Below are positions 1 to 64,000 of a DNA stretch of 64,000 nt, one piece after another. Positions within the stretch are counted from its first letter, which is position 1, and every line of letters begins with the position of its first letter. The notes beneath the pieces were generated by a model, which worked only from the letters and a program-made list of their open reading frames with translations, was not told the origin of the DNA and made no database searches. The DNA is from an uncultured bacterium (GTDB lineage: Bacteria > Armatimonadota > Abditibacteriia > Abditibacteriales > Abditibacteriaceae): contig CAWJLW010000006.1 in assembly GCA_963843795.1 (NCBI GenBank), positions 2,294,001-2,358,000 on the forward strand. The letters are read 5' to 3'. The position numbers and the translations under genes are program-made.

Positions 1-390
1 AACGCTCACGATTTCGTCTGCTGCGTTTGCGCCAAACCCAATACTCAGTAACAATTGTGTCGCCTTCATCATAGCACATTTTTTTCGCTGGTTCACAACT
101 AACAGCAAATTTTTAGATTTCAACCCTGCTTTTTCCATCTCAGTTGCAACACGGGCGCTTGTAATGAAAATGGCGAATTTAAGTGAATTTGCAAAGGCCC
201 CATTGAAAGAAAATTTCCGTTACAGACAAATCCTCTCTTTTCTTTTATCCACAGGCGACGCCAATTTTGAGAACACGCTCTCAATCCTTCGCAATAAAAC
301 TATAAAACTCGCGTTGCAAGTACTTGCAGGGCACACGATTTAGCTCAATCGCTCCATGCGCGGCGCGATGCATAAATTCGATGCATGATT

Positions 391-1827
391 TCAAGCATGA
401 TTTTCGTGATGGCCTTCTTTATCCGGCGGCAACTGCAAACGCAACGCGATAATACGCAGACGATCGATTTCTTCGACCAACAGATGCGCGCCATTAATTT
501 CAACCTCATCGCCCACCTGCGCCGGTCGTCCCAATTCGTTCATCACCAATCCGGCCACGGTATCGACCTCATCCGAGCGAAAGCCCAAGCCATAAAGCTC
601 GTTCAGTTCGTCGATTAAAACGCGACCGCGCAAACGAATTGTGCCATCTTCGCGTTGGACGATTTCGGGGTCGGGCGCATCGAATTCGTCCTGCACATCA
701 CCAAACACTTGATGCAACAAATCTCCCATCGTGACCAAGCCCGACGTGCCGCCATACTCGTCGATGACAATTGCCATCTGTTGTTGCCGGCCTTTGAATT
801 CGGTCAGTAAACGATCAATGGTAATGGTTTCGGGCACGCGCGGCGCCTCGCGTAACAACGGCATCAGGTTTATTTTGGCTTCGGGTTCAGCATCGCCATG
901 CGGGAGGGTGCTTTCAAAACGCACCAGGTCGCGCAAATGGGCAATGCCCAGAATTTCATCGACCGTGCCGTGATAAACCGGAACGCGTGTGTGCGGTTCG
1001 CTGCGCAAATAATCTAAAAATTCTGCGCGTGTCATTTCGACCGGTAGGGCTTTCATCTCGACGCGCGGCAGCATTGTTTCGCGCGCGGTGATTTCCGAAA
1101 ACTTGACCACGCGATGCAACAATTCGCGCTCGGTCGCAGTAAGCTGACCCCCTTCATGGGCCTGCGTGAACAAAATATCGAGTTCTTCAGGTGAATGTAC
1201 CGAACTGTGTTCGCCGCTGGAATGGATGCCGATGCGGCGCAGCAGAAAATTGCCCGTGCCATTGAGCATCCAAATGAGCGGCGTGAACAAGCGTGCGAAC
1301 AACAGCATCGGGCGCGCGATAATCAGCGTGGTCGATTCGGTTTTGGTAAGCGCGATAGATTTTGGCATCAATTCGCCGACGATGACGTGCAGCGCCGTCA
1401 TCACGAAATAAGCCAATCCAATCGCTACCACGCCGCGCGTGAGACCGCCGCCCGTTTCAGGCAAAAACCCAAACAGCGGTTCGAACAGTTGATGAAAAGT
1501 GCGTTCGCCGATGCCGCCTAATAACAGCGAAGCGACGGTGATGCCGACTTGAGTGGCCGCAATGTAACGATCTAAATCGCGCACGGCACGCTGTACCAAA
1601 ACAGCGGATGCGTTGCCTTCGGCGGCCATCTGGTCGATGCGCGTGCGGCGCACTGCGACCAGGGAGAATTCGGAGGCCACAAAAAAACCGTTCAATAACA
1701 CCAAAAACAGCACGATGCCCAGCGAAACGGCCATCTGCTGAGGCGTCATGTGTTCGACAACGCTGGCTGCCTGAGTAGCGGCGTGAGTCGCGTCGGAAGC
1801 GGATAAAGGAGGTTGGTCAGATGCCAT
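391..1827 (-). CDS. Hemolysin-family (HlyC/CorC, CNNM-CBS-CorC) membrane protein
   Basis: LNGFFVASEFSLV and VIVGELMPKSIA (CNNM/DUF21), a CBS pair with VIDEYGGTSGLVT, and a C-terminal CorC_HlyC domain. Start uncertain. Confidence 0.92.
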   Translation of the reverse strand: MASDQPPLSASDATHAATQAASVVEHMTPQQMAVSLGIVLFLVLLNGFFVASEFSLVAVRRTRIDQMAAEGNASAVLVQRAVRDLDRYIAATQVGITVASLLLGGIGERTFHQLFEPLFGFLPETGGGLTRGVVAIGLAYFVMTALHVIVGELMPKSIALTKTESTTLIIARPMLLFARLFTPLIWMLNGTGNFLLRRIGIHSSGEHSSVHSPEELDILFTQAHEGGQLTATERELLHRVVKFSEITARETMLPRVEMKALPVEMTRAEFLDYLRSEPHTRVPVYHGTVDEILGIAHLRDLVRFESTLPHGDAEPEAKINLMPLLREAPRVPETITIDRLLTEFKGRQQQMAIVIDEYGGTSGLVTMGDLLHQVFGDVQDEFDAPDPEIVQREDGTIRLRGRVLIDELNELYGLGFRSDEVDTVAGLVMNELGRPAQVGDEVEINGAHLLVEEIDRLRIIALRLQLPPDKEGHHENHA

Positions 1828-1911
1828 GAAAATTGTCGCGTCTGGCTCGATGCACTGCGCACGTACTTGCAGCGAGTATGTATGTGCGCAGTGCATCGAA
1901 ACTTAAAACAA

Positions 1912-1963
1912 AAAATGCGAAATGCGTCCGGCGGAAAATTCCGCGTTTAGCATTCCGCATTTT
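1912..1963 (-). terminator. Imperfect hairpin downstream of tRNA-Thr
   Basis: AAAATGCGAAATGC ... GCATTCCGCATTTT inverted repeat, followed by a T-run on the minus strand. Confidence 0.5.
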
Positions 1964-1968
1964 GAAAA

Positions 1969-2045
1969 TGGAGCCGCCTGCCGGAATCGAACCGGCGACC
2001 TTCTCATTACGAGTGAGACGCTCTACCAACTGAGACTAAGGCGGC
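1969..2045 (-). tRNA. tRNA-Thr (CGT), CCA encoded, one extra base before the D-stem
   Basis: Reverse complement reads GCCGCCT TAGTCTCAGTTGGTAGAGC G TCTCA CT-CGT-AA TGAGA AGGTC GCCGG TTCGATT CCGGC AGGCGGC TCCA. Confidence 0.93.
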
Positions 2046-2103
2046 CAACGCCCCTCTATTTTAGCGACAACACAAACCGCTTGCAAGGGCAAATCGCTGC
2101 AAC

Positions 2104-2139
2104 GAATTTTCCGCTGCAAGTACTTGCAGCGGAAAATTC
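2104..2139. terminator. 36-bp perfect palindrome centred on the iterated motif; likely terminator of the hydrolase gene
   Basis: GAATTTTCCGCTGCAAGT|ACTTGCAGCGGAAAATTC lies just past the stop of 2146..2949(-). Confidence 0.6.
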
Positions 2140-2145
2140 ATTCGT

Positions 2146-2949
2146 TCAATTCGCGAAAATTTCATCAAAGAAATTTTTCATCGCTTCCCATGAACGTTTA
2201 TCGGCCTGCGCGTTATAAGCCGCGCCTTTACTCGGATCGTCGCCCGCTCGCGGATCGGTAAATGCGTGAACCGCGCCGCCGTAAGCATTGATCTGGTAAT
2301 TTACTTTCGCATCGCGCATTTCTTTTTGAAACGCCGCGACCTGTTCGTTAGGCACGCTTGGGTCTTCGGCGCCGTGCAGCACCAAAACTTTGCCTTTGAT
2401 ATTCTTGGCGTCATCGGGATTGGGCGTATCCAAATTACCATGAAACGGCGCTGTGCCAACGACATTCGCGCCCGAACGCGCCAGTTCTAAGGCCACGCCG
2501 CCGCCGAAACAGTAACCGATTGCCGCAATTTTACTGGCATCGACGTTCGGATTATCGGCAAGTACTTGCAGGCCCGCAGCGGCGCGCTGGCGCATCAGTT
2601 CGCGATTGGCGCGATATTTTCCGGCTTGCTCTCCGGCTTCTTGGCGATTGGTTGGGCGCACCCCTTTGCCATAAATATCAGCGGCGAACGCGATATAGCC
2701 CAGCGCCGCCAATTCGCGCGCGCGACGCTGTTCGTATTCGCTCAAACCCATCCACGCATGTACCACCAGAACGCCGGGACGCTTGCCCCCAATCGCATCG
2801 TCGTAAGCCAGATAACCTTCCAAAACAGTGTTGCCCTGTTTATATTCGACCAGCCGTTCTTGAATTGTTGCGTGTGCAGATTTGCTCAACACATTCGCGC
2901 TCAAACTCATCACAGCAGCGATGCCCAGAGCGGCCATTTGATTTTTCAT
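2146..2949 (-). CDS. Dienelactone hydrolase family protein with signal peptide
   Basis: G-Y-C-F-G-G nucleophile elbow, HGAED and AVHAF motifs, N-terminal signal-like segment. Confidence 0.92.
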   Translation of the reverse strand: MKNQMAALGIAAVMSLSANVLSKSAHATIQERLVEYKQGNTVLEGYLAYDDAIGGKRPGVLVVHAWMGLSEYEQRRARELAALGYIAFAADIYGKGVRPTNRQEAGEQAGKYRANRELMRQRAAAGLQVLADNPNVDASKIAAIGYCFGGGVALELARSGANVVGTAPFHGNLDTPNPDDAKNIKGKVLVLHGAEDPSVPNEQVAAFQKEMRDAKVNYQINAYGGAVHAFTDPRAGDDPSKGAAYNAQADKRSWEAMKNFFDEIFAN

Positions 2950-3001
2950 ATTTTTCCTTTAATTTCACGTTGCAAGTACTTGCAGCACATTCCTAACAGT
3001 T

Positions 3002-3982
3002 TTACGGCGCGATTTGCCACAACGGAGCGGGCGTGCCTTCGCTCGACAGCCACAAACATTTGCTATCCAAATTCCACGCTACGCTTTCGCATTGTTTGAG
3101 CGCAGGCAGCTTTTGAATTTGCGGAGTTTGCGTCCACAGCGCTGACCAATCGTCACCCAATTTCCAAACCTGCGCTTGGTTGTAGGTGATGATAGCGGCG
3201 TGCGTGCCATCCGGCGACAAATCGCCGCCCGTCGTGAGCGTTGCGCCCGCGCTGCGTTGGCCGGGTTGGGTCGAACCAAACTGACGCGCGCCCAACAGTT
3301 TCACGGTTTGCGTTGTGCCATTTTCAAATGCTCGCGGAGGCGCAAAAAACTGCGATTTGCCTCCAGTTTTCGTGACCAGCAACAGTTCGCCGCGCGCATT
3401 GGCCATCAAAGTTTCGGCGTTATGAGGCGCGTCGGGATAACGCACCATCATGCTTTGCGCTTTTAAATTCAGTTCGATAGTTTGTTTTAATTGGAGATTG
3501 ATTTTAGGTTCGTTCAAGCGGTAAATCGTGACGAAAGGCCGCAATTCCAAATTATCGCCGATGTCGCCGATATAAATTTGCGCCTTATCGCCACTGCCAG
3601 CAACCGCAATATCTTCCCAATCCAGCGCCATCGCATTTGTCAAATTCACAATCGCCGCCACGCGCCCAGTTTGCGCTTCAATCAAAAACAAGCGCGCCTT
3701 ATCGCCCGAATCGTTATGCGCCCACAAGAATCCCGGATAACGCCGACTGCTCGCCAAACCCGAAATTTCATCACAGCGTTTGTCAGTAATATCGGCAACG
3801 TGGCGCGGCAAATCTTCAACCGCAACGGTTGGCACGATTGCTGGCGCTGTCGTTTTCGCGGCAGATTTGGGCGCCGAAGGCAAGGTGTCGGCTTTGGGCG
3901 CCGAAGGCAAAGTGTCGGCGCACGAAAATGATGCGCTGAGGAAAAGCGGCAAAAGCCATAATGAAAACTCGAATCGTTTCAT
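3002..3982 (-). CDS. Secreted putative beta-propeller protein
   Basis: Signal-like N-terminus and EISGLASS/WAHNDSG/DWEDIA/GDIGDN/NAETL motifs of a conserved hypothetical family; start set at MKRFEF. Confidence 0.7.
   Translation of the reverse strand: MKRFEFSLWLLPLFLSASFSCADTLPSAPKADTLPSAPKSAAKTTAPAIVPTVAVEDLPRHVADITDKRCDEISGLASSRRYPGFLWAHNDSGDKARLFLIEAQTGRVAAIVNLTNAMALDWEDIAVAGSGDKAQIYIGDIGDNLELRPFVTIYRLNEPKINLQLKQTIELNLKAQSMMVRYPDAPHNAETLMANARGELLLVTKTGGKSQFFAPPRAFENGTTQTVKLLGARQFGSTQPGQRSAGATLTTGGDLSPDGTHAAIITYNQAQVWKLGDDWSALWTQTPQIQKLPALKQCESVAWNLDSKCLWLSSEGTPAPLWQIAP
3866..3919 (-). repeat. 27-bp tandem duplication encoding ADTLPSAPK twice
   Basis: tttgggcgccgaaggcaaggtgtcggc followed by tttgggcgccgaaggcaaagtgtcggc (1 mismatch). 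Confidence 0.9.
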
Positions 3983-4215
3983 GACTTTTAGTATGTCTGC
4001 AAATGCGAAGAAGCGGCTGCAAGTACTTGCAGCGCGCTCTAGCCGACAAAATTGATAAAATATGAAGCGCAACGTTCGATTGAGCGTTGCGCTTTCGTTA
4101 TTCGCATTTGGTCATCAATTCGTTGTCACATTGTGACTTTTTGTGTTCCTCGCCGTTTTCGTTTAGCTGTTTTCAGCTTCCGATCAGCCATTATTTTGTT
4201 CTCATGGGAGAAACC

Positions 4216-7200
4216 ATGCAGTTGCGCTTTGCCGCTTTGTTGGCGGCTTTTTTGTCCGTGTCCACTTCGTATGTCGCGCGGGCGCAAACCAAGCCCAAAA
4301 ACCCCGTTCCTTTAGAAAACCGCGCCGAAGCGCAAAGCATTGTCAAACAATTGCTCCAAGAAGGCCGCATTATCGACCCGAAAACCGTGAAACGCGGAAT
4401 GCGTGGCGTGGCCAAAAGCGTGTTTCAGGGCACCAAAATCGAAGAATTTCCCATCGAAGTGCTGGGCAATTTATCGAACGCTAACGGCGGCGGCGACATC
4501 ATTCTCATCAAAGTGCTGGGCGGCCCGGTCGTTAAGCGCCAATCGGGCATTATTGCGGGCATGAGCGGCAGTCCGGTTTATATCAACGGCAAAATGCTGG
4601 GCGCGATTGCGCTGGGTTGGGGCTTTCCCAAAGAACCTATCGGCGGAGTTACACCCGTCACGCAGATGATCGAATCTGCTCTACCCAACAGCCCGAATTC
4701 TAAACCCAAAACTGCCGCAACATTCACTGCTCCCAAAATTGCAGGCATTAACGGAACCAGTTTCAGCGATTCTTACAAGCCGGATCTACCGCTGAAATTA
4801 GCGGGCAAAAGTATCGCGCGCGTGGAAATTTCGCGCGACAAAAAGCGTCTGGCGCTACGCGGACCGGATGATAATGCGACGATGACCATGCGACCGGTTT
4901 CGACATTATTGCAGTTGAACGGTTTTTCCGAGGCGTCATTGCCGCGTTTACAAAAATTGTTCGAACCGTATGGCGTCGAGCCTGTTTTGGGCATTCCGTC
5001 CAAGAAAACCGGCGTCAAGGCGAATTTGGAACCGGGCGCGGCGATTGGCGTGCAGTTGGTTTCGGGCGATATGGATCAAACTGCGGTCGGCACGGTTACG
5101 TTTCGCTGGGGGCGGCGCTTGTTAGCTTTTGGTCACCCGATGTTTGGTCAGGGCACGGCAAGTTTGCCGATGACGACGAGCTATATTCACGAGATTTTTC
5201 CATCTTATCAGCGCTCCTTCAAATTGGCTTCACCAATTGATACCGTAGGCGCGCTACAACAGGACACGCAGTTCGCGATTGGCGGTACGGTCGGCAGCAA
5301 GGCCGATACGATTCCGATGTCGATTGCGATTCAGCAGCCGGATCGTCAGATCGCCAAAACTTATCATGTGCGCGTGATGAAAGATCCGATTCTCACGCCG
5401 CAGCTATTGGCGAGCGTGGCGGGCGAAGCGATTGAAACCACTTTGGGTCAGAGCAGCGACAAAATGGTGAACGTCGGTCTGAGCATGAAAATCGACGGCG
5501 CGCAAACCGTCAAGCGTCATAATCTGATGTATGCTCAGGGCGCAATTACCGGTGCGGCGCTGAATGATTTGCTGCAAACGCTGTCGCTTTCACAATCGAA
5601 CGAATGGACGCGTGGCAGCATTTCTCGTGTCGATCTGACAGTTTTAGTCGAACCCAAACGCCGCACCGCGACCATTAAAACCATCACCGCCGACCGGAAC
5701 AAAGTCAAAGCAGGCGAAACGGTTGGTGTACGCGTCGATCTGGAGCCGACCGATGCGCCGGGCCAGATTATCTCCAAGAATTTTCAGTTCACCGTGCCTG
5801 CAGACGCACCCAATGGCGTTTTGAGAATTGGCGCGAGCCTGGCAGCCAATTATTGGAATATGCAAGTGCGCGTTGGCGGCGCACCGCCCGACCCGACCAA
5901 CCTGCCGCAGTTATTGCAAGCGTGGGATAAAGTTGGGCCGATGAACGAACTGTTAGTTGTCGCTTCGACGCCGCGCCGCTATCTCAAAGTGGGTCAGCGA
6001 AAAATCGAAGACGTGCCGCCGACGTTTGCGACTTTGATGAAAACTGCGCCGATTAGCGAAGTCGGTTTGTATAACGAAGTCGAAGTGCGGCGCGAAGACA
6101 CCGATTTCATGCTCGATGGCACGCAGCTTTTGCTGTTGCCAGTAACCAGCGCGCGCCAACCCGACAGTTCAACCACGCCAGCCAACGAAAATCCGGTCGC
6201 GGTGCCACCCAGCGATGCACTGCCCGGAGGCGAAGTTTCAACCCAAGCGCCCGAAGTTCCAGGCGCGGTCGATCCCGGCGATGGCACACCCGATCCCGGC
6301 GGCCCCAATGACCCGAACAACGATCCCGGCGATGACAACGATGTCATGTCGCAGAACGCGATGTTTGCCAGTTGGCGCGCGGACGCAGACAACAGTTTTG
6401 TTCCAAAATCGGCGCGTTTTATCAGCCAAATTAAAGCTCTGCAGGCGCAAAGTCAGCAGGCACAAATGTGGCAGCGGCGCGTGCAAGTACTTGCAGCGCG
6501 CGGCGCGGGCGCGTTGGACGTGCGCACCGTTCTAAGCGAACGCAATCAATTGAAAATGCGCGCCACTAAAACGAAGAACAATGCAGAAGTCGATTCCGAG
6601 CCGCAGCAAATTTTGAATCCGACGCCGACGCCAATTCCCACGCCGACCAAAGCTCCTGCTGCGCCGGGCGTTGGCCCGTTGCAAACCCCAACGCCTTCAG
6701 CGACTGCGACCGCTACGCCCATTCCCACGCCGAGCAGCAAAACGCTGGCGCGCCCGTCTCAATCTTGGGTGCAAACACCTACCGATTTTTTGCGCGGCCA
6801 GTTCGATGGCTCGCAGGTTTCGAGCGCGGGCCGTTTGCAAATCGCGCCCGCTTCGAAGTTGCTTATTAAAACGTCGGAACCTTTCGTATGGAGCGTAACC
6901 GCCGACACCAAGGGCAACACGTTTTTGGCGCTCACCAATCCGGCGCGCATCGTGAAAATTGCGCCCGATGGCGCTTCGACGACCTTATGGCGCGGCGATG
7001 ACCTGGCGGTTTCAGCCATGACCAGCGACAAAGCTGGCAACATTTACGCGGGCCTGACGCCTTCGGGCAATGTGCTGCGCATCGCTCCCGATGGTAGCGC
7101 GATTTCCATTCTAAACACGCGCCAAAGTTTTGTGGGCGCGCTGGAGTGGGATGCAAAAAATCGTTTGTTAATCGGGAGCGGCGGAACAGAAGGCAAACTT

Positions 7201-9018
7201 TTCCGCCTTGATGATCCGCAGAGCGCTGGTGCGATGCAGGCTGGCAACCGCACACCGTTTGTGACCGTGCCGCAGAAGCAGGTGCGTTCGATCGCCGCGC
7301 GCGGTGAGGATATTTTCCTCGGCACTGGCGGCGAAGCGGTGCTTTATCGGATTGATGCATCAGGCAAAACGCAAGCGCTGTATCAGATAGGTGACCGCGC
7401 CAAAGACACTTCGGGCATCGAAATTTTAGGCGTGGCCGCAACAGAAAACGGTATTTTCTTCGGCGCTTCGGATAGCGGAACCATTTATCGCTGGACGGAG
7501 GCAGAAGGCGCCTCAGCGTTTTATCCTTCGCCCCAGCAACGCATTTTCGCGCTGCGCGCCGCGCCCAGCGGCAAGTTCTACGTCGCGACCGGCGATAAAG
7601 GCGTTGTTTATGAAATTGATCCGGGTCGCACCGCAGGCGAAAGCAAAGCCGCGCGACTTCTGGAACCGCCGCCCACGCAATCGCTCGCGCTCGACATTGC
7701 GCCCGACGGCTCGCTTCTGGTCGGAACGGGCAACGTGGGCAGCGTGTATCGCGTCGCACTGAAAGACGAACAAAAGGGCGCTTTCACTTCCACGGTTTTT
7801 GATGCCAAAAGTGTGGTTCAATGGGGCGCGTTGCGCGAAATCGGACGCGACGTTTCCATCGAAACGCGTTCGGGCAACACACTCGATCCGGGCGCGGAAT
7901 GGAGCGACTGGCAAGCAGTTAGCGCCGGTGGTGCGAACCAGTTCAAAGTTGTTTCACCGCCCGCACGTTATCTACAATATCGTGCTGAATTGAAGCCCAA
8001 TGGCAAAGCCAACGACGAAGACAACGCGGCGAGCCTTTCGCGCGTCGAAGTAGTTTATCGCGCCAAAAACAGCGCGCCTGTGGTAGCGATGGCACTGCCC
8101 AAAGGCGGCGAATTCTGGAGCGGCAAAGAAAAATTGGTGTGGGCCGGACAAGATCCCGATAACGACACGCTACGCTATAAACTGTGGCTTTCGAGCGATG
8201 ATGGCGCGACATGGAAAAGCGTCAAGATGAATAAAACCACCGACACCAACTTTGAACTTGATACCACACAGTATCCCGATGGCACTTATCGCGCGAAGCT
8301 CGAAGGCAGCGATGCGGCGCGCAATCCCGACGATCCCCAAAGCGACCAGACTATTTCCCTTCCCTTCGTCATCGACAACGGCACGCCCAAAATCAGCGAT
8401 ACAAATTTGGTTGCCACCGACGACGGTTGGAAACTGAGCGCCGTCGCCTCCAACAATTTGTCGCCCATCGCTGGCGCAGTGTGGCGCTGGAAACCAATCG
8501 ATGAAGACGAAAAAAATGATGGCAGCGGAAAAGATGATGAGAAAGGCGACGTGAAATCGGATTCTGACGAGGCCAGCAAAGTTGAAGCTGCCAAAGTCGA
8601 TGATGCTAAAATCGAAGTCGCCAAAACGGCAACTGCTAAGCTAGCCGGAAACAAGACAGTTGTTAAAGCCGCAGACAACAAAGCACCTGGCCAAAAAGCA
8701 GATGTAGCGACTCCCAAATCGAACGAAGCCAAGCCAGTCGAAAATAAAACAATTGAAACAAAACCGACTGAAACAAAACCGACTGAAACCAAGCCGGTCG
8801 AAGCCAAAAAGGTAGAACCAAAGACCGTCAAGAAGGAAGACGACGAAGATTGGAACGCCCTGATCGCAGCCGATGGTTTGTTCGATAGCTTGCGCGAAGT
8901 CATTATGGGCATTGTAACGCGCGACGATGCGCCAAAAGAAAAGAACGAGCAGCAAATTGAAATTCGCGTACAAAGCGCTTCAGGAAAAACCCAGACCATA
9001 ACAATTCCAGTTCCCTGA
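4216..9018 (+). CDS. Large secreted SpoIVB-type peptidase S55 domain protein with C-terminal beta-propeller and Ig-like regions
   Basis: GIIAGMSGSPVYINGKMLGA (S55 motif), AFGHPMF, Pro/Thr-rich linkers, repeated propeller blades, Lys/Glu-rich insert near the end; GGAG upstream of ATG 4216. Confidence 0.85.
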   Translation: MQLRFAALLAAFLSVSTSYVARAQTKPKNPVPLENRAEAQSIVKQLLQEGRIIDPKTVKRGMRGVAKSVFQGTKIEEFPIEVLGNLSNANGGGDIILIKVLGGPVVKRQSGIIAGMSGSPVYINGKMLGAIALGWGFPKEPIGGVTPVTQMIESALPNSPNSKPKTAATFTAPKIAGINGTSFSDSYKPDLPLKLAGKSIARVEISRDKKRLALRGPDDNATMTMRPVSTLLQLNGFSEASLPRLQKLFEPYGVEPVLGIPSKKTGVKANLEPGAAIGVQLVSGDMDQTAVGTVTFRWGRRLLAFGHPMFGQGTASLPMTTSYIHEIFPSYQRSFKLASPIDTVGALQQDTQFAIGGTVGSKADTIPMSIAIQQPDRQIAKTYHVRVMKDPILTPQLLASVAGEAIETTLGQSSDKMVNVGLSMKIDGAQTVKRHNLMYAQGAITGAALNDLLQTLSLSQSNEWTRGSISRVDLTVLVEPKRRTATIKTITADRNKVKAGETVGVRVDLEPTDAPGQIISKNFQFTVPADAPNGVLRIGASLAANYWNMQVRVGGAPPDPTNLPQLLQAWDKVGPMNELLVVASTPRRYLKVGQRKIEDVPPTFATLMKTAPISEVGLYNEVEVRREDTDFMLDGTQLLLLPVTSARQPDSSTTPANENPVAVPPSDALPGGEVSTQAPEVPGAVDPGDGTPDPGGPNDPNNDPGDDNDVMSQNAMFASWRADADNSFVPKSARFISQIKALQAQSQQAQMWQRRVQVLAARGAGALDVRTVLSERNQLKMRATKTKNNAEVDSEPQQILNPTPTPIPTPTKAPAAPGVGPLQTPTPSATATATPIPTPSSKTLARPSQSWVQTPTDFLRGQFDGSQVSSAGRLQIAPASKLLIKTSEPFVWSVTADTKGNTFLALTNPARIVKIAPDGASTTLWRGDDLAVSAMTSDKAGNIYAGLTPSGNVLRIAPDGSAISILNTRQSFVGALEWDAKNRLLIGSGGTEGKLFRLDDPQSAGAMQAGNRTPFVTVPQKQVRSIAARGEDIFLGTGGEAVLYRIDASGKTQALYQIGDRAKDTSGIEILGVAATENGIFFGASDSGTIYRWTEAEGASAFYPSPQQRIFALRAAPSGKFYVATGDKGVVYEIDPGRTAGESKAARLLEPPPTQSLALDIAPDGSLLVGTGNVGSVYRVALKDEQKGAFTSTVFDAKSVVQWGALREIGRDVSIETRSGNTLDPGAEWSDWQAVSAGGANQFKVVSPPARYLQYRAELKPNGKANDEDNAASLSRVEVVYRAKNSAPVVAMALPKGGEFWSGKEKLVWAGQDPDNDTLRYKLWLSSDDGATWKSVKMNKTTDTNFELDTTQYPDGTYRAKLEGSDAARNPDDPQSDQTISLPFVIDNGTPKISDTNLVATDDGWKLSAVASNNLSPIAGAVWRWKPIDEDEKNDGSGKDDEKGDVKSDSDEASKVEAAKVDDAKIEVAKTATAKLAGNKTVVKAADNKAPGQKADVATPKSNEAKPVENKTIETKPTETKPTETKPVEAKKVEPKTVKKEDDEDWNALIAADGLFDSLREVIMGIVTRDDAPKEKNEQQIEIRVQSASGKTQTITIPVP

Positions 9019-9022
9019 ACCT

Positions 9023-9068
9023 TTAGCAAACGACCCGGTGCACAGTTGTGCACCGGGTCGTTTGCTAA
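9023..9068 (+). terminator. Long hairpin with 22-bp arms; intrinsic terminator candidate
   Basis: TTAGCAAACGACCCGGTGCACA-GT-TGTGCACCGGGTCGTTTGCTAA directly after the stop at 9018. Confidence 0.75.
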
Positions 9069-9416
9069 GTGCTTATCACGTTGGCAAGTACTTGCTAACG
9101 TGCGTTAATGATTTTCAAAAGTACAAAAGGCTACAATCGCCTGAATTCTGCGCAATAAAAGCCGGCATAAAATTGTCGTGAAGGTCGTTTTTATCAAAAG
9201 AGGCTCTTTGTGGCTTGGCTGCCACAATCAATTATCAAGCGACGCCGGACCACTTCTTGCAATAAATAACGCGGCTTACAATGAAGCCAATATTCGCCTG
9301 CGAATCACTTCTGCACAGTGTTGCTTGAATTCTTGCTCATTTATCTGTAAGCGTCTTTATCTGCTTCTCTTCCTGCTCCTGTCGCACCTTATAGTTTCGA
9401 AACTGGGCGCTACTGG

Positions 9417-11391
9417 ATGAACTCGATTTTGAAATATGGGCGTGCTACGAAAAATCGATTTCGGAGTTATTTTATGGTGCGTGTTCTACAATCATCGCGC
9501 TCACTTTATTGGGTACCCGCCAGCTTCATTTTGCTTCTTGCGTTAATCTACGCGTTCAGCGCGCGCATTTTGCTCAGTGGTTTTTATCAGGTGGAAGAAA
9601 CCAATGCCCTGACTAACGGAGTGCGACTTCAAAATACGCTGGACAATGCGGTTGCTTCTCTCGATACCACGGCTTTATCTTGGGCGCATTGGGATCAGGC
9701 GCTGAATTTCCTTGAAGACCCCAATAACCCTTCGAACCAAGAATTTGTGAAAAGTGAACTCACTACCGAATCTTTGGTACCCACACAAAGCCATGCGGCG
9801 GCTTATATAGATTCGCGTGGCCGCATCTTATACGCAACAGGATTAGATTTCAAGACGTTGAAAACCAAGCCTTTTCCGCCAGAGCTGCGCGCTCAATTGA
9901 AGCCAGGCAGCCCACTCTTGAAATTGCCTACTCCCAGTAGTTTTGTGCGCGGTTTAGTGCAGATACCCGAAGGCATTCTATTGGTAGCAGTCCGTCCTGT
10001 TACCAACTCTAAAGGCACCGGAAAAATTGGCGGCGCCTTTTTATTGGCGCGCTTTATCGACGCGGATTTGATTCAGCAGATGTCCGCTCAAGTTCAATTA
10101 CCAATTTCTTTGCACGCGATTTCCGATCATATGCCATCTGATTTTCGAATGGCTAATCAGAAAATCCAAGAACAGAAAGACAATACGAGCTTTCGCCTTC
10201 CCCTGAACTCCGATGTCAACGTCGTTTTTGTACGTTCGCCCGATATTTATGGACGGCCAGTGCTATTGTCTCGTATGGAAACACCCCGCAACGTATACCA
10301 GCAAGGTTTGGCCAGCTTGCGCACACTGGTAATTACCATGCTCGTAATCGGCAGTATTTCTGGCCTTGCGTTATTTTTGACGCAGCGCTCGCTCGAGCGA
10401 GCGCGAAACGAACAACGCGAACACGACGCTTTGTATCGCTCGTTAACACTCAATTCCAGCGACGTCTTATTTGCGCTCGATTCAAAAGAAAATATGCTTT
10501 GGTTCGGCGATACACAAAGATTCTTCGGAGTAGAAGAGCCAAGCGAAAACAATCTCGAGTACATGGCTGCAACGCTTACATCCCGATGACCGCGAAATTT
10601 GTGCAGCAGTTTTACGTAATCTCGAACCGGGAAATTTTTCCGGCGAATACCGCTTAATGCGCGATGACGAGACCGTTTACATACTGCTGCGCGGAAAAAT
10701 TTTATCCGGTAAAAATGTGACGGCGCAACGTGGGGAATTCCGGATCGTGGGTGCAGCAACCGATATCACAGCGCGTAAAAAAAGTGAGCTGGAAAAAGAA
10801 GTCTTACTCAAAGAAATTCATCATCGTGTCAAAAATAATATGCAAGTCATTTCTTCGATGCTCAATTTGCAATCATCCTATCTGACCGACCCCAACTTGC
10901 GCGCAACTTTTCAAGACTCACAAAACCGCATCAAAAGCATGGCTCTCATCCACGAGCGTTTATACGGGCAAAACGACTTTGCCCTCATCGATTTCGCAGG
11001 TTACCTCGAGCAATTGACGCGCAGCTTGGTTCGCACTTATCGTACTGGACAAGTCGAATTGTCACTCGATCTTCAATCCGTCGAACTTGATGTGGACCGC
11101 GCAGTCCCCTGCGGGCTGATCGTTAACGAGTTGGTGTCAAACGCCTTGAAACACGCTTTCCCAACCAATAAAGGAAATTTACACGTCAGTTTAAAATATG
11201 ATAATCAAAACATTGTTCTGGGCGTGGAAGACGATGGCATCGGTTTTCCTCAAGACCTCGATTTCCGTGATTGCGATTCTTTGGGCTTGCAATTGGTCGA
11301 CGATTTCAGCGCACAAATCGGTGGCAAAGTCATTTTAGAACGCACAGTGCCCGGAACGCGTTGGAACGTGGTTTTCCCTGAAAAAAGATAA
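9417..11391 (+). pseudogene. CHASE4-PAS-HisKA_2 sensor histidine kinase split by an apparent +1 frameshift (real or sequencing error)
   Basis: 5' ORF has two TM helices flanking a CHASE4-like region (WAHWD). The downstream frame opens after 10533 and reads WLQRLHPDDR (PAS_3), then LLKEIHHRVKNNMQVISS and an HATPase with DDGIG. Confidence 0.8.
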
Positions 11392-11494
11392 TTTTTGTGA
11401 GTGGCAAGTACTTGCTACTCAATTTGCACCTGCAGTTGCTGGAACCAAAATAATACTATGATGCCTGGTATTTTTAAGGCATAACCAAATAGAT

Positions 11495-13714
11495 ATGATA
11501 GACACCACAGAAGCAGGCACGACAAAAAGTAATTCTTCCATGGGACGAATTCTCATTGTAGAAGACGAGCGTATTGTCGCGCGTGATATCCAGGCCACAC
11601 TGCGCCGTCTGGGTTACGAAGTTCCTACATTAGCTTCTTCCTTCGACACGGCATTAGAAAAAGCCGCTCTGGTGCGTCCCGATTTGGTGTTGCAAGATAT
11701 TAACATCGAAGGCGAGCACGATGGTATCGAGACGGCTATTCAATTGCGCGAACAATTCGATATTCCGGTTATTTTCCTCACTGCTTATTCGGATGACGAA
11801 ACGCTGGATCGTGCCAAAGCTGCGCTGCCTTTTGGGTTTTTACTCAAGCCTTTTGAAGAGCGCGAACTTCTCGCTGCCATCGAAATGGCTTTTTATAAAC
11901 ACGATTCTGAGCGTCGGCTGCGCGAAAGCGAAGCCCGCGCGCGGCGTAGTGAAGCTCAGCTTGCGACGACTCTGCGTTCCATTGGCGATGGTGTTATCGC
12001 TGTCGATCTCAACGGCGCTATCACTTTCATCAATCCGGTCGCCGAAGAGATGACCGGCTGGCAGCAAGTGGAAAACCAAACATTAAATTTCGATCAGGTA
12101 TTTCGAATTTTAGACGAAAACACGCGACAATTATTGCCCAGCCCGTTAGAATACGTGCAGCAAAATGGCAAGTCGACTCTGGGACGTCAGAGCATGCTTT
12201 TGCAGGCGCGCGACAAAACGGAAAAGCCAATTGATTTCAACGCTTCACCGATGTTTGATGAAGACAAGATGACAGGTTTCGTTGTCGCTTTCCGCGATAT
12301 CAGCGAACGCAAACTGCTCGAAGAACGCCTTTTGTATCAAGCGTTTCACGACCCGCTTACCCGTTTGCCTAACCGTGCCTTGTTTTCCAACCGGTTGCGC
12401 CAGGCTTTGGAAGTCGCCGGACGAACTCAATCGCAGATTGCGGTTTTGTTCATCGACATGGACAATTTCAAACTGGTCAACGATTCCATGGGCCATGCGG
12501 TTGGCGATTCGATGCTCATCGAAGTTGGCCAACGTTTGGGGCGCGCTTTGCGCGCCAGCGATACGGCTTCGCGATTTGGCGGCGATGAATTTACCATTTT
12601 ACTGGAAAGGGCTGCGGATGCGGTTGCCTTAGCCGAACGCTTGTTACAGATTTTGCAAGAACCTTTTCACTTGGAAGGACAAATCGTATATTCCTCACCC
12701 AGCATTGGTGTCGCTATCGGTAATAGCGACCAAACGGCCGACGAACTGTTACGCCACGCCGATGTCGCGATGTATAACGCGAAAAAGAGTGGGCGCGCTT
12801 GCTATGCGATGTATGAAAATGGCCTTTCCGAAACGACCCTGCGCCGCTTGCGCCTGGGGAACGAATTACGACAAGCCTTGGAAAATAGTGAATTAGAACT
12901 TCATTATCAACCCAAGATTGACCTGCGCACCAATCAAATTAGCGGAGTTGAAGCGCTGGCTCGCTGGAACCATCCGACGCGAGGAGCCGTTTCTCCCACA
13001 GAATTCGTTCCTTTAGCAGAAGAAATCGGCTTGGCGGCTCCGCTGGGACGTTGGGTTTTGCGCCGTGCCTGCGAGCAGGTATGCGAGTGGGATGCTCTTG
13101 ACACACCCCATCTGTTGGAAATGAACACAGACACTTCTCCTCAACAACCTCAAGAAGAGAATCGTGTTGTCACGCGGATGCAAATAAACGTGAACTTATC
13201 GCCTCGACAACTCAAATATTCTGGTCTGGTAGATGATGTAGCTCAGGTCCTACGCGAAACTGGCCTGGCACCCGAACGCCTGATGTTAGAGATCACGGAA
13301 GATGCGGTGATGGATTCCGCAGACGAAAATCTATTAAGCGTGCTAAGCGCGCTCAAGGCGTTAGGCGTTCGTTTGGCTATCGACGATTTTGGAACCGGCT
13401 ACTCTAACCTGTCCTATCTCAATAAGTTCCCTTTGGATACGCTAAAAATTGACCGTTGTTTTGTGTCCGGCATAAAGGAAAATTCCAGCGATGCGACTAT
13501 TTTGCAATCGATGATCGAACTGGCCCATGCGCTGCAAATGAGCGTCGTGGCCGAAGGCGCTGAAACCAGCGAAGAAGTCGTGCAATTACGCGCACTGGAA
13601 TGTGATACCGTGCAAGGCTTTTATTTTGCGCATCCGATGCCCGCTCATGAAATCACAGCTTTTGCCAGCGGACATGCGCTTTCCTTTTCGCTTCCCACAA
13701 ATTCAACGTCATAA
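11495..13714 (+). CDS. Response regulator REC-PAS-GGDEF-EAL (diguanylate cyclase/phosphodiesterase)
   Basis: RILIVEDE receiver, PAS (SIGDGVI), HDPLTRLPNR, intact GGDEF, VEALARW and IDDFGTGYS. Confidence 0.95.
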   Translation: MIDTTEAGTTKSNSSMGRILIVEDERIVARDIQATLRRLGYEVPTLASSFDTALEKAALVRPDLVLQDINIEGEHDGIETAIQLREQFDIPVIFLTAYSDDETLDRAKAALPFGFLLKPFEERELLAAIEMAFYKHDSERRLRESEARARRSEAQLATTLRSIGDGVIAVDLNGAITFINPVAEEMTGWQQVENQTLNFDQVFRILDENTRQLLPSPLEYVQQNGKSTLGRQSMLLQARDKTEKPIDFNASPMFDEDKMTGFVVAFRDISERKLLEERLLYQAFHDPLTRLPNRALFSNRLRQALEVAGRTQSQIAVLFIDMDNFKLVNDSMGHAVGDSMLIEVGQRLGRALRASDTASRFGGDEFTILLERAADAVALAERLLQILQEPFHLEGQIVYSSPSIGVAIGNSDQTADELLRHADVAMYNAKKSGRACYAMYENGLSETTLRRLRLGNELRQALENSELELHYQPKIDLRTNQISGVEALARWNHPTRGAVSPTEFVPLAEEIGLAAPLGRWVLRRACEQVCEWDALDTPHLLEMNTDTSPQQPQEENRVVTRMQINVNLSPRQLKYSGLVDDVAQVLRETGLAPERLMLEITEDAVMDSADENLLSVLSALKALGVRLAIDDFGTGYSNLSYLNKFPLDTLKIDRCFVSGIKENSSDATILQSMIELAHALQMSVVAEGAETSEEVVQLRALECDTVQGFYFAHPMPAHEITAFASGHALSFSLPTNSTS

Positions 13715-13813
13715 TATGCCTTGCAAGTACTTGCAGCGACTTGCAGGGCGCCTGTAGTGATTGCTATAATGGTCTGTGTTCGGACGGGTAACCGAATAGA
13801 TTTCCGCCCTTCA

Positions 13814-13885
13814 GGGCGATTAACTCAGCGGGAGAGTGCTACCTTCACACGGTAGAAGTCGCTGGTTCGATCCCAGCATCGCCCA
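13814..13885 (+). tRNA. tRNA-Val (CAC), CCA not encoded
   Basis: GGGCGAT TAACTCAGCGGGAGAGT G CTACC TT-CAC-AC GGTAG AAGTC GCTGG TTCGATC CCAGC ATCGCCC A. Confidence 0.95.
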
Positions 13886-13888
13886 TCG

Positions 13889-13924
13889 AAAACGCGCCCT
13901 GCAAGTACTTGCAGGGCGCGTTTT
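13889..13924. terminator. 36-bp perfect palindrome on the motif; terminator candidate after tRNA-Val
   Basis: AAAACGCGCCCTGCAAGT|ACTTGCAGGGCGCGTTTT. Confidence 0.7.
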
Positions 13925-13959
13925 GCCTTTAACATCGCAAGTGACAGTGAGAAAAAGTT

Positions 13960-14694
13960 ATGCGATTTCTTCGAACACAACTTTCCAGCACGCGAAAATT
14001 GGGTTTCACGCTCATCGAGCTTTTGGTCGTGATAGCTATTATCGCGATTCTCGCGGCGATATTGTTCCCCGTTTTTGCACGGGCGCGCGAAAACGCGCGC
14101 CGAGCAAGCTGTCAATCGAACCTGAAGCAGGTTGGCTTGGGCTTGATTCAGTACTCTCAAGATTACGACGATGTGTTGGTGCGCGCCTGGTATGGTAGCA
14201 ACGGTGCCAGCAACGCTACCACAGCTTACAAATGGATGGACGCGATTTATCCATATATCAAAAGCGAACAGGTTTTCAACTGTCCCAGCCATTCTTTTAA
14301 AGCGCCCGCCGCGCCTTACAAATTTCGCAGCGGCACCAGTTACGGTTCTTACGCGATCAACGCGTCTTATTGGGGAGACGAGGATTTTGAAAAATCGCCA
14401 GCTGGTGAACTCGACACGAGTCTGGCCTCGATTCAAGATTCCAGCGGTTGTGTCTGGATTGGCGATGGCAGCGCACACTTCGAGTTCGCGTGGGAAAATA
14501 AAGACGATCAGCCGTCAGTTAAAGTTGACCCGACTGGCTTGCGTTATCTCGATTATCTTGTCGAACGCCATCTGAGCACAGTTCCTCTGCTCTATTGCGA
14601 TGGCCACGTCAAATCGGTCAAGCTCGATAGTCTGGTTAAAAAGAACGCTGCTGGCGCTTATCCCGTTTTCACGATTCAAGACGATAACGTTTAA
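13960..14694 (+). CDS. DUF1559 / prepilin-type N-terminal cleavage-methylation protein with H-X9-DG motif
   Basis: [43 protein letters not shown] and RH-x9-DGHVK. Confidence 0.95.
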
Positions 14695-14711
14695 GGCTCC
14701 CTGCACACTTG

Positions 14712-14743
14712 AAAGCGCGTGGCAAGTACTTGCCACGCGCTTT
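14712..14743. terminator. 32-bp perfect palindrome between convergent genes
   Basis: AAAGCGCGTGGCAAGT|ACTTGCCACGCGCTTT followed by a T-run. Confidence 0.7.
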
Positions 14744-14749
14744 TTTGCG

Positions 14750-17581
14750 TTAAGGTAATGCACTTTCAATAGCCTGTTGAGGTTTGAGACGCGAGCCGGA
14801 CACGTATTGCGCTTCAAATTCTTCGGCGCCCAGAGCCATGCGCGCGGCAGTTTCTTGAGCTTTTAAAATGGTTTGCCAATCGTCGTTGTAGTATCCAGCG
14901 CGCGTGGCATCGCCCGCGCCCAGCATGCGCGCGACAAGCGACCAGTTGCCTTCCAATGCGTATAAATACACCAACAAATTCAGAATGAGCACAAAACCGC
15001 TATAGGCGGAGTTCTCCACATAGTTAGTGTAGCTGGCGCGTATCAATTCACGCGCGCGCACCAAGTCACCTTCGTGCAGCGCCATTAGCGCCGCGTCGTA
15101 ACGATACCAGCCCAGCACAACCGAGCGGTCGCCGCTAGCTTCAGCGCGCTGCAAGACTTCTTCAAAAATCGAACGTGCCTGCGCGATATGTCCCGTATCG
15201 GCCAACAATTGGCCATATTTATTGAGACCAAAAGTCAAGCCGCTTTCATCATTGGAAGCACGCTTTAGGGCCAAGCTTTCTTCCATCAGCGCATAGGCTT
15301 CATCAATGCGGCCCGCTTTGGTCAGAATTTCGACGTGCAGAATCATGGCGTCGTTGAGTTCGGCCTCGTACCGTTTAACTTCCTGCACGTCCAAAGTGTG
15401 TTCGCGCGCTTGCTCTACACACAAATTGCGCAGTGCCAGAACCTCTGTGCCATGATGCAGCGCCGCTTCAATGCGACCTTCTTTCACTGCGTCCCACATT
15501 CGTTGATCGTGAGCAATTGCCTGAAATTCAGGCAATTGCGCTTCATTAGCCAAAGTATCCAGTTCTTGAAGGCGTACCGCGTGAGACGACCAATTGGCGC
15601 GATTGCGCTCGGCTTGAACGAGAAAATGCAGCGCACGACAACGCGCCGTCACTTCACCGGTGGGGGCAGCGCGCAGCACAGCTTCCAGACGTTCGAACTG
15701 TTCATTAGTATTGCCCAGTCGATTCCATAACACCGTGGCCCCGGCGGTTAATTGAAGCGCATCGGCGGGCCGCGCACCCAGGCTCCAGTTCCAAGCCGCG
15801 CGCCAGTTGTCGGCTTCAACTTCAAACAATCGCAAAGAGTGCTCAAGCGCGCTACTCATTTCAGCTTCGCGCAGTTGCGTCGACTCGAAGCACCATGCCA
15901 GATGGCGTTCGCGCAGGGTTTCGATTTCACTAGCCGCTTCCAATTCTTCCAACGCGAATTGGCGGATTGTTTCCAGCATTCCAAAGCGGGGTTGGTCATC
16001 GACATCATCGTAGCGCACCAGCAAACTTTGATTTAAAAGCGAATTCACAGCATCAAAAACATCGAACTGCGCCGTGCTATCCTTGCACACTTGCTCGGCA
16101 CTGGCGAAATCGAAACCTCCGCGAAAAACGCCCAAGCGACGGAACAGACATTTTTCTTCATCATCGAGCAAATCATAGCTCCAAGCGATAGCCGCGCGCA
16201 AAGTACGCTGTCGAGCAGCCATATCGCGGGCGCCGCCGACGAGAAACGAAAGACCTTTTCCCAGGCGGTCCAGCATCATCGCAGGCGGTAACAATTTGAT
16301 GCGTGCTGCGGCCAGTTCGATGGCCAGTGGAAGGCCATCGAGACGCCGACAAATTTCCGCAAGAGCAACCGCGTTTTCTTCGTTGACCGAAAAATCCGGC
16401 TTGACGGCTCGCGCCCGCGCGACGAACAAGGCTACCGCCGCACACTGCCCTAATTCCGCCGCATCCGGCGCGGGATTTCTCTGGGGCAGCGCCAATGGCG
16501 CAATAGGAATTTGCTGTTCGCCTCTTAAGTTCAGAGGCACGCGACTGGTGGCTAAAATTTGCAGATTCGGACAATGCGCGCTCCAATGCGCCACGATGCC
16601 CGCGCCACTGACCAGATGCTCGAAATTGTCCAGCACCAACAGCATTTTAGGCCCGTTGAGCCGAGCCACAAGTTGCTCGCCCAGGTTCTGTGCTCCGTCG
16701 TCGCGCAAACCGAACTCGCGCGCTACAGCTCCCACAATGGCATCTTTGACGGCTTCCAATGCCAAGCTTCTGTCCGGAAGCGGCACCGGGGCAAGCGGGA
16801 CAAAGCAAACTCCACCTTCCCATAAGTCAAGGGTCCGATCGGCGATTTCAAGTGAAAGCCGAGTTTTGCCACTGCCGCCCGGTCCTAACAAAGTCGTCAA
16901 ACGTTGTCCCGATTTCAAAAGCGCACCGATCGTTTCCAGTTCGCGCTCGCGCCCCAAAATCGGTAGCAAACGCTCGGGCAGATTGTGAAGTCGATGATTC
17001 AAAGTGCGCAGTGGTGGAAATTCCGCAGGCAAACCTTCAATGCACAGCTCGAAAATGGTTTCGGGTCGCGGAAAATCTTTCAAGCGATGCGCGCCTCGGT
17101 CACGTATCGTACAGTCGGGCAACTCATCGTTCAAAAAAGCGACCGCTGCGCTCGAAAGCAAAACCTGTCCGCCGTGTGCAGCGCTCATCAGGCGCGCGGT
17201 GCGATGCAAATCGATGCCAACATAATCGGTTCCAATAGGCGTCGGTTCGCCACAATGCAGGCCCATGCGCACCTGCAACGGCAAACCCACGGGCCACGGA
17301 AAGGCCTGAAGTTCGCGCTGCGCTTGAACAATCGCGGCGACGGCCTTATGAACGTCGTGAAAAACCGCAAAAAACGCGTCGCCCTGTGTATCGACTTCAA
17401 TTCCCTCGTGAGCCGCAAACGCAGCGCGCAAAATGCGCTGGTGCGCTTGAAAATATTCGACATAGCCATCACTCAGTTCGTGCAGTAAAGCCGTCGAACC
17501 CTCGATATCAGTGAACAAAAGCGCCAGCATACCATCGGGCAAACCGGGTTTCATATCTACATTCAGAGTTTGCTCACTCAT
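14750..17581 (-). CDS. Class III adenylate/guanylate cyclase fused to NB-ARC/STAND-type NTPase and TPR-like region
   Basis: LLFTDIEGST and GDAFFAVF (cyclase), GPGGSGKT Walker A, LLVLDNFEH Walker B, LDGLPLAIELAA. Confidence 0.92.
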   Translation of the reverse strand: MSEQTLNVDMKPGLPDGMLALLFTDIEGSTALLHELSDGYVEYFQAHQRILRAAFAAHEGIEVDTQGDAFFAVFHDVHKAVAAIVQAQRELQAFPWPVGLPLQVRMGLHCGEPTPIGTDYVGIDLHRTARLMSAAHGGQVLLSSAAVAFLNDELPDCTIRDRGAHRLKDFPRPETIFELCIEGLPAEFPPLRTLNHRLHNLPERLLPILGRERELETIGALLKSGQRLTTLLGPGGSGKTRLSLEIADRTLDLWEGGVCFVPLAPVPLPDRSLALEAVKDAIVGAVAREFGLRDDGAQNLGEQLVARLNGPKMLLVLDNFEHLVSGAGIVAHWSAHCPNLQILATSRVPLNLRGEQQIPIAPLALPQRNPAPDAAELGQCAAVALFVARARAVKPDFSVNEENAVALAEICRRLDGLPLAIELAAARIKLLPPAMMLDRLGKGLSFLVGGARDMAARQRTLRAAIAWSYDLLDDEEKCLFRRLGVFRGGFDFASAEQVCKDSTAQFDVFDAVNSLLNQSLLVRYDDVDDQPRFGMLETIRQFALEELEAASEIETLRERHLAWCFESTQLREAEMSSALEHSLRLFEVEADNWRAAWNWSLGARPADALQLTAGATVLWNRLGNTNEQFERLEAVLRAAPTGEVTARCRALHFLVQAERNRANWSSHAVRLQELDTLANEAQLPEFQAIAHDQRMWDAVKEGRIEAALHHGTEVLALRNLCVEQAREHTLDVQEVKRYEAELNDAMILHVEILTKAGRIDEAYALMEESLALKRASNDESGLTFGLNKYGQLLADTGHIAQARSIFEEVLQRAEASGDRSVVLGWYRYDAALMALHEGDLVRARELIRASYTNYVENSAYSGFVLILNLLVYLYALEGNWSLVARMLGAGDATRAGYYNDDWQTILKAQETAARMALGAEEFEAQYVSGSRLKPQQAIESALP

Positions 17582-17749
17582 ACAAATCACCAACCGGTTA
17601 GCACATAGCTTGTTCGTTCTCACACTTTTCCCAATCGCGCCACACACGAATTGGACAGCAAAACGCTATAAAACATTTTACATTATCTTCTGGTAAAAGT
17701 GCCCGAATTCACAAAAACGCGCGAAATTCATCAGCGCCGATACAAATTA

Positions 17750-17795
17750 AAACCACAAAGCGCGCTGCAAGTACTTGCAGCGCGCTTTGTGGTTT
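17750..17795. terminator. 46-bp perfect palindrome on the motif
   Basis: AAACCACAAAGCGCGCTGCAAGT|ACTTGCAGCGCGCTTTGTGGTTT after the stop of 17809..18651(-). Confidence 0.7.
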
Positions 17796-17808
17796 CTCCA
17801 TTCTTTAA

Positions 17809-18651
17809 TTACACACCCCAACCGGCAGCTAGCACCCGTTTGACGCGGTGCCCATCGAAAGCGAAAACAGAAATACTTTCGCCTTCGTAATATTGCGAAC
17901 GCACCACAACTTCCATCGCGCCATCGCCGTTGCTATCGACGCAACTCAAAATTTCGTGACTTTCGGGCGCGCCGAATTCGATGTCTGTCTTCACGATTTC
18001 ACTTTGCAGCGACGCGATTTGCACCGCATTGGTTTTGCGACTGGAATCGTAGAAGCGCACAGCGACCATGCTGTAATCGCCTTTTTTGGCTGTTGGTCGG
18101 CTGCCCATCGCCGCACTCGATTGAGCGCGCAGAAGCACTTCCTCGTTGCCGTCGCCGTTCAAATCAACGCGATAATGCTGCATCAAACGCGCACGGTTGC
18201 CCGTCCAACCCGAACGACGCAGCAAACCTGTCATCGCATTGACGTAAATCGACGATTCCAAAGATTGAGCGCGGGGCGTACGCGGCATCGGAGTGGGCAC
18301 ATTGGCTACGGCCACTGCCATGCCTTCGCCATCGAGCTTGCGACGAGCGGCAGCGAAATAACCACGCGGCACTTCTTCCAGCTGCGCACGGTCGATAACC
18401 GTTTCTCCTCGCCGATCTTTCATATCAAAAAAGCTGAATTTGGTGCCGGGATAAAAAAAAGTTTGAGCCGCGCTATCATTGAGCCATTTTTTCTGACCTG
18501 AATCGTAACCGCCAACGACCCAGATATTTTGCCCGTTGGCGCTCCAACTCGAAAATCCCAACAGCGCTGGTTGTGGGGCAGCATACAAGGGCGCAGTAAC
18601 CGCCGCACTCACTGCACATGTGACGACAAAACGAACAAGCCTTAATTTCAT
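17809..18651 (-). CDS. Secreted hypothetical protein with FG-GAP-like Dx[N/D]GDG motifs
   Basis: Signal peptide, VDLNGDGNEEV and VDSNGDGAMEV. Confidence 0.75.
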   Translation of the reverse strand: MKLRLVRFVVTCAVSAAVTAPLYAAPQPALLGFSSWSANGQNIWVVGGYDSGQKKWLNDSAAQTFFYPGTKFSFFDMKDRRGETVIDRAQLEEVPRGYFAAARRKLDGEGMAVAVANVPTPMPRTPRAQSLESSIYVNAMTGLLRRSGWTGNRARLMQHYRVDLNGDGNEEVLLRAQSSAAMGSRPTAKKGDYSMVAVRFYDSSRKTNAVQIASLQSEIVKTDIEFGAPESHEILSCVDSNGDGAMEVVVRSQYYEGESISVFAFDGHRVKRVLAAGWGV

Positions 18652-18750
18652 AGTTCTTGTTTACCCATTCCTGCAAATTCTTATTCGTGATAGCGCAGTT
18701 TTGGCTCTGCAAGTACTTGCAGAGCCAATTGTTGCAGCAGTTTTTGGGAA

Positions 18751-19620
18751 TTAATACTTTTGCACGATGCGATTACGGCCCTGAGCTTTGGCTTCGTAAA
18801 GTGCGAGATCGGCGCGTTTAATGGTTGCGTCAAGGTGTTCGCCGCAGACAAATTGCGTTAGCCCCGCACTGATGGAAACGTGCATGGAAGCCGGTAATTC
18901 GCGATGAACGAGGGCATAAATGTTGAGGCGCAACCGATCAATAATTCTGAGAGCGGTGGTTTGCGGAATTTCGGGCAGCAAAACCAAAAATTCCTCGCCG
19001 CCCCAGCGCGCGCACATATCGTAGGCGCGCAAATCTTTGGTCATCGCTTGCGAGACGCGCACCAAAACCCTATCACCACAGTCATGACCAGCTAAATCGT
19101 TGATGAGCTTGAAGCGATCGATGTCGATCAAAGCGAGCGCGAATGTAGCCCGACCACGTTCGACCGAGGATTTTTCAGAGGTCAATCGGTCGAGAATCAG
19201 ACGGCGGTTGGGCAAATTCGTAAGCGGGTCGTGCGTCGAAGCGATGCGCAATGCGTCGTTGAGTTCGCGCTGCATATCTTGATAGCGGTCGGAAATGTGA
19301 ACGATGCGATTGAGCTGACGAATTTGTTTCTGGTAACGCTCGGCCATCGAGCTACTGCGCTCGCGCATCACCGTCTGATAGCCATCGGAAATGTTGGCCA
19401 GCTTTTCCAGTTGCGCCAGATAATTCTGGTGGCGCTCCCACAGTTGCGCCAACGTCGCACGCAAAGGATGCGCCTCGAACTGCGCGTCGTTCAGCAATTC
19501 CACGATCTCACTCTCCAAAGCGTCTTTGCGCACTTCAAATTTGCGAGATTTAAGCGATGTGGATGATGCGGATGCTGCAGATGTTCTGGTGACACCGGGT
19601 TTGGAGGTGAGATTGCTCAT
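18751..19620 (-). CDS. siaD: SiaD-like diguanylate cyclase
   Basis: Coiled coil with ISDGYQ/ISDRYQ repeats, HDPLTNLPNRR and RWGGEEF; last gene of a sia-like operon. Confidence 0.88.
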   Translation of the reverse strand: MSNLTSKPGVTRTSAASASSTSLKSRKFEVRKDALESEIVELLNDAQFEAHPLRATLAQLWERHQNYLAQLEKLANISDGYQTVMRERSSSMAERYQKQIRQLNRIVHISDRYQDMQRELNDALRIASTHDPLTNLPNRRLILDRLTSEKSSVERGRATFALALIDIDRFKLINDLAGHDCGDRVLVRVSQAMTKDLRAYDMCARWGGEEFLVLLPEIPQTTALRIIDRLRLNIYALVHRELPASMHVSISAGLTQFVCGEHLDATIKRADLALYEAKAQGRNRIVQKY

Positions 19621-19671
19621 GCGATGGGTCGAACGTTGCGCCCTAATTTTGAAAAGAAAGCACAGCAGGCG

Positions 19672-20058
19672 TTAAGCCTGAGTATTATCATATTGCACGA
19701 TTTCAAATGGAAACGAGCAATCTTCCTTGAATTCCTCGGCCAGTTCAGCGATGCGTTCGTTATTTTCGTCGTAAAACCATATCGTCGAAACTCTCTGATC
19801 TGCATTGTGTGCTTCTTCAAGCAGATCGAAAATATCCATCATCACTTTGACACTGCTCGTATTCAGATAAAGCAAGTGCAATTCGAGTCGCACTGACATT
19901 TCATTTTGCAGGCGCTCTTCGATCCAACCCAGCAAAGGCGTAAAAAACTCGAAAGTATTTTCTGGATAGGAATCGCCACGCATAATGACCGTTCCGCTTT
20001 GCGCCGAAGCGTGAATAGCAGGTGTCGCCTGTGTGGGAGCGAAATCAAGATCGTTCAT
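19672..20058 (-). CDS. siaC: SiaC-like phosphoprotein (DUF1987)
   Basis: TPAI, GDSYPEN, YLNTSSVK and AEEFKEDCSFPF motifs. Confidence 0.9.
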   Translation of the reverse strand: MNDLDFAPTQATPAIHASAQSGTVIMRGDSYPENTFEFFTPLLGWIEERLQNEMSVRLELHLLYLNTSSVKVMMDIFDLLEEAHNADQRVSTIWFYDENNERIAELAEEFKEDCSFPFEIVQYDNTQA

Positions 20059-20090
20059 AAAGGTTGCAAAAGTATCGGTTTCAAACGGCC

Positions 20091-20624
20091 TCACACCACG
20101 ACGCGCAGTGTGAAAAATAACAAACGTCCGGCATTGACCGGACGCAGCGAGCAGGAAAGCGGTTCGCTGGCTTTGCGCGCCATATCGATCAGGCCCAGAC
20201 CAGCGCCCGCGTTATCTGCGCGCGGCTTGCGCAATTGTTGTTTGTATTTCGCCTTGAGCTGCGCTTTGTCTAACGCTGTTAATGACTCGATACGCGCGCG
20301 CAGGTTTTCTCCATCTTCGGCTTCCACAACGTTGCCAGCAGAAATGACATAGCGTCCATCGTTCTGACGCGAAATCACTACAGTCGCCGATAAATCACTG
20401 TCTTCATAGCCATGTGCCGCCGAATAATGCTGAATGTTTTGGGCGATTTCGATATAAATCGCAAAGACATCGCGTGCTGAAGAACTTTCTTCAATTTCGA
20501 TGTGACGCTTGAGGGCGCTACCGATTTCGACGATCAAGCCTTGAGAAAATGGGCCGTTGAAGCACAACAAAATGTGTTTTTGATTGTAAGTTTCGCGCAA
20601 CAAGTACAAATCTGTATGATCCAT
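20091..20624 (-). CDS. siaB: SiaB-like protein kinase
   Basis: FNGPFSQGLI, EIAQNI and GAGLGLIDMARKAS; operon position. Confidence 0.9.
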   Translation of the reverse strand: MDHTDLYLLRETYNQKHILLCFNGPFSQGLIVEIGSALKRHIEIEESSSARDVFAIYIEIAQNIQHYSAAHGYEDSDLSATVVISRQNDGRYVISAGNVVEAEDGENLRARIESLTALDKAQLKAKYKQQLRKPRADNAGAGLGLIDMARKASEPLSCSLRPVNAGRLLFFTLRVVV

Positions 20625-20631
20625 AATGCTT

Positions 20632-22614
20632 TTAAGAACCCTGCTTGTGCCAACCAAAACCTAGCACCGTCACATCGTCGCGTTGCGCCCGTTCGCCGCG
20701 ATAATCTACCAGCGCCGCTTCAAATTCAGCACATTGTTGGTTAATGGGCCAAGTGGCACATTTTTTCAACAATGCACGCCACTGCGCTGTGCCAAATCCG
20801 AAACCCTTATCTCCACCAGACTGATCGAGGAAGCCATCGCTGGCCAAATAATAAGTCGCATTTCCAACTGCCAACGCTTGATTGGTAAATGTAGGAATGC
20901 GCTTGCCACCCAGCGAATAACGATCGCCTTTAAGTTCGCTAACGCTTGTTCCGTCGCTCCAGTATAGCGCAACTTTTCCACCGCAAAACACACCGTTCTG
21001 GCGTTTTTTATCCAGATAAACCAAGCCCGCATCCATCTGTGTCGTCACTGGCGCGGATTCGTCGCCTCTCATCGCACGCAATCGCGCATCGACGCGCGTC
21101 AAGATCGCTGCCGGATCATTCAAGGCCAAACTTTCGCATGAGTTTTCAAAAAGCGCGTGCGCCATCATCGTCATAATCGCGCCCGGAACTCCGTGTCCAG
21201 CGCAATCGACAACACCCACGAGAACGCCGCCAGCATCTTCGCGATACAGATAAAAATCGCCGCCCACCACATCGCGCGGCAGCCACAACACGAAATGCTC
21301 CAATTCTTGGCCCATCGACGGCAGAATCGAATTTTGCAGCAAGCTCGCGTACTGAATGCTATCGTTGATTTTTTTGTTGGCCGCGCTAATCTGTTCGTTG
21401 ACGGCGATCAGTTCGCGTGTGCGTTCGCGAACCTTGTCTTCAAGTTCGTCGGTGTGCGTGCGCACCTGCTGCGCCATCGTGCCAAACGAACGCGTCAATT
21501 CGCCCATTTCGTCGCCGCTCGCAGGGGGCAATTCCAGCGCATAATTACCGCGTCCCACATCGCGCGCCGCTTTGGTTAATTTCAAGAGCGGCGTCAGCAG
21601 CATCCGTTCGGTCGCTACAAACTGCACAGAAACTAACACCAGCAGCAAGAAAATCGCGCCCACGACTAATGGCATCCACAACCGTTGATCCAAAACCTGC
21701 GCCGCCTGCACATCGACTGAAGTGAACGCAAACCATTTCAGTTCGGGAATAAACGAAAGCGCACACAGTTGGCGTTTATTATCCAGTTGCGCCCAGAAGA
21801 CCGGAATCGCTTCGGGGTTCTTCGCGGCATTTGCCAGCGCTGCGCGCATTTTGGCTTGATCGTTGGGCCGCAACAAACGATAAATCGTCGAATGTTGGGC
21901 ACCTTTATCATTAATCGAAGCGAAGTCGATGAGCTTGCGATTGGGATGCGCTTGAATTGCCCCATTCTCGTTCAATAGAATCGGTGTCACGCCACGCTCG
22001 GCACTTTGAATGAAGCGCGCCAGAAAATCGCCCAAATCCAAACCGGTTCCGGTCAGTCCGATATTTCTCCCATCGTTTTTTACCAATACGTTAAACCACA
22101 CTTTGGTAGTTTTTAGTTTCACATCGGGATCGACATTGATGTTGAAATCGCGCGTGTTTTTCAAGGTATTGAAAAACCATTGGTCGTTAGGATTGTTGAG
22201 TTGCAAAGTGTAGCGAGGCTGCGTGCTGAACTTGCTGCGCGCATCGTTGAAAAAGTAATGGCGCGTGCGGGCCGAAACCACGAAATACGAATGATCGTCG
22301 AAAGATTCGCGGTAACGCTTGGCTTCGGCAAAAAACAGCGCACGTTTATCGGCGTTGTCTTCATCCAGCAACCATTGTCGCGTAATTTCCGAAGCCGCCA
22401 ACTGCTGCGACAAAGCCAGTTCACGCGCGACCGGAGCCAAAATGCGCTGCTTATTAAGCTGTGTCGTGTTGCGCGCGAACGACGTTCCTAAATTCGCTTC
22501 GATGCGCCCCAATGCTTGCCACGCCGCCACGCACGCCACAATGACCACAATGGCAATGCAAACACCTAAAACCAGCGCCGACTTAGCCCGCAAACCCAAA
22601 TTCATGCCAAGCAT
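20632..22614 (-). CDS. siaA: SiaA-like membrane PP2C/SpoIIE phosphatase with HAMP domain
   Basis: Two TM helices, extracytoplasmic domain, HAMP, VVGGDFY, DCAGHGVPGA, SDGFLDQ and QRDDVT. Confidence 0.9.
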   Translation of the reverse strand: MLGMNLGLRAKSALVLGVCIAIVVIVACVAAWQALGRIEANLGTSFARNTTQLNKQRILAPVARELALSQQLAASEITRQWLLDEDNADKRALFFAEAKRYRESFDDHSYFVVSARTRHYFFNDARSKFSTQPRYTLQLNNPNDQWFFNTLKNTRDFNINVDPDVKLKTTKVWFNVLVKNDGRNIGLTGTGLDLGDFLARFIQSAERGVTPILLNENGAIQAHPNRKLIDFASINDKGAQHSTIYRLLRPNDQAKMRAALANAAKNPEAIPVFWAQLDNKRQLCALSFIPELKWFAFTSVDVQAAQVLDQRLWMPLVVGAIFLLLVLVSVQFVATERMLLTPLLKLTKAARDVGRGNYALELPPASGDEMGELTRSFGTMAQQVRTHTDELEDKVRERTRELIAVNEQISAANKKINDSIQYASLLQNSILPSMGQELEHFVLWLPRDVVGGDFYLYREDAGGVLVGVVDCAGHGVPGAIMTMMAHALFENSCESLALNDPAAILTRVDARLRAMRGDESAPVTTQMDAGLVYLDKKRQNGVFCGGKVALYWSDGTSVSELKGDRYSLGGKRIPTFTNQALAVGNATYYLASDGFLDQSGGDKGFGFGTAQWRALLKKCATWPINQQCAEFEAALVDYRGERAQRDDVTVLGFGWHKQGS

Positions 22615-22704
22615 TTTAACGCGTCAGCACCAAAAAGCGCTTTGCAAGCACTTGCGCAAGTACTTGTCAAAGCGCTTTTCAAGTTTTAACATCGCATACG
22701 TATT

Positions 22705-23445
22705 TTAGGGCTTGGTGAAAGTAAGTTTGATACGGGTGTAATACAGCGTTTTGCGACCTTCGTAGCCCGAATCGGTGCCGACAAAAACCCACACTTTGCC
22801 CGCGCCATCAGCGCGCACTGGAAAAGTTTGATTGGCGCTGTCGAACGATTTAAGTCGATAGCTAAAATCCTCGCCCGCAATGCCGACATTGCCCAGCAAA
22901 ACCGCCGCGCTGCCGATATTGGCCTGATTGCCTTTGTCCAATGTGAAAACGCGCTCGCCATTTTCGATACGCACACTCGGCTCCAGTGGGGAAGCGCCCG
23001 CTTTGAGATAAACCGAAGCGCCCGGCGAACCGCCGACGCCAGCGGAATTTTCCGGCGCATCGGAGGCGATTTCGATTTCAAAGCGCACGCGATAAAGTGT
23101 GTTGGCCTCCAGCCCGTTGATTGGGCGTTTGATGAACTGCCACAAATCGTCCGAATGATTGAAACTGGTCAAGCGCAACGCTTTTTTCGTGCTATCAAGC
23201 GGCGCGGGCAACGGTGCGTGCGCGGTGCTAAGTTCATAATCGGCAGACGTAAAATTGGCAGGTAAATCGGAAACATCCATCGCCCAATTTTGAATGCCAG
23301 CGTTGAAATCGAAATCTTTCACAATTGTCGCTGGCGTGCTCGGCCCGCCAATCGAACCGTTGCAACCGCTTAAAATCAGCGGCAGCACAAAAGCGGGAAT
23401 CATGGCCAATGGCCGCCAATTTCGGTTCAAATTAGTGATGTGCAT
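22705..23445 (-). CDS. Putative lipoprotein of unknown function
   Basis: Lipobox LSGC and conserved-looking NHSDDLW and GTDSGYEG motifs. Confidence 0.75.
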   Translation of the reverse strand: MHITNLNRNWRPLAMIPAFVLPLILSGCNGSIGGPSTPATIVKDFDFNAGIQNWAMDVSDLPANFTSADYELSTAHAPLPAPLDSTKKALRLTSFNHSDDLWQFIKRPINGLEANTLYRVRFEIEIASDAPENSAGVGGSPGASVYLKAGASPLEPSVRIENGERVFTLDKGNQANIGSAAVLLGNVGIAGEDFSYRLKSFDSANQTFPVRADGAGKVWVFVGTDSGYEGRKTLYYTRIKLTFTKP

Positions 23446-23532
23446 AATGATGTAATTCGATTACAAATGAAAAAGCGCGCTGCAAGTAACTGCGCAAGTA
23501 CTTGCAGCGCGCTTTTCGGCTTCAAAGACGAT

Positions 23533-23940
23533 TTAATTCATTTCGGGAAACCACAATTTAATTTCGCGTTGCGCGGCTTCGGGCGAATCGGAACCGTGAA
23601 TCAGGTTGGCTTGTTTATCACAAGTGTATTGACCACGAATTGTACCGGGATCGGCATCCAAAGGATCGGTCGCGCCGATCATTTTGCGCGAAAGGACAAT
23701 GGCGTTGGGCGCTTCCAAAACCATCGCGACAACGGGCGACGAGGTGATGAATTCGCTCAACGAGGGAAAAAACGGTTTATCGACGTGTTCTTGATAATGT
23801 TCGCGCGCCAGTTCGGGCGTGACGGTCATCATTTTGAGGGCGGCAATTTGAAAGCCGCGCGCTTCAAATCGCGCCAGAATTTCGCCGGTTAAAGAGCGCT
23901 GCACGCCATCGGGTTTGACTACAATTAAAGTACGTTCCAC
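23533..23940 (-). CDS. ndk: Nucleoside-diphosphate kinase
   Basis: ERTLIVVKPDGVQR, PGTIRG and NLIHGSDS; GTG start after AGGAG. Confidence 0.97.
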   Translation of the reverse strand: MERTLIVVKPDGVQRSLTGEILARFEARGFQIAALKMMTVTPELAREHYQEHVDKPFFPSLSEFITSSPVVAMVLEAPNAIVLSRKMIGATDPLDADPGTIRGQYTCDKQANLIHGSDSPEAAQREIKLWFPEMN

Positions 23941-24034
23941 TGAATATTTCTCCTGTATTTGGTTGTGTCTTTGATTTGGCAAGGGATAAACTTTGCGCGT
24001 TACAAACGATTGGTTTACGGTTGAAGGAACAATT

Positions 24035-24208
24035 ATGCACAACAACCAAAATTCGCTGCCGCTGCCGCTCTTGATTGTCGGCGGTGCTCTGCTCGGCTTT
24101 TTAGCGGCTTATCTGTTCACACATTTGCTGGTCGGCATCGTCTGGATCGCGGCCCCAATTATCGGCGCGCTGTGGGGTCTCAGCTACTACAAACGCCCAC
24201 AAAGTTGA
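24035..24208 (+). CDS. Small two-TM membrane protein (57 aa)
   Basis: Two hydrophobic segments; GAAGGA upstream of the ATG. Confidence 0.6.
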   Translation: MHNNQNSLPLPLLIVGGALLGFLAAYLFTHLLVGIVWIAAPIIGALWGLSYYKRPQS

Positions 24209-24253
24209 TGCAAAGTTAATTTCGCCGCGCACATTATACCAAGATTTGACGTT

Positions 24254-25444
24254 TTAACTCGCGCACGGCGCGTTGGTGTGCATCGAAAGCGGCGGTACAG
24301 CAGCAGGCCGCGCGAAGTGAAAGCCTTGAGCGTAATCGCCGCTGTGCATTTGCAGCCATGCGCATTGCGCGGGATTTTCCACGCCTTCGGCGATGGTGCG
24401 AATGCCCAGAGCATTCGCGGTTTCCAGTAATTTTTGCGCGATTAAAGCACGGTAGGGATCATCGGGCACGCTGCGCATCAAATCGCGGTCGAGCTTGACA
24501 TAGTCGGGCCGCAAATCGGCCAGCAAGTTCAACGACGAATAACCCGAACCCAGATCATCTAAAGCGATGCCAAAGCCTTGGGCGCGGTAAGCGTGAAGCG
24601 TGCTTTTGAGTTCATCCAAATCTTCGATGCACTCGTTTTCCGTCACTTCGAACACAATTTGCTCGCGTGGCAAATCGACTTTATCGACGGCTTCCACTGT
24701 TGTCTGCAATGCGTAAAGCGGGTCGCTCAACGCAGTCGGCGCAAAATTGATGAAAATTTTCGCGCTTAAATGCCAGCGCGCGGCGGCACGGATTGCCGCC
24801 AAACGTGCGCCCAAATCTAACTGAAATAATAATCCCGCACCGCGCGCCACTTCCAGCATACGGCCCGGCGAAATAATTTTGTCACCGTCTTTGCAGCGCA
24901 GCAAACACTCGAAAGCGAAAATTTCCTGCGGCGCATTCACGCGCACAATCGGCTGAAACGCGGTATCCAGGCGGCAGTTTTCGATGGCATCAATCAACCA
25001 GCCGCACAAGGTTTTGCAGGCAAAATTGGCAAACGTATCAACACCAAAATAATCGCTAAGAGTCAGTGTATGACCATCGGCACCGAAAATGGCGCGCGTT
25101 GTGGTCTGCTCGGAAGTCGTTAAAACGTCCATTACATCCAGAACTAACGCTGATAAATCGGTTTCACCCACACGAACCGAAAGCGTCGCACCGTCCATAT
25201 CGCACGGACGCTTCGACTGCGCGCAGAACTCCTCCAAACGGTCGCGCACCTGAGCCGTCGCCGCGCACAAATGCAATACGCCCGGCCCGCAGATTGGACT
25301 TGGCATTTGCAGCGTGGTGCGCGAACGACGTCCACCGGATCGCGAAGTCACAGGCGACAGCGCGGTAACCCGGGCAGGCGCAACAGACTGCGGGCCAGAC
25401 GCATCAGGGACAAAAGGCGCGTAAGGGAAAGTCGTTTGGTTCAT
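24254..25444 (-). CDS. EAL-domain c-di-GMP phosphodiesterase-like protein
   Basis: AFQPIV, FECLLR, FEVTE, LDDLGSGYSSL, VKLDR and IAEGVE. Confidence 0.9.
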   Translation of the reverse strand: MNQTTFPYAPFVPDASGPQSVAPARVTALSPVTSRSGGRRSRTTLQMPSPICGPGVLHLCAATAQVRDRLEEFCAQSKRPCDMDGATLSVRVGETDLSALVLDVMDVLTTSEQTTTRAIFGADGHTLTLSDYFGVDTFANFACKTLCGWLIDAIENCRLDTAFQPIVRVNAPQEIFAFECLLRCKDGDKIISPGRMLEVARGAGLLFQLDLGARLAAIRAAARWHLSAKIFINFAPTALSDPLYALQTTVEAVDKVDLPREQIVFEVTENECIEDLDELKSTLHAYRAQGFGIALDDLGSGYSSLNLLADLRPDYVKLDRDLMRSVPDDPYRALIAQKLLETANALGIRTIAEGVENPAQCAWLQMHSGDYAQGFHFARPAAVPPLSMHTNAPCAS

Positions 25445-25696
25445 AATAGGGACACCGAAAATTAATCGTATTTTCCGTCGAAAAGCGAAAACGAAAATCG
25501 CACTGCTATACTAAACGGCTCGCCGGAAAGTTCTCTTGCCAAGCTGCGCAACTATCGCGGGTCGACGCTGTCGTGGCGCGCATTGTTCGCAGAAATTAAC
25601 CGAAAGAACACAAACGCTGCACTCTTTTCTGGAAATTACCAACCTAATTTCCAGTTCAATTTTTAACAAATTTCGTATCAAAACGAGGCCATTATT

Positions 25697-27520
25697 TTGA
25701 AACGCACCCATTACTGCGGCGATCTGCGCCGTGACCATATCGACACCAGCGTCGTGTTATGCGGCTGGGCTAAAGTCGTGCGCGATCAGTCGCATCAATT
25801 ATTTATCGACCTGCGCGACCGCAGCGGCGTTGTGCAATGCGTTATTGATCGCGATACTCATCCCGAAATTCACGCCGCGCTTTCGGGCATCGTGAAAACC
25901 GAGGCGTGTTTACATCTCAGCGGTACCGTGAAGCAGCGCTTGGCAGGCAAAGAAAATCCGCGTTTGAAAAGTGGCGAAATCGAAGTGCATGTACTTGCCG
26001 GCGAGATTTTGAACAATTCGAAAACGCTGCCCTTTGAGCTTGATGAAGATACGCGCACCGAAGAAAACGCGCGCCTACAATATCGCTATTTAGATTTGCG
26101 CCGCGAGACCATGCGCGACAACATGGAACTACGTTATCGTGCGGGCAAATTGGTGCGCGATTTTCTGGACACGGAAGGTTTCTGGGAAATCGAAACGCCG
26201 CTACTGTGGAAAAGCACGCCCGAAGGTGCGCGCGAATTCATCGTGCCCGCGACCACACACCCCGGCCAAGCCTTCGTTTTGCCTCAAAGCCCACAGATTT
26301 GCAAGCAGCTTTTGATGGTCGGCGGACTGGAAAAATATTTTCAGATCGCGCGCTGTTTCCGTGATGAAACCGCGCGTGCCGACCGCTTTTTAGAGTTCAC
26401 GCAAATCGACTTGGAAATGAGCTTTGTCGAGCAGGACGACGTGTTGGATGTGTGGGAACGCATGTTTCAATTTTTGCTACGCGAACTTAAAGGCATCGAC
26501 CTGGAATTGCCCTTGCCGCGCCTGACTTACGCCGAATCAATGGCCCGTTACGGCAGCGACAAGCCGGACACGCGTTATGGCATGGAGCTAATTGATTTGA
26601 GCGATTTGGCCGCTGACACGCAATTCAAAGTGTTTCAAAACGCGGTCGCGAGCGGCGGTCAGGTGAAAGCGATTTGTGCCAAAGGCTGCGCGAATTATTC
26701 GCGCAAAGAAATCGAAACGTTGACCGATTTGGTCAAACGTTTCGGAGCGCGCGGACTGGCAACTTTTGCGCTGGGCGAAAGCGAAATCAAATCGCAAGTG
26801 GCGAAGTTTTTCACCGATGAACAAATGCAGGAAATTTTCCGGCGCTGTGGCGCAGAAAGTGGCGACCTCGTGATGTGCGTCGCCGATTCCCGCACAGTTG
26901 TGGCGCAAAGCCTGGATTTTCTACGCCGCGAAATGGCAAAGCGTTTGGATTTAGTTCAGCCGGGCACTTTTGATTTTGTATGGATTGTCGATACGCCGAT
27001 GTTTGAATACGACGCGGCCAATAAGCGTTTCGACGCGATGCATCACCCTTTTTGCTTACCCAACCCGGAAGACATGGCATTATTAGAAGCCGGTTTTACC
27101 AGCGATTTGGATTTAAGCGATCCAGAGCATCCTTGGGCGAATGTGCGGGCGTGGCTTTACGATTTGGTGCTGAATGGCTGGGAAATTTCGAGTGGTTCGA
27201 TTCGTTGCCATCGCCGCGAAATTCAAGAAAAGATTTTTGATATTATCGGTTTGTCGAAAGAACAAGCGCAAAACCGCTTCGGTTTTATGCTTGATGCTTT
27301 TGAATATGGAGCGCCGCCACACGGCGGTGTGGCGTGCGGCTTCGACCGATTGGTAACGATTCTGGCCGAACTGCCCGATAACAATATGCGCGATTTGGTG
27401 GCATTTCCCAAAACAACAAGCGGCACGGATCCGATGTCAGGTGCACCGACGCCAATCGATGATAAGCGGTTGAGCGAACTGCGCTTGCAAGTCGTTGCGA
27501 GTGAAGAAGACGAAAAATAG
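25697..27520 (+). CDS. aspS: Aspartate--tRNA ligase
   Basis: RTHYCG, FIDLRDRSG, YRYLDLRR, STPEGAR, QIARCFRDE and GAPPHGG. Confidence 0.97.
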   Translation: MKRTHYCGDLRRDHIDTSVVLCGWAKVVRDQSHQLFIDLRDRSGVVQCVIDRDTHPEIHAALSGIVKTEACLHLSGTVKQRLAGKENPRLKSGEIEVHVLAGEILNNSKTLPFELDEDTRTEENARLQYRYLDLRRETMRDNMELRYRAGKLVRDFLDTEGFWEIETPLLWKSTPEGAREFIVPATTHPGQAFVLPQSPQICKQLLMVGGLEKYFQIARCFRDETARADRFLEFTQIDLEMSFVEQDDVLDVWERMFQFLLRELKGIDLELPLPRLTYAESMARYGSDKPDTRYGMELIDLSDLAADTQFKVFQNAVASGGQVKAICAKGCANYSRKEIETLTDLVKRFGARGLATFALGESEIKSQVAKFFTDEQMQEIFRRCGAESGDLVMCVADSRTVVAQSLDFLRREMAKRLDLVQPGTFDFVWIVDTPMFEYDAANKRFDAMHHPFCLPNPEDMALLEAGFTSDLDLSDPEHPWANVRAWLYDLVLNGWEISSGSIRCHRREIQEKIFDIIGLSKEQAQNRFGFMLDAFEYGAPPHGGVACGFDRLVTILAELPDNNMRDLVAFPKTTSGTDPMSGAPTPIDDKRLSELRLQVVASEEDEK

Positions 27521-27624
27521 ACCGTAGAATGGCGCTGCAAGTACTTGCAGCGCCATTTTGGTTTGCAATGCTGCAACTTTTGCCGGTGCAAGTACTTGCA
27601 GCACAGATGCCCTTATTATTCAAC

Positions 27625-28248
27625 ATGAAAAAACGTTGGATTTTTCTCGCGATCCTGGTTGGTCTGGGCGTGGCCGCGTGGAACGAACGCGCGCGATTGC
27701 AGCGCGTGATGCCGCGCTGGGCGCAAGTCATGAGCGACAGCACGCAAAGTTCGATTGCGCGTAATTTCGATGGTTTGGTGCGACCGCGCGAATTGCGCCG
27801 CCCTTACGGAATGGCACCGACAGTTTTTAAAGCGTATGTGCGCGCCTGCACCGCTGCCCACATTCATCCGTTTCGCATTGGTCAAACCATCGGCGACCAT
27901 CCGCGCTCAGCGGGCTATCACAAGCGCGATGGCATTTTGAAAGTCGATGGCGAACGCATCGAATATACCGCAGCCGTTGATTTGGGTGCGGAAGATTTAA
28001 GCGATGCGCAACGCAATCGCTTCATGCGCGAATTGGCCAAACAAGGCTTTATTTCGTGGTGGCGCAGCGGAGAAGGCTGGGAAGGTAACGAACACATTCA
28101 CGCCGTTTACGCACTGATTCCGATGAAACCGCAACTGCGCGAACAAGTAGTTTTGTGGCTGCGCGAACGCCGCGCTGCGGGCGAAGCGCGCCCCAAATGG
28201 GTGCGCAAAATTCGTCGATCACCACAATTCAAATCGTATTTCAGTTAA
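27625..28248 (+). CDS. Membrane-anchored hypothetical protein, possible M15/LAS-type Zn peptidase fold
   Basis: N-terminal TM anchor and a SAGYH...AVDL...EHIHAV (H...D...HxH) pattern. Confidence 0.6.
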   Translation: MKKRWIFLAILVGLGVAAWNERARLQRVMPRWAQVMSDSTQSSIARNFDGLVRPRELRRPYGMAPTVFKAYVRACTAAHIHPFRIGQTIGDHPRSAGYHKRDGILKVDGERIEYTAAVDLGAEDLSDAQRNRFMRELAKQGFISWWRSGEGWEGNEHIHAVYALIPMKPQLREQVVLWLRERRAAGEARPKWVRKIRRSPQFKSYFS

Positions 28249-28252
28249 ATAG

Positions 28253-28302
28253 AAACCTAAAAAGCCGCGCTGCAAGTACTTGCAGCGCGGCTTTTTAGGT
28301 TT
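28253..28302. terminator. 50-bp perfect palindrome filling the gap between convergent genes
   Basis: AAACCTAAAAAGCCGCGCTGCAAGT|ACTTGCAGCGCGGCTTTTTAGGTTT. Confidence 0.78.
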
Positions 28303-28305
28303 TTT

Positions 28306-28821
28306 TTACATTTGTTGTTTCACTTCGGTGCTGACCGCGTTGTATTTCGTGGTGAAGAACGCTTTGACTTCGTCCCAACTCGGCGGATTGACTTTTACGC
28401 CTGATTTCACGTCCGTCATATACGCATAATTCAGTCCACCGACTGATGGGCCGATAGTCTGCACGGTTCCGGTCACGGTGCGCGGATAATACGGTTTGGG
28501 CGCGGGCTTGTCGTCGATAACCAAGATGCGCGAATCGCCGTCGATGAGCGTGTACATATTGCGGTTCGAGGCAAGTTTGCTGGCATCGCGCACCCGACCG
28601 GTGACAGTTTTGGTCTGGCCTTTGAAGCGCGTCGGCTCATCAGCGATTTCCTGCAACGTCGAGCGCGTTTTCTCCGCCGCGTCTGGCGCGTTGACATTGT
28701 GACGTTTGGCGATTAAACCGGTGCTTTCGCCTTGGTCGGGAAAATGGTTCCAGCGGCGCGCGAACCAGATGCCGCCAATGACCATCAGAATTAAGCCCAA
28801 ACATCCGAATATCTTTGCCAT
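28306..28821 (-). CDS. Membrane-anchored hypothetical protein (possible OB-fold)
   Basis: N-terminal TM helix, IADEP..F.G....VTG.V pattern, GAGG upstream. Confidence 0.65.
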   Translation of the reverse strand: MAKIFGCLGLILMVIGGIWFARRWNHFPDQGESTGLIAKRHNVNAPDAAEKTRSTLQEIADEPTRFKGQTKTVTGRVRDASKLASNRNMYTLIDGDSRILVIDDKPAPKPYYPRTVTGTVQTIGPSVGGLNYAYMTDVKSGVKVNPPSWDEVKAFFTTKYNAVSTEVKQQM

Positions 28822-28877
28822 TATTGCCTCACTTTTCTCAATTTTAACACGCCAGCAAGTACTTGCAGGACACATTT

Positions 28878-31800
28878 TCACGCTGCTACACGCTGCGCCG
28901 CCAGATCATCGACCAGCCTAACCGACATAATTGTCGAGACGCCGGGTTTTTGCATGGTAATTCCGTATAGCACATCGGCTGCCTGCATGGTGCCATTATT
29001 GTGCGTAATCACCAGAAATTGCGTCTGGTCGGTAAATTCGCGCAGCAGTTGCGTGAAGCGCCCGACGTTGCTTTGATCGAGAGGCGCATCGACCTCATCC
29101 AAAACGACAAACGGACTCGGACTGGTTTTTAACAACGCCAGCATGAAAGTCAAAGCCGTCAAAGCGCGTTCGCCGCCCGATAAAAGCGCGATATCCTGCT
29201 GCGATTTGCCCGGAGGTTGCACGCGCAATTCGACGCCGGTTTCCAGCAAATTGTCCGGCTGGGTGAGCGATAAAAACGTTTGTCCGCCATCGAAAACGCG
29301 CTTGAACAGTTCGTCGAAATGCGCGCGCACGGTTTCAAAAGTTTTCATGAATTGTGCCCGCGTGCGGTCATCGATATCTTCGATAATCGCGTTCAATTCG
29401 TCGCTCGCCTGTTGCAAATCGTCGCGCTGCGCGACCAAAAATTCCAACCGTTCGCGCACTTGTTCGTGCTGCACAATCGCACCGCGATTGACTTGACCCA
29501 AAGCGCCGATTTTCTGCGTTAGTTCGCTAATCTCCTGCAAAGCGGCACCTTTGTGTTCGATGTCGTCTTTGTGGGCGCGCGCGCTTTCGGGCGTCGTGTC
29601 GAATTCTTCGCCAAAGCGCCGAATCATTTCAGCGATTTCAGCTTCGGTCGAAGCCAAACGCACTTCAACGCGGTGCAATTCTTCTTCGGCGTCGCGCAAT
29701 TCAACGCGCGCAGTTTTGAGAGCCGCGCCCGTGTTTTCAATTTCGGTCACGATTTGCGCGCGTTCGCTGCGTTCGCGCGTGTTGCGTGCTTCCAAATGCT
29801 CGCGCCGCTCTTGCAATTGAGCCAAAAGAGCCACGCTTTCGGCTTCTTGTTGCACGATGCGCGCGTCTTCGCCGCCGGCGCGTTCGATGCCGGTTTGACG
29901 CGAACGAATCTGGGTTTCGGCTTCGACAATGCCACGCTCGACTTCACCAATTGCGCGCCGCATCGCATTCAATCGCTCCTGCGAGGCCGAATAATCGGCA
30001 CGCACCTGCGAAACCGAATCGGCAATAGCTTCGCGCTCGTTTTGCCGCAGTTGCACCAACTGCTGCGCGCGTTTGACATCTTCATCTAAAGCGCGCGCAC
30101 GCTCATCCGCATCGTCGGCCACGCCGCGATCTTCGTTCTGGCGCGAAGTTTTGGCAGACAGTGAAGTCAGTGTGTTATTGAGTTGGTGAATCACGCCATC
30201 GCGGTCGTTTTTCAATTTGCGCTGTCCGCGCTGTAAATGCTCGATTTCACGCTCCTGCCGCGCGATTTGAGCGCGCACTTCGTTGGCTTTTTCCTGCTGG
30301 TCGCGCAAAGAATTTTGCTCGGCAAGTACTTGCAGGCGCGCTGTATCAGCTTCGGATTTCTTGTTGTCGATCTCAGCGCTTTGCTCGTCGATCAAACTTT
30401 CCAGTTCATCCAATTCGCGTTTACGCGCCAATAAACCGGACGTTTTCTGCTTGCCCTGCCCGCCGGTAATCGCGCCCGAAGGCAAAACCAGTTCACCTTC
30501 CAGCGTCACCAAGCGGCTGCCCATATCGCAGCGCGGCGCCAGTCGCGTGGCAATATCGACATTTTCAACGACGAGGACGCGCCCCAGCAAATATTCAATC
30601 GCGCGTTCGAACTGCGCGTCACATTCGACCAGTTCCGAAGCCAAACCGACGACGCCATTTTGTCCTAAAACCTCGCGCGTGCGCTGACCCGCGCCGGATG
30701 GACGTAGGGCTTCCAATGGCAAGAAAGTCGCCCGTCCAGCGCGATTGTTTTTCAGCCATGCAATCGCAGTTTTGGCTTGCGCGTCGCGCACGCAAATCAG
30801 GTTATTGACCGCGCCACCGAGCGCAATTTCAATCGCGGTTTCTAATTCCTGTGGAGCGCGAATCGCATCGGCCACGAGCGTGTAGTTGTCTTGCAATTGT
30901 CCACGCCCGACAGCCTGCAAAACCGAGCGTGCGCCGCCCTGCACGCCTTCCAAATTTTGCTCCAATTCGCGTAGCGCGCCCAAACGCGATTGACGGCGCG
31001 CGCGTTCTTCACGCAATGCGCTCGCAGATCGTTCGATTTCAGCCAGCGCATTTTGCGCATCATTTACTTTCACACGCGCATTTTCGGCATCATCTTTCAA
31101 TTGCGCGGCTTGCTTTTGACTCGCAGCGAGTTCGTCGTTAGCTTTTTGCTGCGCGGTGACGAAACTGGCGTTTTCGTTTTCCAAAGTTGCGGCCAATTGT
31201 TGCAATTCATCGCGGCGATTTTCCAGCGCGACGATTTCGGCGCGTCCGGTCGCCATTTTCTCGCGGCGCTGCTGGCCTTGCCGCATCAATTCGATAACGC
31301 GATTTTGCAAATCTTGCAAAGCGCGCGTTGCTTCCTGTAAATGGACGTTGGCCGCGCCCAGCGATTTTTCCGCATCTGCCGCGCCCTCGGACAGTGCGCC
31401 TGCCGATTGCACCGCGAGCTGCAATTCGCGCTTTTGCGCCGCTAAATTTTCACGCGCCGTTGTAACGCGCGCGCGCAGTAAGCCGATTTCCTGCGCCAGA
31501 AATTCTTGTTGTTCGGTCAGGGCGCGACGGCGTTCGCGCGCGACGGCGATTTCGCCTTCGGTGGCTTTTAAGCGCGTGATGACATCAGTGGCTTGCGCTT
31601 GCGCGCTTTCCATCGAGCGCTCTAATTCCGCGCGTCGCGCTTCCAACTGTTGCGCTTCAGTTTCCTGTTTTTCAATGGTTGCCAAACCCGCTAAAACGGT
31701 TTCGGTTCCGCTGTCTTTGGATTGTCGCAGACCTTCCAAGCGCGTCACTCGCAAATCGTATTCACGCGCCAACATGGCCAGTTGCAAGTACTTTAAGCGC

Positions 31801-32459
31801 GCCAGAAAGCTGTCGTATTGACGTGCAATCTCGGCTTGCACGGCCAAGGGCACAAGCTGCCGTTGCAGTTCGGAAGTAATGTCATCAACGCGCGTCAAGT
31901 CGGCTTGCACGCGGTCGAGTTTGCGACGCGTTTCGCTTCGGCGTGCGCGATATTTCTGCACGCCCGCGGCGCTTTCTAACAAGTGGCGCCGGTCTTCGGG
32001 CCGTGCCGAGAGAATCGCATCAATTTCGCTTTGGCTAACTATCGAATAAGCGTCCGGCCCGACTCCGGTATCCAAGAACAAATCGACCACATCGCGCAGA
32101 CGACAGTTGGTTTTATTCAAAGCATATTGCGTTTCGCCATCGCGGAACACGCGGCGCGTGACCTGAACTTCGTTGAAATTTAATGGCAGCGTTTGGTCTT
32201 CGTTATCGAAAAATAACGACACTTCGGCCATGCCTTGCGGTTTGCGGTCGCCCGAACCATTGAAAATTACGTCAGTCGCGGCGTTGGCGCGCAAAGACTT
32301 GTGGCTGCGTTCGCCTAAGGCCCATAACATTGCATCGACGATGTTGGATTTGCCACTGCCATTTGGCCCGACAATCGCCGTCAGGCCAGGGCCGAGTTCA
32401 AGGCTGGTGTTTTCGGCGAAGGTTTTGAAACCTTTGAGGGCGATTTTCTTGAGATACAT
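28878..32459 (-). CDS. smc: Chromosome segregation protein SMC
   Basis: GFKTF, GPNGSGKSN, coiled coils, hinge (GRATFLPL), LSGGE and LDEVDAPLD. Confidence 0.97.
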   Translation of the reverse strand: MYLKKIALKGFKTFAENTSLELGPGLTAIVGPNGSGKSNIVDAMLWALGERSHKSLRANAATDVIFNGSGDRKPQGMAEVSLFFDNEDQTLPLNFNEVQVTRRVFRDGETQYALNKTNCRLRDVVDLFLDTGVGPDAYSIVSQSEIDAILSARPEDRRHLLESAAGVQKYRARRSETRRKLDRVQADLTRVDDITSELQRQLVPLAVQAEIARQYDSFLARLKYLQLAMLAREYDLRVTRLEGLRQSKDSGTETVLAGLATIEKQETEAQQLEARRAELERSMESAQAQATDVITRLKATEGEIAVARERRRALTEQQEFLAQEIGLLRARVTTARENLAAQKRELQLAVQSAGALSEGAADAEKSLGAANVHLQEATRALQDLQNRVIELMRQGQQRREKMATGRAEIVALENRRDELQQLAATLENENASFVTAQQKANDELAASQKQAAQLKDDAENARVKVNDAQNALAEIERSASALREERARRQSRLGALRELEQNLEGVQGGARSVLQAVGRGQLQDNYTLVADAIRAPQELETAIEIALGGAVNNLICVRDAQAKTAIAWLKNNRAGRATFLPLEALRPSGAGQRTREVLGQNGVVGLASELVECDAQFERAIEYLLGRVLVVENVDIATRLAPRCDMGSRLVTLEGELVLPSGAITGGQGKQKTSGLLARKRELDELESLIDEQSAEIDNKKSEADTARLQVLAEQNSLRDQQEKANEVRAQIARQEREIEHLQRGQRKLKNDRDGVIHQLNNTLTSLSAKTSRQNEDRGVADDADERARALDEDVKRAQQLVQLRQNEREAIADSVSQVRADYSASQERLNAMRRAIGEVERGIVEAETQIRSRQTGIERAGGEDARIVQQEAESVALLAQLQERREHLEARNTRERSERAQIVTEIENTGAALKTARVELRDAEEELHRVEVRLASTEAEIAEMIRRFGEEFDTTPESARAHKDDIEHKGAALQEISELTQKIGALGQVNRGAIVQHEQVRERLEFLVAQRDDLQQASDELNAIIEDIDDRTRAQFMKTFETVRAHFDELFKRVFDGGQTFLSLTQPDNLLETGVELRVQPPGKSQQDIALLSGGERALTALTFMLALLKTSPSPFVVLDEVDAPLDQSNVGRFTQLLREFTDQTQFLVITHNNGTMQAADVLYGITMQKPGVSTIMSVRLVDDLAAQRVAA

Positions 32460-32643
32460 AAAAACGGGCGGCAAGTGACAAGTACTTGCGGAGATTTTAG
32501 CAAATTATTTCGCGTAGAGAACGCAGAAATTTGTGGAATTTCCATCTGCAAGTACTTGCAGAAGAAATTTTTTCCAAAAATCTCTGCGTTCTTTGTGAAA
32601 ACCTCTGTGTGCTCTGCGCGAAATCTGGTAAAACTGCGCTTCT

Positions 32644-33711
32644 ATGAAAAAATCTTCAGATACGCTCAAAGTGGGAGTGATCGGCGTTGGTGGCATCGCT
32701 GGTTCACATTTTCCCGGTTGGAAAGCCTCCGAACACGCCGAAATGGTCGCCTTTGCCGATCCGGTCGCGCCAGTTCTCGAAGCCAAAGCCAAAGAACACG
32801 ATATCACCAAAACCTACGTCAAACCCGAAGACCTCATCGCCGATCCCGACATCGACATCATCGATATTTGCACGCCTTCGGCTTATCACGCGCCGCTTGC
32901 GATTGCCGCTTTGGAAGCGGGCAAACACGTCATTTGCGAAAAGCCCCTGGCTCCGACGCCCGAAGCGATCAACGACATGATTGCGGCGCGCGACAAGAGC
33001 GGCAAAATGCTGATGACGGCGCAGCATTTCCGTTTTCAGACCGATACTCAAGCCCTCAAACGCGAAATAGAAACTGGAGTGCTGGGCGATATTTACCACG
33101 CGCGCTCGTGGATGTTGCGCCGCAACTGGCTGCCCGCGCGTCCCGGCTTCATCTACAAGAAAAATTCCGGCGGCGGCCCGTGCATCGACATTGGTGTGCA
33201 TATTCTTGACCTGACATTGTGGATGATGGGTCATCCCAAACCCGTCGCCGTTTCGGGCGTCACGCAGGACAAATTGTCCAAATTGCCCGGCGCGTATTCG
33301 GGCTGGGGTTCGGCTCCGGTGCCGCAAGATATGGACGTCGAAGAGTTCGCCGCTGCGATGGTGCGCTTTGATAATGGCGCTTCGCTGATTTTGGAAGTTT
33401 CGTGGATGCTAAACCACAAAACCGAAGGCGAAGATATGCAGATGTGGCTCTACGGCACCGGCGGCGGCCTGAACTGGCCGTCAAATTTACTGCTGCAATC
33501 GAACAACGAAACCCAGCGCACGCTGGATATTCAATTGGGCAAAGTCGGCGGTGGCATGGAAGCTCACGCTGCGGAATGCGTGGCGTTCGCCGAAGCCATC
33601 GCTGAGGGCAAGCCTTCGCCTGTTCCCGCCGAAGATTCGCGCGACGTGCAGCGCATTCTCAACGGTTTGTACCAATCCGCAGCCGAAAATCGCGAAGTGC
33701 GATTGGATTAA
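32644..33711 (+). CDS. Gfo/Idh/MocA family oxidoreductase
   Basis: GVIGVGGIA, AGKHVICEKP and GGGPCIDIGVH. Confidence 0.93.
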   Translation: MKKSSDTLKVGVIGVGGIAGSHFPGWKASEHAEMVAFADPVAPVLEAKAKEHDITKTYVKPEDLIADPDIDIIDICTPSAYHAPLAIAALEAGKHVICEKPLAPTPEAINDMIAARDKSGKMLMTAQHFRFQTDTQALKREIETGVLGDIYHARSWMLRRNWLPARPGFIYKKNSGGGPCIDIGVHILDLTLWMMGHPKPVAVSGVTQDKLSKLPGAYSGWGSAPVPQDMDVEEFAAAMVRFDNGASLILEVSWMLNHKTEGEDMQMWLYGTGGGLNWPSNLLLQSNNETQRTLDIQLGKVGGGMEAHAAECVAFAEAIAEGKPSPVPAEDSRDVQRILNGLYQSAAENREVRLD

Positions 33712-33731
33712 TTTCTTCGATTTGACAAACA

Positions 33732-33763
33732 AAAGCGCGCTGCAAGTACTTGCAGCGCGCTTT
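33732..33763. terminator. 32-bp perfect palindrome between convergent genes
   Basis: AAAGCGCGCTGCAAGT|ACTTGCAGCGCGCTTT. Confidence 0.65.
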
Positions 33764-33799
33764 GTGCGTTTGAATTTGCGAATCTTTGTGTTGCAAACT

Positions 33800-35038
33800 T
33801 CATGGCATAGCCACACCGTTGGAAGTGGTGGGCTGTTTGGCATTGTTGAGCGCTTCGCGCACTTGGGCAGCATTCACCTCATCGCCCAATGCCTCGAAAC
33901 CAGCCAACGCTTGTTCCATAAACGGACGTGCTCTGGGTTTATCACCCAAATAGAGATAATGGACGGCAAAAGACGTTTGGGCTTCGGCAAGTTGAGCCGG
34001 ATCGCTCAGGACTTTGAAACGCTCTTGCGCGAGTGCCAGATACCTGGCATTTTCATCGGTGCGCTTCTGATAAAGATGGGCGCGTGCAATTTCTAACAGA
34101 ATGCTGATTTCTCTGTCCAATTTACCTTCTACATGGAGCAGATTCACGATGGAATTCCACGCCTCAATCGCCTTGCCCCACTGTTTGTTATCTTTGTAAA
34201 GCGTCCCTAAATTGCTACCAACAAGGATTTTTAACGCGTTATCTTCTCCCACCGAAAGAGTGTGCGCCCGCTCCAATAACGCAATCCCTTCGGGCACACG
34301 ATCCAAGAGCCGCAATAACAAGGCGTAGTTGCTTAAAAGCAGAGGGAGACTTTGTGGCGATCCGGTTTCGGCCACTTTCATCGCCTGCACAAACGCTTCC
34401 TCAGATTTTTGCAGTTGATTCAACTCTTTATACGCACTACCCTGGCGTGACAGCGCCAATGATAGCCCGGCTTTATCATTATTGCCCGCTGCGATGCCTT
34501 GCGCCTGTTTATAGAACGATAACGCACGGTTGAAAACGCCTGCATCAAAGGCCTCGCTGCCCTGCCGCATCAGCGCCGCTACTGGCGCGCTTACCATCAC
34601 TTTCCTTACAGTCCGATAATTAGACGAAACATCACTCAGCACAATCAAGCGCGCCTGAAACGGTTGGCCATTCACGTTGCGCCCAATCAAACGCACGCGC
34701 AAACCCAGCTTCACTTTACTCATCGCCAAACGCCTACGCAGATTGTCACTTGAGGCAATCAAAGCATTTTCTGTCGCTTGAATGCTTTTGGGCCGCGCTT
34801 TTTCAAATTCAACCACGCGTCCGTCTTCGGCTGTAAAAGATGAAGCCTCAATATCAAAACTGTTCGGACCGGTGAGCGCTTTAATGCGGCCATCGAGACC
34901 GATTTCGCCTTTGGCGATTTTGTCGGGCGGCATTTCCCGATTTTGTGGCGGCGCGGGCGCAAGTGCTTGTTGCGCGTGCACCATTGGCATCATAAACGGC
35001 GCACAACTCAGAGTCAAAACCAATACGGAAGATCGCAT
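33800..35038 (-). CDS. Secreted TPR protein with N-terminal beta-barrel (DUF5666-like) domain; paralog 1
   Basis: Signal peptide, helical TPR-like repeats, clear similarity to the neighbouring gene. Confidence 0.8.
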   Translation of the reverse strand: MRSSVLVLTLSCAPFMMPMVHAQQALAPAPPQNREMPPDKIAKGEIGLDGRIKALTGPNSFDIEASSFTAEDGRVVEFEKARPKSIQATENALIASSDNLRRRLAMSKVKLGLRVRLIGRNVNGQPFQARLIVLSDVSSNYRTVRKVMVSAPVAALMRQGSEAFDAGVFNRALSFYKQAQGIAAGNNDKAGLSLALSRQGSAYKELNQLQKSEEAFVQAMKVAETGSPQSLPLLLSNYALLLRLLDRVPEGIALLERAHTLSVGEDNALKILVGSNLGTLYKDNKQWGKAIEAWNSIVNLLHVEGKLDREISILLEIARAHLYQKRTDENARYLALAQERFKVLSDPAQLAEAQTSFAVHYLYLGDKPRARPFMEQALAGFEALGDEVNAAQVREALNNAKQPTTSNGVAMP

Positions 35039-35293
35039 CTTTCAATTCCTCATTTTCAAACGTTCAATTTGTCAACGTTTATTGTAACTGAGAAAGTGCC
35101 GAAATTGTCATGACCTGCCAAAATTTTCCACGAATTGTTTCGTAAGCCGAAAAGTGAATTTTCGCAACCGCAAAAAGCGCGCGGCAAAGCTCCCTCGCAA
35201 TGACATCTGCTGAAAGTTCCAATTCTTGAATGGCAGCCCGAGCAAACCGATTTATACAGCAACACTGCGCTGCAAGTACTTGCAGCACGTTTG

Positions 35294-36553
35294 TCACAGT
35301 TCGGTATTATCAGTTTTGTCAAGTGCGGCGGGTTTGTTAAGCGAAGCGAGTGTGCGGCGCACCGAAGCAGCGCCACGCGCGTCTTTCAAGGTTTCAAAGC
35401 TGGTGAGTGCTTGCTGAAGCCATACGCGCGCCTGAGCTTCATTATTGGCGCGCGCGTAATAAGTGCCGTAGGCGAATTGAGCCTGAGCGCGCTGGGCCGG
35501 ATCGGAAATCGCTTTGAAACGCTCTTGAACGACGGCGAAAGTTTTGGTGCTGTCGTCGGGCTTGCCCGATTTCAATTGCGCCGCAGAAATGTTCAGCAGC
35601 GTTTCCACTTCTTCATCAAGCTTGCCCGCTGTGTGCTGACGTCCAACGATTGAATTCCACGCGCCGATGGCTTTGTCCCACTGTTGGTCGGAAGCATAAG
35701 CGTTCGCCACATTTTTGCCCAGCAGAATTTGCACGCCTTCGCTTTCGCGACTGGCAAAAGTGCGCGCGCGTTCCAGCATCGGAATCGCTTCTTTGTTCCT
35801 ACCCAGCGATTGCAAGAGCGAGCCGTAATTCGCCAGCACGACCATCATGCTATCGGGCGCGCCGCTTTCGGCAACTTTGAGTGCTTCAACGAGAGCAGCT
35901 TCGGCCTTTTGCGGCTGGTTCATTTCGCGATAAGCGCTGGCTTGGCGCGTCAGTGAAGAAGTCAGACCATTCTTGTCGCTGGTGCCCGCCGCCATGCCCT
36001 GCGCTTGTTTGTAAAAGGTCATCGCGCGCGCAAAGTCGCCCGCCTCGAACGCTTTGGCACCCTGCGATAAAGCGTTCGCGACCGGTGCACTCATCGAAAT
36101 GGCACGCACTTTTTCATATTTCGATCCCACATCACTCAACACAATCAAGCGCGCTTGAAACGGCTGACCGTTGAGGTTGCGGCCTATCAGCCGCACGCGT
36201 AAACCCAATTTCACTTCATTCATTGTCAGGCGAGCCGCCAAATCATCGCCCGGAACAATGAGCGCGTTTTCAATAGCTTGAATGCTTTTGGGCTTGGCCT
36301 GCTCGAACTCGATGGTGCGCCCATCCTCGGTCGTGAACGAGGATGCAGCAATATCAAAACTGTTCGGGCCACTGATCGTTTTAATGCGCCCTTCCAGCCC
36401 GATTTCGCCTTTCTCAATCGTATCAAGCCGCGCGGCTTGGGTTTGAGGCGACGCGGCTTGTTCCGTCGTCTGCGCTTGTGCGGGCGGAACCAGCAATGGT
36501 AAATTCGTCCCAGTCAACACACCCAAAGTCAAAGCAAAAATCAAAGACCGCAT
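35294..36553 (-). CDS. Secreted TPR protein; paralog 2
   Basis: Shares KGEIGL.GRIK...GPNSFDI.ASSFT.EDGR and KLGLRVRLIGRN.NGQPFQARLIVLSDV with 33800..35038; GAGGGG upstream. Confidence 0.8.
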   Translation of the reverse strand: MRSLIFALTLGVLTGTNLPLLVPPAQAQTTEQAASPQTQAARLDTIEKGEIGLEGRIKTISGPNSFDIAASSFTTEDGRTIEFEQAKPKSIQAIENALIVPGDDLAARLTMNEVKLGLRVRLIGRNLNGQPFQARLIVLSDVGSKYEKVRAISMSAPVANALSQGAKAFEAGDFARAMTFYKQAQGMAAGTSDKNGLTSSLTRQASAYREMNQPQKAEAALVEALKVAESGAPDSMMVVLANYGSLLQSLGRNKEAIPMLERARTFASRESEGVQILLGKNVANAYASDQQWDKAIGAWNSIVGRQHTAGKLDEEVETLLNISAAQLKSGKPDDSTKTFAVVQERFKAISDPAQRAQAQFAYGTYYARANNEAQARVWLQQALTSFETLKDARGAASVRRTLASLNKPAALDKTDNTEL

Positions 36554-36700
36554 AACATCCCCTCTTCGCCGAAATCTCTTGTCACAGCTTATTGTAGCTG
36601 ATCGCAACGGTTTGGTTGTTTCCAATAAATGAAATTTAGGGGGTTAGTTTGGTAAAGTGAAACGAGCTAACGCAGCGTAATTTAATTTGTGGAGACAAAC

Positions 36701-37633
36701 ATGCGATTGGGATTTATGATGGGCTTCGAGCCGGAGCGGATGCAGTTCGCCATCAAACACGGTTTTCGCAGCGCCGAAGTGAGCGCCGGGCCGAACAACG
36801 ATTATTTTCCGACCAACGACAACTGGAAAACGCACGCCGATCAATTGAAAGCCGCTTTTGATGAAATCGACCTGCGCATTTCCTGCTTGTCGTCGTTTTA
36901 TTTCAACCATTTGGAAGGCCCGCAAGCCGAAAATAGCGAAAAAATCGTGCGCGGCGCGATTGATTTGGCGGCCTATCTTGGCGTTTCCGCCGTCGGCGGT
37001 TTCGCCGGAAAATTAGAATCAAAACCAACCGACTTGAAGGCTTCACTGCCCAAGTTCGAGGAAGTATGGACGCCGCACGTCAAATACGCCGAAGATAAGG
37101 GCGTAAAAATCGCCATCGAACATTGTCCAATGGGACATTGCCATTTGCCTCCGGGCGGCAACAATTTCCTGTGCACGCCGGGCATTTGGGAAGACGCGTT
37201 TTCCATTATCGACAGCCCAAATTTCGGCTTGGAATGGGATCCGTCTCATCTGGTGGGAATGCTGATTGATCCGGTGGAAAATCTGCGTCATTTTGGCTCT
37301 AAAGTGATGCACGCACACGCCAAAGACGCGCATATCAACCGCGATTTGCTGAATCGTTACGGTTTGTATCACAACGGCGTGGTCGAACATTGTATGCCCG
37401 GTTTGGGCGACACGAACTGGGGCTTGGTGATTAAAGAATTGCTGCGTCAGGGTTATACGGGCGATTTGAATATCGAAGGCTGGCACGATTCGGTGTATCG
37501 CGATAGCGGTGGCCGTGTGCCCGAAGACATCGCCGGACAGTTGGGTGGCAAAACTGCGCACGGACAACGAGAAGATGAAGGGTTGCTCATTGCGTTCAAC
37601 GAACTGTCGAAATGGGTTCCCGTGCAGAATTAA
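36701..37633 (+). CDS. Sugar phosphate isomerase/epimerase (AP endonuclease 2 TIM barrel)
   Basis: KIAIEH, GLEWDPSH, HAHAKD, PGLGD and LNIEG. Confidence 0.9.
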   Translation: MRLGFMMGFEPERMQFAIKHGFRSAEVSAGPNNDYFPTNDNWKTHADQLKAAFDEIDLRISCLSSFYFNHLEGPQAENSEKIVRGAIDLAAYLGVSAVGGFAGKLESKPTDLKASLPKFEEVWTPHVKYAEDKGVKIAIEHCPMGHCHLPPGGNNFLCTPGIWEDAFSIIDSPNFGLEWDPSHLVGMLIDPVENLRHFGSKVMHAHAKDAHINRDLLNRYGLYHNGVVEHCMPGLGDTNWGLVIKELLRQGYTGDLNIEGWHDSVYRDSGGRVPEDIAGQLGGKTAHGQREDEGLLIAFNELSKWVPVQN

Positions 37634-37641
37634 AGTCCTTC

Positions 37642-37683
37642 AGCAAAGGACGCGCTGCAAGTACTTGCAGCGCGTCCTTTGCT
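37642..37683. terminator. 42-bp perfect palindrome between convergent genes
   Basis: AGCAAAGGACGCGCTGCAAGT|ACTTGCAGCGCGTCCTTTGCT. Confidence 0.72.
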
Positions 37684-37708
37684 TTATCTTAGAAAAGACA
37701 CGAGAAAA

Positions 37709-38509
37709 TTAGTGCGACAAGCGCGCCAACTCGGATTTTACACCGGCCAAAGTACTTTGTGTGGCCTGACAAATCAGTTCCAATTGCCGCTCGTCTGGCT
37801 CGCCCGTCCATTCGTCCATCCAGAATTTTTTCCATTCGATAGCGATAGAACAGCCGGATTGCGCAAAAGTGCGATGAATCCATTGAGAAAATTCGCCGCC
37901 GGTGAATTTCACGTTCTCGCGCACATCCAAATGTCGGCCCTCGAAATCGAACGCGCGCAAATCGGCGATTAAACGTTCAACGAGCGGACGAAATTTTTCA
38001 TTGCCTATCGAAGCCGTTCCGATATTCACTTCGGGATTTTCGTGTGCAACGGCGGGCACTTCAGCCGCGCCATCGCGCCGGTGATTATAGGAATGCGTAT
38101 CGAAAACGACGAAATTCCCAAATTGCTTTTCGATGGCTTTCAACTGTTTCTCGGCGTCGGCATAAAATGCGTGATAAAGTTCCAAAGAACGCTGCGCAAT
38201 TTCATCGGGTAATTTTCCGTGCCACACTTGCAGGCCCCACGCATCTTCGGGCAAACGATAAACGGCTTTGTGTGGGGAACGATTAAAATCGACTTCAAAA
38301 CGCGAGTGCAAGCCTGTCACATGAAAAGGCAGCACGCGCGCCATCGGCCCGGTAAAAGGGTCTTCTTCGCGTAAACGGCCCGCTTCGTCGAGATAAAAAT
38401 GTGTCGACAGTTCCTCGCGCGTGTGATGACCATCATGAATCGCCGCACCAATCAGATTGGAAATTTCGCCGCCCCACTGCCACGTCGGTTCGCTGTTTAG
38501 AGTTTCCAT
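37709..38509 (-). CDS. N-formylglutamate amidohydrolase family protein
   Basis: AIHDGH, REEDPFT, SRFEVDFNR, DTHSYNHRR and ENVKFTGG. Confidence 0.88.
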   Translation of the reverse strand: METLNSEPTWQWGGEISNLIGAAIHDGHHTREELSTHFYLDEAGRLREEDPFTGPMARVLPFHVTGLHSRFEVDFNRSPHKAVYRLPEDAWGLQVWHGKLPDEIAQRSLELYHAFYADAEKQLKAIEKQFGNFVVFDTHSYNHRRDGAAEVPAVAHENPEVNIGTASIGNEKFRPLVERLIADLRAFDFEGRHLDVRENVKFTGGEFSQWIHRTFAQSGCSIAIEWKKFWMDEWTGEPDERQLELICQATQSTLAGVKSELARLSH

Positions 38510-38549
38510 AACACTGCAGAACGCAAGGCTAATGCCCGATACAATTTAG

Positions 38550-38578
38550 AAAGCCGCACCCGTTTGGGCGCGGCTTTT
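38550..38578 (-). terminator. Ordinary hairpin terminator without the iterated motif
   Basis: AAAGCCGCACCC-GTTT-GGGCGCGGCTTTT after the YqeY stop. Confidence 0.6.
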
Positions 38579-38604
38579 GGTTGTTTCACAATTTCAATTC
38601 GATT

Positions 38605-39069
38605 TCAACTCAACAATTCGCGCACAATTGCATTGACGGCTTTGCCATCGGCGCGGCCCGCGATTTTGGGCAGCGCGACTTTCATCACCGCGCCCATATC
38701 TTTCATGCCGTTCGCGCCACTTTCTTCAATTGCGCTTTGTACAATCGCACGAATTTCGGCTTCGTCCAACTGCTGCGGCAGAAATTCCTGCAAGATTTGC
38801 AGTTCTTCGCGTTCGGCCTGCGCGCGTTCGGGGCGGTCGAATTTCTCGTATTCTTCAATCGCGTCGCGGCGCTTTTTGGCTTCGCGCTCGATGACTTTTT
38901 GCACTTGCGCATCATCGCTGGCATCAAAGCCTTCATCGCTGCCACGCGCATCAATTTCCTGACGTTTGATGGCCGCGCGCAGGCCCGACAACGTATCTTT
39001 GCGCTGGGTCGCGCCATCGCGCATCGCCTGTTTCCAACCTTCGTTAATCTGTTCGGTTAATGTCGCCAT
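38605..39069 (-). CDS. GatB/YqeY domain protein
   Basis: K.AMR, AKKRRDAIEEY, FLPQQL, KDMGAVM and GRADGK. Confidence 0.92.
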   Translation of the reverse strand: MATLTEQINEGWKQAMRDGATQRKDTLSGLRAAIKRQEIDARGSDEGFDASDDAQVQKVIEREAKKRRDAIEEYEKFDRPERAQAEREELQILQEFLPQQLDEAEIRAIVQSAIEESGANGMKDMGAVMKVALPKIAGRADGKAVNAIVRELLS

Positions 39070-39116
39070 AAGACTCATTATTATAACGCTGCAAGTACTT
39101 GCAGGCGCGAAATTCA

Positions 39117-39446
39117 TCAACCTGGCGGCCATTGTAGTGCGCGCCCGCCCAGAATGTGAACGTGCAAATGCGGCACGCTTTGGCCGCCTTCGTCGCCAAT
39201 ATTCGTGACCAAGCGAAAACCGTTCGGACAACGTTCTTGGCCCAGCTGCGCGGCGATTTTCATGACATGACCCAAAGTTTGTGCATCGGCTTCGACGGCG
39301 CTTTCAAAAGGTTCGCGTGGAATCACCAAAATGTGAATCGGTGCTTGCGGCGCGATGTCGGCGAACGCGACGCAAACTTGGTCTTCGTGAATTAACTTCA
39401 CATCGGTTTGGTTGCGCGCGATTTTTCCGAAAAAGGTGTCGGCCAT
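39117..39446 (-). CDS. Histidine triad (HIT) nucleotide-binding protein
   Basis: DIAPQAPIHILVIP and GQSVPHLHVHILGGRALQWPPG. Confidence 0.95.
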   Translation of the reverse strand: MADTFFGKIARNQTDVKLIHEDQVCVAFADIAPQAPIHILVIPREPFESAVEADAQTLGHVMKIAAQLGQERCPNGFRLVTNIGDEGGQSVPHLHVHILGGRALQWPPG

Positions 39447-39613
39447 AAATTTTCTCCTTTTGGCGTGCTGCAAGTACTTGCAGCGATATTTGCAAACGGC
39501 GTTCTAAGGGTTGGGGCAAATTCAGTAAAATGAAATGTGAATTTTTTGCGCGTTAGAAATTTTTCGCGCGTTTTTCCTCTATTTAACGACTTTAGAATTA
39601 GTTGGCATTTATT

Positions 39614-41326
39614 ATGACAAAATATGTTTTCGTGACCGGTGGCGTGGTTTCATCCATCGGCAAAGGCATCGCTTCGGCGTGTCTGGGCACATTACTCAAA
39701 GCGCGCGGTTACAAAATCGCCATTCAAAAAATTGATCCTTATCTCAACGTTGATGCCGGCACCATGAACCCGCATCAGCACGGCGAAGTTTTCGTCACCG
39801 AAGATGGCGCGGAAACCGATCTCGATCTCGGACATTACGAGCGTTTCGTGGATCAAAACTTGGGTCGCCTCAGTTCTATCACGACCGGTGTGGTTTATCA
39901 AAGCGTCATCGAACGCGAACGGCGCGGCGATTATCTGGGCCATACCGTGCAGGTGATTCCGCACATCACCGAAGAAATCAAAGAGCGCATTCGCCAGAAT
40001 GCTGCCGATATGGACGCCGATGTTTCAATTGTTGAAATTGGTGGGACTATTGGCGACATCGAAAGTTTGCCTTTTACCGAAGCAATTCGGCAGATGAAAA
40101 TTGATGAAGGCATCGAAAACGTGATGTATGTTCACGTTACTCTTGTGCCAAGTGTCGGGCCGAAAAACGAACTCAAGACCAAACCGACACAGCATTCCGT
40201 GCGCGATTTACGCAATATCGGTATCACGCCCGACGTGCTCATTTGCCGCACCAAACATCCGATTAGTGCGGAAATGCGCAAGAAAATCGCGATGTATTGC
40301 GACATTCATCCCGATGCGATTATCGAAGGCATGGACATCGACACGTTATACGAACTGCCGATGATTTTCGAGAAGCAAAACTTCGCGCGTCTGGTTACCA
40401 AGCGTTTGGCATTGAATTCTCAAACGCCAGATTTGACTGATTGGAGCCGCATTGTGCGCGCGGTGAAGAACCCGCAGGGCGCGGTGACGATTGCGATCTG
40501 CGGCAAATATATGGAGCATCTGGCACAGCCCGACACCTATATTTCGGTCGTCGAAGCCCTCAAACATGGCGGTATCGAAAACGAAACGCAGGTCAATATT
40601 AAATGGGTCGATGCCGAGGCCAATATCGATAACATCGGCGAAGTGTTGAGCGACGTTGATGCGCTGGTTGTGCCCGGTGGTTTTGGTACGCGCGGCGTTG
40701 AAGGCAAAATCGCAGCCATCAAATATGCGCGCGAAAACAATTTGCCATTTTTAGGTTTGTGTCTGGGCTTGCAATGCGCGGTCATCGAACACGCGCGCCA
40801 TGTGGCTGGCTTGAAAGGCGCGAATTCAACCGAGTTCGATGAGAATACCGAGCATCCAATTATTGCGATTTTGAAAGATCAGCGCAGCGTTGACCGCAAA
40901 GGCGGCACGATGCGTTTGGGCGCCTACCCGTGCGCGTTGGAAGCCGGTTCTCTGGCGGCGCAGTTGTATGGACGCGACTTGGTGATGGAGCGCCATCGTC
41001 ATCGCTACGAAGTCAATCCGCGCTTTCATCGCGCGCTGAGCGATTCGGGCTTGGTATTGTCGGGACTTAGCCCCGATGGACGTTTAGTGGAAATTATCGA
41101 ACAGGAAAATCATCCGTTCTTCATCGCCACGCAATTTCATCCCGAATTCAAAAGTCGTCCGACGAACGCGCATCCGTTGTTTCGTGGTTTGGTCGAAGCG
41201 GCAATTCACTACACCCCGGGCGGCAAAAATGAAAAGCGCGAGGTCGTGGCCAAAGAGCATGAGAACGGCAACAATGGCGATAAGGAATTGACGCTGGACG
41301 ATATTCGACGCAATATCAGCGGTTGA
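39614..41326 (+). CDS. pyrG: CTP synthase
   Basis: KYVFVTGGVVSSIGKG, KTKPTQHSV, GLCLG, ERHRHRYE and QFHPEF. Confidence 0.98.
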   Translation: MTKYVFVTGGVVSSIGKGIASACLGTLLKARGYKIAIQKIDPYLNVDAGTMNPHQHGEVFVTEDGAETDLDLGHYERFVDQNLGRLSSITTGVVYQSVIERERRGDYLGHTVQVIPHITEEIKERIRQNAADMDADVSIVEIGGTIGDIESLPFTEAIRQMKIDEGIENVMYVHVTLVPSVGPKNELKTKPTQHSVRDLRNIGITPDVLICRTKHPISAEMRKKIAMYCDIHPDAIIEGMDIDTLYELPMIFEKQNFARLVTKRLALNSQTPDLTDWSRIVRAVKNPQGAVTIAICGKYMEHLAQPDTYISVVEALKHGGIENETQVNIKWVDAEANIDNIGEVLSDVDALVVPGGFGTRGVEGKIAAIKYARENNLPFLGLCLGLQCAVIEHARHVAGLKGANSTEFDENTEHPIIAILKDQRSVDRKGGTMRLGAYPCALEAGSLAAQLYGRDLVMERHRHRYEVNPRFHRALSDSGLVLSGLSPDGRLVEIIEQENHPFFIATQFHPEFKSRPTNAHPLFRGLVEAAIHYTPGGKNEKREVVAKEHENGNNGDKELTLDDIRRNISG

Positions 41327-41387
41327 ACAGCTGAAAGCGCCCTGCAGGGACTTGCGCAAGTACTTGCAGGGCGCTTTTATGAAAGCT

Positions 41388-41957
41388 ATGCCCAAAAATC
41401 CGACGCTCCAAAAGCAAAACGCAGAAAAAAATCGCCGTTTAATGACTTATCTCATTGAGGGCGCGATCATTGTGATGGCGCTGCTGTTAGGCTTGTTGAT
41501 TCGGTCATCGTGGCTGGAAACGGCGGTGGTAATTTCCGATTCGATGCGTCCGACAATGAAACGCGGCGACCGTTTTTTGGTCGATCATCGGCTCGCCTTG
41601 CGGGGCAATTGGGAGCGTGGCGACATTGTGGTTTTCGAGGCGCCCGAAAGCTGGGGTGGCGGCGACACGCTCATCAAGCGCGTTATCGGTTTACCCGGCG
41701 AAATTGTCGCCATTGCCAACGGCAAAGTCATTGTCGATGACAAACCTTTTTCCGAGCCTTATGTGAAACAAGCGCCGGAGCCGATTTCGATGCGGCCGGT
41801 GAAGCTAGGGCCAGACGAATACTGGGTGATGGGCGACAATCGCAACAATTCCGAAGATTCGCGCACCAATGGTCCGCTGCCCTCCAGCGCGATTACCGGT
41901 CGCGCGATTTATGGATTGTCACCATGGGGCGCACTGAAAAAACCCGATTATAATTAA
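41388..41957 (+). CDS. lepB: Signal peptidase I
   Basis: TM helix, SDSMRPT, IKRVIGLPGE and MGDNRNNSEDSR; start may be 41379. Confidence 0.93.
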   Translation: MPKNPTLQKQNAEKNRRLMTYLIEGAIIVMALLLGLLIRSSWLETAVVISDSMRPTMKRGDRFLVDHRLALRGNWERGDIVVFEAPESWGGGDTLIKRVIGLPGEIVAIANGKVIVDDKPFSEPYVKQAPEPISMRPVKLGPDEYWVMGDNRNNSEDSRTNGPLPSSAITGRAIYGLSPWGALKKPDYN

Positions 41958-41966
41958 CCTTTGCTG

Positions 41967-42545
41967 TTAACTTTTGCTTTGAAGCGTGGGTTTTTCGCCT
42001 TTGGGCGCGCGAAACGTCCAGAATTTGGCGGCGGAAAAATTCCAGATCACCACAATCGGCACCGCGCACAGCGACGCCAAAACGAAAATGCGCGGGTCTT
42101 CGATATTGGTGTGTTTCATGTTTCCAGTCAGGGCAATCAGGAAAAATTTACTGAACACCAAGTTCAAAATCAGTCCGATGATGTTGGTAACGATGAACTT
42201 GAGATACTGTGTGCGCGTGTCGCGCTTGCCGAGTTCGGGAGCGTGTTCGACCCGAAATGTCCACAATCGGTTGCCGATGAAACCATTAGTGACTGCCACA
42301 CAGAACGAAACCGATTGCCACAACCACCACGGCGTTTGCGGCGCATAGTGGCTGGCTAACAACAGCAGCAGCCAATACAACCCCTTATCAATCACCGTAC
42401 TGACGCCGCCGACGATGCAAAATTTCACCAACTGACGCACGCCCGGACGCGACAAAAAGCCGGTGCCGTTGGGCGCGCTTGGCTGAACAACGGAAGCTTC
42501 GCCCGAAATGGTTTCGCCAGAAACGGCTTCACTGGATTCAATCAT
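41967..42545 (-). CDS. GtrA family membrane protein
   Basis: QLVKFCIVGG, NRLWTF and WNFSAAKFWTF; four TM helices. Confidence 0.9.
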   Translation of the reverse strand: MIESSEAVSGETISGEASVVQPSAPNGTGFLSRPGVRQLVKFCIVGGVSTVIDKGLYWLLLLLASHYAPQTPWWLWQSVSFCVAVTNGFIGNRLWTFRVEHAPELGKRDTRTQYLKFIVTNIIGLILNLVFSKFFLIALTGNMKHTNIEDPRIFVLASLCAVPIVVIWNFSAAKFWTFRAPKGEKPTLQSKS

Positions 42546-42662
42546 AATTATTTTCACTTCTCATCCGCATTAAAGCAGACTCTGTTATTTTATCGCAAAT
42601 TATTGATAATATCAATAATAGTTGTTCGCAAGTACCTGCCATAAGTTTTTCGCTTATTTTTT

Positions 42663-44609
42663 ATGAAAGCGCGTGTTTTCGCATCGCCACATTTCTGGCC
42701 ACTGTTATTCCTCATTACGCTGTGTTGCGCACTGTGGGCCGATGTTTTATTTGGTGGCCGAATCTTGCTGCCGGGCGAGATGCTGCGCGGTTTCGCGCCT
42801 TTTGGCAGTGACGCAAACGCGCCATGGACGATTTTAAAATGGGATGCTTTAGCACAATATACGCCGTGGCGTATGTTCGCTGCGCGCGAATTAGCGGCGG
42901 GTCGCATTCCCTTATGGAATCCGCATCAATTTTCCGGCGCGCCGTTTGTCGCGAACGGCCAAAGCGCAGTTTTTTATCCGCTGAACGTGCCCTTTTGGAT
43001 ATTTGATGTGCCGCGCGCTTTCGGCATCGTGGCGTGTTTGCATTCGCTTTTGGCGATGTGCGGAGCCTATTTTTTGTGCGTGCGCTGGCAATTGTCGCGC
43101 GTGGCGGCGCTGTGCGGCGCGACGGCGTTCGGCATGAGCGGTTACTTGATTTCGTGGAGCGCGCTGCCAACTTTGAGCGAAACCGCTTCGTGGCTGCCGC
43201 TGTTAATTTTGCTGTTCGAGCGCACGACTGACGAAAAGACGCGCAGCAGGTACTTGCAACAACTTTCACTATTCGCCATTGCGTTGTGCTGCGCATTGTT
43301 GGCTGGACACGCGCAAATCTGGGCATTTCTAGTGATTGCCTTAGCATTGCGTGCGCTATTTTTATGGCGCTGGAGGGCGCTGCAAGTACTTGCGGGCGGC
43401 GTTCTGTGGGCAATCTGCTTATCGACACTGCAATTGTTGCCGCTGCTGGAATTAGCGCGTTTAGGGCATCGCGCGGGCGCAACCGCAAGCGCGCAAGGTT
43501 GGGCGCAAATTCAACTTAATGCGCTGCAACCATTCGATTTACCCAGTTTGATAGTTCCGAACTGGCCGCAATGGTCGTGGAGCGAAAATTTTGGTTATCA
43601 AGGCGTAGTCACGCTGGTTCTGGCATTTATAGCGATGGGAAGCGGAGTCAAAAAACTGCGCGCTTTGAGTTGGCGTTCGCCAAAGTTCTTCGCGATGGCA
43701 TTAACGTTATGCGGCTTGATTTACGGAATGGGTTTGCCGCCGACTTCGCTGGCTTATTTTTACATTCCAGGCTGGGCGCAGTTGGCGGGCGCGGGGCGCG
43801 CGCTGCTGTGGTGGAATCTGGGAGCGTCGTTGCTGGCCGCGTTCGGTATTCAAGCCTTGTCGCAACTGCTGGCGCGCTCGCGGCCCAAAGATCGGCGGCT
43901 CGTGTTGAGTTTAATCTTAGTGTGTTTAGTTGTTGAATTAGGTTTCAATGCGTGGAATAATCGCGTCACTTCTGCGCGCGCGGAAATTTATCCACAAACC
44001 GCATTAACCAGTTGGCTTCAAAAAAATCTGAAAAGCGATGAACGCGTGGCGTTCATTACGCCGCGCGAAGGTTGGTTCCCCAGCGAGCAATGGCAAGCGA
44101 ACGGGCGCAATCATCCGCCAGGTGTTTTACCGCCCAATGGCGCGATGGTTTACGGCTTAAGCGATGTCGGCGGCTACGATTCGCTCGCACCGCGAGCCTA
44201 TCGACAGTTCATCAACGAGGGCGAAGGGCGCGATGTCGCGCCGCTGTACAACGGAAATATCGTCTTGCCCGCTGCCGATAACGCAAATTTCCCCGCGCTA
44301 AAGGTACGTTATATTGTGACTTTGGAAAGCCAACGCGCGCCCGGAACGGAAGTTTGGCGCGGCGAAAATGTGGTCGTTTGGCGACAAGAGTTGCCAAACG
44401 GCAAGGCGAAAAGTGGGGCCGATTTTTATCCGGGCTGGCATGAAGGCCAATATCAGCCGCAAAGCTTTCGTCTGGGAGCGTGGATTTCGCTGTGCGCGCT
44501 TTTCCTGTGCGCTTTTGTCGGCGCTTTACGCAACCTCAAAAAGGAAAAACTGTCTTCACCACACTCGTTTTCTAGTGGTATACCAAAACAAGAACAAGGA
44601 GAAGTATGA
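42663..44609 (+). CDS. YfhO-like polytopic membrane protein (putative GT-C)
   Basis: GRIPLWNPHQFSGAPFVANGQSAVFYP, LAGHAQ, GGYDSL, FYPGW and YQPQSFRLG. Confidence 0.82.
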   Translation: MKARVFASPHFWPLLFLITLCCALWADVLFGGRILLPGEMLRGFAPFGSDANAPWTILKWDALAQYTPWRMFAARELAAGRIPLWNPHQFSGAPFVANGQSAVFYPLNVPFWIFDVPRAFGIVACLHSLLAMCGAYFLCVRWQLSRVAALCGATAFGMSGYLISWSALPTLSETASWLPLLILLFERTTDEKTRSRYLQQLSLFAIALCCALLAGHAQIWAFLVIALALRALFLWRWRALQVLAGGVLWAICLSTLQLLPLLELARLGHRAGATASAQGWAQIQLNALQPFDLPSLIVPNWPQWSWSENFGYQGVVTLVLAFIAMGSGVKKLRALSWRSPKFFAMALTLCGLIYGMGLPPTSLAYFYIPGWAQLAGAGRALLWWNLGASLLAAFGIQALSQLLARSRPKDRRLVLSLILVCLVVELGFNAWNNRVTSARAEIYPQTALTSWLQKNLKSDERVAFITPREGWFPSEQWQANGRNHPPGVLPPNGAMVYGLSDVGGYDSLAPRAYRQFINEGEGRDVAPLYNGNIVLPAADNANFPALKVRYIVTLESQRAPGTEVWRGENVVVWRQELPNGKAKSGADFYPGWHEGQYQPQSFRLGAWISLCALFLCAFVGALRNLKKEKLSSPHSFSSGIPKQEQGEV

Positions 44610-46069
44610 AAAAACCGTTATGGGTAGTGGCAGCTGCGGTCGCACTTTCGGGCGCGGCTAACGTTTCGTGCGTGCGCGCTGCGGAAGTGACTTTGTCGTC
44701 AATGGAAATCACGCGCGCCGAGCAAGGCTGGGGGCCAATCGGACGCGATAAATCGGTCAGTGGAAAGCCGCTCAGCGTCGCTAGGCGCACGTTCGCTTCG
44801 GGTTTTGGCACGCACGCACCTTCGGAATTATCTATCAAAGTCAATGGCGCGACGAGCTTTCAAGCGCAGGTCGGTGTCGATGATGGCGCCGACCAAACCG
44901 GCAGCGTACAGTTTCAATTGATTGGCGATGACAAAATGCTGTGGCAAAGCCGTTTGTTAAAAAGCGGCGACGCGCCTCAGATGGTGAATGTGGGTTTGTA
45001 TGGCGTGCAATATCTCACGCTGCGCGTGACCGATGGAGGAGATAATATGTCGAACGATCACGCCGATTGGGGCGCAGCGAGCTTTCAAGTGACCGGCGAA
45101 GTTCCCGTTACCGTTGATCGCTTGCCCTCGCAAGCCGGACAAATTTTGCCTGGCCGCAGTTGGAATGATACTCAGGGCAATCTGATTCAGGCGCACGGTG
45201 GCGGTATTCTCAAACGCGGCAACACGTATTATTGGTATGGCGAAGATAAATCGACCGGCTATAACAATAAGGTCGGCGTCAACGGTTACGCTTCGGAAGA
45301 TTTGGTGAATTGGCGTCCCATGAGCACGGTTTTCAAAGCCAGCGATATGCCGGAGAAATTTCGCGAAGGCGGCGTCGCCGAACGTCCGAAAGTGATTTAC
45401 AACCCTAAAACCGGCAAATATATAATGTGGATTCACATGGACACCAATGGTTATGGCACGTCCGAAGCTGGAGTTGGCATCGCCGATAAACCCGAAGGCC
45501 CGTTTACGTGGCTGAAATCGTTTCGCCCGATTCAAACCAGTACTTATCGCGACATGGGCGTTTTCGTCGATGATGACCAAAAGGCCTACGCGATTTATTC
45601 GGGCGAAGAAAACCAGACCATGCACGTCGTGCGCTTGAACGATGATTACACCGATGTCGAGCGCCCGATGAAAGAAGGCGAAACTTGGGCACGCATTCTG
45701 GTCAAACGCGCGCGCGAATCTCCTTCGCCCTTCAAATATAATGGCAAATATTACCTGATTACTTCGGGCACAACCGGCTGGAATCCCAATCCGGCGAGCT
45801 ACGCGGTTGCGGATAACATTCTGGGGCCGTGGAAGGAAATCGGCAATCCGATTACCGGCGAAGGCGCGAACACAACGTTTCGTTCGCAAAGCACTTTTGT
45901 TCTGCCCAGTCCGAGCGGCAAAAAAGGCGAATTTATCTACATGGGCGACCGCTGGAATTCCAAAGATTTAGCCAATTCGCGTTATGTCTGGCTGCCATTC
46001 ACAATTAAAGACGATGGCACGTTCAACATCGAGTGGCAGGATAGCTGGAAGCCGGAATTTAAGAAATAA
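44606..46069 (+). CDS. Secreted NPCBM/NEW2 plus glycoside hydrolase family 43 protein (GH43_24-like)
   Basis: GTHAPS, VGVDD and NDHADW (NPCBM); IQAHGGG, ERPKVIYN, RESP, SQST and MGDRW (GH43). Confidence 0.88.
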   Translation: MKKPLWVVAAAVALSGAANVSCVRAAEVTLSSMEITRAEQGWGPIGRDKSVSGKPLSVARRTFASGFGTHAPSELSIKVNGATSFQAQVGVDDGADQTGSVQFQLIGDDKMLWQSRLLKSGDAPQMVNVGLYGVQYLTLRVTDGGDNMSNDHADWGAASFQVTGEVPVTVDRLPSQAGQILPGRSWNDTQGNLIQAHGGGILKRGNTYYWYGEDKSTGYNNKVGVNGYASEDLVNWRPMSTVFKASDMPEKFREGGVAERPKVIYNPKTGKYIMWIHMDTNGYGTSEAGVGIADKPEGPFTWLKSFRPIQTSTYRDMGVFVDDDQKAYAIYSGEENQTMHVVRLNDDYTDVERPMKEGETWARILVKRARESPSPFKYNGKYYLITSGTTGWNPNPASYAVADNILGPWKEIGNPITGEGANTTFRSQSTFVLPSPSGKKGEFIYMGDRWNSKDLANSRYVWLPFTIKDDGTFNIEWQDSWKPEFKK

Positions 46070-46140
46070 GCTGTAACCGTGACTTTTCCGAGCGCAGAAA
46101 ATTCAAATCGAATTTTCATTCTCCTGATAAAAGTTCAATT

Positions 46141-46174
46141 AAACGTGCCCTGCAAGTACTTGCGGGGCACGTTT
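46141..46174 (+). terminator. Motif-centred hairpin followed by a T-run
   Basis: AAACGTGCCCTGCAAGT|ACTTGCGGGGCACGTTT(TTT), one U.G wobble. Confidence 0.65.
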
Positions 46175-46235
46175 TTTGTCTCCTATTCGTTGCAAGTACT
46201 TGCCATACTGTTTTGCGTCGAATTTTTGATTTCTC

Positions 46236-48812
46236 GTGACACCGATTTCTTCCGCCACTTCTTCTCCGCCCGCGCATTTTGCGGGCGGTGGTTTTTTACG
46301 CCATCGTGGGGGCGACATCATCAAAGGGCGTTACCGCGTTTTGGAGCCGCTGGGCGGCGGCAGTTTCGGCACGGTGTATCGCGTTTTGGATCAAGCCGTC
46401 GGTGTCGAATTGGCGTGCAAAGAAATGCACGTTTTAGACGATGTGCGCACGCCCAACAACGAGCGCGCGACGGCTTTAGAATGGTTCAAGCGCGAAGCGT
46501 TGAATTTGGCCACGGTGCGCCATCCGCACATTCCCGCCGCTTATTTCGAGCAGGAAGACGGTGCGTGGCGCGTTTGTCCGCAGTGCGGATTAGATTTTCC
46601 CGATTCCCAGTTTTGTCCCGATCACGGCGCGCCCTTATTGCCGGTCGAGCAGCGTTTTTATCTGATGATGGATTTCATCGACGGCCCGACGCTGGAAGAA
46701 ATGGCCGTCAATGCTTTGGGCGACACCGGACGACCGCTGGACGAAAACACGGTTTTGCGTTGGATCGAACAAATCGGCGGCGCGCTGCGCGCACTGCATC
46801 GCGTCGGCATCGTGCATCGTGACATCAAGCCGGAAAATATCAAAATCCGCACGACGGATGATGCCGCCGTTTTGTTAGATTTCGGCTTGACGCGCAAAGC
46901 TGAAGAAGCGGGCGGCTACGGCACTTTGCGCCAAAGCGGAACCGGCCACATGGGTACGCCGGGCTACGCGCCGCCCGATTTAAGCGAACTGACGCATCCC
47001 GAAGCGCGCTCGGATATTTACGCGCTGGGCATGACTTTGTATCGTTTGTTGAGCGGACGCGACCCACAAATCGCCGATGAATTGGCACAAATGCGCGCTC
47101 ATCCGCCGCGTTTTTTTAACTCAATGATTTCGCCCGCGACCGAAGCCATTATCACGCGCGCCATTCAAGCCAATCGCACTCGGCGTACGCCGCAAATCGA
47201 CGATTTGCTGGACGAATTGAAAGCCTTGCGCGGCGATACCCATTCCGCCGTGACGCCGTTTATTTTCGCCGATGGCACACGCGCGCGCACGCCGCAGGAA
47301 TTGCTGCGTTTGGTCGAAGCGCGACGTGACGAAGCGGCGAATTATTTATGGAACGGCATGCTGGAACGCTGGCTTTTGAGCGCCGGTTACGCGGCGGGCG
47401 CGCAAGCCGCAGTCGATAGTCGCACGCGTTGGCCACAACACGCGCCGCGCGCGCTGGAATGGTTTCGCCGCGCCTTGCAGCCGCCGAATGCCCCCATGCC
47501 GCTACCTGAAATCGAACCCAAATCGCTCGATTTCGGAACGCTGGAAAGCGGGCAAACTCACGCATTGACGCTGCACCTCCGTTCGCGCGATGGCTATGGT
47601 TGGGGCAACTTATTCACGCTGCTGCAATCTGGCCCGCGCGACTTAAACGCGACCGACGATGCGAAGAAAGATACCGCGCCGCGCGAAGTACCGGGTTTAT
47701 CTCTCGCGCGCGAATGGGAAAATCAAAGCGAAATCCGCTGCACCCTGGACACTTCGCACCTGATGCCAGGCGATTATATGGGCGAAATCATCGTGCGTGA
47801 TGCCATCGGCAGTGCGCCCAGTGGCGCGGGCACAATTGTCGGGCGCGTGCCGCTGCGTTTTCGCGTGCGCGCCTTGAACCTGCGCGTGCAACCGGCGCAA
47901 CTGGAATTCGGCACAGTCGCCATCGGAAAAGCGGCGCGTTTGGGTGTGCGCGTTTTGAACGAAGATCACCTTTCGCGCGGAATTGTGCGCGGCGCAGTTC
48001 ATATCGCAGCGGGCGCCGGTCCAGTGAGCGCGCCGGATAATATCGAAGGCGAAAAAGTGTGGCAGGTTGAAATCGACGCGGGTCGGCCCGACGCAGTGGC
48101 GCGCCATTACGAAAGCGCGATTAACATCGATAGCAATGGCGGACGCTTGCGCGTGCCGATTCGCTATCGTATCGTGTTGCCGCCGCTGCGCATTGCGTGG
48201 CTTTTACTGTCGCACATCGCGCTATTCGCAGTGGGCGCAGGTTTGGGGCGTTTCGCTTATGCGATTATCAATCCGGCTTATGCGATGCGCTGGCTCAGCG
48301 ACAAGGGCACTCTGGACGCGCCGCAAATCGCCGGTTTTGGCGCACCGCTTTTGTTGGGTGCGTTGATTGGAGTGACGATTGAAATTTGGCGCAACACCGG
48401 CCAAGGCCATTTGTCCAACGCCGCCACGACACAGGGCTTGCAAAGCCGTTCGCAAACGCCGCGCGGACGTTTCAACCCCTTGTTGCAATCGTTGTTGCTC
48501 AGCGCAATTATCGGTGCGATTATTGGTTGGCCGCTGCTGTGGCTGGGCCACTGGCTGTTATGGGGCAGCGGCGATTGGTTGTTGCGCCCGCTCAATGGTT
48601 TGTGGATACCGCTATCGCGCGTGCTACACACGGATATTGAAACCCTCGCGCCGTTTGCGTGGGCAACGAGCGGCGGCGTATTCGGCGCACTGTGGGGCAC
48701 AGGACGCGTGCTGACGATTCTCAATCGCCCGTGGGCGCGCTACGCAGTACTGACGATTTATGGCCTCATTTTCCTAATCCTGCTGGTCGCAGCGATGCTG
48801 TTCACCGGCTGA
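46236..48812 (+). CDS. Hanks-type Ser/Thr protein kinase with zinc-ribbon insert, Ig-like region and C-terminal TM helices
   Basis: LGGGSFGTVY, ACKE, HRDIKPEN, DFG, GTPGYAPP and SDIYALG. Confidence 0.92.
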   Translation: MTPISSATSSPPAHFAGGGFLRHRGGDIIKGRYRVLEPLGGGSFGTVYRVLDQAVGVELACKEMHVLDDVRTPNNERATALEWFKREALNLATVRHPHIPAAYFEQEDGAWRVCPQCGLDFPDSQFCPDHGAPLLPVEQRFYLMMDFIDGPTLEEMAVNALGDTGRPLDENTVLRWIEQIGGALRALHRVGIVHRDIKPENIKIRTTDDAAVLLDFGLTRKAEEAGGYGTLRQSGTGHMGTPGYAPPDLSELTHPEARSDIYALGMTLYRLLSGRDPQIADELAQMRAHPPRFFNSMISPATEAIITRAIQANRTRRTPQIDDLLDELKALRGDTHSAVTPFIFADGTRARTPQELLRLVEARRDEAANYLWNGMLERWLLSAGYAAGAQAAVDSRTRWPQHAPRALEWFRRALQPPNAPMPLPEIEPKSLDFGTLESGQTHALTLHLRSRDGYGWGNLFTLLQSGPRDLNATDDAKKDTAPREVPGLSLAREWENQSEIRCTLDTSHLMPGDYMGEIIVRDAIGSAPSGAGTIVGRVPLRFRVRALNLRVQPAQLEFGTVAIGKAARLGVRVLNEDHLSRGIVRGAVHIAAGAGPVSAPDNIEGEKVWQVEIDAGRPDAVARHYESAINIDSNGGRLRVPIRYRIVLPPLRIAWLLLSHIALFAVGAGLGRFAYAIINPAYAMRWLSDKGTLDAPQIAGFGAPLLLGALIGVTIEIWRNTGQGHLSNAATTQGLQSRSQTPRGRFNPLLQSLLLSAIIGAIIGWPLLWLGHWLLWGSGDWLLRPLNGLWIPLSRVLHTDIETLAPFAWATSGGVFGALWGTGRVLTILNRPWARYAVLTIYGLIFLILLVAAMLFTG

Positions 48813-48845
48813 GAAGACACTGCAAGTACTTGCAGTGTCTTCTCA
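48810..48845. repeat. 36-bp perfect palindrome whose left arm includes the kinase stop codon
   Basis: TGAGAAGACACTGCAAGT|ACTTGCAGTGTCTTCTCA. Confidence 0.9.
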
Positions 48846-48888
48846 TTCACATTTCACACTGCAAGTACTTGCAGTAGTATTTTCCTTC

Positions 48889-50001
48889 ATGCGTTTATTG
48901 CATCTTCTCGAAGCCGCACAGGGCGGCACTCGGCGCCACGTTCTCGATTTGCTACCACGCCTGGCCCGACGCGGCTTTCAATGTGGCCTGATTTATTCGT
49001 CGCGCCGCTATCCCGCTTTCGTCCACGACGCCGCACATCTGGAAAGCCTCGGCGTAAAAACTTGGGACGTGCCCATGGCGCGCGGTTTCGATCCCATTAC
49101 TGATGCACGCGCTTTAAAAAATATCGCTGCGTGCATTAGGGAATTCGAACCCGATTTGCTGCACAGCCATTCCTCCAAAGCCGGACTTCTGGGCCGCATA
49201 GCCGCGTTTGCCCAACGTGTGCCCGCTGTTTACACACCGCATTGCATCGCCTTCGACACTCAACTGCCAATGCGCCAACGCCGCGCGGCGCGACTGGTCG
49301 AAACCATGCTCTCGCCTTTGACCGCGCATTATATCGCCGTTTCGCACGCCGAACGCCGCGCCATTGCGCGTTTGTCCAACATCGCCAAACAACGCGTCAG
49401 CGTAGTGAATAATGGAATTGATTTACCTGCGCTCGATGCACTTCTGCAAAATAATCAGCAGCAAAAAATCAACGATGGTCCGATAATCGGCTGCTTCGGA
49501 CGCTTGACGCCACAGAAAAATCAAGTCGTTCTCATTCGCGCTTTAGCAGTTTTACGACAGGAAATGCCCGCACGTTTATTATTGGTCGGCGGCGGCGAAG
49601 ACGAAGCACAGTTGCGCCGTCTGGCGTGCGTTTTGAAAATGGAACCTTTCATCGAATGGACGGGCGAATTGGAAGAAGCGCGCCCGCTTCTCAATCGGTG
49701 CGACATCGTGGCGCAGCCTTCGCGCTGGGAAGGCTGTCCATATTCGATTCTAGAAGCGATGGCCGCGCAACGCGCTCTGGTTGTTTCGCCGCTACCACCT
49801 TTGCGTGAATTGTTATCGAACGAAGAAGCGATTTTCGCGCGCGCCACGCCGTATCATTTCGCATCTGCGTGCGCCGAATTGTGGCGCGATGAAACGTGTC
49901 GCGACGAGATTGCACGTTGCGCACGCGCCCGCATCGAGCGCGATTTTCGGCTGCGCGATATGGTCGAAAAAACGACGCACGTTTATCGTGAACTTTTGTG
50001 A
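48889..50001 (+). CDS. Glycosyltransferase family 4
   Basis: HSHSSKAG, GRLTPQKN and PSRWEGCPYSILEAMA. Confidence 0.93.
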   Translation: MRLLHLLEAAQGGTRRHVLDLLPRLARRGFQCGLIYSSRRYPAFVHDAAHLESLGVKTWDVPMARGFDPITDARALKNIAACIREFEPDLLHSHSSKAGLLGRIAAFAQRVPAVYTPHCIAFDTQLPMRQRRAARLVETMLSPLTAHYIAVSHAERRAIARLSNIAKQRVSVVNNGIDLPALDALLQNNQQQKINDGPIIGCFGRLTPQKNQVVLIRALAVLRQEMPARLLLVGGGEDEAQLRRLACVLKMEPFIEWTGELEEARPLLNRCDIVAQPSRWEGCPYSILEAMAAQRALVVSPLPPLRELLSNEEAIFARATPYHFASACAELWRDETCRDEIARCARARIERDFRLRDMVEKTTHVYRELL

Positions 50002-50145
50002 TGCAGCAAGTACTTGCTGCATCACCAAGCAGATAGACAAGGTCAAATACAAAACCTGAGTCCCAACTAAAACATAAGAACTCTCGTAATATTCGGCATC
50101 GAATAGCTGATTTTTGCAGTGCGAGTATTTGCAGAATTTAATCGT

Positions 50146-52080
50146 TCAACGCGTTGCCACAACATTTTGTGGCAGCACAATTCCCTGCCCTGAAGGATGA
50201 AATTCGGGTACAAAACTCGGCACTTGGACGGCGCGCCCGGCCAGTTCGCTCATCGTGACACAGCGATAACCACGCGCGCGCAGTTCATTCAGCAAAATCG
50301 GCAACGCCTTCGCGGTTTGCGGTGCGGAATCGTGAAATAACAGTACTTGTCCCGGCGCCAAACGTTGCAGCACACGGTTGACAATTTTTTGCGGATCGGG
50401 TTGTTCCCAATCGCCGGAGTTGTTGCTGGTATCGGCGCGCACCATCTTCAAATCGTGCAGCGCGTTTAAGGCTTCGAGCGAATAATGACAACCGGGCGCG
50501 CGGAACCAGCGCGGCGCGATGCCAATCACATTTTCGATGATGCGATTGTTGCCCGCGATTTCTTCATGCCACTGCTCGGCACTTAACTTTACGCCCTGAA
50601 AATGGTGCCACGAATGATTGGCGATGTCGTGTCCTTGAGCAGCTTCCTGACGCAATAAATCGGGATGTTTTTCGACATTGCGGCCGACGACAAAAAACGT
50701 TGCGGGCACATGGAAACGGCGAAGTTGTGCCAAAATTGCTGGCGTGCCCGTGGGATGTGGGCCGTCATCGAACGTCAAGGCCACGATTTTTTCATCATCC
50801 AAACCATTGGAAAACGTTGTCCACGGAATCGCGTTTTGCACGCTGCGCAACTGCGCATAATTGTCGCGCGCCAGAGTCGCGGTCTGCTGTTGCAATAATT
50901 GCGATTGCGCATCGTCCAAACGCAAAACAGTGCGCCCATCTGCCGTGCCAGGCTTGTCAATTTGCGGCGCAATGGCGCTTGTTAAAGCGCCGCGTCCAGT
51001 TGTTGTGGTTGCATCCAACGATAATGCCGGACGACGCGTATCACGCGGCGCGCCCAGTGGCGCGGTCGCGCGCAATTCTGGCGCGAGCATAGAAGGCGCA
51101 TTTTCTATCATTGCAGCGCGCGGAAAATTGGTGACGGGTGCGGTCAAATCTTCTATGTTGATATTTTCGCTCAAAAGCGGCGGTTCTTGGGGCGCGGCGC
51201 GTTCGATATGCGGCGGCGACACAGCGCGATTTTCCATCACAACGTCGCGCGTCGGAGAAATAGACACTGCAAGTCCTTGCGGCGTGTTAGTCTCGTTGGG
51301 CGCGATACTAAGCGTGGGTGGCGGCACACGGCGCGACCAATCGTCGCGGCTCAATGCGACGTGCGAACTGGATTCAACGGGAGTTTGCGTGCGTGAAGTT
51401 TCGTCAAACGAGTTCACATTCATCGCGTGACGCGCGTCTTCGTTTTGCGGCGCGCGATTGACAATTGGCGGCGCGACAGGTAGTGGAATCGGCGCTTCGC
51501 GCATCGCCAGCGTTGTGCGTGGAGTAGCAGGAGCAGCTACCATCGGTGCAGATTGTGGCGCGGCAAGGAGTTGTTCTTGCGCTGCGGGCGCGGAAATTTG
51601 CGGAGGCGTGCGAACTGTGGCAACGGGCGCGGCAAGTACTTGCGGGCTATAGGTGTTGGGCAGGCCTTCGCGCAACAGCACAAGGCGCGCGCGCAAAATG
51701 GTTTGATCGCCCTCGTTTTGGAGCGGGCCGATGGCGATAATTTGCGCGGCGTTGCGCAAAGCGGCGAACTCCAGCGGGCGCAATTGACCATCTGGCGTCC
51801 ACATTTGCGTGGCGTCATCGGTGGCGATCAAGCGCGTGGCAGTTTCGCGCGCCGCGCCCATTTCAACTGCACCGCCTTCGGCGCGCATCACCAAAACATC
51901 GGGCTGCAAACGCAAGAGGCCGCGCTTGGAATCTAAACCGACAATCGTACCATCCAGACGCCATTCGCGCGTGCGGGCCGCCATTTCATTAGGTGTATTT
52001 TGCGCGCGCGCGGGCAGCGCCATGCACGAAATTGCAACAGGCCACAACCACAGGGCGCGCCGATTTATTTTAGCTTTCAT
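50146..52080 (-). CDS. Secreted polysaccharide deacetylase (CE4/NodB) with N-terminal beta-barrel domain and Pro-rich linker
   Basis: ALTFDDGP, NHSWHH, FRAPG and LLFHD. Confidence 0.9.
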   Translation of the reverse strand: MKAKINRRALWLWPVAISCMALPARAQNTPNEMAARTREWRLDGTIVGLDSKRGLLRLQPDVLVMRAEGGAVEMGAARETATRLIATDDATQMWTPDGQLRPLEFAALRNAAQIIAIGPLQNEGDQTILRARLVLLREGLPNTYSPQVLAAPVATVRTPPQISAPAAQEQLLAAPQSAPMVAAPATPRTTLAMREAPIPLPVAPPIVNRAPQNEDARHAMNVNSFDETSRTQTPVESSSHVALSRDDWSRRVPPPTLSIAPNETNTPQGLAVSISPTRDVVMENRAVSPPHIERAAPQEPPLLSENINIEDLTAPVTNFPRAAMIENAPSMLAPELRATAPLGAPRDTRRPALSLDATTTTGRGALTSAIAPQIDKPGTADGRTVLRLDDAQSQLLQQQTATLARDNYAQLRSVQNAIPWTTFSNGLDDEKIVALTFDDGPHPTGTPAILAQLRRFHVPATFFVVGRNVEKHPDLLRQEAAQGHDIANHSWHHFQGVKLSAEQWHEEIAGNNRIIENVIGIAPRWFRAPGCHYSLEALNALHDLKMVRADTSNNSGDWEQPDPQKIVNRVLQRLAPGQVLLFHDSAPQTAKALPILLNELRARGYRCVTMSELAGRAVQVPSFVPEFHPSGQGIVLPQNVVATR

Positions 52081-52200
52081 AAAAGTGATTTCTGGCCACG
52101 CCATTAGCAACAAGGGCGGCGCTCATCGGTCGAAGAACGCGATAAATTATCCCACAATTTGTCCTGCAGGTACTTGCAGGACACAAAAAGAGCTTTCGCT

Positions 52201-54892
52201 ATGTTTTCTCGTTTTCAAGCCTTCAAACTGTTCGCGCTGTGGTTGTGTTTAGCCACATTTTCCGCCATGAGCTATGCCCAAACCGCCGATCCGCCCGTTC
52301 GCTATTACGTCGCGCCCAACGGCAACGACCAGTGGACAGGACGCAGCGCCACGCGCAAAAACAACGATGGCCCATTTGCAACGTTAAGCCGCGCTCGTGA
52401 TGCCCTACGCGCCGACCGCGCGAACCTTTTGCTGCCGCGCGGCGCAACGGTCAGCATCGCGGGCGGCACATATTTCCTCGCCGAGCCATTGATTTTCACT
52501 TCGCAAGACAGCGGAAGCCAAAACGCGCCAATTCTGTATGCCACAGCGCGCGGACAACGCGCCATCTTCAGCGGCGGACAACGCCTCAATAATTGGAAGA
52601 AAGTTGGCGAGCGTTGGGAAACGGTACTGCCTGAAGTGCGCGCTGGGAAGTGGAATTTCATTCAATTGTGGCGTAACAACGAGCGCAAAGCGCGTCCGCG
52701 CTGGCCGGAACAAGGCTACAATTTTATCGACCATACCGTCGAACCCTCACCGCAATCCGCAGGCAAAGGCCACGACCGTTTCGGCTTCAAAACCGGCGAT
52801 GTCAAGCCGGATTTTCACAATCCTGCAGATATCGATTTTTTGATGATGCAAGTGTGGACGATGGCGCGCATGAAAGCGCAGAACATTGATTTCGAAAAGC
52901 GCGAAGTCACTTTCAGCAGCCCGACGCGCACCTTGCAGTGGTATGGCTCGTTTCCCAAAGGCAATCGCTACATTCTGGAAAACGTGCGCGAAGCCCTGGC
53001 GCCCGGCCAATGGTATCTCGACCGAAAAACGGGCGTGCTGACGTATTGGCCGCTACCCAATGAAACTCCGCAAAATTCGCAATTCATCGCACCCCGTTTG
53101 GAATCTTTAGTGGAATTTAGGGGCACAGAAGATAAGCCGATTTCGGATATTTCTCTACAAGGTTTGAGCTTTCAACATTCCAACTGGGCCACGCCCGACC
53201 AGGGCAATGCCAATATTCAAGCCGAAGTTGATATTCCTGCTGCGATTCGCGCGGTCAATGCGCAACGTATTCGGCTGCAAGATTGTGAAATTTCGCACAT
53301 CGGCCATTATGCAGTCAGCTTTGGTCGCGCCTGTCATGACAATCAACTGCTGAATTGCCGTCTGGGAGATTTGGGCGCGGGCGGCGTAAAAATTGGCGAA
53401 ACCGGCAACAGTGACGACGCGCAGAGTACTTGCCGATAAAACTCTGGTGCGCAATTGTTTAATCGCGCATTTCGGGCGTTTGCATCCGGCTGCGGTTGGT
53501 GTGTGGATCGGCCATTCGCCAAATAATACAATCGACCACAACACGATTATCGACGGTTATTACACCGGGATTTCGCCCGGTTGGAGCTGGGGTTATGGCA
53601 AAAGTGGCGCTTATCACAACACGCTGACCAACAATCACATCGCGCAAATCGGTCAGGGCGTTCTCAGCGATATGGGCGGTATTTACACTCTCGGTGTTTC
53701 GCCAGAAACCGTCTTGCGTGGCAATGTGATTCACGATGTGAACTCGTTCGATTACGGCGGCTGGGGCATTTATTTCGATGAAGGCACAACCGGTGTAATT
53801 GCGGAAAACAACCTAGTGTATCGCACCAAAAGCGCCGGTTTCCATCAGCATTACGGACGCGATAACTTGGTCAAAAATAACATTTTTATCGACGGTCACG
53901 AAGCGCAACTGATGCGTTCGCGCGAAGAAGATCATCTTTCGTTCAAAATCCAGAACAACGTTATCGTCTTCTACGACCGGCCTTTGCTGGGTTCGAACTG
54001 GAACGGCACGCGCGACAATTTTCAGCTCGATTCCAATTTGTATTGGAACACGGGCGCGGAACCGCTGAGTTTCGCGGGCAAGACGCTGGCGCAATGGCAG
54101 GAAAGCGGACAAGACAAAACTTCAGTTGTCGCCGATCCGCTGTTCGTCGATGCCGCGCACGATAACTTCAATTTGCGCCCCAATTCGCCTGCGCTGAAAA
54201 TCGGTTTCGTGCCTTTCAATTGGTCGAATGCGGGCGCGCACGATGCGAATGGCAAACTTCTCACTTTGAATTCTGTGCCGCAAACGGCGCGCGCTTTTCC
54301 GCCACCACCGCCGCCGCAACCTTACGCGGAAGATTTCGAGAGCGGAGAAATCGGCGCGAAATCGAGCTTTGTCACTAATGAAGAAAACGAAACCGCGACT
54401 GCGCGCTTGAGCACCGAACAATTTTCGCCGTTTGAAACCAGTCGCCAAAGTTTAAAATTCACCGACGAAGCGGGCCAGAAATTTACTTACAGCCCGCACG
54501 TTTACGCCGCGCCCAAACTCAGTGGCGCATTGGTTGGCCGCTTCGATATTCGCCCCGACCAAAACGCACAAATTTCGCACGAATGGCGCGACAATAAAAA
54601 TCCGTATCATACCGGCCCCGCGCTCTACATTCAGAATGACGGCGCGCTGCAAGTTGGTGGCAAAACTTTGATGACGTTGAAGGCGAAAACGTGGTATCGC
54701 TGCGAAATTCGTTACACGACCGGAACAGACAAATGGAGCCTGCAAGTACTTGCGCCCGATGGCACGCGCCAAAACTTCGATAATCTCACCTGCGACGCGA
54801 ACCTGAAAAGTTTGGATTGGTGGGGTTTCGTGTCGAACGGCACCGTCGCGTCCACATGGTTTCTGGATAACGCGCGCGTCGGCCTGCAGTGA
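52201..54892 (+). pseudogene. Secreted right-handed beta-helix protein split by an apparent +1 frameshift near 53424
   Basis: 5' part YYVAPNGND..GPFATL...LGAGGVKIGE; 3' part SDMGGIYTLG..GWGIYFDEG..HYGRDN. Removing G53424 joins them as ...DDAQVLADKT... Confidence 0.82.
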
Positions 54893-54905
54893 AAATAAAA
54901 ACTGC

Positions 54906-54941
54906 AAAAAGCGCGCTGCAAGTACTTGCAGCGCGCTTTTT
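54906..54941. terminator. 36-bp perfect palindrome between convergent genes
   Basis: AAAAAGCGCGCTGCAAGT|ACTTGCAGCGCGCTTTTT. Confidence 0.75.
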
Positions 54942-55582
54942 CATTCATCATTATCTTCATCAATCTTGAGGCGCAGAACGGGCGCTTGAGTCATCTCGAC
55001 ATCAGCATAAATTTCTTGCAACGATAAGACAATTCCCAGAGAAGAAAGCGAAATTTCATCATCGCGCTCACTGTAACTTTTCTCTACCCATTCATTCTTT
55101 TCGTTGCGATGATAATGCTTGACGCGCACGCGTTCGGGCCATACCAAAACGTAATCGGTCAGAGAATCGAGCAGCTTGTATTCATCAAATTTATCGTTTT
55201 GGTCGAACTCCATTGTCGAAGGTGACAAAACTTCAAAAATCACGCACGGATTGAGCAAAGTATCTTCAACGCCGCTGCGTTTTTCTTCGAATTCAAAGGG
55301 CGGACAAACAACCGAAATATCGGGATAAAAATGAGAGCGCTTCTTGCTTTTGGCAATCTTCACCCGCATATCGCTGCCCACTGCAACACACGGTTTGCCG
55401 TCCAGCCGATTACCAATGTGACGTCCAATATTCGCAGCCACAAGTCCGTGCTGGAACGTGCCGCCCGACATGGCGAAAATTTCGCCGTCCCAATATTCGT
55501 GCTTGATCGGCGAAGTTTCTTCCATCTTCGAATAGTCTTCTTCGCTGATAAAATCGCGACCAAATGATTCGGGGTTCTTCAT
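54941..55582 (-). CDS. Uma2 family (DUF820) putative endonuclease
   Basis: KHEYWDGEIFAMSGG, YPDISVVC and FEVLSPST...DKF..YK. Confidence 0.92.
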   Translation of the reverse strand: MKNPESFGRDFISEEDYSKMEETSPIKHEYWDGEIFAMSGGTFQHGLVAANIGRHIGNRLDGKPCVAVGSDMRVKIAKSKKRSHFYPDISVVCPPFEFEEKRSGVEDTLLNPCVIFEVLSPSTMEFDQNDKFDEYKLLDSLTDYVLVWPERVRVKHYHRNEKNEWVEKSYSERDDEISLSSLGIVLSLQEIYADVEMTQAPVLRLKIDEDNDE

Positions 55583-55712
55583 AAGCCAAGTTTACGCGCT
55601 GCAAGTACTTGCAGCGCGGTTTGGTGTCACAATAAGGCCGGAACATGATTTGAGTGCGCGCGGTCACAAGCACAACACTTCAATAAAATTTGAAGTTACC
55701 GAGGTTTAATTT

Positions 55713-57848
55713 ATGAAACGAAAATGGATAATTGCAACCCTAAATTACACGCTGTTGGCTCTAACGATCAATACGGCGAATGCGCAGAATAGCGTTTCCA
55801 CAAACTCAGCACTTAACGAGGTGCTGCCTTTGCGCGAAGTGGTTTTGTTTTCCAGTGGCGTCGGATATTTCGGGCGCGCTGGTGAAATCAAGGGCAAAAC
55901 TAGCATTCCGCTGACGTTTCGCACCAGTGAAATTAACGACGTTTTGAAGTCGCTGGTGATTTTCGATAAAAGCGGACAGACCAGCGTTTCGTTCGCGACC
56001 CAAGATGCCATTGCGCGCCGCTTGGATCAAAACGGCGGTTCGGTCGCGCCGACCGCTTCGTTGGGCGATTTGCTGCGCCGCTTTCAAGGCGCGACAGCGA
56101 AAATTCAAACCGAAAACGAAACGTTCGAAGGCCGTATTCTCAGCGTGCAAACCAAGCAAACTACTGATGACAAAAATCGCGTTACGACAGTCGAAATTCT
56201 TAATGTTCTGGCGAACGATGGTTTGCGCAGCGTGAAATTGGATGATGTGGTGCGCGTGGCTCTGCTCGACCCAAAATTGAACGGGCAATTGCAGGGCGGT
56301 TTGGATATCGCGGCTTCGTCTGATGATGCCGAAAAACGCACCGTACAATTGCGTTTCGATGGCGAAGGCACGCGTCAGGTGCGCGCCGGTTATTTGCTCG
56401 AAACGCCGGTCTGGAAAACCAGTTACCGTTTGGTTCTGGGCGATGACAAAACCAAAACGCAGCCGTTTTTGCAAGGCTGGGGTTTGGTCGAAAACACGAC
56501 CGACGACGATTGGAAAAACGTGCGTTTAAGTTTGGTTTCGGGCCGTCCGATTTCGTTCGTACAAGATTTATACACGCCGCTTTATGTACCGCGTCCGGTC
56601 GTGCAGCCGCAGGTTATCGGCTCGCCGCGCTCGGAACTTTACGGCGAGCGCGTCGATGGTCTTGAAAATCGTCAAAGCGATTTGGAAGCGCGCGTGGCCA
56701 AGCCACCGCGTATGACCATCGCGCCCAGCATTTTGCATCGCAGTGGCACAGCTTCTGGTGGCTTTGGTGGCGCCGCTAACGGGCCGGCTGGCCCAATGGG
56801 ATTGGCGGATATGGCCACGAGCGAGGCCGAAGCCAAAGCGGACATCGGTGCGGCTTTGGCGCAAACTGCGGTGCAGGCTCAAGGCGGCGAGCGCGGTGAA
56901 CTGTTTGAATATCGCATCGCGCGTCCGATTGATTTACCCAAAAATCAATCGGCGATGGTGCCGATTATCGGCCAAAATATCGGTGGCGAGCGGGTTTCGC
57001 TTTACAATCCGAACAGTTCCGACCGCGTGCTGAGTGGTTTTCGCTTGAAAAACAATTCCGATTTGCATCTGGCAGGCGGCCCCTTGACCGTGTTTCAAGA
57101 CGACGTTTACGCAGGCGATGCGCAGATTCTCGACTTGGGGCCGGGCGACGAACGCTTGATTTCATACGCCGTCGATTTGGAAACGGTGGCTTCTAAAACA
57201 CAACCCACCTTTGATAGCCAACTGCTGTCGTTAAGCATCAAAAAAGGCGTTTTGATTGCGACCAGCAACCAAGAACGCACTATAATTTATACGCTGCGCA
57301 ACAAAAGCGAGCGTGCCAAAACAGTGTTAATCCAGCAGCCGATTGACCCTAACTTCACGCTCACGCAGCCGTTTGAAGCCAAAGTCGAAAAAACAGCGAC
57401 CGAATATCGCTTTCCGGTTGCCGTTCCGGCCAATAAAAGCGTCGAGTATAAAGTAGTCAGTGAACACACAATTTCTCAAACCATCGCGCTACTCGACATG
57501 AATTTCGACTTGTTGGTTTCGTATGCACGCAACACCAAAGCATCACCGAAATTGCAAGCCTCGTTGCAAGATTTGGTCGCCAAACGGCGCGCCATCACCG
57601 ATTTACAAACCAAGCGCGCGGTTTTTGAAACTGAGTTGAAGACCATCGAAGCCGAACAAAATCGCATTCGCCAGAACATGGCGCAGTTGGATCGCACCAG
57701 CGATTTATACAAACAATACGTCGCCAAATTGACCGCACAGGAAATGCGATTTGACGAATTGCGGACGCAAATCGCCACGTTGCAGGAACAAGAAAACGCG
57801 GCGCGCAAGGTGCTGGAAGCTGCACTCGACGAGTTGAATGTGGATTAG
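55713..57848 (+). CDS. Secreted DUF4139-like protein
   Basis: LFSSGVGYF, INDVLKSL, PVWKTSYRL, DWKNVRLSLVSGRPISF and a C-terminal coiled coil. Confidence 0.8.
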   Translation: MKRKWIIATLNYTLLALTINTANAQNSVSTNSALNEVLPLREVVLFSSGVGYFGRAGEIKGKTSIPLTFRTSEINDVLKSLVIFDKSGQTSVSFATQDAIARRLDQNGGSVAPTASLGDLLRRFQGATAKIQTENETFEGRILSVQTKQTTDDKNRVTTVEILNVLANDGLRSVKLDDVVRVALLDPKLNGQLQGGLDIAASSDDAEKRTVQLRFDGEGTRQVRAGYLLETPVWKTSYRLVLGDDKTKTQPFLQGWGLVENTTDDDWKNVRLSLVSGRPISFVQDLYTPLYVPRPVVQPQVIGSPRSELYGERVDGLENRQSDLEARVAKPPRMTIAPSILHRSGTASGGFGGAANGPAGPMGLADMATSEAEAKADIGAALAQTAVQAQGGERGELFEYRIARPIDLPKNQSAMVPIIGQNIGGERVSLYNPNSSDRVLSGFRLKNNSDLHLAGGPLTVFQDDVYAGDAQILDLGPGDERLISYAVDLETVASKTQPTFDSQLLSLSIKKGVLIATSNQERTIIYTLRNKSERAKTVLIQQPIDPNFTLTQPFEAKVEKTATEYRFPVAVPANKSVEYKVVSEHTISQTIALLDMNFDLLVSYARNTKASPKLQASLQDLVAKRRAITDLQTKRAVFETELKTIEAEQNRIRQNMAQLDRTSDLYKQYVAKLTAQEMRFDELRTQIATLQEQENAARKVLEAALDELNVD

Positions 57849-57928
57849 CCCGCAACCTAAACGCCGTGCAGCTGCAAGTACTTGCACGGCGTTTAGGGTT
57901 GGCTTCATTCGTGCTAAATTAAAAGTAC

Positions 57929-58423
57929 ATGAAATCTGAATTTAGTTATCTCGATTTGCAAAAGGCGCGTTTCGAGCGCGCCAGCGATGGCACCTTGCGC
58001 GTGGAAATTCTGGACGACCGGTGCGGTATTAGGGTACAAGTCGTGCGCGCGTTTCCGCTTTCGCAGCCCGAAGATAACATCGTGCTGCGCGATGGCAAAG
58101 ACAAAGAATTGGGGATTATCCAGCATTTGCGCGACGTGGCCGAACCGGCGCGAAGCTGGCTGCGCGAAGCACTATTTCAACGCTATTTCCTGCCCGAAGT
58201 CGAAATTATTTACGATATCACCGAACGTTTTGGCACCAGCATTTGGGACATCCAAACCGACCGAGGCCGGCGCACAGTTACTACGCGCTCTATGAACGAA
58301 GCGATTTACGAAATCGAACCCGGACGCTTTATGATTACCGATGTCGAAGGCAATCGCTACGAACTCAAAAACATAGATGCGCTCGATGATGCCAGCCGCC
58401 AACGCTTTTCTGGCAAAGTTTAA
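57929..58423 (+). CDS. DUF1854 domain protein
   Basis: RAFPLS, RYFLP, W...TDRG and DVEGNRY....LD. Confidence 0.85.
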   Translation: MKSEFSYLDLQKARFERASDGTLRVEILDDRCGIRVQVVRAFPLSQPEDNIVLRDGKDKELGIIQHLRDVAEPARSWLREALFQRYFLPEVEIIYDITERFGTSIWDIQTDRGRRTVTTRSMNEAIYEIEPGRFMITDVEGNRYELKNIDALDDASRQRFSGKV

Positions 58424-58429
58424 AATCGC

Positions 58430-58475
58430 AACACGCAAAAGGCCCCGCAAGGACTTGCGGGGCCTTTTGCGTGTT
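58430..58475. terminator. 46-bp near-perfect palindrome with variant core GCAAGGACTTGC between convergent genes
   Basis: AACACGCAAAAGGCCCCGCAAG-GA-CTTGCGGGGCCTTTTGCGTGTT. Confidence 0.75.
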
Positions 58476-58484
58476 TGCCGGAGT

Positions 58485-59495
58485 TTATTTGGCGCGCAGT
58501 GAGCGCACGACTTCTTTGGCACCTTTGGCGCCACGCGTCAGGTCGGCCATTAAGACCAGTTTGGAACCTTTACCGCCCACATTGATAAGTATGTTGCCGC
58601 CGAGTTGAGGCACAGGAACCGAAATCGAAGTGCCCGTCACGTTGCCAAAAGACACCGCTTTTCTCGTTCCTTGTCCCAGAGCGCCACCGGTGCCAGCACG
58701 ACTATCAATGCCGCCGGTTCGACGCGCGGCATTGCGCAGGTTAGTCATGTTATTGCCGCTCACCAGAGCGGCAGCGTTCATGCCCGGCGGCAAATTCATA
58801 AAACCAAAAATCAGATAGCGTTCTTTACCAGGTGTCTTCAAGGCCGAAATATCGACTTGCCCGGGAGCGATGATGTCGGTTTTGACATTTGTTGGGCGTC
58901 CGCCCGGGCCAGGCGCATTTTGCACTTGTTTGATGTGAGTCCAGCCTTTGGGCAACACAACACTCGACGCACCATCCGATAACAGCACACGACGCGCGGC
59001 GGCTCCATTGAAAGTTACCTTGGCGTCACCGTCTCCCAACGAAAACAACCCACCCATGCCCGCTGCAGGATTCGGATTGGCCGAAGGCGCAGTGGGAAGC
59101 GGGCGTTCGGGTTCGCGGCCTGTAACGCCTAAAAGCGGCGAATCCATCGGATAATTGGAGCGCAAATACCCGGCTTCTTCGGCAGCAGCGGCGTTGGGAA
59201 AACCGATAACTAAATTGGGCGACTGTTGCAACATTTCGGGCGCCCACGCCGGATAATAATAATTATCGTTTTCGGTCGTGACGACTTTCCAAACGCCGCC
59301 TTTAATTTTGTAGCGGTCATCGCCCAAATAATGTTCGATCCAATTGCTGGGCGGATGGAATTTCCATTTGACAGCCGCTTTGGCCGAAGGCGAGGTCGTG
59401 GGGTAAGCCGAAGCGCGCGGCGTTAAAAACGCGCCCGCACCCAAAATTGTCATCGCGCATCCAACCAGCGCCGCTTTAGTTTTTATCGAGTGCAT
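58485..59495 (-). CDS. Secreted hypothetical protein with a Cys-less Ada-like segment
   Basis: Signal peptide, VIGFPNAAAAEEAGY; GGAGG upstream of MHSIK. Confidence 0.7.
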   Translation of the reverse strand: MHSIKTKAALVGCAMTILGAGAFLTPRASAYPTTSPSAKAAVKWKFHPPSNWIEHYLGDDRYKIKGGVWKVVTTENDNYYYPAWAPEMLQQSPNLVIGFPNAAAAEEAGYLRSNYPMDSPLLGVTGREPERPLPTAPSANPNPAAGMGGLFSLGDGDAKVTFNGAAARRVLLSDGASSVVLPKGWTHIKQVQNAPGPGGRPTNVKTDIIAPGQVDISALKTPGKERYLIFGFMNLPPGMNAAALVSGNNMTNLRNAARRTGGIDSRAGTGGALGQGTRKAVSFGNVTGTSISVPVPQLGGNILINVGGKGSKLVLMADLTRGAKGAKEVVRSLRAK

Positions 59496-59572
59496 GCTTC
59501 TTCCTCCAAATCTTACCAAGTTGGCGGTGCAAGTACTTGCACCGCCAACTCATTGTAAATAATTAACCCTTC

Positions 59573-60829
59573 TCATTCACGCCCAAGTGAGGGACGAGAT
59601 GTCTGCGGGCCCATGGGTTCATCACCCTTGGGCGCGTCCCCCATCGACGAACTTCCATAACCGCCACCTGCAGGCGTGCCACCATAACCGCCGCCTGCAG
59701 GGGTGCCGCCATAGCCTGAGCCACCGCCCGCATTGTAAACATTGCCGGTTTGGATGGTAACAATAGGCGGACGTGGGCCGACCTGACGCGGCACTTCACC
59801 AATGCCAGTTGCAGCCAGCAGAATTTGGCTGATGGTGGGCTTCATATAAGCACCCAAATCTTTGCGCGCACCAATAATACCTCTCACGCGCGTGATGTAG
59901 CGATAGTTGCGCTCGAAAACTGCGGGCGAAATCTGTCCGCCGTAAACGAATTCGACGTAACGAGCCAGCGATTCGCGCGACGAAATGTTTGATAAAGCGA
60001 CAATTTGCGGGGCCGGAGCGGGCTTGGAAATCGGATCGGGACGATAACCGGCCAGCATCGCTTCCTGCCAAGTATGAAAACCGATGACACGATTATAGCG
60101 TGGCTGCGATTTGATCGGACGCTGCGCTAAAATGCGCAGAAAAGCTGGCGAACTGGGTGCCCAGTAATATTTCACCGGATAGCGCGCGCGGTCGTCTTCA
60201 ATCAATACGTAACGCCACACGCTCGAAGTTACTTTGTAACGGTCTTGCGGCAGATAAAACGAAAGATAGCCAACCGGCGGTTTCTGATACTGCTGCGCAA
60301 TAATTTTTGAACGCGTTTTCGGCGGTAACTTGGCGAGCTGTTTTTTGCTGAGTTGGTGGCTGCCAATTTTGCCGGTCGCTTTGGCACGCGTGGGTTGGTT
60401 CAACAGTTCGCGCAGAAAATCCATGCCGGTTTCTTTGCCCCAACGCACAGCACGTGGCGGCGGAGGAGGAGCCGCGCCCATGCCGCCCATGGCACCATCG
60501 CCGTAAGCACCACCCGAACTACCGCCGGCCACGCCAGGAAAATCCGGGCTGCCCGAACCGCCCATAGCGCCCATTTCGCTGCCCATGCCTTCATAATTGG
60601 ATGGGTTGCGACCACCCATCATCGGACTGCCGCCCAGACCACGCGCATCGCTCATCGCGCGCGAACCCACGGCCATTGTGCCGCTGTTGCTGCCGGCGTT
60701 CATCGCGTTAGATGCCGCGCTGGCCGCGCCGACATCGCCCAGAGTTTGTGCGTTCACCAGTGTCGAAGCGCTCATCAAAACGCACACGACTCCACCCGAT
60801 GCGATCCACTTCATATTTCGTCCCGCCAT
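59573..60829 (-). CDS. Secreted Gly/Met-rich hypothetical protein sharing a domain with the downstream gene
   Basis: Signal peptide, VIGFHTWQEAMLAGY, GGYGGTPA repeats; AGGAG upstream. Confidence 0.72.
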   Translation of the reverse strand: MAGRNMKWIASGGVVCVLMSASTLVNAQTLGDVGAASAASNAMNAGSNSGTMAVGSRAMSDARGLGGSPMMGGRNPSNYEGMGSEMGAMGGSGSPDFPGVAGGSSGGAYGDGAMGGMGAAPPPPPRAVRWGKETGMDFLRELLNQPTRAKATGKIGSHQLSKKQLAKLPPKTRSKIIAQQYQKPPVGYLSFYLPQDRYKVTSSVWRYVLIEDDRARYPVKYYWAPSSPAFLRILAQRPIKSQPRYNRVIGFHTWQEAMLAGYRPDPISKPAPAPQIVALSNISSRESLARYVEFVYGGQISPAVFERNYRYITRVRGIIGARKDLGAYMKPTISQILLAATGIGEVPRQVGPRPPIVTIQTGNVYNAGGGSGYGGTPAGGGYGGTPAGGGYGSSSMGDAPKGDEPMGPQTSRPSLGRE

Positions 60830-60966
60830 GATTCTCTCCTCGCGTCTTTCGTCACTCGTTACGACTTGATACTAATTGCCGCCTATTTTATCAGAACTGG
60901 CACTGCGCGTCCGCCAAAATGGGTGCTGCAAGTACTTGCATCTTCTCTTGTAGCGCCCGTTTTCGA

Positions 60967-62886
60967 TTATTCCTCGCCTGCACCGCTCATGCCGCCCAGC
61001 ATTCCGCCCAGCAAATCGGAAATATCCATCGCTTTACCGCCGCTAATATCTTCGTCGCCGTGCGCGCCCTGAATCCAGCGCGCATACAAAGCGCGAAGCT
61101 GCGGAGCCTGATTGGGAGCCGCATTCGTCATCGCGTTCATTAAATCACTCGCTGTTGCCACGCCGTTATCATAGCGCGCGTAATAATTGCGCAGTGCGGT
61201 GAAAAACGCCGCATCGCCCATTTGTTTGCGCAGCGCATCGTAAAACAACGCGCCCTTGCCGTAAACAATCGCGCCATACTGCAGGTTACCGCTGTACTGT
61301 GAGGTGCGCTTGTTGACCGGCGCATCGGCGTTGCCCAGCATTCGGCCCATCGAATACGAAGTTTTGAGGTGCAGGTCGATCATCTGCTGTGCTTTGGCTG
61401 CGCCATAGCGATCTTCGAAATAAATCATCGCGCTGTAATTGGTCAGGCTTTCATCCAGCCACGGCGCGCGCTGCGAATCGCTGCCCACACCAATCGCCCA
61501 CCACTGATGCGCCACTTCATGCGCGACAGTCACTTCCAGCAACGAATCGAAAATCTGCTTTTGTTCACCCAGAATGCCGCCCAGCATATCGGCCGCCGGA
61601 TTATTGGCATCGGCTCCTTCATTGACTGGCGCTTGGCTTTGAGTTTGGCCGCCATAGGCTTCGTTTTCTAAATCGCCCAGAAAATCGCCCATCTTTCCGT
61701 CCATTCCACCCGCGCCCAACGATTGACCCAATGCACCCAGCTGCGCGCCCAAATCTTCATAAAGCATTGAAGCAATCGCCGTCATGCCAGAATATTCCAT
61801 ACCGCCCGCGCCGCCGCGCATCGGGCCTTCGGCGACGATAAAGCTGTCATACGGATACGGCCCGAAACGTTTGGCGTAAATTTGCAGCGCGCTGCCCGCG
61901 ACATCAATCACTTCATTGGCTTTGGCCAGATGTTTCTGTGTCGTGAAAGCCTGCACGTTGACGTTTCTGCCGCCGACATTGAAAACCTTACTGCGCGGCA
62001 CGAACGCATCGCTCATCAAAACCGCGCAATCGCGCACATTGTTAAGCTGAAAACTCTGCACGCTGCGCATTCCCACACCGCGCCGGGAAGAACGCTGTCC
62101 GGGCGCGACCACCATCACAGTCGGCGGAACATCAAAACTCACATTGTAATCGCTCATTTGCGCATACGCCACGTCTCCCAAACCTTCGGGCGCCTCATCA
62201 ATCCAGCGCCCGTTTTGGCGCATCGCCAGCGTCGGATACCAGAACGCGCCCAGGCTCAGAACCTCGCTGCCATAAGAATACAAACCGTAATCGACATTTT
62301 TCGGCTTGGCGGTTTCGGTTGTCGGCATTCCCAGCAAACCGCCAACATCGCTGCTTAGGCCGCCCATCATTTCCATGATGCCGCCGCTGCCTTCGGGCGC
62401 GCGCGGAACGACGCCGTGCCATTTCAGATGCAACGTGACCGGTGAATTCTGCGCGTTCGTCCAACTGGTGCGCAAAACTGCGCCCTCTAATTTCCAGTTG
62501 ACCGATTGCCCATTTATTTCCACGCTATCAATCGCCACGTTCAAGCGCTTGTCATCGGCGCCGCCAACGCCGCCCGCATTAGCGAAGACGAAAAAAACCG
62601 CATCGCGCAGGTTTTCGCCATTGGTCGGAACCGTGATGTCGCCCTCGGCGCGAAACGTCATCAGTTGCCAATCGATGGTCGCGCGCATTTGATAGTTGGG
62701 CCGCACGTTTTGCGTTTGTCCGGTCACGATAGTAGAAAGTTCTCGCAACAGCGGTACGCTCGCCACGCTCGCGCTGATAGTACGCACGCCAGTCGCGCCG
62801 CTAACGACCTGATTCACCGCGTATAACGGAGCGGCGACAACGACCAAAGCGAGCGCGGCACGCCCGAAAAGAGGAACAGTTTTCAT
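60967..62886 (-). CDS. Secreted M1-family (gluzincin) metallopeptidase
   Basis: GGMEY, HEVAHQWW with a downstream E (WLDESL), and YGKGALF. Confidence 0.9.
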   Translation of the reverse strand: MKTVPLFGRAALALVVVAAPLYAVNQVVSGATGVRTISASVASVPLLRELSTIVTGQTQNVRPNYQMRATIDWQLMTFRAEGDITVPTNGENLRDAVFFVFANAGGVGGADDKRLNVAIDSVEINGQSVNWKLEGAVLRTSWTNAQNSPVTLHLKWHGVVPRAPEGSGGIMEMMGGLSSDVGGLLGMPTTETAKPKNVDYGLYSYGSEVLSLGAFWYPTLAMRQNGRWIDEAPEGLGDVAYAQMSDYNVSFDVPPTVMVVAPGQRSSRRGVGMRSVQSFQLNNVRDCAVLMSDAFVPRSKVFNVGGRNVNVQAFTTQKHLAKANEVIDVAGSALQIYAKRFGPYPYDSFIVAEGPMRGGAGGMEYSGMTAIASMLYEDLGAQLGALGQSLGAGGMDGKMGDFLGDLENEAYGGQTQSQAPVNEGADANNPAADMLGGILGEQKQIFDSLLEVTVAHEVAHQWWAIGVGSDSQRAPWLDESLTNYSAMIYFEDRYGAAKAQQMIDLHLKTSYSMGRMLGNADAPVNKRTSQYSGNLQYGAIVYGKGALFYDALRKQMGDAAFFTALRNYYARYDNGVATASDLMNAMTNAAPNQAPQLRALYARWIQGAHGDEDISGGKAMDISDLLGGMLGGMSGAGEE

Positions 62887-62986
62887 AAATTCACCGCTTA
62901 AAAATGGCCTGCAAGTACTTGCAGGCGCAACTGATGGAGAATGACTTGCAAGGCAGTGCGTCCATCAATTACGAGGACAACCTATT

Positions 62987-64000
62987 ATGCTCAACGCTCT
63001 GATTTTCGATCTCGACGGCACTCTGCTCGACAGCAACCAATTACACGTCCAAGCCTGGCAAAACGCTTTTCACGATCACAAATTTTTCGTCACCGACGCA
63101 CGCATTGAGGCCGAAGTCGGTAAAGGCGGCGACCAATTAGTGCCTGCCATCATCGGCAAAGTCGATGACCAAACTTCACAAAAATTGCGCGATTCGTATT
63201 CGCAACACATCGAAACCATTTTGAAAACCGCGCAAATCCCCATCATTGATGGCGCGCGCGAACTTCTTCAAGAACTCAAAAACCGCGAAATTCGGTTGGC
63301 GCTGGCCACGTCTTCCAAAAGCGATTTTCTGGAACAAATGGAGCGCGCGGCGGGTTGGAAATTCCGCGAGGAATTTGAAGTCGTCACGACATCCGATGAT
63401 GCACCGAGTTCCAAGCCCGCGCCCGACATCATCAGCGCTGTCGTCGAGAAATTGCAACTTTCGCCCGCCCAATGCGCCCTTGTTGGCGACACACCTTTCG
63501 ATGCGCAAGCCGCACGTCTGGGCGGTGTCAGTTGTCTGGGTGTTTTGTCGAGCAAAATGGGCGTACAAGGCGAAGTTCTGCAAGCTGCTGGCGCGCGTGA
63601 AGTTTATGACAACTGCGCCGACATAAGGCGTCATTTGGATGCCGCTCTCCATATGGCTTCGCCACTGCAAATTTCACTTTCCACCGAAAAATTGCAAGCT
63701 TTAATGCGCGCCGCTTTGGATTGCGCGCGCGAAGGCATGAGCAATGGCGAAGTTCCGATTGGCAGCGTACTAGCGGACGGCGCGGGCGAAATTGTGGCGC
63801 GCGGCTGGAATCAAATGAATGCCACGCAATGCAAAACCGCGCACGCCGAAATGCAATGTTTTCAAGATAGTGCAGGCAAAATTGCACTTGATGCGCGCGA
63901 TTCAATTCTGGTTTCCACACTCGAACCGTGTGTGATGTGTACTGGCGCCGCTATGGAAAGCGCCGTCGAAACCATTGTTTATGCTTTGGAAGCGCCGCCC
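62987..64000 (+). CDS. HAD-family hydrolase fused to a Zn-dependent nucleoside/tRNA deaminase domain (truncated by window end)
   Basis: Not in the ORF track; translated by hand as MLNALIFDLDGTLLDSN...ATSS...SKPAPD...VGDTPFD, continuing in frame to GEVPIGSV...AHAE...TLEPCVMC. Confidence 0.9.
   Translation, partial: MLNALIFDLDGTLLDSNQLHVQAWQNAFHDHKFFVTDARIEAEVGKGGDQLVPAIIGKVDDQTSQKLRDSYSQHIETILKTAQIPIIDGARELLQELKNREIRLALATSSKSDFLEQMERAAGWKFREEFEVVTTSDDAPSSKPAPDIISAVVEKLQLSPAQCALVGDTPFDAQAARLGGVSCLGVLSSKMGVQGEVLQAAGAREVYDNCADIRRHLDAALHMASPLQISLSTEKLQALMRAALDCAREGMSNGEVPIGSVLADGAGEIVARGWNQMNATQCKTAHAEMQCFQDSAGKIALDARDSILVSTLEPCVMCTGAAMESAVETIVYALEAPP

Follow-up and report, generated by a model that had tools for sequence, protein, structure and literature searches.

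The 64-kb window analysed here (the whole stretch of 64,000 nucleotides) and the 4.3-Mb genome to which it belongs (G000) are populated by a perfect 12-bp palindrome, GCAAGTACTTGC, which acts as a density signal: one site occurs per 0.8–2.6 kb, depending on the species, and sites are made by substitution in the gaps. Its even spread along the genome, together with the versions that relatives possess or the erasure of its core, suggests an undescribed 'self' label on DNA. Most known examples of such hyperabundant genome words come from Neisseriaceae, Pasteurellaceae and cyanobacteria. The genome belongs to Abditibacteriaceae, in line with the first-pass annotation, which had guessed Abditibacteriota from the window.

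Number and spacing of the sites

By word count, the window contains 40 exact copies between 316 and 62922, the number estimated in the first-pass annotation, and each of 100 dinucleotide shuffles contains none. The copies start at 316, 2116, 2558, 2972, 4019, 6483, 9084, 11404, 13723, 13901, 14722, 17767, 18709, 23494, 27537, 27588, 28272, 28855, 30322, 32548, 33742, 35272, 37657, 39091, 39470, 41356, 43382, 46152, 46192, 48822, 48861, 50006, 51632, 54742, 54918, 55601, 57874, 59529, 60928 and 62911. Allowing up to two mismatches gives 56 matches, against a shuffle mean of 2.8. The near-copies, put at about a dozen before, number 16 (1859..58458), of which about three are expected by chance; ten have one mismatch (1859, 22644, 22656, 25987, 32478, 42628, 43246, 51269, 52166 and 58447) and six have two (23482, 27487, 31784, 34959, 41344 and 50121). 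According to our own gene calls, 22 exact copies lie in tandem gaps, six in convergent gaps, five in divergent gaps and seven in coding sequence. Most gaps are occupied (29 of the 41 that are at least 20 bp long) and, as had been claimed, in every orientation, the copy at 28272 being convergent and those at 4019, 32548, 39470, 55601 and 62911 divergent. Both tRNA genes are indeed flanked: tRNA-Val (13814–13885, plus strand) by the exact copies at 13723 and 13901 (13723..13912), and tRNA-Thr (1969–2045, minus strand) by a one-mismatch copy at 1859 and an exact copy at 2116 (1859..2127).

The enrichment is not limited to the window. The genome holds 2,567 exact and 506 one-mismatch copies, where Markov models of order 3 and of order 5 (the latter with the motif masked) predict 0.65 and 1.2 of the exact word. 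On the main contig, 35 of the 36 full 100-kb bins hold 47–83 copies each and the first bin holds 30, and the density is uniform from origin to terminus. Of the copies, 70% are intergenic, 257 of them between divergent genes, and 771 are coding; occupancy is highest for gaps between convergent genes (273 of 427). No gene stands out in a scan for clusters of sites, and density is independent of a codon-bias proxy of expression, except that it falls slightly in the top octile. These data support the earlier proposal of a lineage-specific, genome-wide signal that is no regulon operator.

In-gene copies are sparse close to an intergenic copy (0.075 per kb within 100 bp) and become denser with distance (0.49 per kb at 2–3 kb), a gap-filling trend that recurs in G009, G012 and G006. 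Gaps of more than 4 kb between copies number 80, compared with 129±6.5 in 500 simulations; copies repel each other over 0.4–2 kb, and their spacing is more regular than random. The two longest motif gaps fall in IS-rich islands, and these islands and the small contigs are depleted of the motif. GC3 drops from 0.71 to 0.66 at more than 2.5 kb from a site, for which the islands are probably responsible.

Saturation at about one site per kb, combined with repulsion over 0.4–2 kb, fits the ratchet that Elhai describes for HIP (PMC4390886). Here the palindrome would be the strand signal of methyl-directed mismatch repair, with a nicking factor acting at the hemimethylated site and biased repair creating sites until no base is more than about 1 kb from one. 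An orphan methyltransferase and MutL are present, and such a system would work on any resident replicon, phages included. However, MutH and SeqA were found in none of five genomes (92–97% complete) in searches that recovered the E. coli control, the phased flanks described below are not predicted, and some 3,400 GTAC sites lie outside the motif in G000, so that a further specificity factor would have to account for the requirement of 12 bp. We regard this mechanism as distinctly improbable.

The range-limited spacing and the scarcity of copies in IS-rich islands and small contigs would also follow from an intracellular self-mark for defence or recombination that resembles a two-way Chi: the methylated site would halt a nuclease or recombination enzyme moving along the DNA, and site-poor DNA would be degraded. 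A Chi-like role is discussed for HIP1 (10.1101/2024.09.10.611283). Phage-like contigs are dense in the motif, and one of them has 10 AGTACT in 5.1 kb (six within the primase gene), as mimicry would give. Against this, no such enzyme was identified, a 16-mer scan of IMG/VR returned only six single hits in contigs lacking G000 homologues, and the phased flanks are left unexplained; we find such a mark very improbable.

Copies inside genes and the context of the sites

The in-gene copies have mostly arisen by substitution at tolerant codons (QVLA, 575 versus 43). The copy in smc (30322..30333; gene 28878–32459, minus strand), already spotted in the first pass, reads ...RLQVLAE..., and at this point the aligned smc orthologues have different residues and no gap. 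The copy in a dienelactone hydrolase gene (2558..2569; 2146–2949, minus strand) reads ...GLQVLAD.... The others are in a gene for a 1604-aa protein (6483..6494; 4204–9018, plus strand), close to the 5' end of the gene 27568–28248 (27588..27599; plus strand, start uncertain), in a YfhO-like gene (43382..43393; 42663–44609, plus strand), in a polysaccharide deacetylase gene (51632..51643; 50146–52023, minus strand) and in a beta-helix protein gene (54742..54753; 53411–54892, plus strand). The copy at 27588 lies 51 bp from that at 27537, and one contig of sequencing run X1 spans it without differences. Among the sequencing runs, one DNA run, possibly the source, has 0.23 of the words; no RNA run is listed. 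Genome-wide, the in-gene copies leave an imprint on the proteome and are biased in reading frame.

These copies bear on a mobile repeat of REP or MITE type spread by a RAYT, or a mere favoured terminator stem, an explanation that is largely refuted and to which we give next to no weight. The intergenic majority, the frequent extension of the palindrome (below), a Y1 transposase and a roughly threefold excess over background of gaps near in-gene sites (25 of 113 versus 199 of 2,560) are what it would lead one to expect. Yet at least 88 of the 113 aligned in-gene sites are without a gap, the flanking sequences are not common to different copies, the spacing is regular, and the coding and divergent-gap copies are numerous; an extragenic, insertion-spread repeat is ruled out by the 771 in-gene copies and their mostly gap-free alignments. 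The RAYT, which had been put forward as a cognate candidate, lies between REPs of another, GTAG-tagged family (GTAGGGYGCRGGTCTC-type, 27 copies), and we rejected GCAAGTACTTGC as its REP. One ordinary GCAAGTACTTGC copy is near the RAYT gene.

At 498 of 2,562 sites the palindrome is extended by a perfect inverted repeat of at least 8 bp, and many copies form part of terminator hairpins. In the window, the copy at 28272 is the centre of a perfect inverted repeat that continues for 19 bp on each side (28253..28302) between convergent genes and is a probable two-way terminator. The copy at 17767 is extended by 17 bp per side in a terminator-type hairpin (17750..17795), and that at 37657 by 15 bp per side in a convergent gap (37642..37683).

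The A/T content around the sites is symmetric and phased at about 10.5 bp out to about ±80 bp, with maxima on either side of the dyad at distances of approximately 14.5, 25, 36, 46 and 57 bp (period 10.55–10.65), unlike the genome-wide AA/TT period of 11.2. The phasing is also present at 511 deep-coding and 865 non-hairpin intergenic sites, and the 2,639 non-motif GTAC sites that we checked have none. In addition, the distances within the 238 pairs of copies 17–120 bp apart have a period of 10.45 bp (R 0.35, Rayleigh Z 28.9), which places the two sites on one helical face; in the window, the pairs at 40 bp (46152..46203) and 39 bp (48822..48872) each span about four helical turns. Structurally, the phased context of 150 bp hints at the nature of the reader.

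Phased flanks that are indifferent to coding or hairpin context and specific to the motif, phased close pairs and a uniform distribution from origin to terminus would all suit a nucleoid protein of high abundance and sequence specificity, which would bend or wrap stretches of some 150 bp at regular spacing, for instance at the tips of supercoil loops, with selection evening the coverage; a nucleoid role was proposed for HIP1 (PMC5861425). A histone fold (PF00808) is absent from all 31 genomes searched, HU is encoded once in each of five genomes, and AP2-domain candidates occur in all seven motif genomes and also in 11 motif-free ones. Nor does this explanation account for the exclusion of the exported nuclease described below or for close relatives that are site-free; the flank period, which differs from that of the genome, and the lack of a tie to the expression proxy outside the top octile also count against it. 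We consider it unlikely, if deserving of attention.

The E. coli gyrase motif is likewise symmetric and periodic over 130 bp (PMC6379681), which raises the question whether gyrase cuts strongly at these sites, the 4-bp stagger falling on GTAC. G000, G005, G006 and G009 each have a single GyrA/ParC-family gene, and convergent gaps are the fullest. The gyrase A/T maxima (A row of Table DS10, T taken by symmetry) lie at 18.5, 29.5, 39.5, 50.5 and 60.5, however, and the correlation centred on the dyad is -0.52; gyrase also has no strict 12-bp word. Gyrase sites are thus a scarcely credible identity.

Dialects, a methyltransferase and an exported nuclease-fold protein

The survey of relatives gave a split answer: the exact 12-mer occurs in only 0–3 copies in each of 40 GTDB relatives, and six relatives have dialects of their own around an AGTAC core. 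In six genomes AGTACT occurs at 0.75–1.23 per kb, and the dialect words measure 8–14 bp, or 24 bp in one genome; in most other relatives GTAC is purged. Within the family, the same core is thus found saturated, neutral or purged, and in several dialects. In-gene positions common to different dialects are few (4 of 38 in G001, 3 of 123 in G009, 3 of 84 in G012, 1 of 22 in G015, 0 of 13 in G019 and 0 of 38 in G006), no better than for control hexamers. A quick smc tree built without G015 and G017 gives no firm branching order among g1, g6, g3+g5 and g4+g2.

A candidate GTAC methyltransferase, anticipated by the first-pass annotation, does exist: an orphan enzyme has an orthologue in all seven motif genomes. 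Word avoidance points to GTAC as its putative target; homology was no guide to its specificity, the best named matches being at most 36% identical. A HARE-HTH/Mrr gene is closely beside it only in G005, G014 and G041. A protein of putative restriction-enzyme fold is encoded in none of the seven motif genomes and in 13 of 15 motif-free carriers of the methyltransferase, a contrast among kin that provides few independent comparisons (completeness is 63% for G001, 77% for G019 and 89% for G015). A profile of this protein found nothing among the predicted proteins of G000 (best E 0.52). Exceptions, which count against the uptake reading given below, are two carriers of the methyltransferase, G004 and G007, that show neither a nuclease hit nor an AGTAC motif, and G016, G025 and G002, in which GTAC is avoided and neither gene was found.

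The AlphaFold model of the nuclease-fold protein (pLDDT 91) makes it a candidate for the PD-(D/E)XK fold, with best-match Z scores of 7.5 for NhoI, 7.0 for MutH and 6.3 for both DpnI and PvuII, none reaching 8, and a best Foldseek E of 0.013. Ten of the 12 family copies examined have a signal-peptide-like N-terminus, so the protein is apparently exported, and avoidance of the word suggests that it may cut GTAC. The signal-peptide-like N-terminus and the exclusion from motif genomes tie GTAC to DNA outside the cytoplasm. If real, a secreted restriction enzyme at the envelope would be interesting by itself. With a candidate methyltransferase, a word-excluding gene and dialects in hand, the question of origin becomes a comparative test.

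A candidate mark for uptake and its known counterparts

Sequence evidence does not separate the roles offered in the first-pass annotation (uptake, recombination, methylation and chromosome organisation). We rank uptake first, and tentatively favour GCAAGTACTTGC as a methylated, species-specific self-mark on dsDNA for uptake of own DNA, like HIP1, DUS and RAATTY. The orphan methyltransferase would methylate the central GTAC, and a two-fold symmetric protein would read the core with 3–4 flanking bases per side and bend the DNA towards itself. The most likely task of the palindrome would be to let DNA of the same species enter during natural transformation by starting its uptake, and biased uptake followed by recombination would drive new sites into gaps; use of the palindrome in terminators would be secondary. 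Sister lineages might discriminate instead by the exported GTAC-cutting nuclease and a GTAC-purged genome, and the motif-saturated and the exported-nuclease, purged states were not found together.

The proteome imprint, frame bias, tolerant positions, hairpins, dialects and IS-island gaps resemble those reported for DUS and USS. Secretin, PilM, ComEC and DprA are encoded, and a simple pattern finds 37 prepilin-like proteins; ComEC occurs in 30 of 31 genomes, and the motif genomes are therefore not distinguished by competence genes. The cognate protein sought among the earlier candidates was not identified: the ComP_DUS profile (PF16732) matched in none of five genomes, in a search with no positive control, and the histone, MutH, SeqA, ComP and AP2 searches gave no presence pattern matching the motif and no reader protein. 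Further observations count against uptake: classical DUS and USS are not palindromes, the phasing to ±80 bp and the in-phase pairs suit a chromosomal bending protein at least equally well, and motif-dense phage-like contigs are not obviously predicted by uptake-driven drive. More doubtful is the wider proposal that one GTAC methyltransferase serves two exclusive self/foreign schemes at the envelope, either an exported GTAC-cutting enzyme with a purged genome or, where the enzyme is lost, a methylated, phased uptake palindrome with dialects. If true, an uptake signal would have come from a restriction-modification site, with a bending receptor.

As first noted, the palindrome is identical to none of the established analogues HIP1, DUS/USS and the SlmA site; it also differs from the local REP. 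The 12-mer is mentioned nowhere in the literature searched, which did not extend to subscription journals or bioRxiv supplements, where a mention is possible; nor did this literature contain a report of AGTACT over-representation or of a GTAC-linked, highly iterated palindrome with a methyltransferase. By the titles listed, the genome literature on Abditibacterium utsteinense includes none on repeats, and the matches for Abditibacteri and palindrome are unrelated.

There are a few dozen SlmA sites, kept clear of the terminus. The E. coli site (GTGAGTACTCAC, as quoted earlier) has AGTACT in common with our word, and the g6 dialect shares GAGTACTC, whereas GCAAGTACTTGC has thousands of copies uniformly along the chromosome. 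The likeness to the E. coli gyrase Topo-Seq motif is one of symmetry, extent (~130 bp) and helical periodicity; its phase is shifted by about 4 bp per arm and it has no strict central word.

USS carry A/T tracts at helical spacing. According to PMC3630211 and 10.1101/2025.10.24.684340, DUS and USS have thousands of near-perfect copies, fixed-core dialects, permissive coding positions, frame bias and terminators. The copy numbers, core-sharing dialects, permissive coding sites and terminators recur here. DUS (Neisseriaceae) and USS (Pasteurellaceae) are non-palindromic and have no link to methylation, whereas GCAAGTACTTGC is a perfect palindrome, by which identity with them was rejected; here phasing is two-sided with a reach of about 80 bp, and no ComP-family receptor was found.

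HIP1 (GCGATCGC) and the alternate HIPs of cyanobacteria are palindromes that occur about once per kb in and between genes, surround the site of an orphan methyltransferase, vary between lineages and are regularly spaced (PMC4390886 and PMC5861425), and methylated HIP1 raises transformation (10.1101/2024.09.10.611283 and PMC13756078). GCAAGTACTTGC shares the palindromic form, density, placement, lineage variants and regular spacing and, putatively, an internal site for an orphan methyltransferase. It differs in phylum, word, GTAC core, length (8–14 bp, once 24 bp), phased flanks, systematic terminators and alternation with an exported nuclease. HIP1 proper was rejected as an identity because the word and the phylum differ; moreover, G000 has fewer CGATCG and GATC than expected, and no Dam-type or C5 methyltransferase was found.

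In Campylobacter jejuni, cells take up their own DNA only if it carries the palindrome RAATTY in methylated form, with CtsM as the methylase (PMC10046745, citing Beauchamp 2017). Our word is likewise palindromic and putatively methylated; the mark there is the 6-bp methylase site, whereas here it is a longer, species-specific word around a presumptive 4-bp site.

Abundance, placement and spacing of the palindrome

The palindrome GCAAGTACTTGC occurs in 40 exact copies in the window (G000:C6:2294001-2358000 of the source genome, G000), the number that the first-pass annotation had estimated, with none in 100 shuffles, and in a further 16 near-copies. That annotation had also proposed counting the 12-mer genome-wide, and the enrichment does extend beyond the window, with 2,567 copies in G000 against about one expected, evenly distributed over the 3.6-Mb contig, versus 506 for all one-mismatch variants together. 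The copy at 27588 is spanned by one public contig with 0 differences, from a run that may itself be the source. A close dialect of the palindrome recurs on syntenic metagenome contigs from other species (GC 62-69%), which makes an assembly artefact unlikely. Elsewhere in the window (19672-22614), SiaC, DUF6272 and HAMP-SpoIIE genes adjoin a GGDEF gene, forming a SiaABCD-like signalling cluster.

With 3,366 genes called by a custom gene caller, the 2,563 non-overlapping copies divide into 1,792 between genes (2.9 per kb) and 771 within them (0.21 per kb). The palindrome is present in 1,102 of 2,239 gaps between tandem genes, 273 of 427 between convergent genes and 227 of 437 between divergent ones; in convergent gaps it is usually the centre of hairpins composed of an A-tract, a GC stem and a T-tract, and a perfect extension of at least 8 bp surrounds 498 of 2,562 copies. 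In the G000 proteome, QVLA is found 575 times (permutation mean 43), and 513 times with the palindrome's codons (2.3 expected), while ASTC (141 versus 4) and KYL (311 versus 97) are likewise in excess of permutation. Residues beneath in-gene palindromes are 29% identical to those of relatives, versus a background of 59%, in 113 alignments that are non-independent (smc recurs). At least 88 of these have no nearby gap, the gap rate still being about threefold above background. Together, the gap-free alignments and low identity indicate that in-gene sites were made mostly by substitution, at tolerant positions.

In-gene density is 0.075 per kb beside an intergenic copy and rises with distance, to 0.49 per kb at 2–3 kb; the same rise is seen in the relatives G009 (0.26 to 1.1; 400 kb), G012 (0.12 to 1.1; 160 kb) and G006 (0 to 0.28; 240 kb). 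Palindrome-free gaps longer than 4 kb are rarer in G000 than in 500 simulations (80 versus 129±6.5), and the two longest, of 26 kb each, are IS-rich islands. The coefficient of variation of site spacing is 0.55-0.75 in relatives and 0.89 in G000. Sites are rarely at common positions between different dialects; G000 shares 6 of 18 and 4 of 12 sites with two near-dialect metagenome sets. The palindrome is under density control, and density counts rather than position. A repair ratchet, for which the palindrome would be the signal, accounts for this spacing, and we regard it as an improbable explanation overall.

Dialects and helical phasing

Homologue labels assign the genome to Abditibacteriaceae. 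AGTACT reaches 750-1,230 per Mb in 6 of 31 class genomes, and 14 of the 31 hold at most 33 copies each. Read from sampled sequence of each genome, the dialects are CAAAGTACTTTG (G001), TCGAGTACTCGA (G009, G015, G019), CGAGTACTCG (G012), the 24-bp AGTACGGTCG-AWWT-CGACCGTACT (G006) and CAAGTACTTG (metagenome sets). In an smc tree (one gene only), the terminal branches of G000 and G006, whose strict motifs are the longest, measure 0.57 and 0.51, versus 0.16-0.18 in their sisters.

A/T maxima lie at about ±14.5, 25, 36, 46 and 57 bp from the palindrome dyad, with a period of 10.55-10.65 bp detectable to about 80 bp. The phasing persists when only the 511 deep-coding or the 865 non-hairpin intergenic sites are taken and is not seen around 2,639 other GTAC sites; the same phase, weaker, is present in G009 and G015, and the signal in G001, G012 and G019 is too weak for judgement. 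Among 238 palindrome pairs separated by 17-120 bp, the spacing is itself phased, with a period of 10.45 bp (Z 28.9). In terms of DNA geometry, this pattern would correspond to curved DNA with the major groove at GTAC facing inwards, the side to which methyl groups would point. A nucleoid-protein site accounts for the phasing at least as well as DNA uptake does, and we hold it to be unlikely, though more probable than the ratchet. The A/T phase is mismatched with the E. coli gyrase matrix (A row of Table DS10 of PMC6379681; r -0.52). Each of four genomes has a single GyrA/ParC-family gene (L332), and a separate topoisomerase IV was not found in them.

The orphan methyltransferase and a candidate exported nuclease

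Among the families searched (N6/N4, D12 and C5), G000 encodes a single N6/N4 methyltransferase, the orphan P0001 (L071), and no D12 or C5 enzyme. Its DPPY motif presumably denotes N6-adenine methylation. Orthologues occur in 22 of 31 genomes, two of them with stops; the 22 include 7/7 motif genomes, in line with the first-pass suggestion of a motif-associated methyltransferase with putative GTAC specificity. In 59 pooled verrucomicrobial loci, all homologue carriers, none of the 256 tetramers is as depleted as GTAC (0.54; CTAG 0.57), and GTAC is near zero in homologue-carrying loci of two other phyla. A HARE-HTH/Mrr gene lies immediately upstream of the methyltransferase in G041 (L083:1026-1892) and G014 (L090:2261-3055), and also in G005. 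G000 is short of GGWCC (0.28), CCWGG (0.49), GATC (0.47) and numerous 6-bp palindromes, despite the single methyltransferase detected among the three families.

In G003, G017 and G020, a gene no more than 3 kb from the methyltransferase encodes a protein of 215-240 residues, whose confident structure model best matches restriction enzymes and MutH, with middling Z. The uncharacterised family (L114:2414-3061, L089:680-1396, L374-L382; P0121-P0240) mostly has a signal-peptide-like N-terminus, hydrophobic by simple hydropathy in 10/12 family copies and 90/117 homologues, and has homologues in cyanophages and giant viruses. It is present in 0/7 motif genomes, 13/15 motif-free methyltransferase carriers and 0/9 others (Fisher p 2e-4 for exclusion of the motif, overstated owing to kinship of the genomes); G017 provides a within-genus contrast, with nuclease and without motif. 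In samples of 17-67 kb, 12 of 13 nuclease carriers have GTAC at no more than 0.28 of expectation, G003 being at 0.54; of the nine genomes that carry neither gene, six fall at 0.60-0.98, with G016, G025 and G002 as exceptions. Cyanophage Syn1, with a 28% homologue, is free of GTAC over 40.6 kb, and in P-HM1 the tetramer stands at 0.29 of expectation; CCGG is also missing from both phages, and bacterial nuclease carriers do not avoid it. We propose the family, in Abditibacteriaceae and Verrucomicrobia, as a candidate exported endonuclease for GTAC. Cultured A. utsteinense encodes both methyltransferase and nuclease-fold protein, and therefore probably lacks the motif.

Function and relation to known systems

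Uptake of own DNA is the function we rank first, tentatively, because the palindrome has DUS-like anatomy, methylated palindromes have precedents in transformation, competence-type genes (secretin, PilM, ComEC, DprA) are present, and motif and candidate envelope nuclease exclude each other. GTAC inside the palindrome would be methylated, and a symmetric, DNA-bending reader would recognise it to admit own DNA. Searches for HU, histone-fold, AP2, ComP, MutH and SeqA proteins found no such reader. G000 has two stand-alone basic AP2-domain proteins (L317:1947-2465, L318:1983-2444), conserved in 18/31 class genomes.

The host palindrome also occurs on phage-like metagenome contigs (L365:1967-5036, L362:2192-5612; tape measure, primase, DnaB-like helicase; O-like initiator), L365 having 10 AGTACT in 5.1 kb, six within the primase gene. 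The RAYT named as a candidate cognate by the first-pass annotation did not hold up: the gene (L174:1096-2670, G000:C6 near 752 kb) is flanked by doublets of its own GTAGGGCGCGGGTCTC-type REP, 27 genome-wide, separate from the 12-mer. A further high-copy repeat, GACACCAGCCACGTCC / AGCCACG, occurs in a g2 clade (L041, L042 in G016; L035, L036 in G007; L115 in G018), frequently as inverted pairs and in some cases within coding sequence. It is probably a GTAG-type REP; G016 has eight Y1 transposase matches.

No description of the palindrome was found in the literature searched, subscription journals and bioRxiv supplements lying outside its reach. Within the sources consulted on HIP-type words (PMC4390886, PMC5861425, PMC13756078, 10.1101/2024.09.10.611283) and the further ones (PMC3630211, PMC10046745, PMC13284261, 10.1101/2025.10.24.684340, 10.64898/2026.06.24.734251), the earlier claim that it equals no known HIP1 or DUS/USS is borne out. 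The palindrome has DUS-like dialects, yet matches none of the described DUS/USS; it behaves as a HIP-type word, but differs from HIP1.

What the first reader, a model, noticed from the sequence alone, without database searches (positions are those of the whole stretch)
2558..54753. The palindrome is embedded in-frame in proteins as Q-V-L-A
Seen: all six exact coding copies are read as CAA-GTA-CTT-GCN, in the hydrolase (2558), S55 protein (6483), SMC (30322), YfhO-like protein (43382), deacetylase (51632) and beta-helix protein (54742). I found no QVLA in a credible CDS encoded differently, although Q-V-L has 48 synonymous encodings. Near-copies give VHVLA and LQVVA in aspS (25987, 27487), QGLA (51269), KYLQ (31784) and RYLQ (43246). 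Coding copies lack long arms. Inference: selection or molecular drive acts on the DNA motif itself rather than only on a terminator, as with uptake sequences and HIP1.
Basis: seen in the sequence. Interest (0 to 1): 0.78.

Follow-up and report, generated by a model that had tools for sequence, protein, structure and literature searches.

The report
Species-specific DNA word rewriting proteins
This uncultured bacterium writes one 12-letter mirror-image DNA word about 2,570 times through its genome, including inside some 600 genes where it mostly spells Q-V-L-A, and ten relatives each carry thousands of copies of their own word, so the words likely tag a species' own DNA for preferential uptake.

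Summary
Confirmed and larger than reported. GCAAGTACTTGC occurs 2,567 times in this 4.3-Mb genome (nearest AspS relatives: Abditibacteriaceae). Coding copies number 757, against 1-9 after codon shuffling. QVLA occurs 567 times versus 38 expected; 504 use CAA-GTA-CTT. QVLA is only the commonest of three frames (496/146/115). Coding copies mostly arose by substitution (82 of 109 sites align gap-free), have no hairpin arms, avoid well-adapted genes and fill gaps far from intergenic copies. A+T content oscillates every 10.5 bp for about 60 bp on both sides, implying a protein that bends DNA. Eleven of 27 family genomes carry a word at 2,100-4,400 copies: AGTACT-cored palindrome dialects and three directional words, some in inverted terminator pairs. 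This behaves like DNA uptake sequences (DUS/USS); competence genes are present, but no receptor was found and uptake is untested. Rivals are a DNA-wrapping chromosome protein, a HIP1-type methylation ratchet and gyrase sites. The scan already noted this word in another window of this genome (e1-8855349). Five literature searches found no report of it.

The parts
2558..2569 (-). Exact word in dienelactone-hydrolase gene (2146-2949), read L-Q-V-L-A
6483..6494 (+). Exact word in S55-domain gene (4204-9018), read V-Q-V-L-A
30322..30333 (-). Exact word in smc (28878-32459), residues 709-713, in the coiled coil; the 25 orthologs covering the site align without gaps and carry other residues
43382..43393 (+). 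Exact word in YfhO-like gene, read L-Q-V-L-A
51632..51643 (-). Exact word in polysaccharide deacetylase gene, read P-Q-V-L-A
54742..54753 (+). Exact word in beta-helix gene, read L-Q-V-L-A
27588..27599 (+). Exact word, coding (QVLA) only if the gene starts upstream of the ATG near 27617; uncertain
25987..25998 (+). One-mismatch copy in aspS (VHVLA)
27487..27498 (+). Two-mismatch copy in aspS (LQVVA)
31784..31795 (-). Two-mismatch copy in smc (KYLQ); relative G012 has its own dialect at the same alignment column, in another frame
43246..43257 (+). One-mismatch copy in YfhO-like gene (RYLQ)
51269..51280 (-). One-mismatch copy in deacetylase gene (QGLA)
13889..13924 (.). Intergenic copy as apex of a perfect hairpin with T-run just after a tRNA gene (terminator-like)
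28253..28302 (.). Intergenic copy as apex of a 50-bp perfect palindrome with T-runs between convergent genes (bidirectional terminator-like)
316..62922 (.). All 40 exact copies of the word in the window (33 intergenic and 7 coding by my gene calls); 14 have arms of 6 or more extra pairs
30262..30393 (.). Approximate span of the 10.5-bp-phased A/T-G/C flanks around one coding copy (a statistical property of all copies, not visible at a single site)

Best explanation
GCAAGTACTTGC is a species-specific DNA word written about once per 1.7 kb, inside and between genes, that likely acts as a DNA uptake signal read on double-stranded DNA by an as yet unidentified DNA-bending receptor. Shown: abundance, three-frame use, origin mainly by substitution at variable protein positions, gap-filling, helically phased flanks, terminator co-option, and other words in relatives. 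Inferred: fragments carrying the word are taken up or recombined preferentially, so mutations that create it spread (molecular drive); a second copy nearby adds little, so spacing saturates near fragment length; codon and protein selection push copies into spacers, loops and the QVLA frame; the symmetric curved flanks would help DNA fold back at the word to enter the uptake pore.
For: Density 0.60/kb is close to USS 0.80 and DUS 0.89/kb (PMC2817400). Peptide enrichment in all three frames: QVLA 567/38, ASTC 133/4, KYLQ 108/5. 82 of 109 sites are gap-free in an ortholog and only 4 have all four residues unmatched; flank identity is 45-49% vs 63-66%. Coding density rises from 0.08/kb within 200 bp of an intergenic copy to 0.47/kb at 2-3 kb (permutation), with the same trend in G009 and G006; G009 has 4 within-gene pairs under 300 bp vs 31 expected. 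Only 4 copies lie in the 125 best codon-adapted genes. Dialects share the AGTACT core; 6 of 61 and 3 of 9 sites coincide with the partner's dialect (0.28 and 0.04 expected). Directional words without strand bias, single and in inverted pairs, occur in G006, G007/G016/G018 and G020. ComEC, ComEA, DprA, secretins and pilus ATPases are in G000. Motif-poor 26-kb stretches hold transposase-like and restriction-like genes by eye.
Against: Described uptake sequences are not palindromic (PMC2817400), and both halves change together between dialects, pointing to a two-fold symmetric reader. Phasing reaches about 60 bp on both sides, longer than the two AT-tracts of USS. Competence genes are equally present in genomes without a detected word. 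G000's pilC, pilD and one minor pilin are in pieces; neighbouring ftsK-like g770/g771 and 19 of 577 ortholog pairs are also split, so this may be assembly error, unresolved. No basic candidate pilin among 38 prepilin-like proteins. G000 coding copies do not repel each other (58 pairs under 300 bp vs 55 expected). 14 of 113 comparisons show 3 or more extra residues in G000 at the site (12% vs about 2% background). The family's words are partly unrelated, unlike DUS dialects with one shared core. Elhai's repair model predicts the same saturation (PMC4390886).
Confidence: 0.52

Rival explanations
1. The word is the seat of an intracellular two-fold symmetric protein that wraps about 120-140 bp and must sit every 1-2 kb, for chromosome folding or for marking self DNA against a surveillance nuclease; copies are kept by ordinary selection.
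For: Symmetric AA/TT-driven phasing: A+T peaks 16, 27, 37-38, 47-48, 56-58 bp from the first base of GTAC in coding and spacer copies alike; far-range amplitude 0.025 vs null maximum 0.013 in 100 draws; similar phase in G009 (r 0.67). Half-sites nearly always come with the other half (5,134 of 5,687). Flat density along the chromosome. RAGTACTY is scarce in 17 relatives (0-45 copies vs 60-418 for the reversed control), as if something acts on the core.
Against: Frequent replacement by unrelated and directional words among close relatives (G020 2,295 copies, its sister G042 25) is hard to explain for a housekeeping protein. Sixteen family genomes show no word in 9-107 kb samples. No histone-fold (PF00808) hit in 31 genomes. 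Near absence from well-adapted genes suggests a weak force.
Confidence: 0.22
2. HIP1-like: an orphan methyltransferase marks GTAC or AGTACT, and methyl-directed repair (or methylation-dependent transformation) ratchets flanking bases toward the full palindrome until sites are about 1 kb apart.
For: Palindrome with a GTAC core shared by seven genomes; saturation near 1 kb is predicted by Elhai's model. G000 has one conserved solitary beta-class methyltransferase (C6:2517365-2518135) and MutL.
Against: That enzyme has full-length orthologs in 20 of 27 family genomes (two more broken), with or without the word, and its target is unknown. No C5 or D12 enzyme in G000. Single mismatches are not confined to the ends (positions 1-6: 110, 40, 62, 154, 60, 80). 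It does not explain phased flanks or the GTAC-free words of G007 and G020.
Confidence: 0.12
3. The words are hard-wired strong gyrase sites: GTAC is the 4-base overhang and the phased arms wrap the GyrA C-terminal domains.
For: The G000 12-mer matches all three published preferences -4G/+8C, -2A/+6T, +1G/+4C (PMC12324340). The gyrase motif is symmetric, 130 bp, period 10.75 (PMC6379681). A single GyrA/ParC gene in 5 of 5 genomes. Convergent spacers are richest (6.1 vs 2.3/kb in divergent).
Against: By eye, A/T runs of the E. coli consensus lie near 20, 31, 40, 51, 62, 3-5 bp off the G000 peaks; amplitude decays from the centre. G001 and G009 dialects break the -4 or -2 rule, and directional words cannot fit. 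Copies are depleted, not enriched, in well-adapted genes.
Confidence: 0.06
4. A REP/Ssn-type hairpin repeat spread by insertion, with coding copies as stray inserts.
For: 490 intergenic copies have arms of 8 or more extra pairs; 12% of ortholog comparisons show extra residues in G000; G006 pairs have one fixed geometry (434 of 437); G020 copies cluster.
Against: Most coding sites are gap-free; arms differ between copies; no arm covariation in coding copies. Only one weak Y1 fragment in G000 and none in G006; no small GIY-YIG protein in G000, G006 or G012.
Confidence: 0.05

Closest known systems
DNA uptake sequences: Pasteurellaceae USS and Neisseriaceae DUS (PMC2817400, PMC3630211, PMC7811141)
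   Same: About one per 1-2 kb; sharp consensus; enrichment of encoded peptides with frame bias; sits at poorly conserved residues; gained by substitution; even spacing; terminator co-option; species dialects around a conserved core; phased A/T tracts (USS). The G006 word begins AAGTACGGT in its commonest form, one base from the H. influenzae core AAGTGCGGT, probably by chance.
   Different: The G000 word is itself a palindrome and forms the hairpin apex rather than the two stems; phasing is two-sided and reaches about 60 bp; one family holds several unrelated words; different phylum; no receptor or uptake data.
Cyanobacterial HIP1 GCGATCGC (PMC4390886, PMC5861425, PMC13756078)
   Same: Hyper-abundant palindrome in coding and non-coding DNA, conserved beyond protein need, saturating near one per kb; proposed link to transformation.
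   Different: 12-16 bp not 8; turns over between species of one genus; no matching methyltransferase shown; mismatches not confined to the ends; strong preference for spacers and terminators.
Gyrase cleavage motif (PMC6379681, PMC12324340)
   Same: Symmetric, about 130 bp, 10-11 bp G/C periodicity; G000 core fits the cleavage preferences.
   Different: Exact word rather than degenerate; arm phase 3-5 bp off; other dialects do not fit.
REP/RAYT and Ssn/NTS hairpin repeats (PMC11893778; REP/RAYT recalled)
   Same: Intergenic hairpins in hundreds of copies.
   Different: In-frame coding copies made by substitution, even spacing, no cognate nuclease or transposase found.

Membership tests
DUS/USS uptake sequences | Short word near 1 per kb, hundreds-fold over chance | tested here: met
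   2,567 copies in 4.3 Mb, about 506 one-mismatch sites; reversed control 0
DUS/USS uptake sequences | Non-palindromic, equal on both strands | tested here: not met
   G000 word is a perfect palindrome; met only by G006 (1436/1458), G007 (1232/1215) and G020 (1191/1104)
DUS/USS uptake sequences | Gain by substitution, at poorly conserved residues | tested here: met
   82 of 109 sites gap-free; 4 fully unmatched; minority with extra residues
DUS/USS uptake sequences | Enrichment of encoded peptides with frame bias | tested here: met
DUS/USS uptake sequences | More even spacing than random | tested here: met
   gaps over 4 kb 80 vs 127+-6; coding-coding repulsion seen in G009, not in G000
DUS/USS uptake sequences | Co-option into terminator hairpins | tested here: met
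DUS/USS uptake sequences | Species dialects around a conserved core | tested here: met
   unrelated words also occur
DUS/USS uptake sequences | Intact competence machinery | tested here: inconclusive
   comEC, comEA, dprA, secretins, pilus ATPases found; pilC, pilD and a minor pilin are in pieces in this assembly
DUS/USS uptake sequences | Sequence-specific receptor (ComP-like pilin) | tested here: inconclusive
   38 prepilin-like proteins screened by charge only; none clearly basic
DUS/USS uptake sequences | Measured uptake or transformation bias | not testable with these tools
   needs a cultured motif-bearing strain
HIP1-type palindromes | Hyper-abundant palindrome kept beyond coding need | tested here: met
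HIP1-type palindromes | Cognate orphan methyltransferase tracking the motif | tested here: inconclusive
   one family-wide enzyme of unknown target, also in genomes without the word
HIP1-type palindromes | One-base deviations mainly at first and last base | tested here: not met
   position 4 is the most variable in G000; in G009 the core is nearly invariant and positions 1-3 vary
Strong gyrase sites | -4G/-2A/+1G core preference | tested here: inconclusive
   fits G000, not G001 or G009
Strong gyrase sites | Arm phase as in the E. coli motif | tested here: not met
   3-5 bp offset, compared by eye
REP/RAYT or Ssn repeats | Cognate Y1 transposase or small GIY-YIG nuclease; spread by insertion; extragenic | tested here: not met
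Chi/KOPS-type polar motifs (recalled) | Orientation biased with replication | tested here: not met
   palindrome in G000; G006 single copies 42+/45- over 560 kb of constant GC-skew sign; G007 and G020 not tested for polarity

The most novel reading that the evidence does not exclude
Abditibacteriaceae run a self-marking system of an undescribed kind: a symmetric reader that wraps about 130 bp around a 12-base word, needed roughly once per 1-2 kb, whose specificity is swapped between species so often that whole proteomes are rewritten (QVLA here, RVLE/STR/EYS in G009, VAA-type peptides in G007), while relatives without it are purged of the AGTACT core.
Probability: 0.2. Interest if true: 0.92.

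Novelty: new variant of a known kind. Interest (0 to 1): 0.74.

Why it matters
The papers I read describe uptake sequences from two proteobacterial families, and HIP1's role is still debated. A third lineage in another phylum, with palindromic and directional words, several independent switches and word-free sister species in one family, offers natural replicates for asking how such words arise, how fast proteomes absorb them and which protein reads them. It also shows that a DNA-level force can make one tetrapeptide the most over-represented in a proteome. The words are handy species barcodes for binning, and a guide for introducing DNA into these bacteria.

Tried and rejected
Hairpin or RNA role for coding copies: no arm covariation. 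Peptide-level selection for QVLA: three frames are used and orthologs have other residues. Rfam: only two tRNAs in the window. RAYT and Ssn: no fitting protein. Histone fold: 0 of 31 genomes. Methyltransferase, ComEC, ComEA, DprA, secretin, pilus ATPase and MutL presence do not track the words. Transcript-level versus DNA-level spacing: rate ratios near copies in opposite-strand gene runs were 0.47 and 0.50 but rest on 2 copies each, inconclusive (one search saw no effect). Left-right correlation of A/T tracts: none in coding copies, so it does not separate a one-sided from a symmetric reader. Viral scan: 134 loci, none with clear homology to G000 among the 20 compared by protein. No RNA holder listed. 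Contigs of run X1 match the window without change across two copies; this may be the source material and is not independent support. The SMC tree is a quick tree only. Whole-genome GTAC counts for relatives were not obtained; only 3-14 kb samples. Five of the six window proteins were not aligned with orthologs individually; only SMC was. Literature searches with no relevant hit; subscription journals are not covered and bioRxiv supplements were not available.
Full report
Observation. The word is GCAAGTACTTGC, with a weaker CTG...CAG extension. The window holds 40 exact copies; its 10-mer core occurs 42 times against 0.02 in 100 shuffles. The six coding copies and five near-copies are as described in Pfam-supported genes. 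The best 17 AspS matches are titled Abditibacteriota, Abditibacteriaceae or Abditibacterium in 15 cases, so I treat the genome as Abditibacteriaceae.

Genome-wide numbers. There are 2,567 copies in 4.30 Mb (2,563 without overlaps), about 506 one-mismatch sites, and 47-83 copies per 100 kb along the main contig apart from its first 100 kb. With my own gene caller (3,429 genes), 757 copies are coding, 1,800 intergenic and 6 on edges: 0.21 and 2.9 per kb. 608 genes carry one. Frames are QVLA 496, KYL 146, ASTC 115. QVLA is the top tetrapeptide (567 vs 38); 504 use CAA-GTA-CTT (expected 0.4%), although GTA and CTT are rare codons. Twenty synonymous shuffles leave 1-9 copies.

Not a hairpin in genes. 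Complementarity outside the 12-mer equals expectation in 635 inner coding copies but far exceeds it in spacers, most of all convergent ones. 490 intergenic copies have 8 or more extra pairs and a T-run and lie mostly 10-40 bp after stops. The word has been co-opted as terminator apex.

Origin. At the SMC site the 25 orthologs covering the column align without gaps and show other residues (one partial sequence does not reach it). I compared G000 with 800 kb of G009, 560 kb of G006 and 149 kb of G001, keeping best hits of at least 45% identity and 60% coverage (30% for G001): 303, 240 and 48 pairs. Of 109 distinct sites, 82 are gap-free in a partner and 4 have all four residues unmatched. Sites lie in variable stretches (flank identity 45-49% vs 63-66%). 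Against a pure substitution story, 28 of 113 comparisons have a gap nearby (about 10% expected at matched identity), and 14 have three or more extra residues in G000. Some sites are old: 6 of 61 coincide with G009's dialect within 3 nt and 3 of 9 with G001's (0.28 and 0.04 expected).

Spacing. With intergenic copies fixed and coding copies randomised 500 times, the observed median distance to the nearest intergenic copy is 1,060 bp (null 697+-29) and gaps over 4 kb number 80 (127+-6). Density is 0.07/kb in the first 100 bp beside a spacer with a copy and 0.26 beside one without. G009 and G006 show the same trend. In G009 coding copies repel each other (4 pairs under 300 bp vs 31); in G000 they do not (58 vs 55). 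The 125 best codon-adapted genes hold 4 copies (0.027/kb vs 0.32 in the lowest fifth; rough proxy built from 55 small basic proteins), so the force is weak relative to translation selection.

Flanks. In coding copies of all three frames and in short-armed spacer copies, A+T peaks at 16, 27, 37-38, 47-48 and 56-58 bp counted from the G of GTAC, on both sides, period 10.5, driven by AA/TT. The 26-60 bp range exceeds all 100 frame-matched nulls; beyond that the signal is at noise level. G009 has a similar phase (r 0.67). I infer a protein that bends double-stranded DNA symmetrically around the word.

Family. The exact word is not enriched in any of 40 relatives (0-3 copies). RAGTACTY occurs 2,695-4,371 times in G000, G001, G009, G012, G015 and G019, as CAAAGTACTTTG in G001, TCGAGTACTCGA in G009/G015/G019 and a looser GAGTACTC in G012. 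G006 has RGTACGGTCGA 2,894 times, unique among 121 phylum genomes sampled; in 560 kb, 437 of 524 copies are inverted pairs (434 at one geometry) and 87 are single, 42+/45-. G007, G016 and G018 have CAGCCACGBC 2,100-2,707 times, mostly coding and gap-free in SMC and ComEC. G020 has CACAAAAAATGA 2,295 times and its sister G042 25. That is 11 of 27 family genomes; the other 16 were sampled at 9-107 kb each without a clear word. In 17 genomes of two genera RAGTACTY is scarce (0-45 vs 60-418 control); I cannot explain this.

Reader. Not found. Competence genes are present but family-wide. The pilus operon is broken in this assembly, as are 19 of 577 ortholog pairs, including the adjacent ftsK-like gene (name recalled from its sequence and position). 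The single beta-class methyltransferase is also family-wide. No fitting RAYT, Ssn or histone was found. Gyrase fits the G000 core but not the arm phase or the other words.

Mechanism and odds. Uptake-type drive accounts best for species-specific turnover, directional words in inverted terminator pairs, saturation at fragment scale and weak force (0.52). A cytoplasmic wrapping or self-marking protein accounts best for symmetry and long phasing (0.22). A methylation ratchet gets 0.12, gyrase 0.06 and mobile hairpins 0.05. It works like an uptake sequence; it is not filed as DUS/USS because it is palindromic and uptake is untested.

Sources. PMC2817400: parts 2-3 of the text and passages. PMC4390886: first part of section 3.4 and passages. 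PMC5861425, PMC7811141, PMC3630211, PMC11893778, PMC12324340, PMC13284261 and bioRxiv 10.1101/2025.10.24.684340: passages. PMC6379681: passages and supplement rows. PMC13756078: abstract. Searches found no report of these words. An earlier scan note on another window of this genome (e1-8855349) reached a similar reading and supplied the 'dialect' and 'bending' leads; my uptake-like reading was written before I saw it, and I retested its claims here. It is not independent evidence.

Noticed in passing
L126, L171, L109, L114 (virus records G141, G142, G144): A 67.8-kb phage record carries 20 copies of the same 12-mer, mostly as GTGCAAGTACTTGCAC, intergenic and just upstream of ribosome-binding sites in the loci inspected; 38-47% G+C, host unknown, one weak protein match to G000. 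Probably a phage regulatory element.
   Followed up: partly
L093 (G017:C44:100001-120000): Regular array of long imperfect inverted repeats between small genes, resembling integron attC cassettes (recalled); similar repeats in G006.
   Followed up: no
17 genomes of genera g2 and g5: Strong avoidance of RAGTACTY and often of GTAC in relatives that lack the AGTACT word.
   Followed up: partly
G000 C6:2517365-2518135 (L321): Solitary beta-class adenine methyltransferase conserved at 56-75% across 20 of 27 family genomes, changing neighbourhood; target unknown.
   Followed up: partly
G000 C6:392000-406000: Type IV pilus operon with several frameshifts (pilC, pilD, a minor pilin) and a split neighbouring ftsK-like gene; intact in G006.
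   Followed up: partly
G000, G003, G006, G007, G009: Only one GyrA/ParC-family gene per genome, i.e. no separate topoisomerase IV found.
   Followed up: no
L488-L494: Seven metagenome contigs with paired copies of the word; two are close relatives of G000, the others carry it at similar density without a clear match.
   Followed up: partly
G000 C6:56010-82495 and 517680-543429: The two motif-free 26-kb stretches hold transposase-like, restriction-like and fragmented genes by eye.
   Followed up: partly
L085-L087 (G012): A 30-fold repeat containing CCACACGTGTGG, likely a CRISPR array.
   Followed up: no
window 1972-2045 and 13814-13885: Two tRNA genes, each with a hairpin copy of the word nearby (2116, 13901).
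   Followed up: no
L017: A further candidate word, ACGTAAGTCCCGC, four times in 2.3 kb.
   Followed up: no
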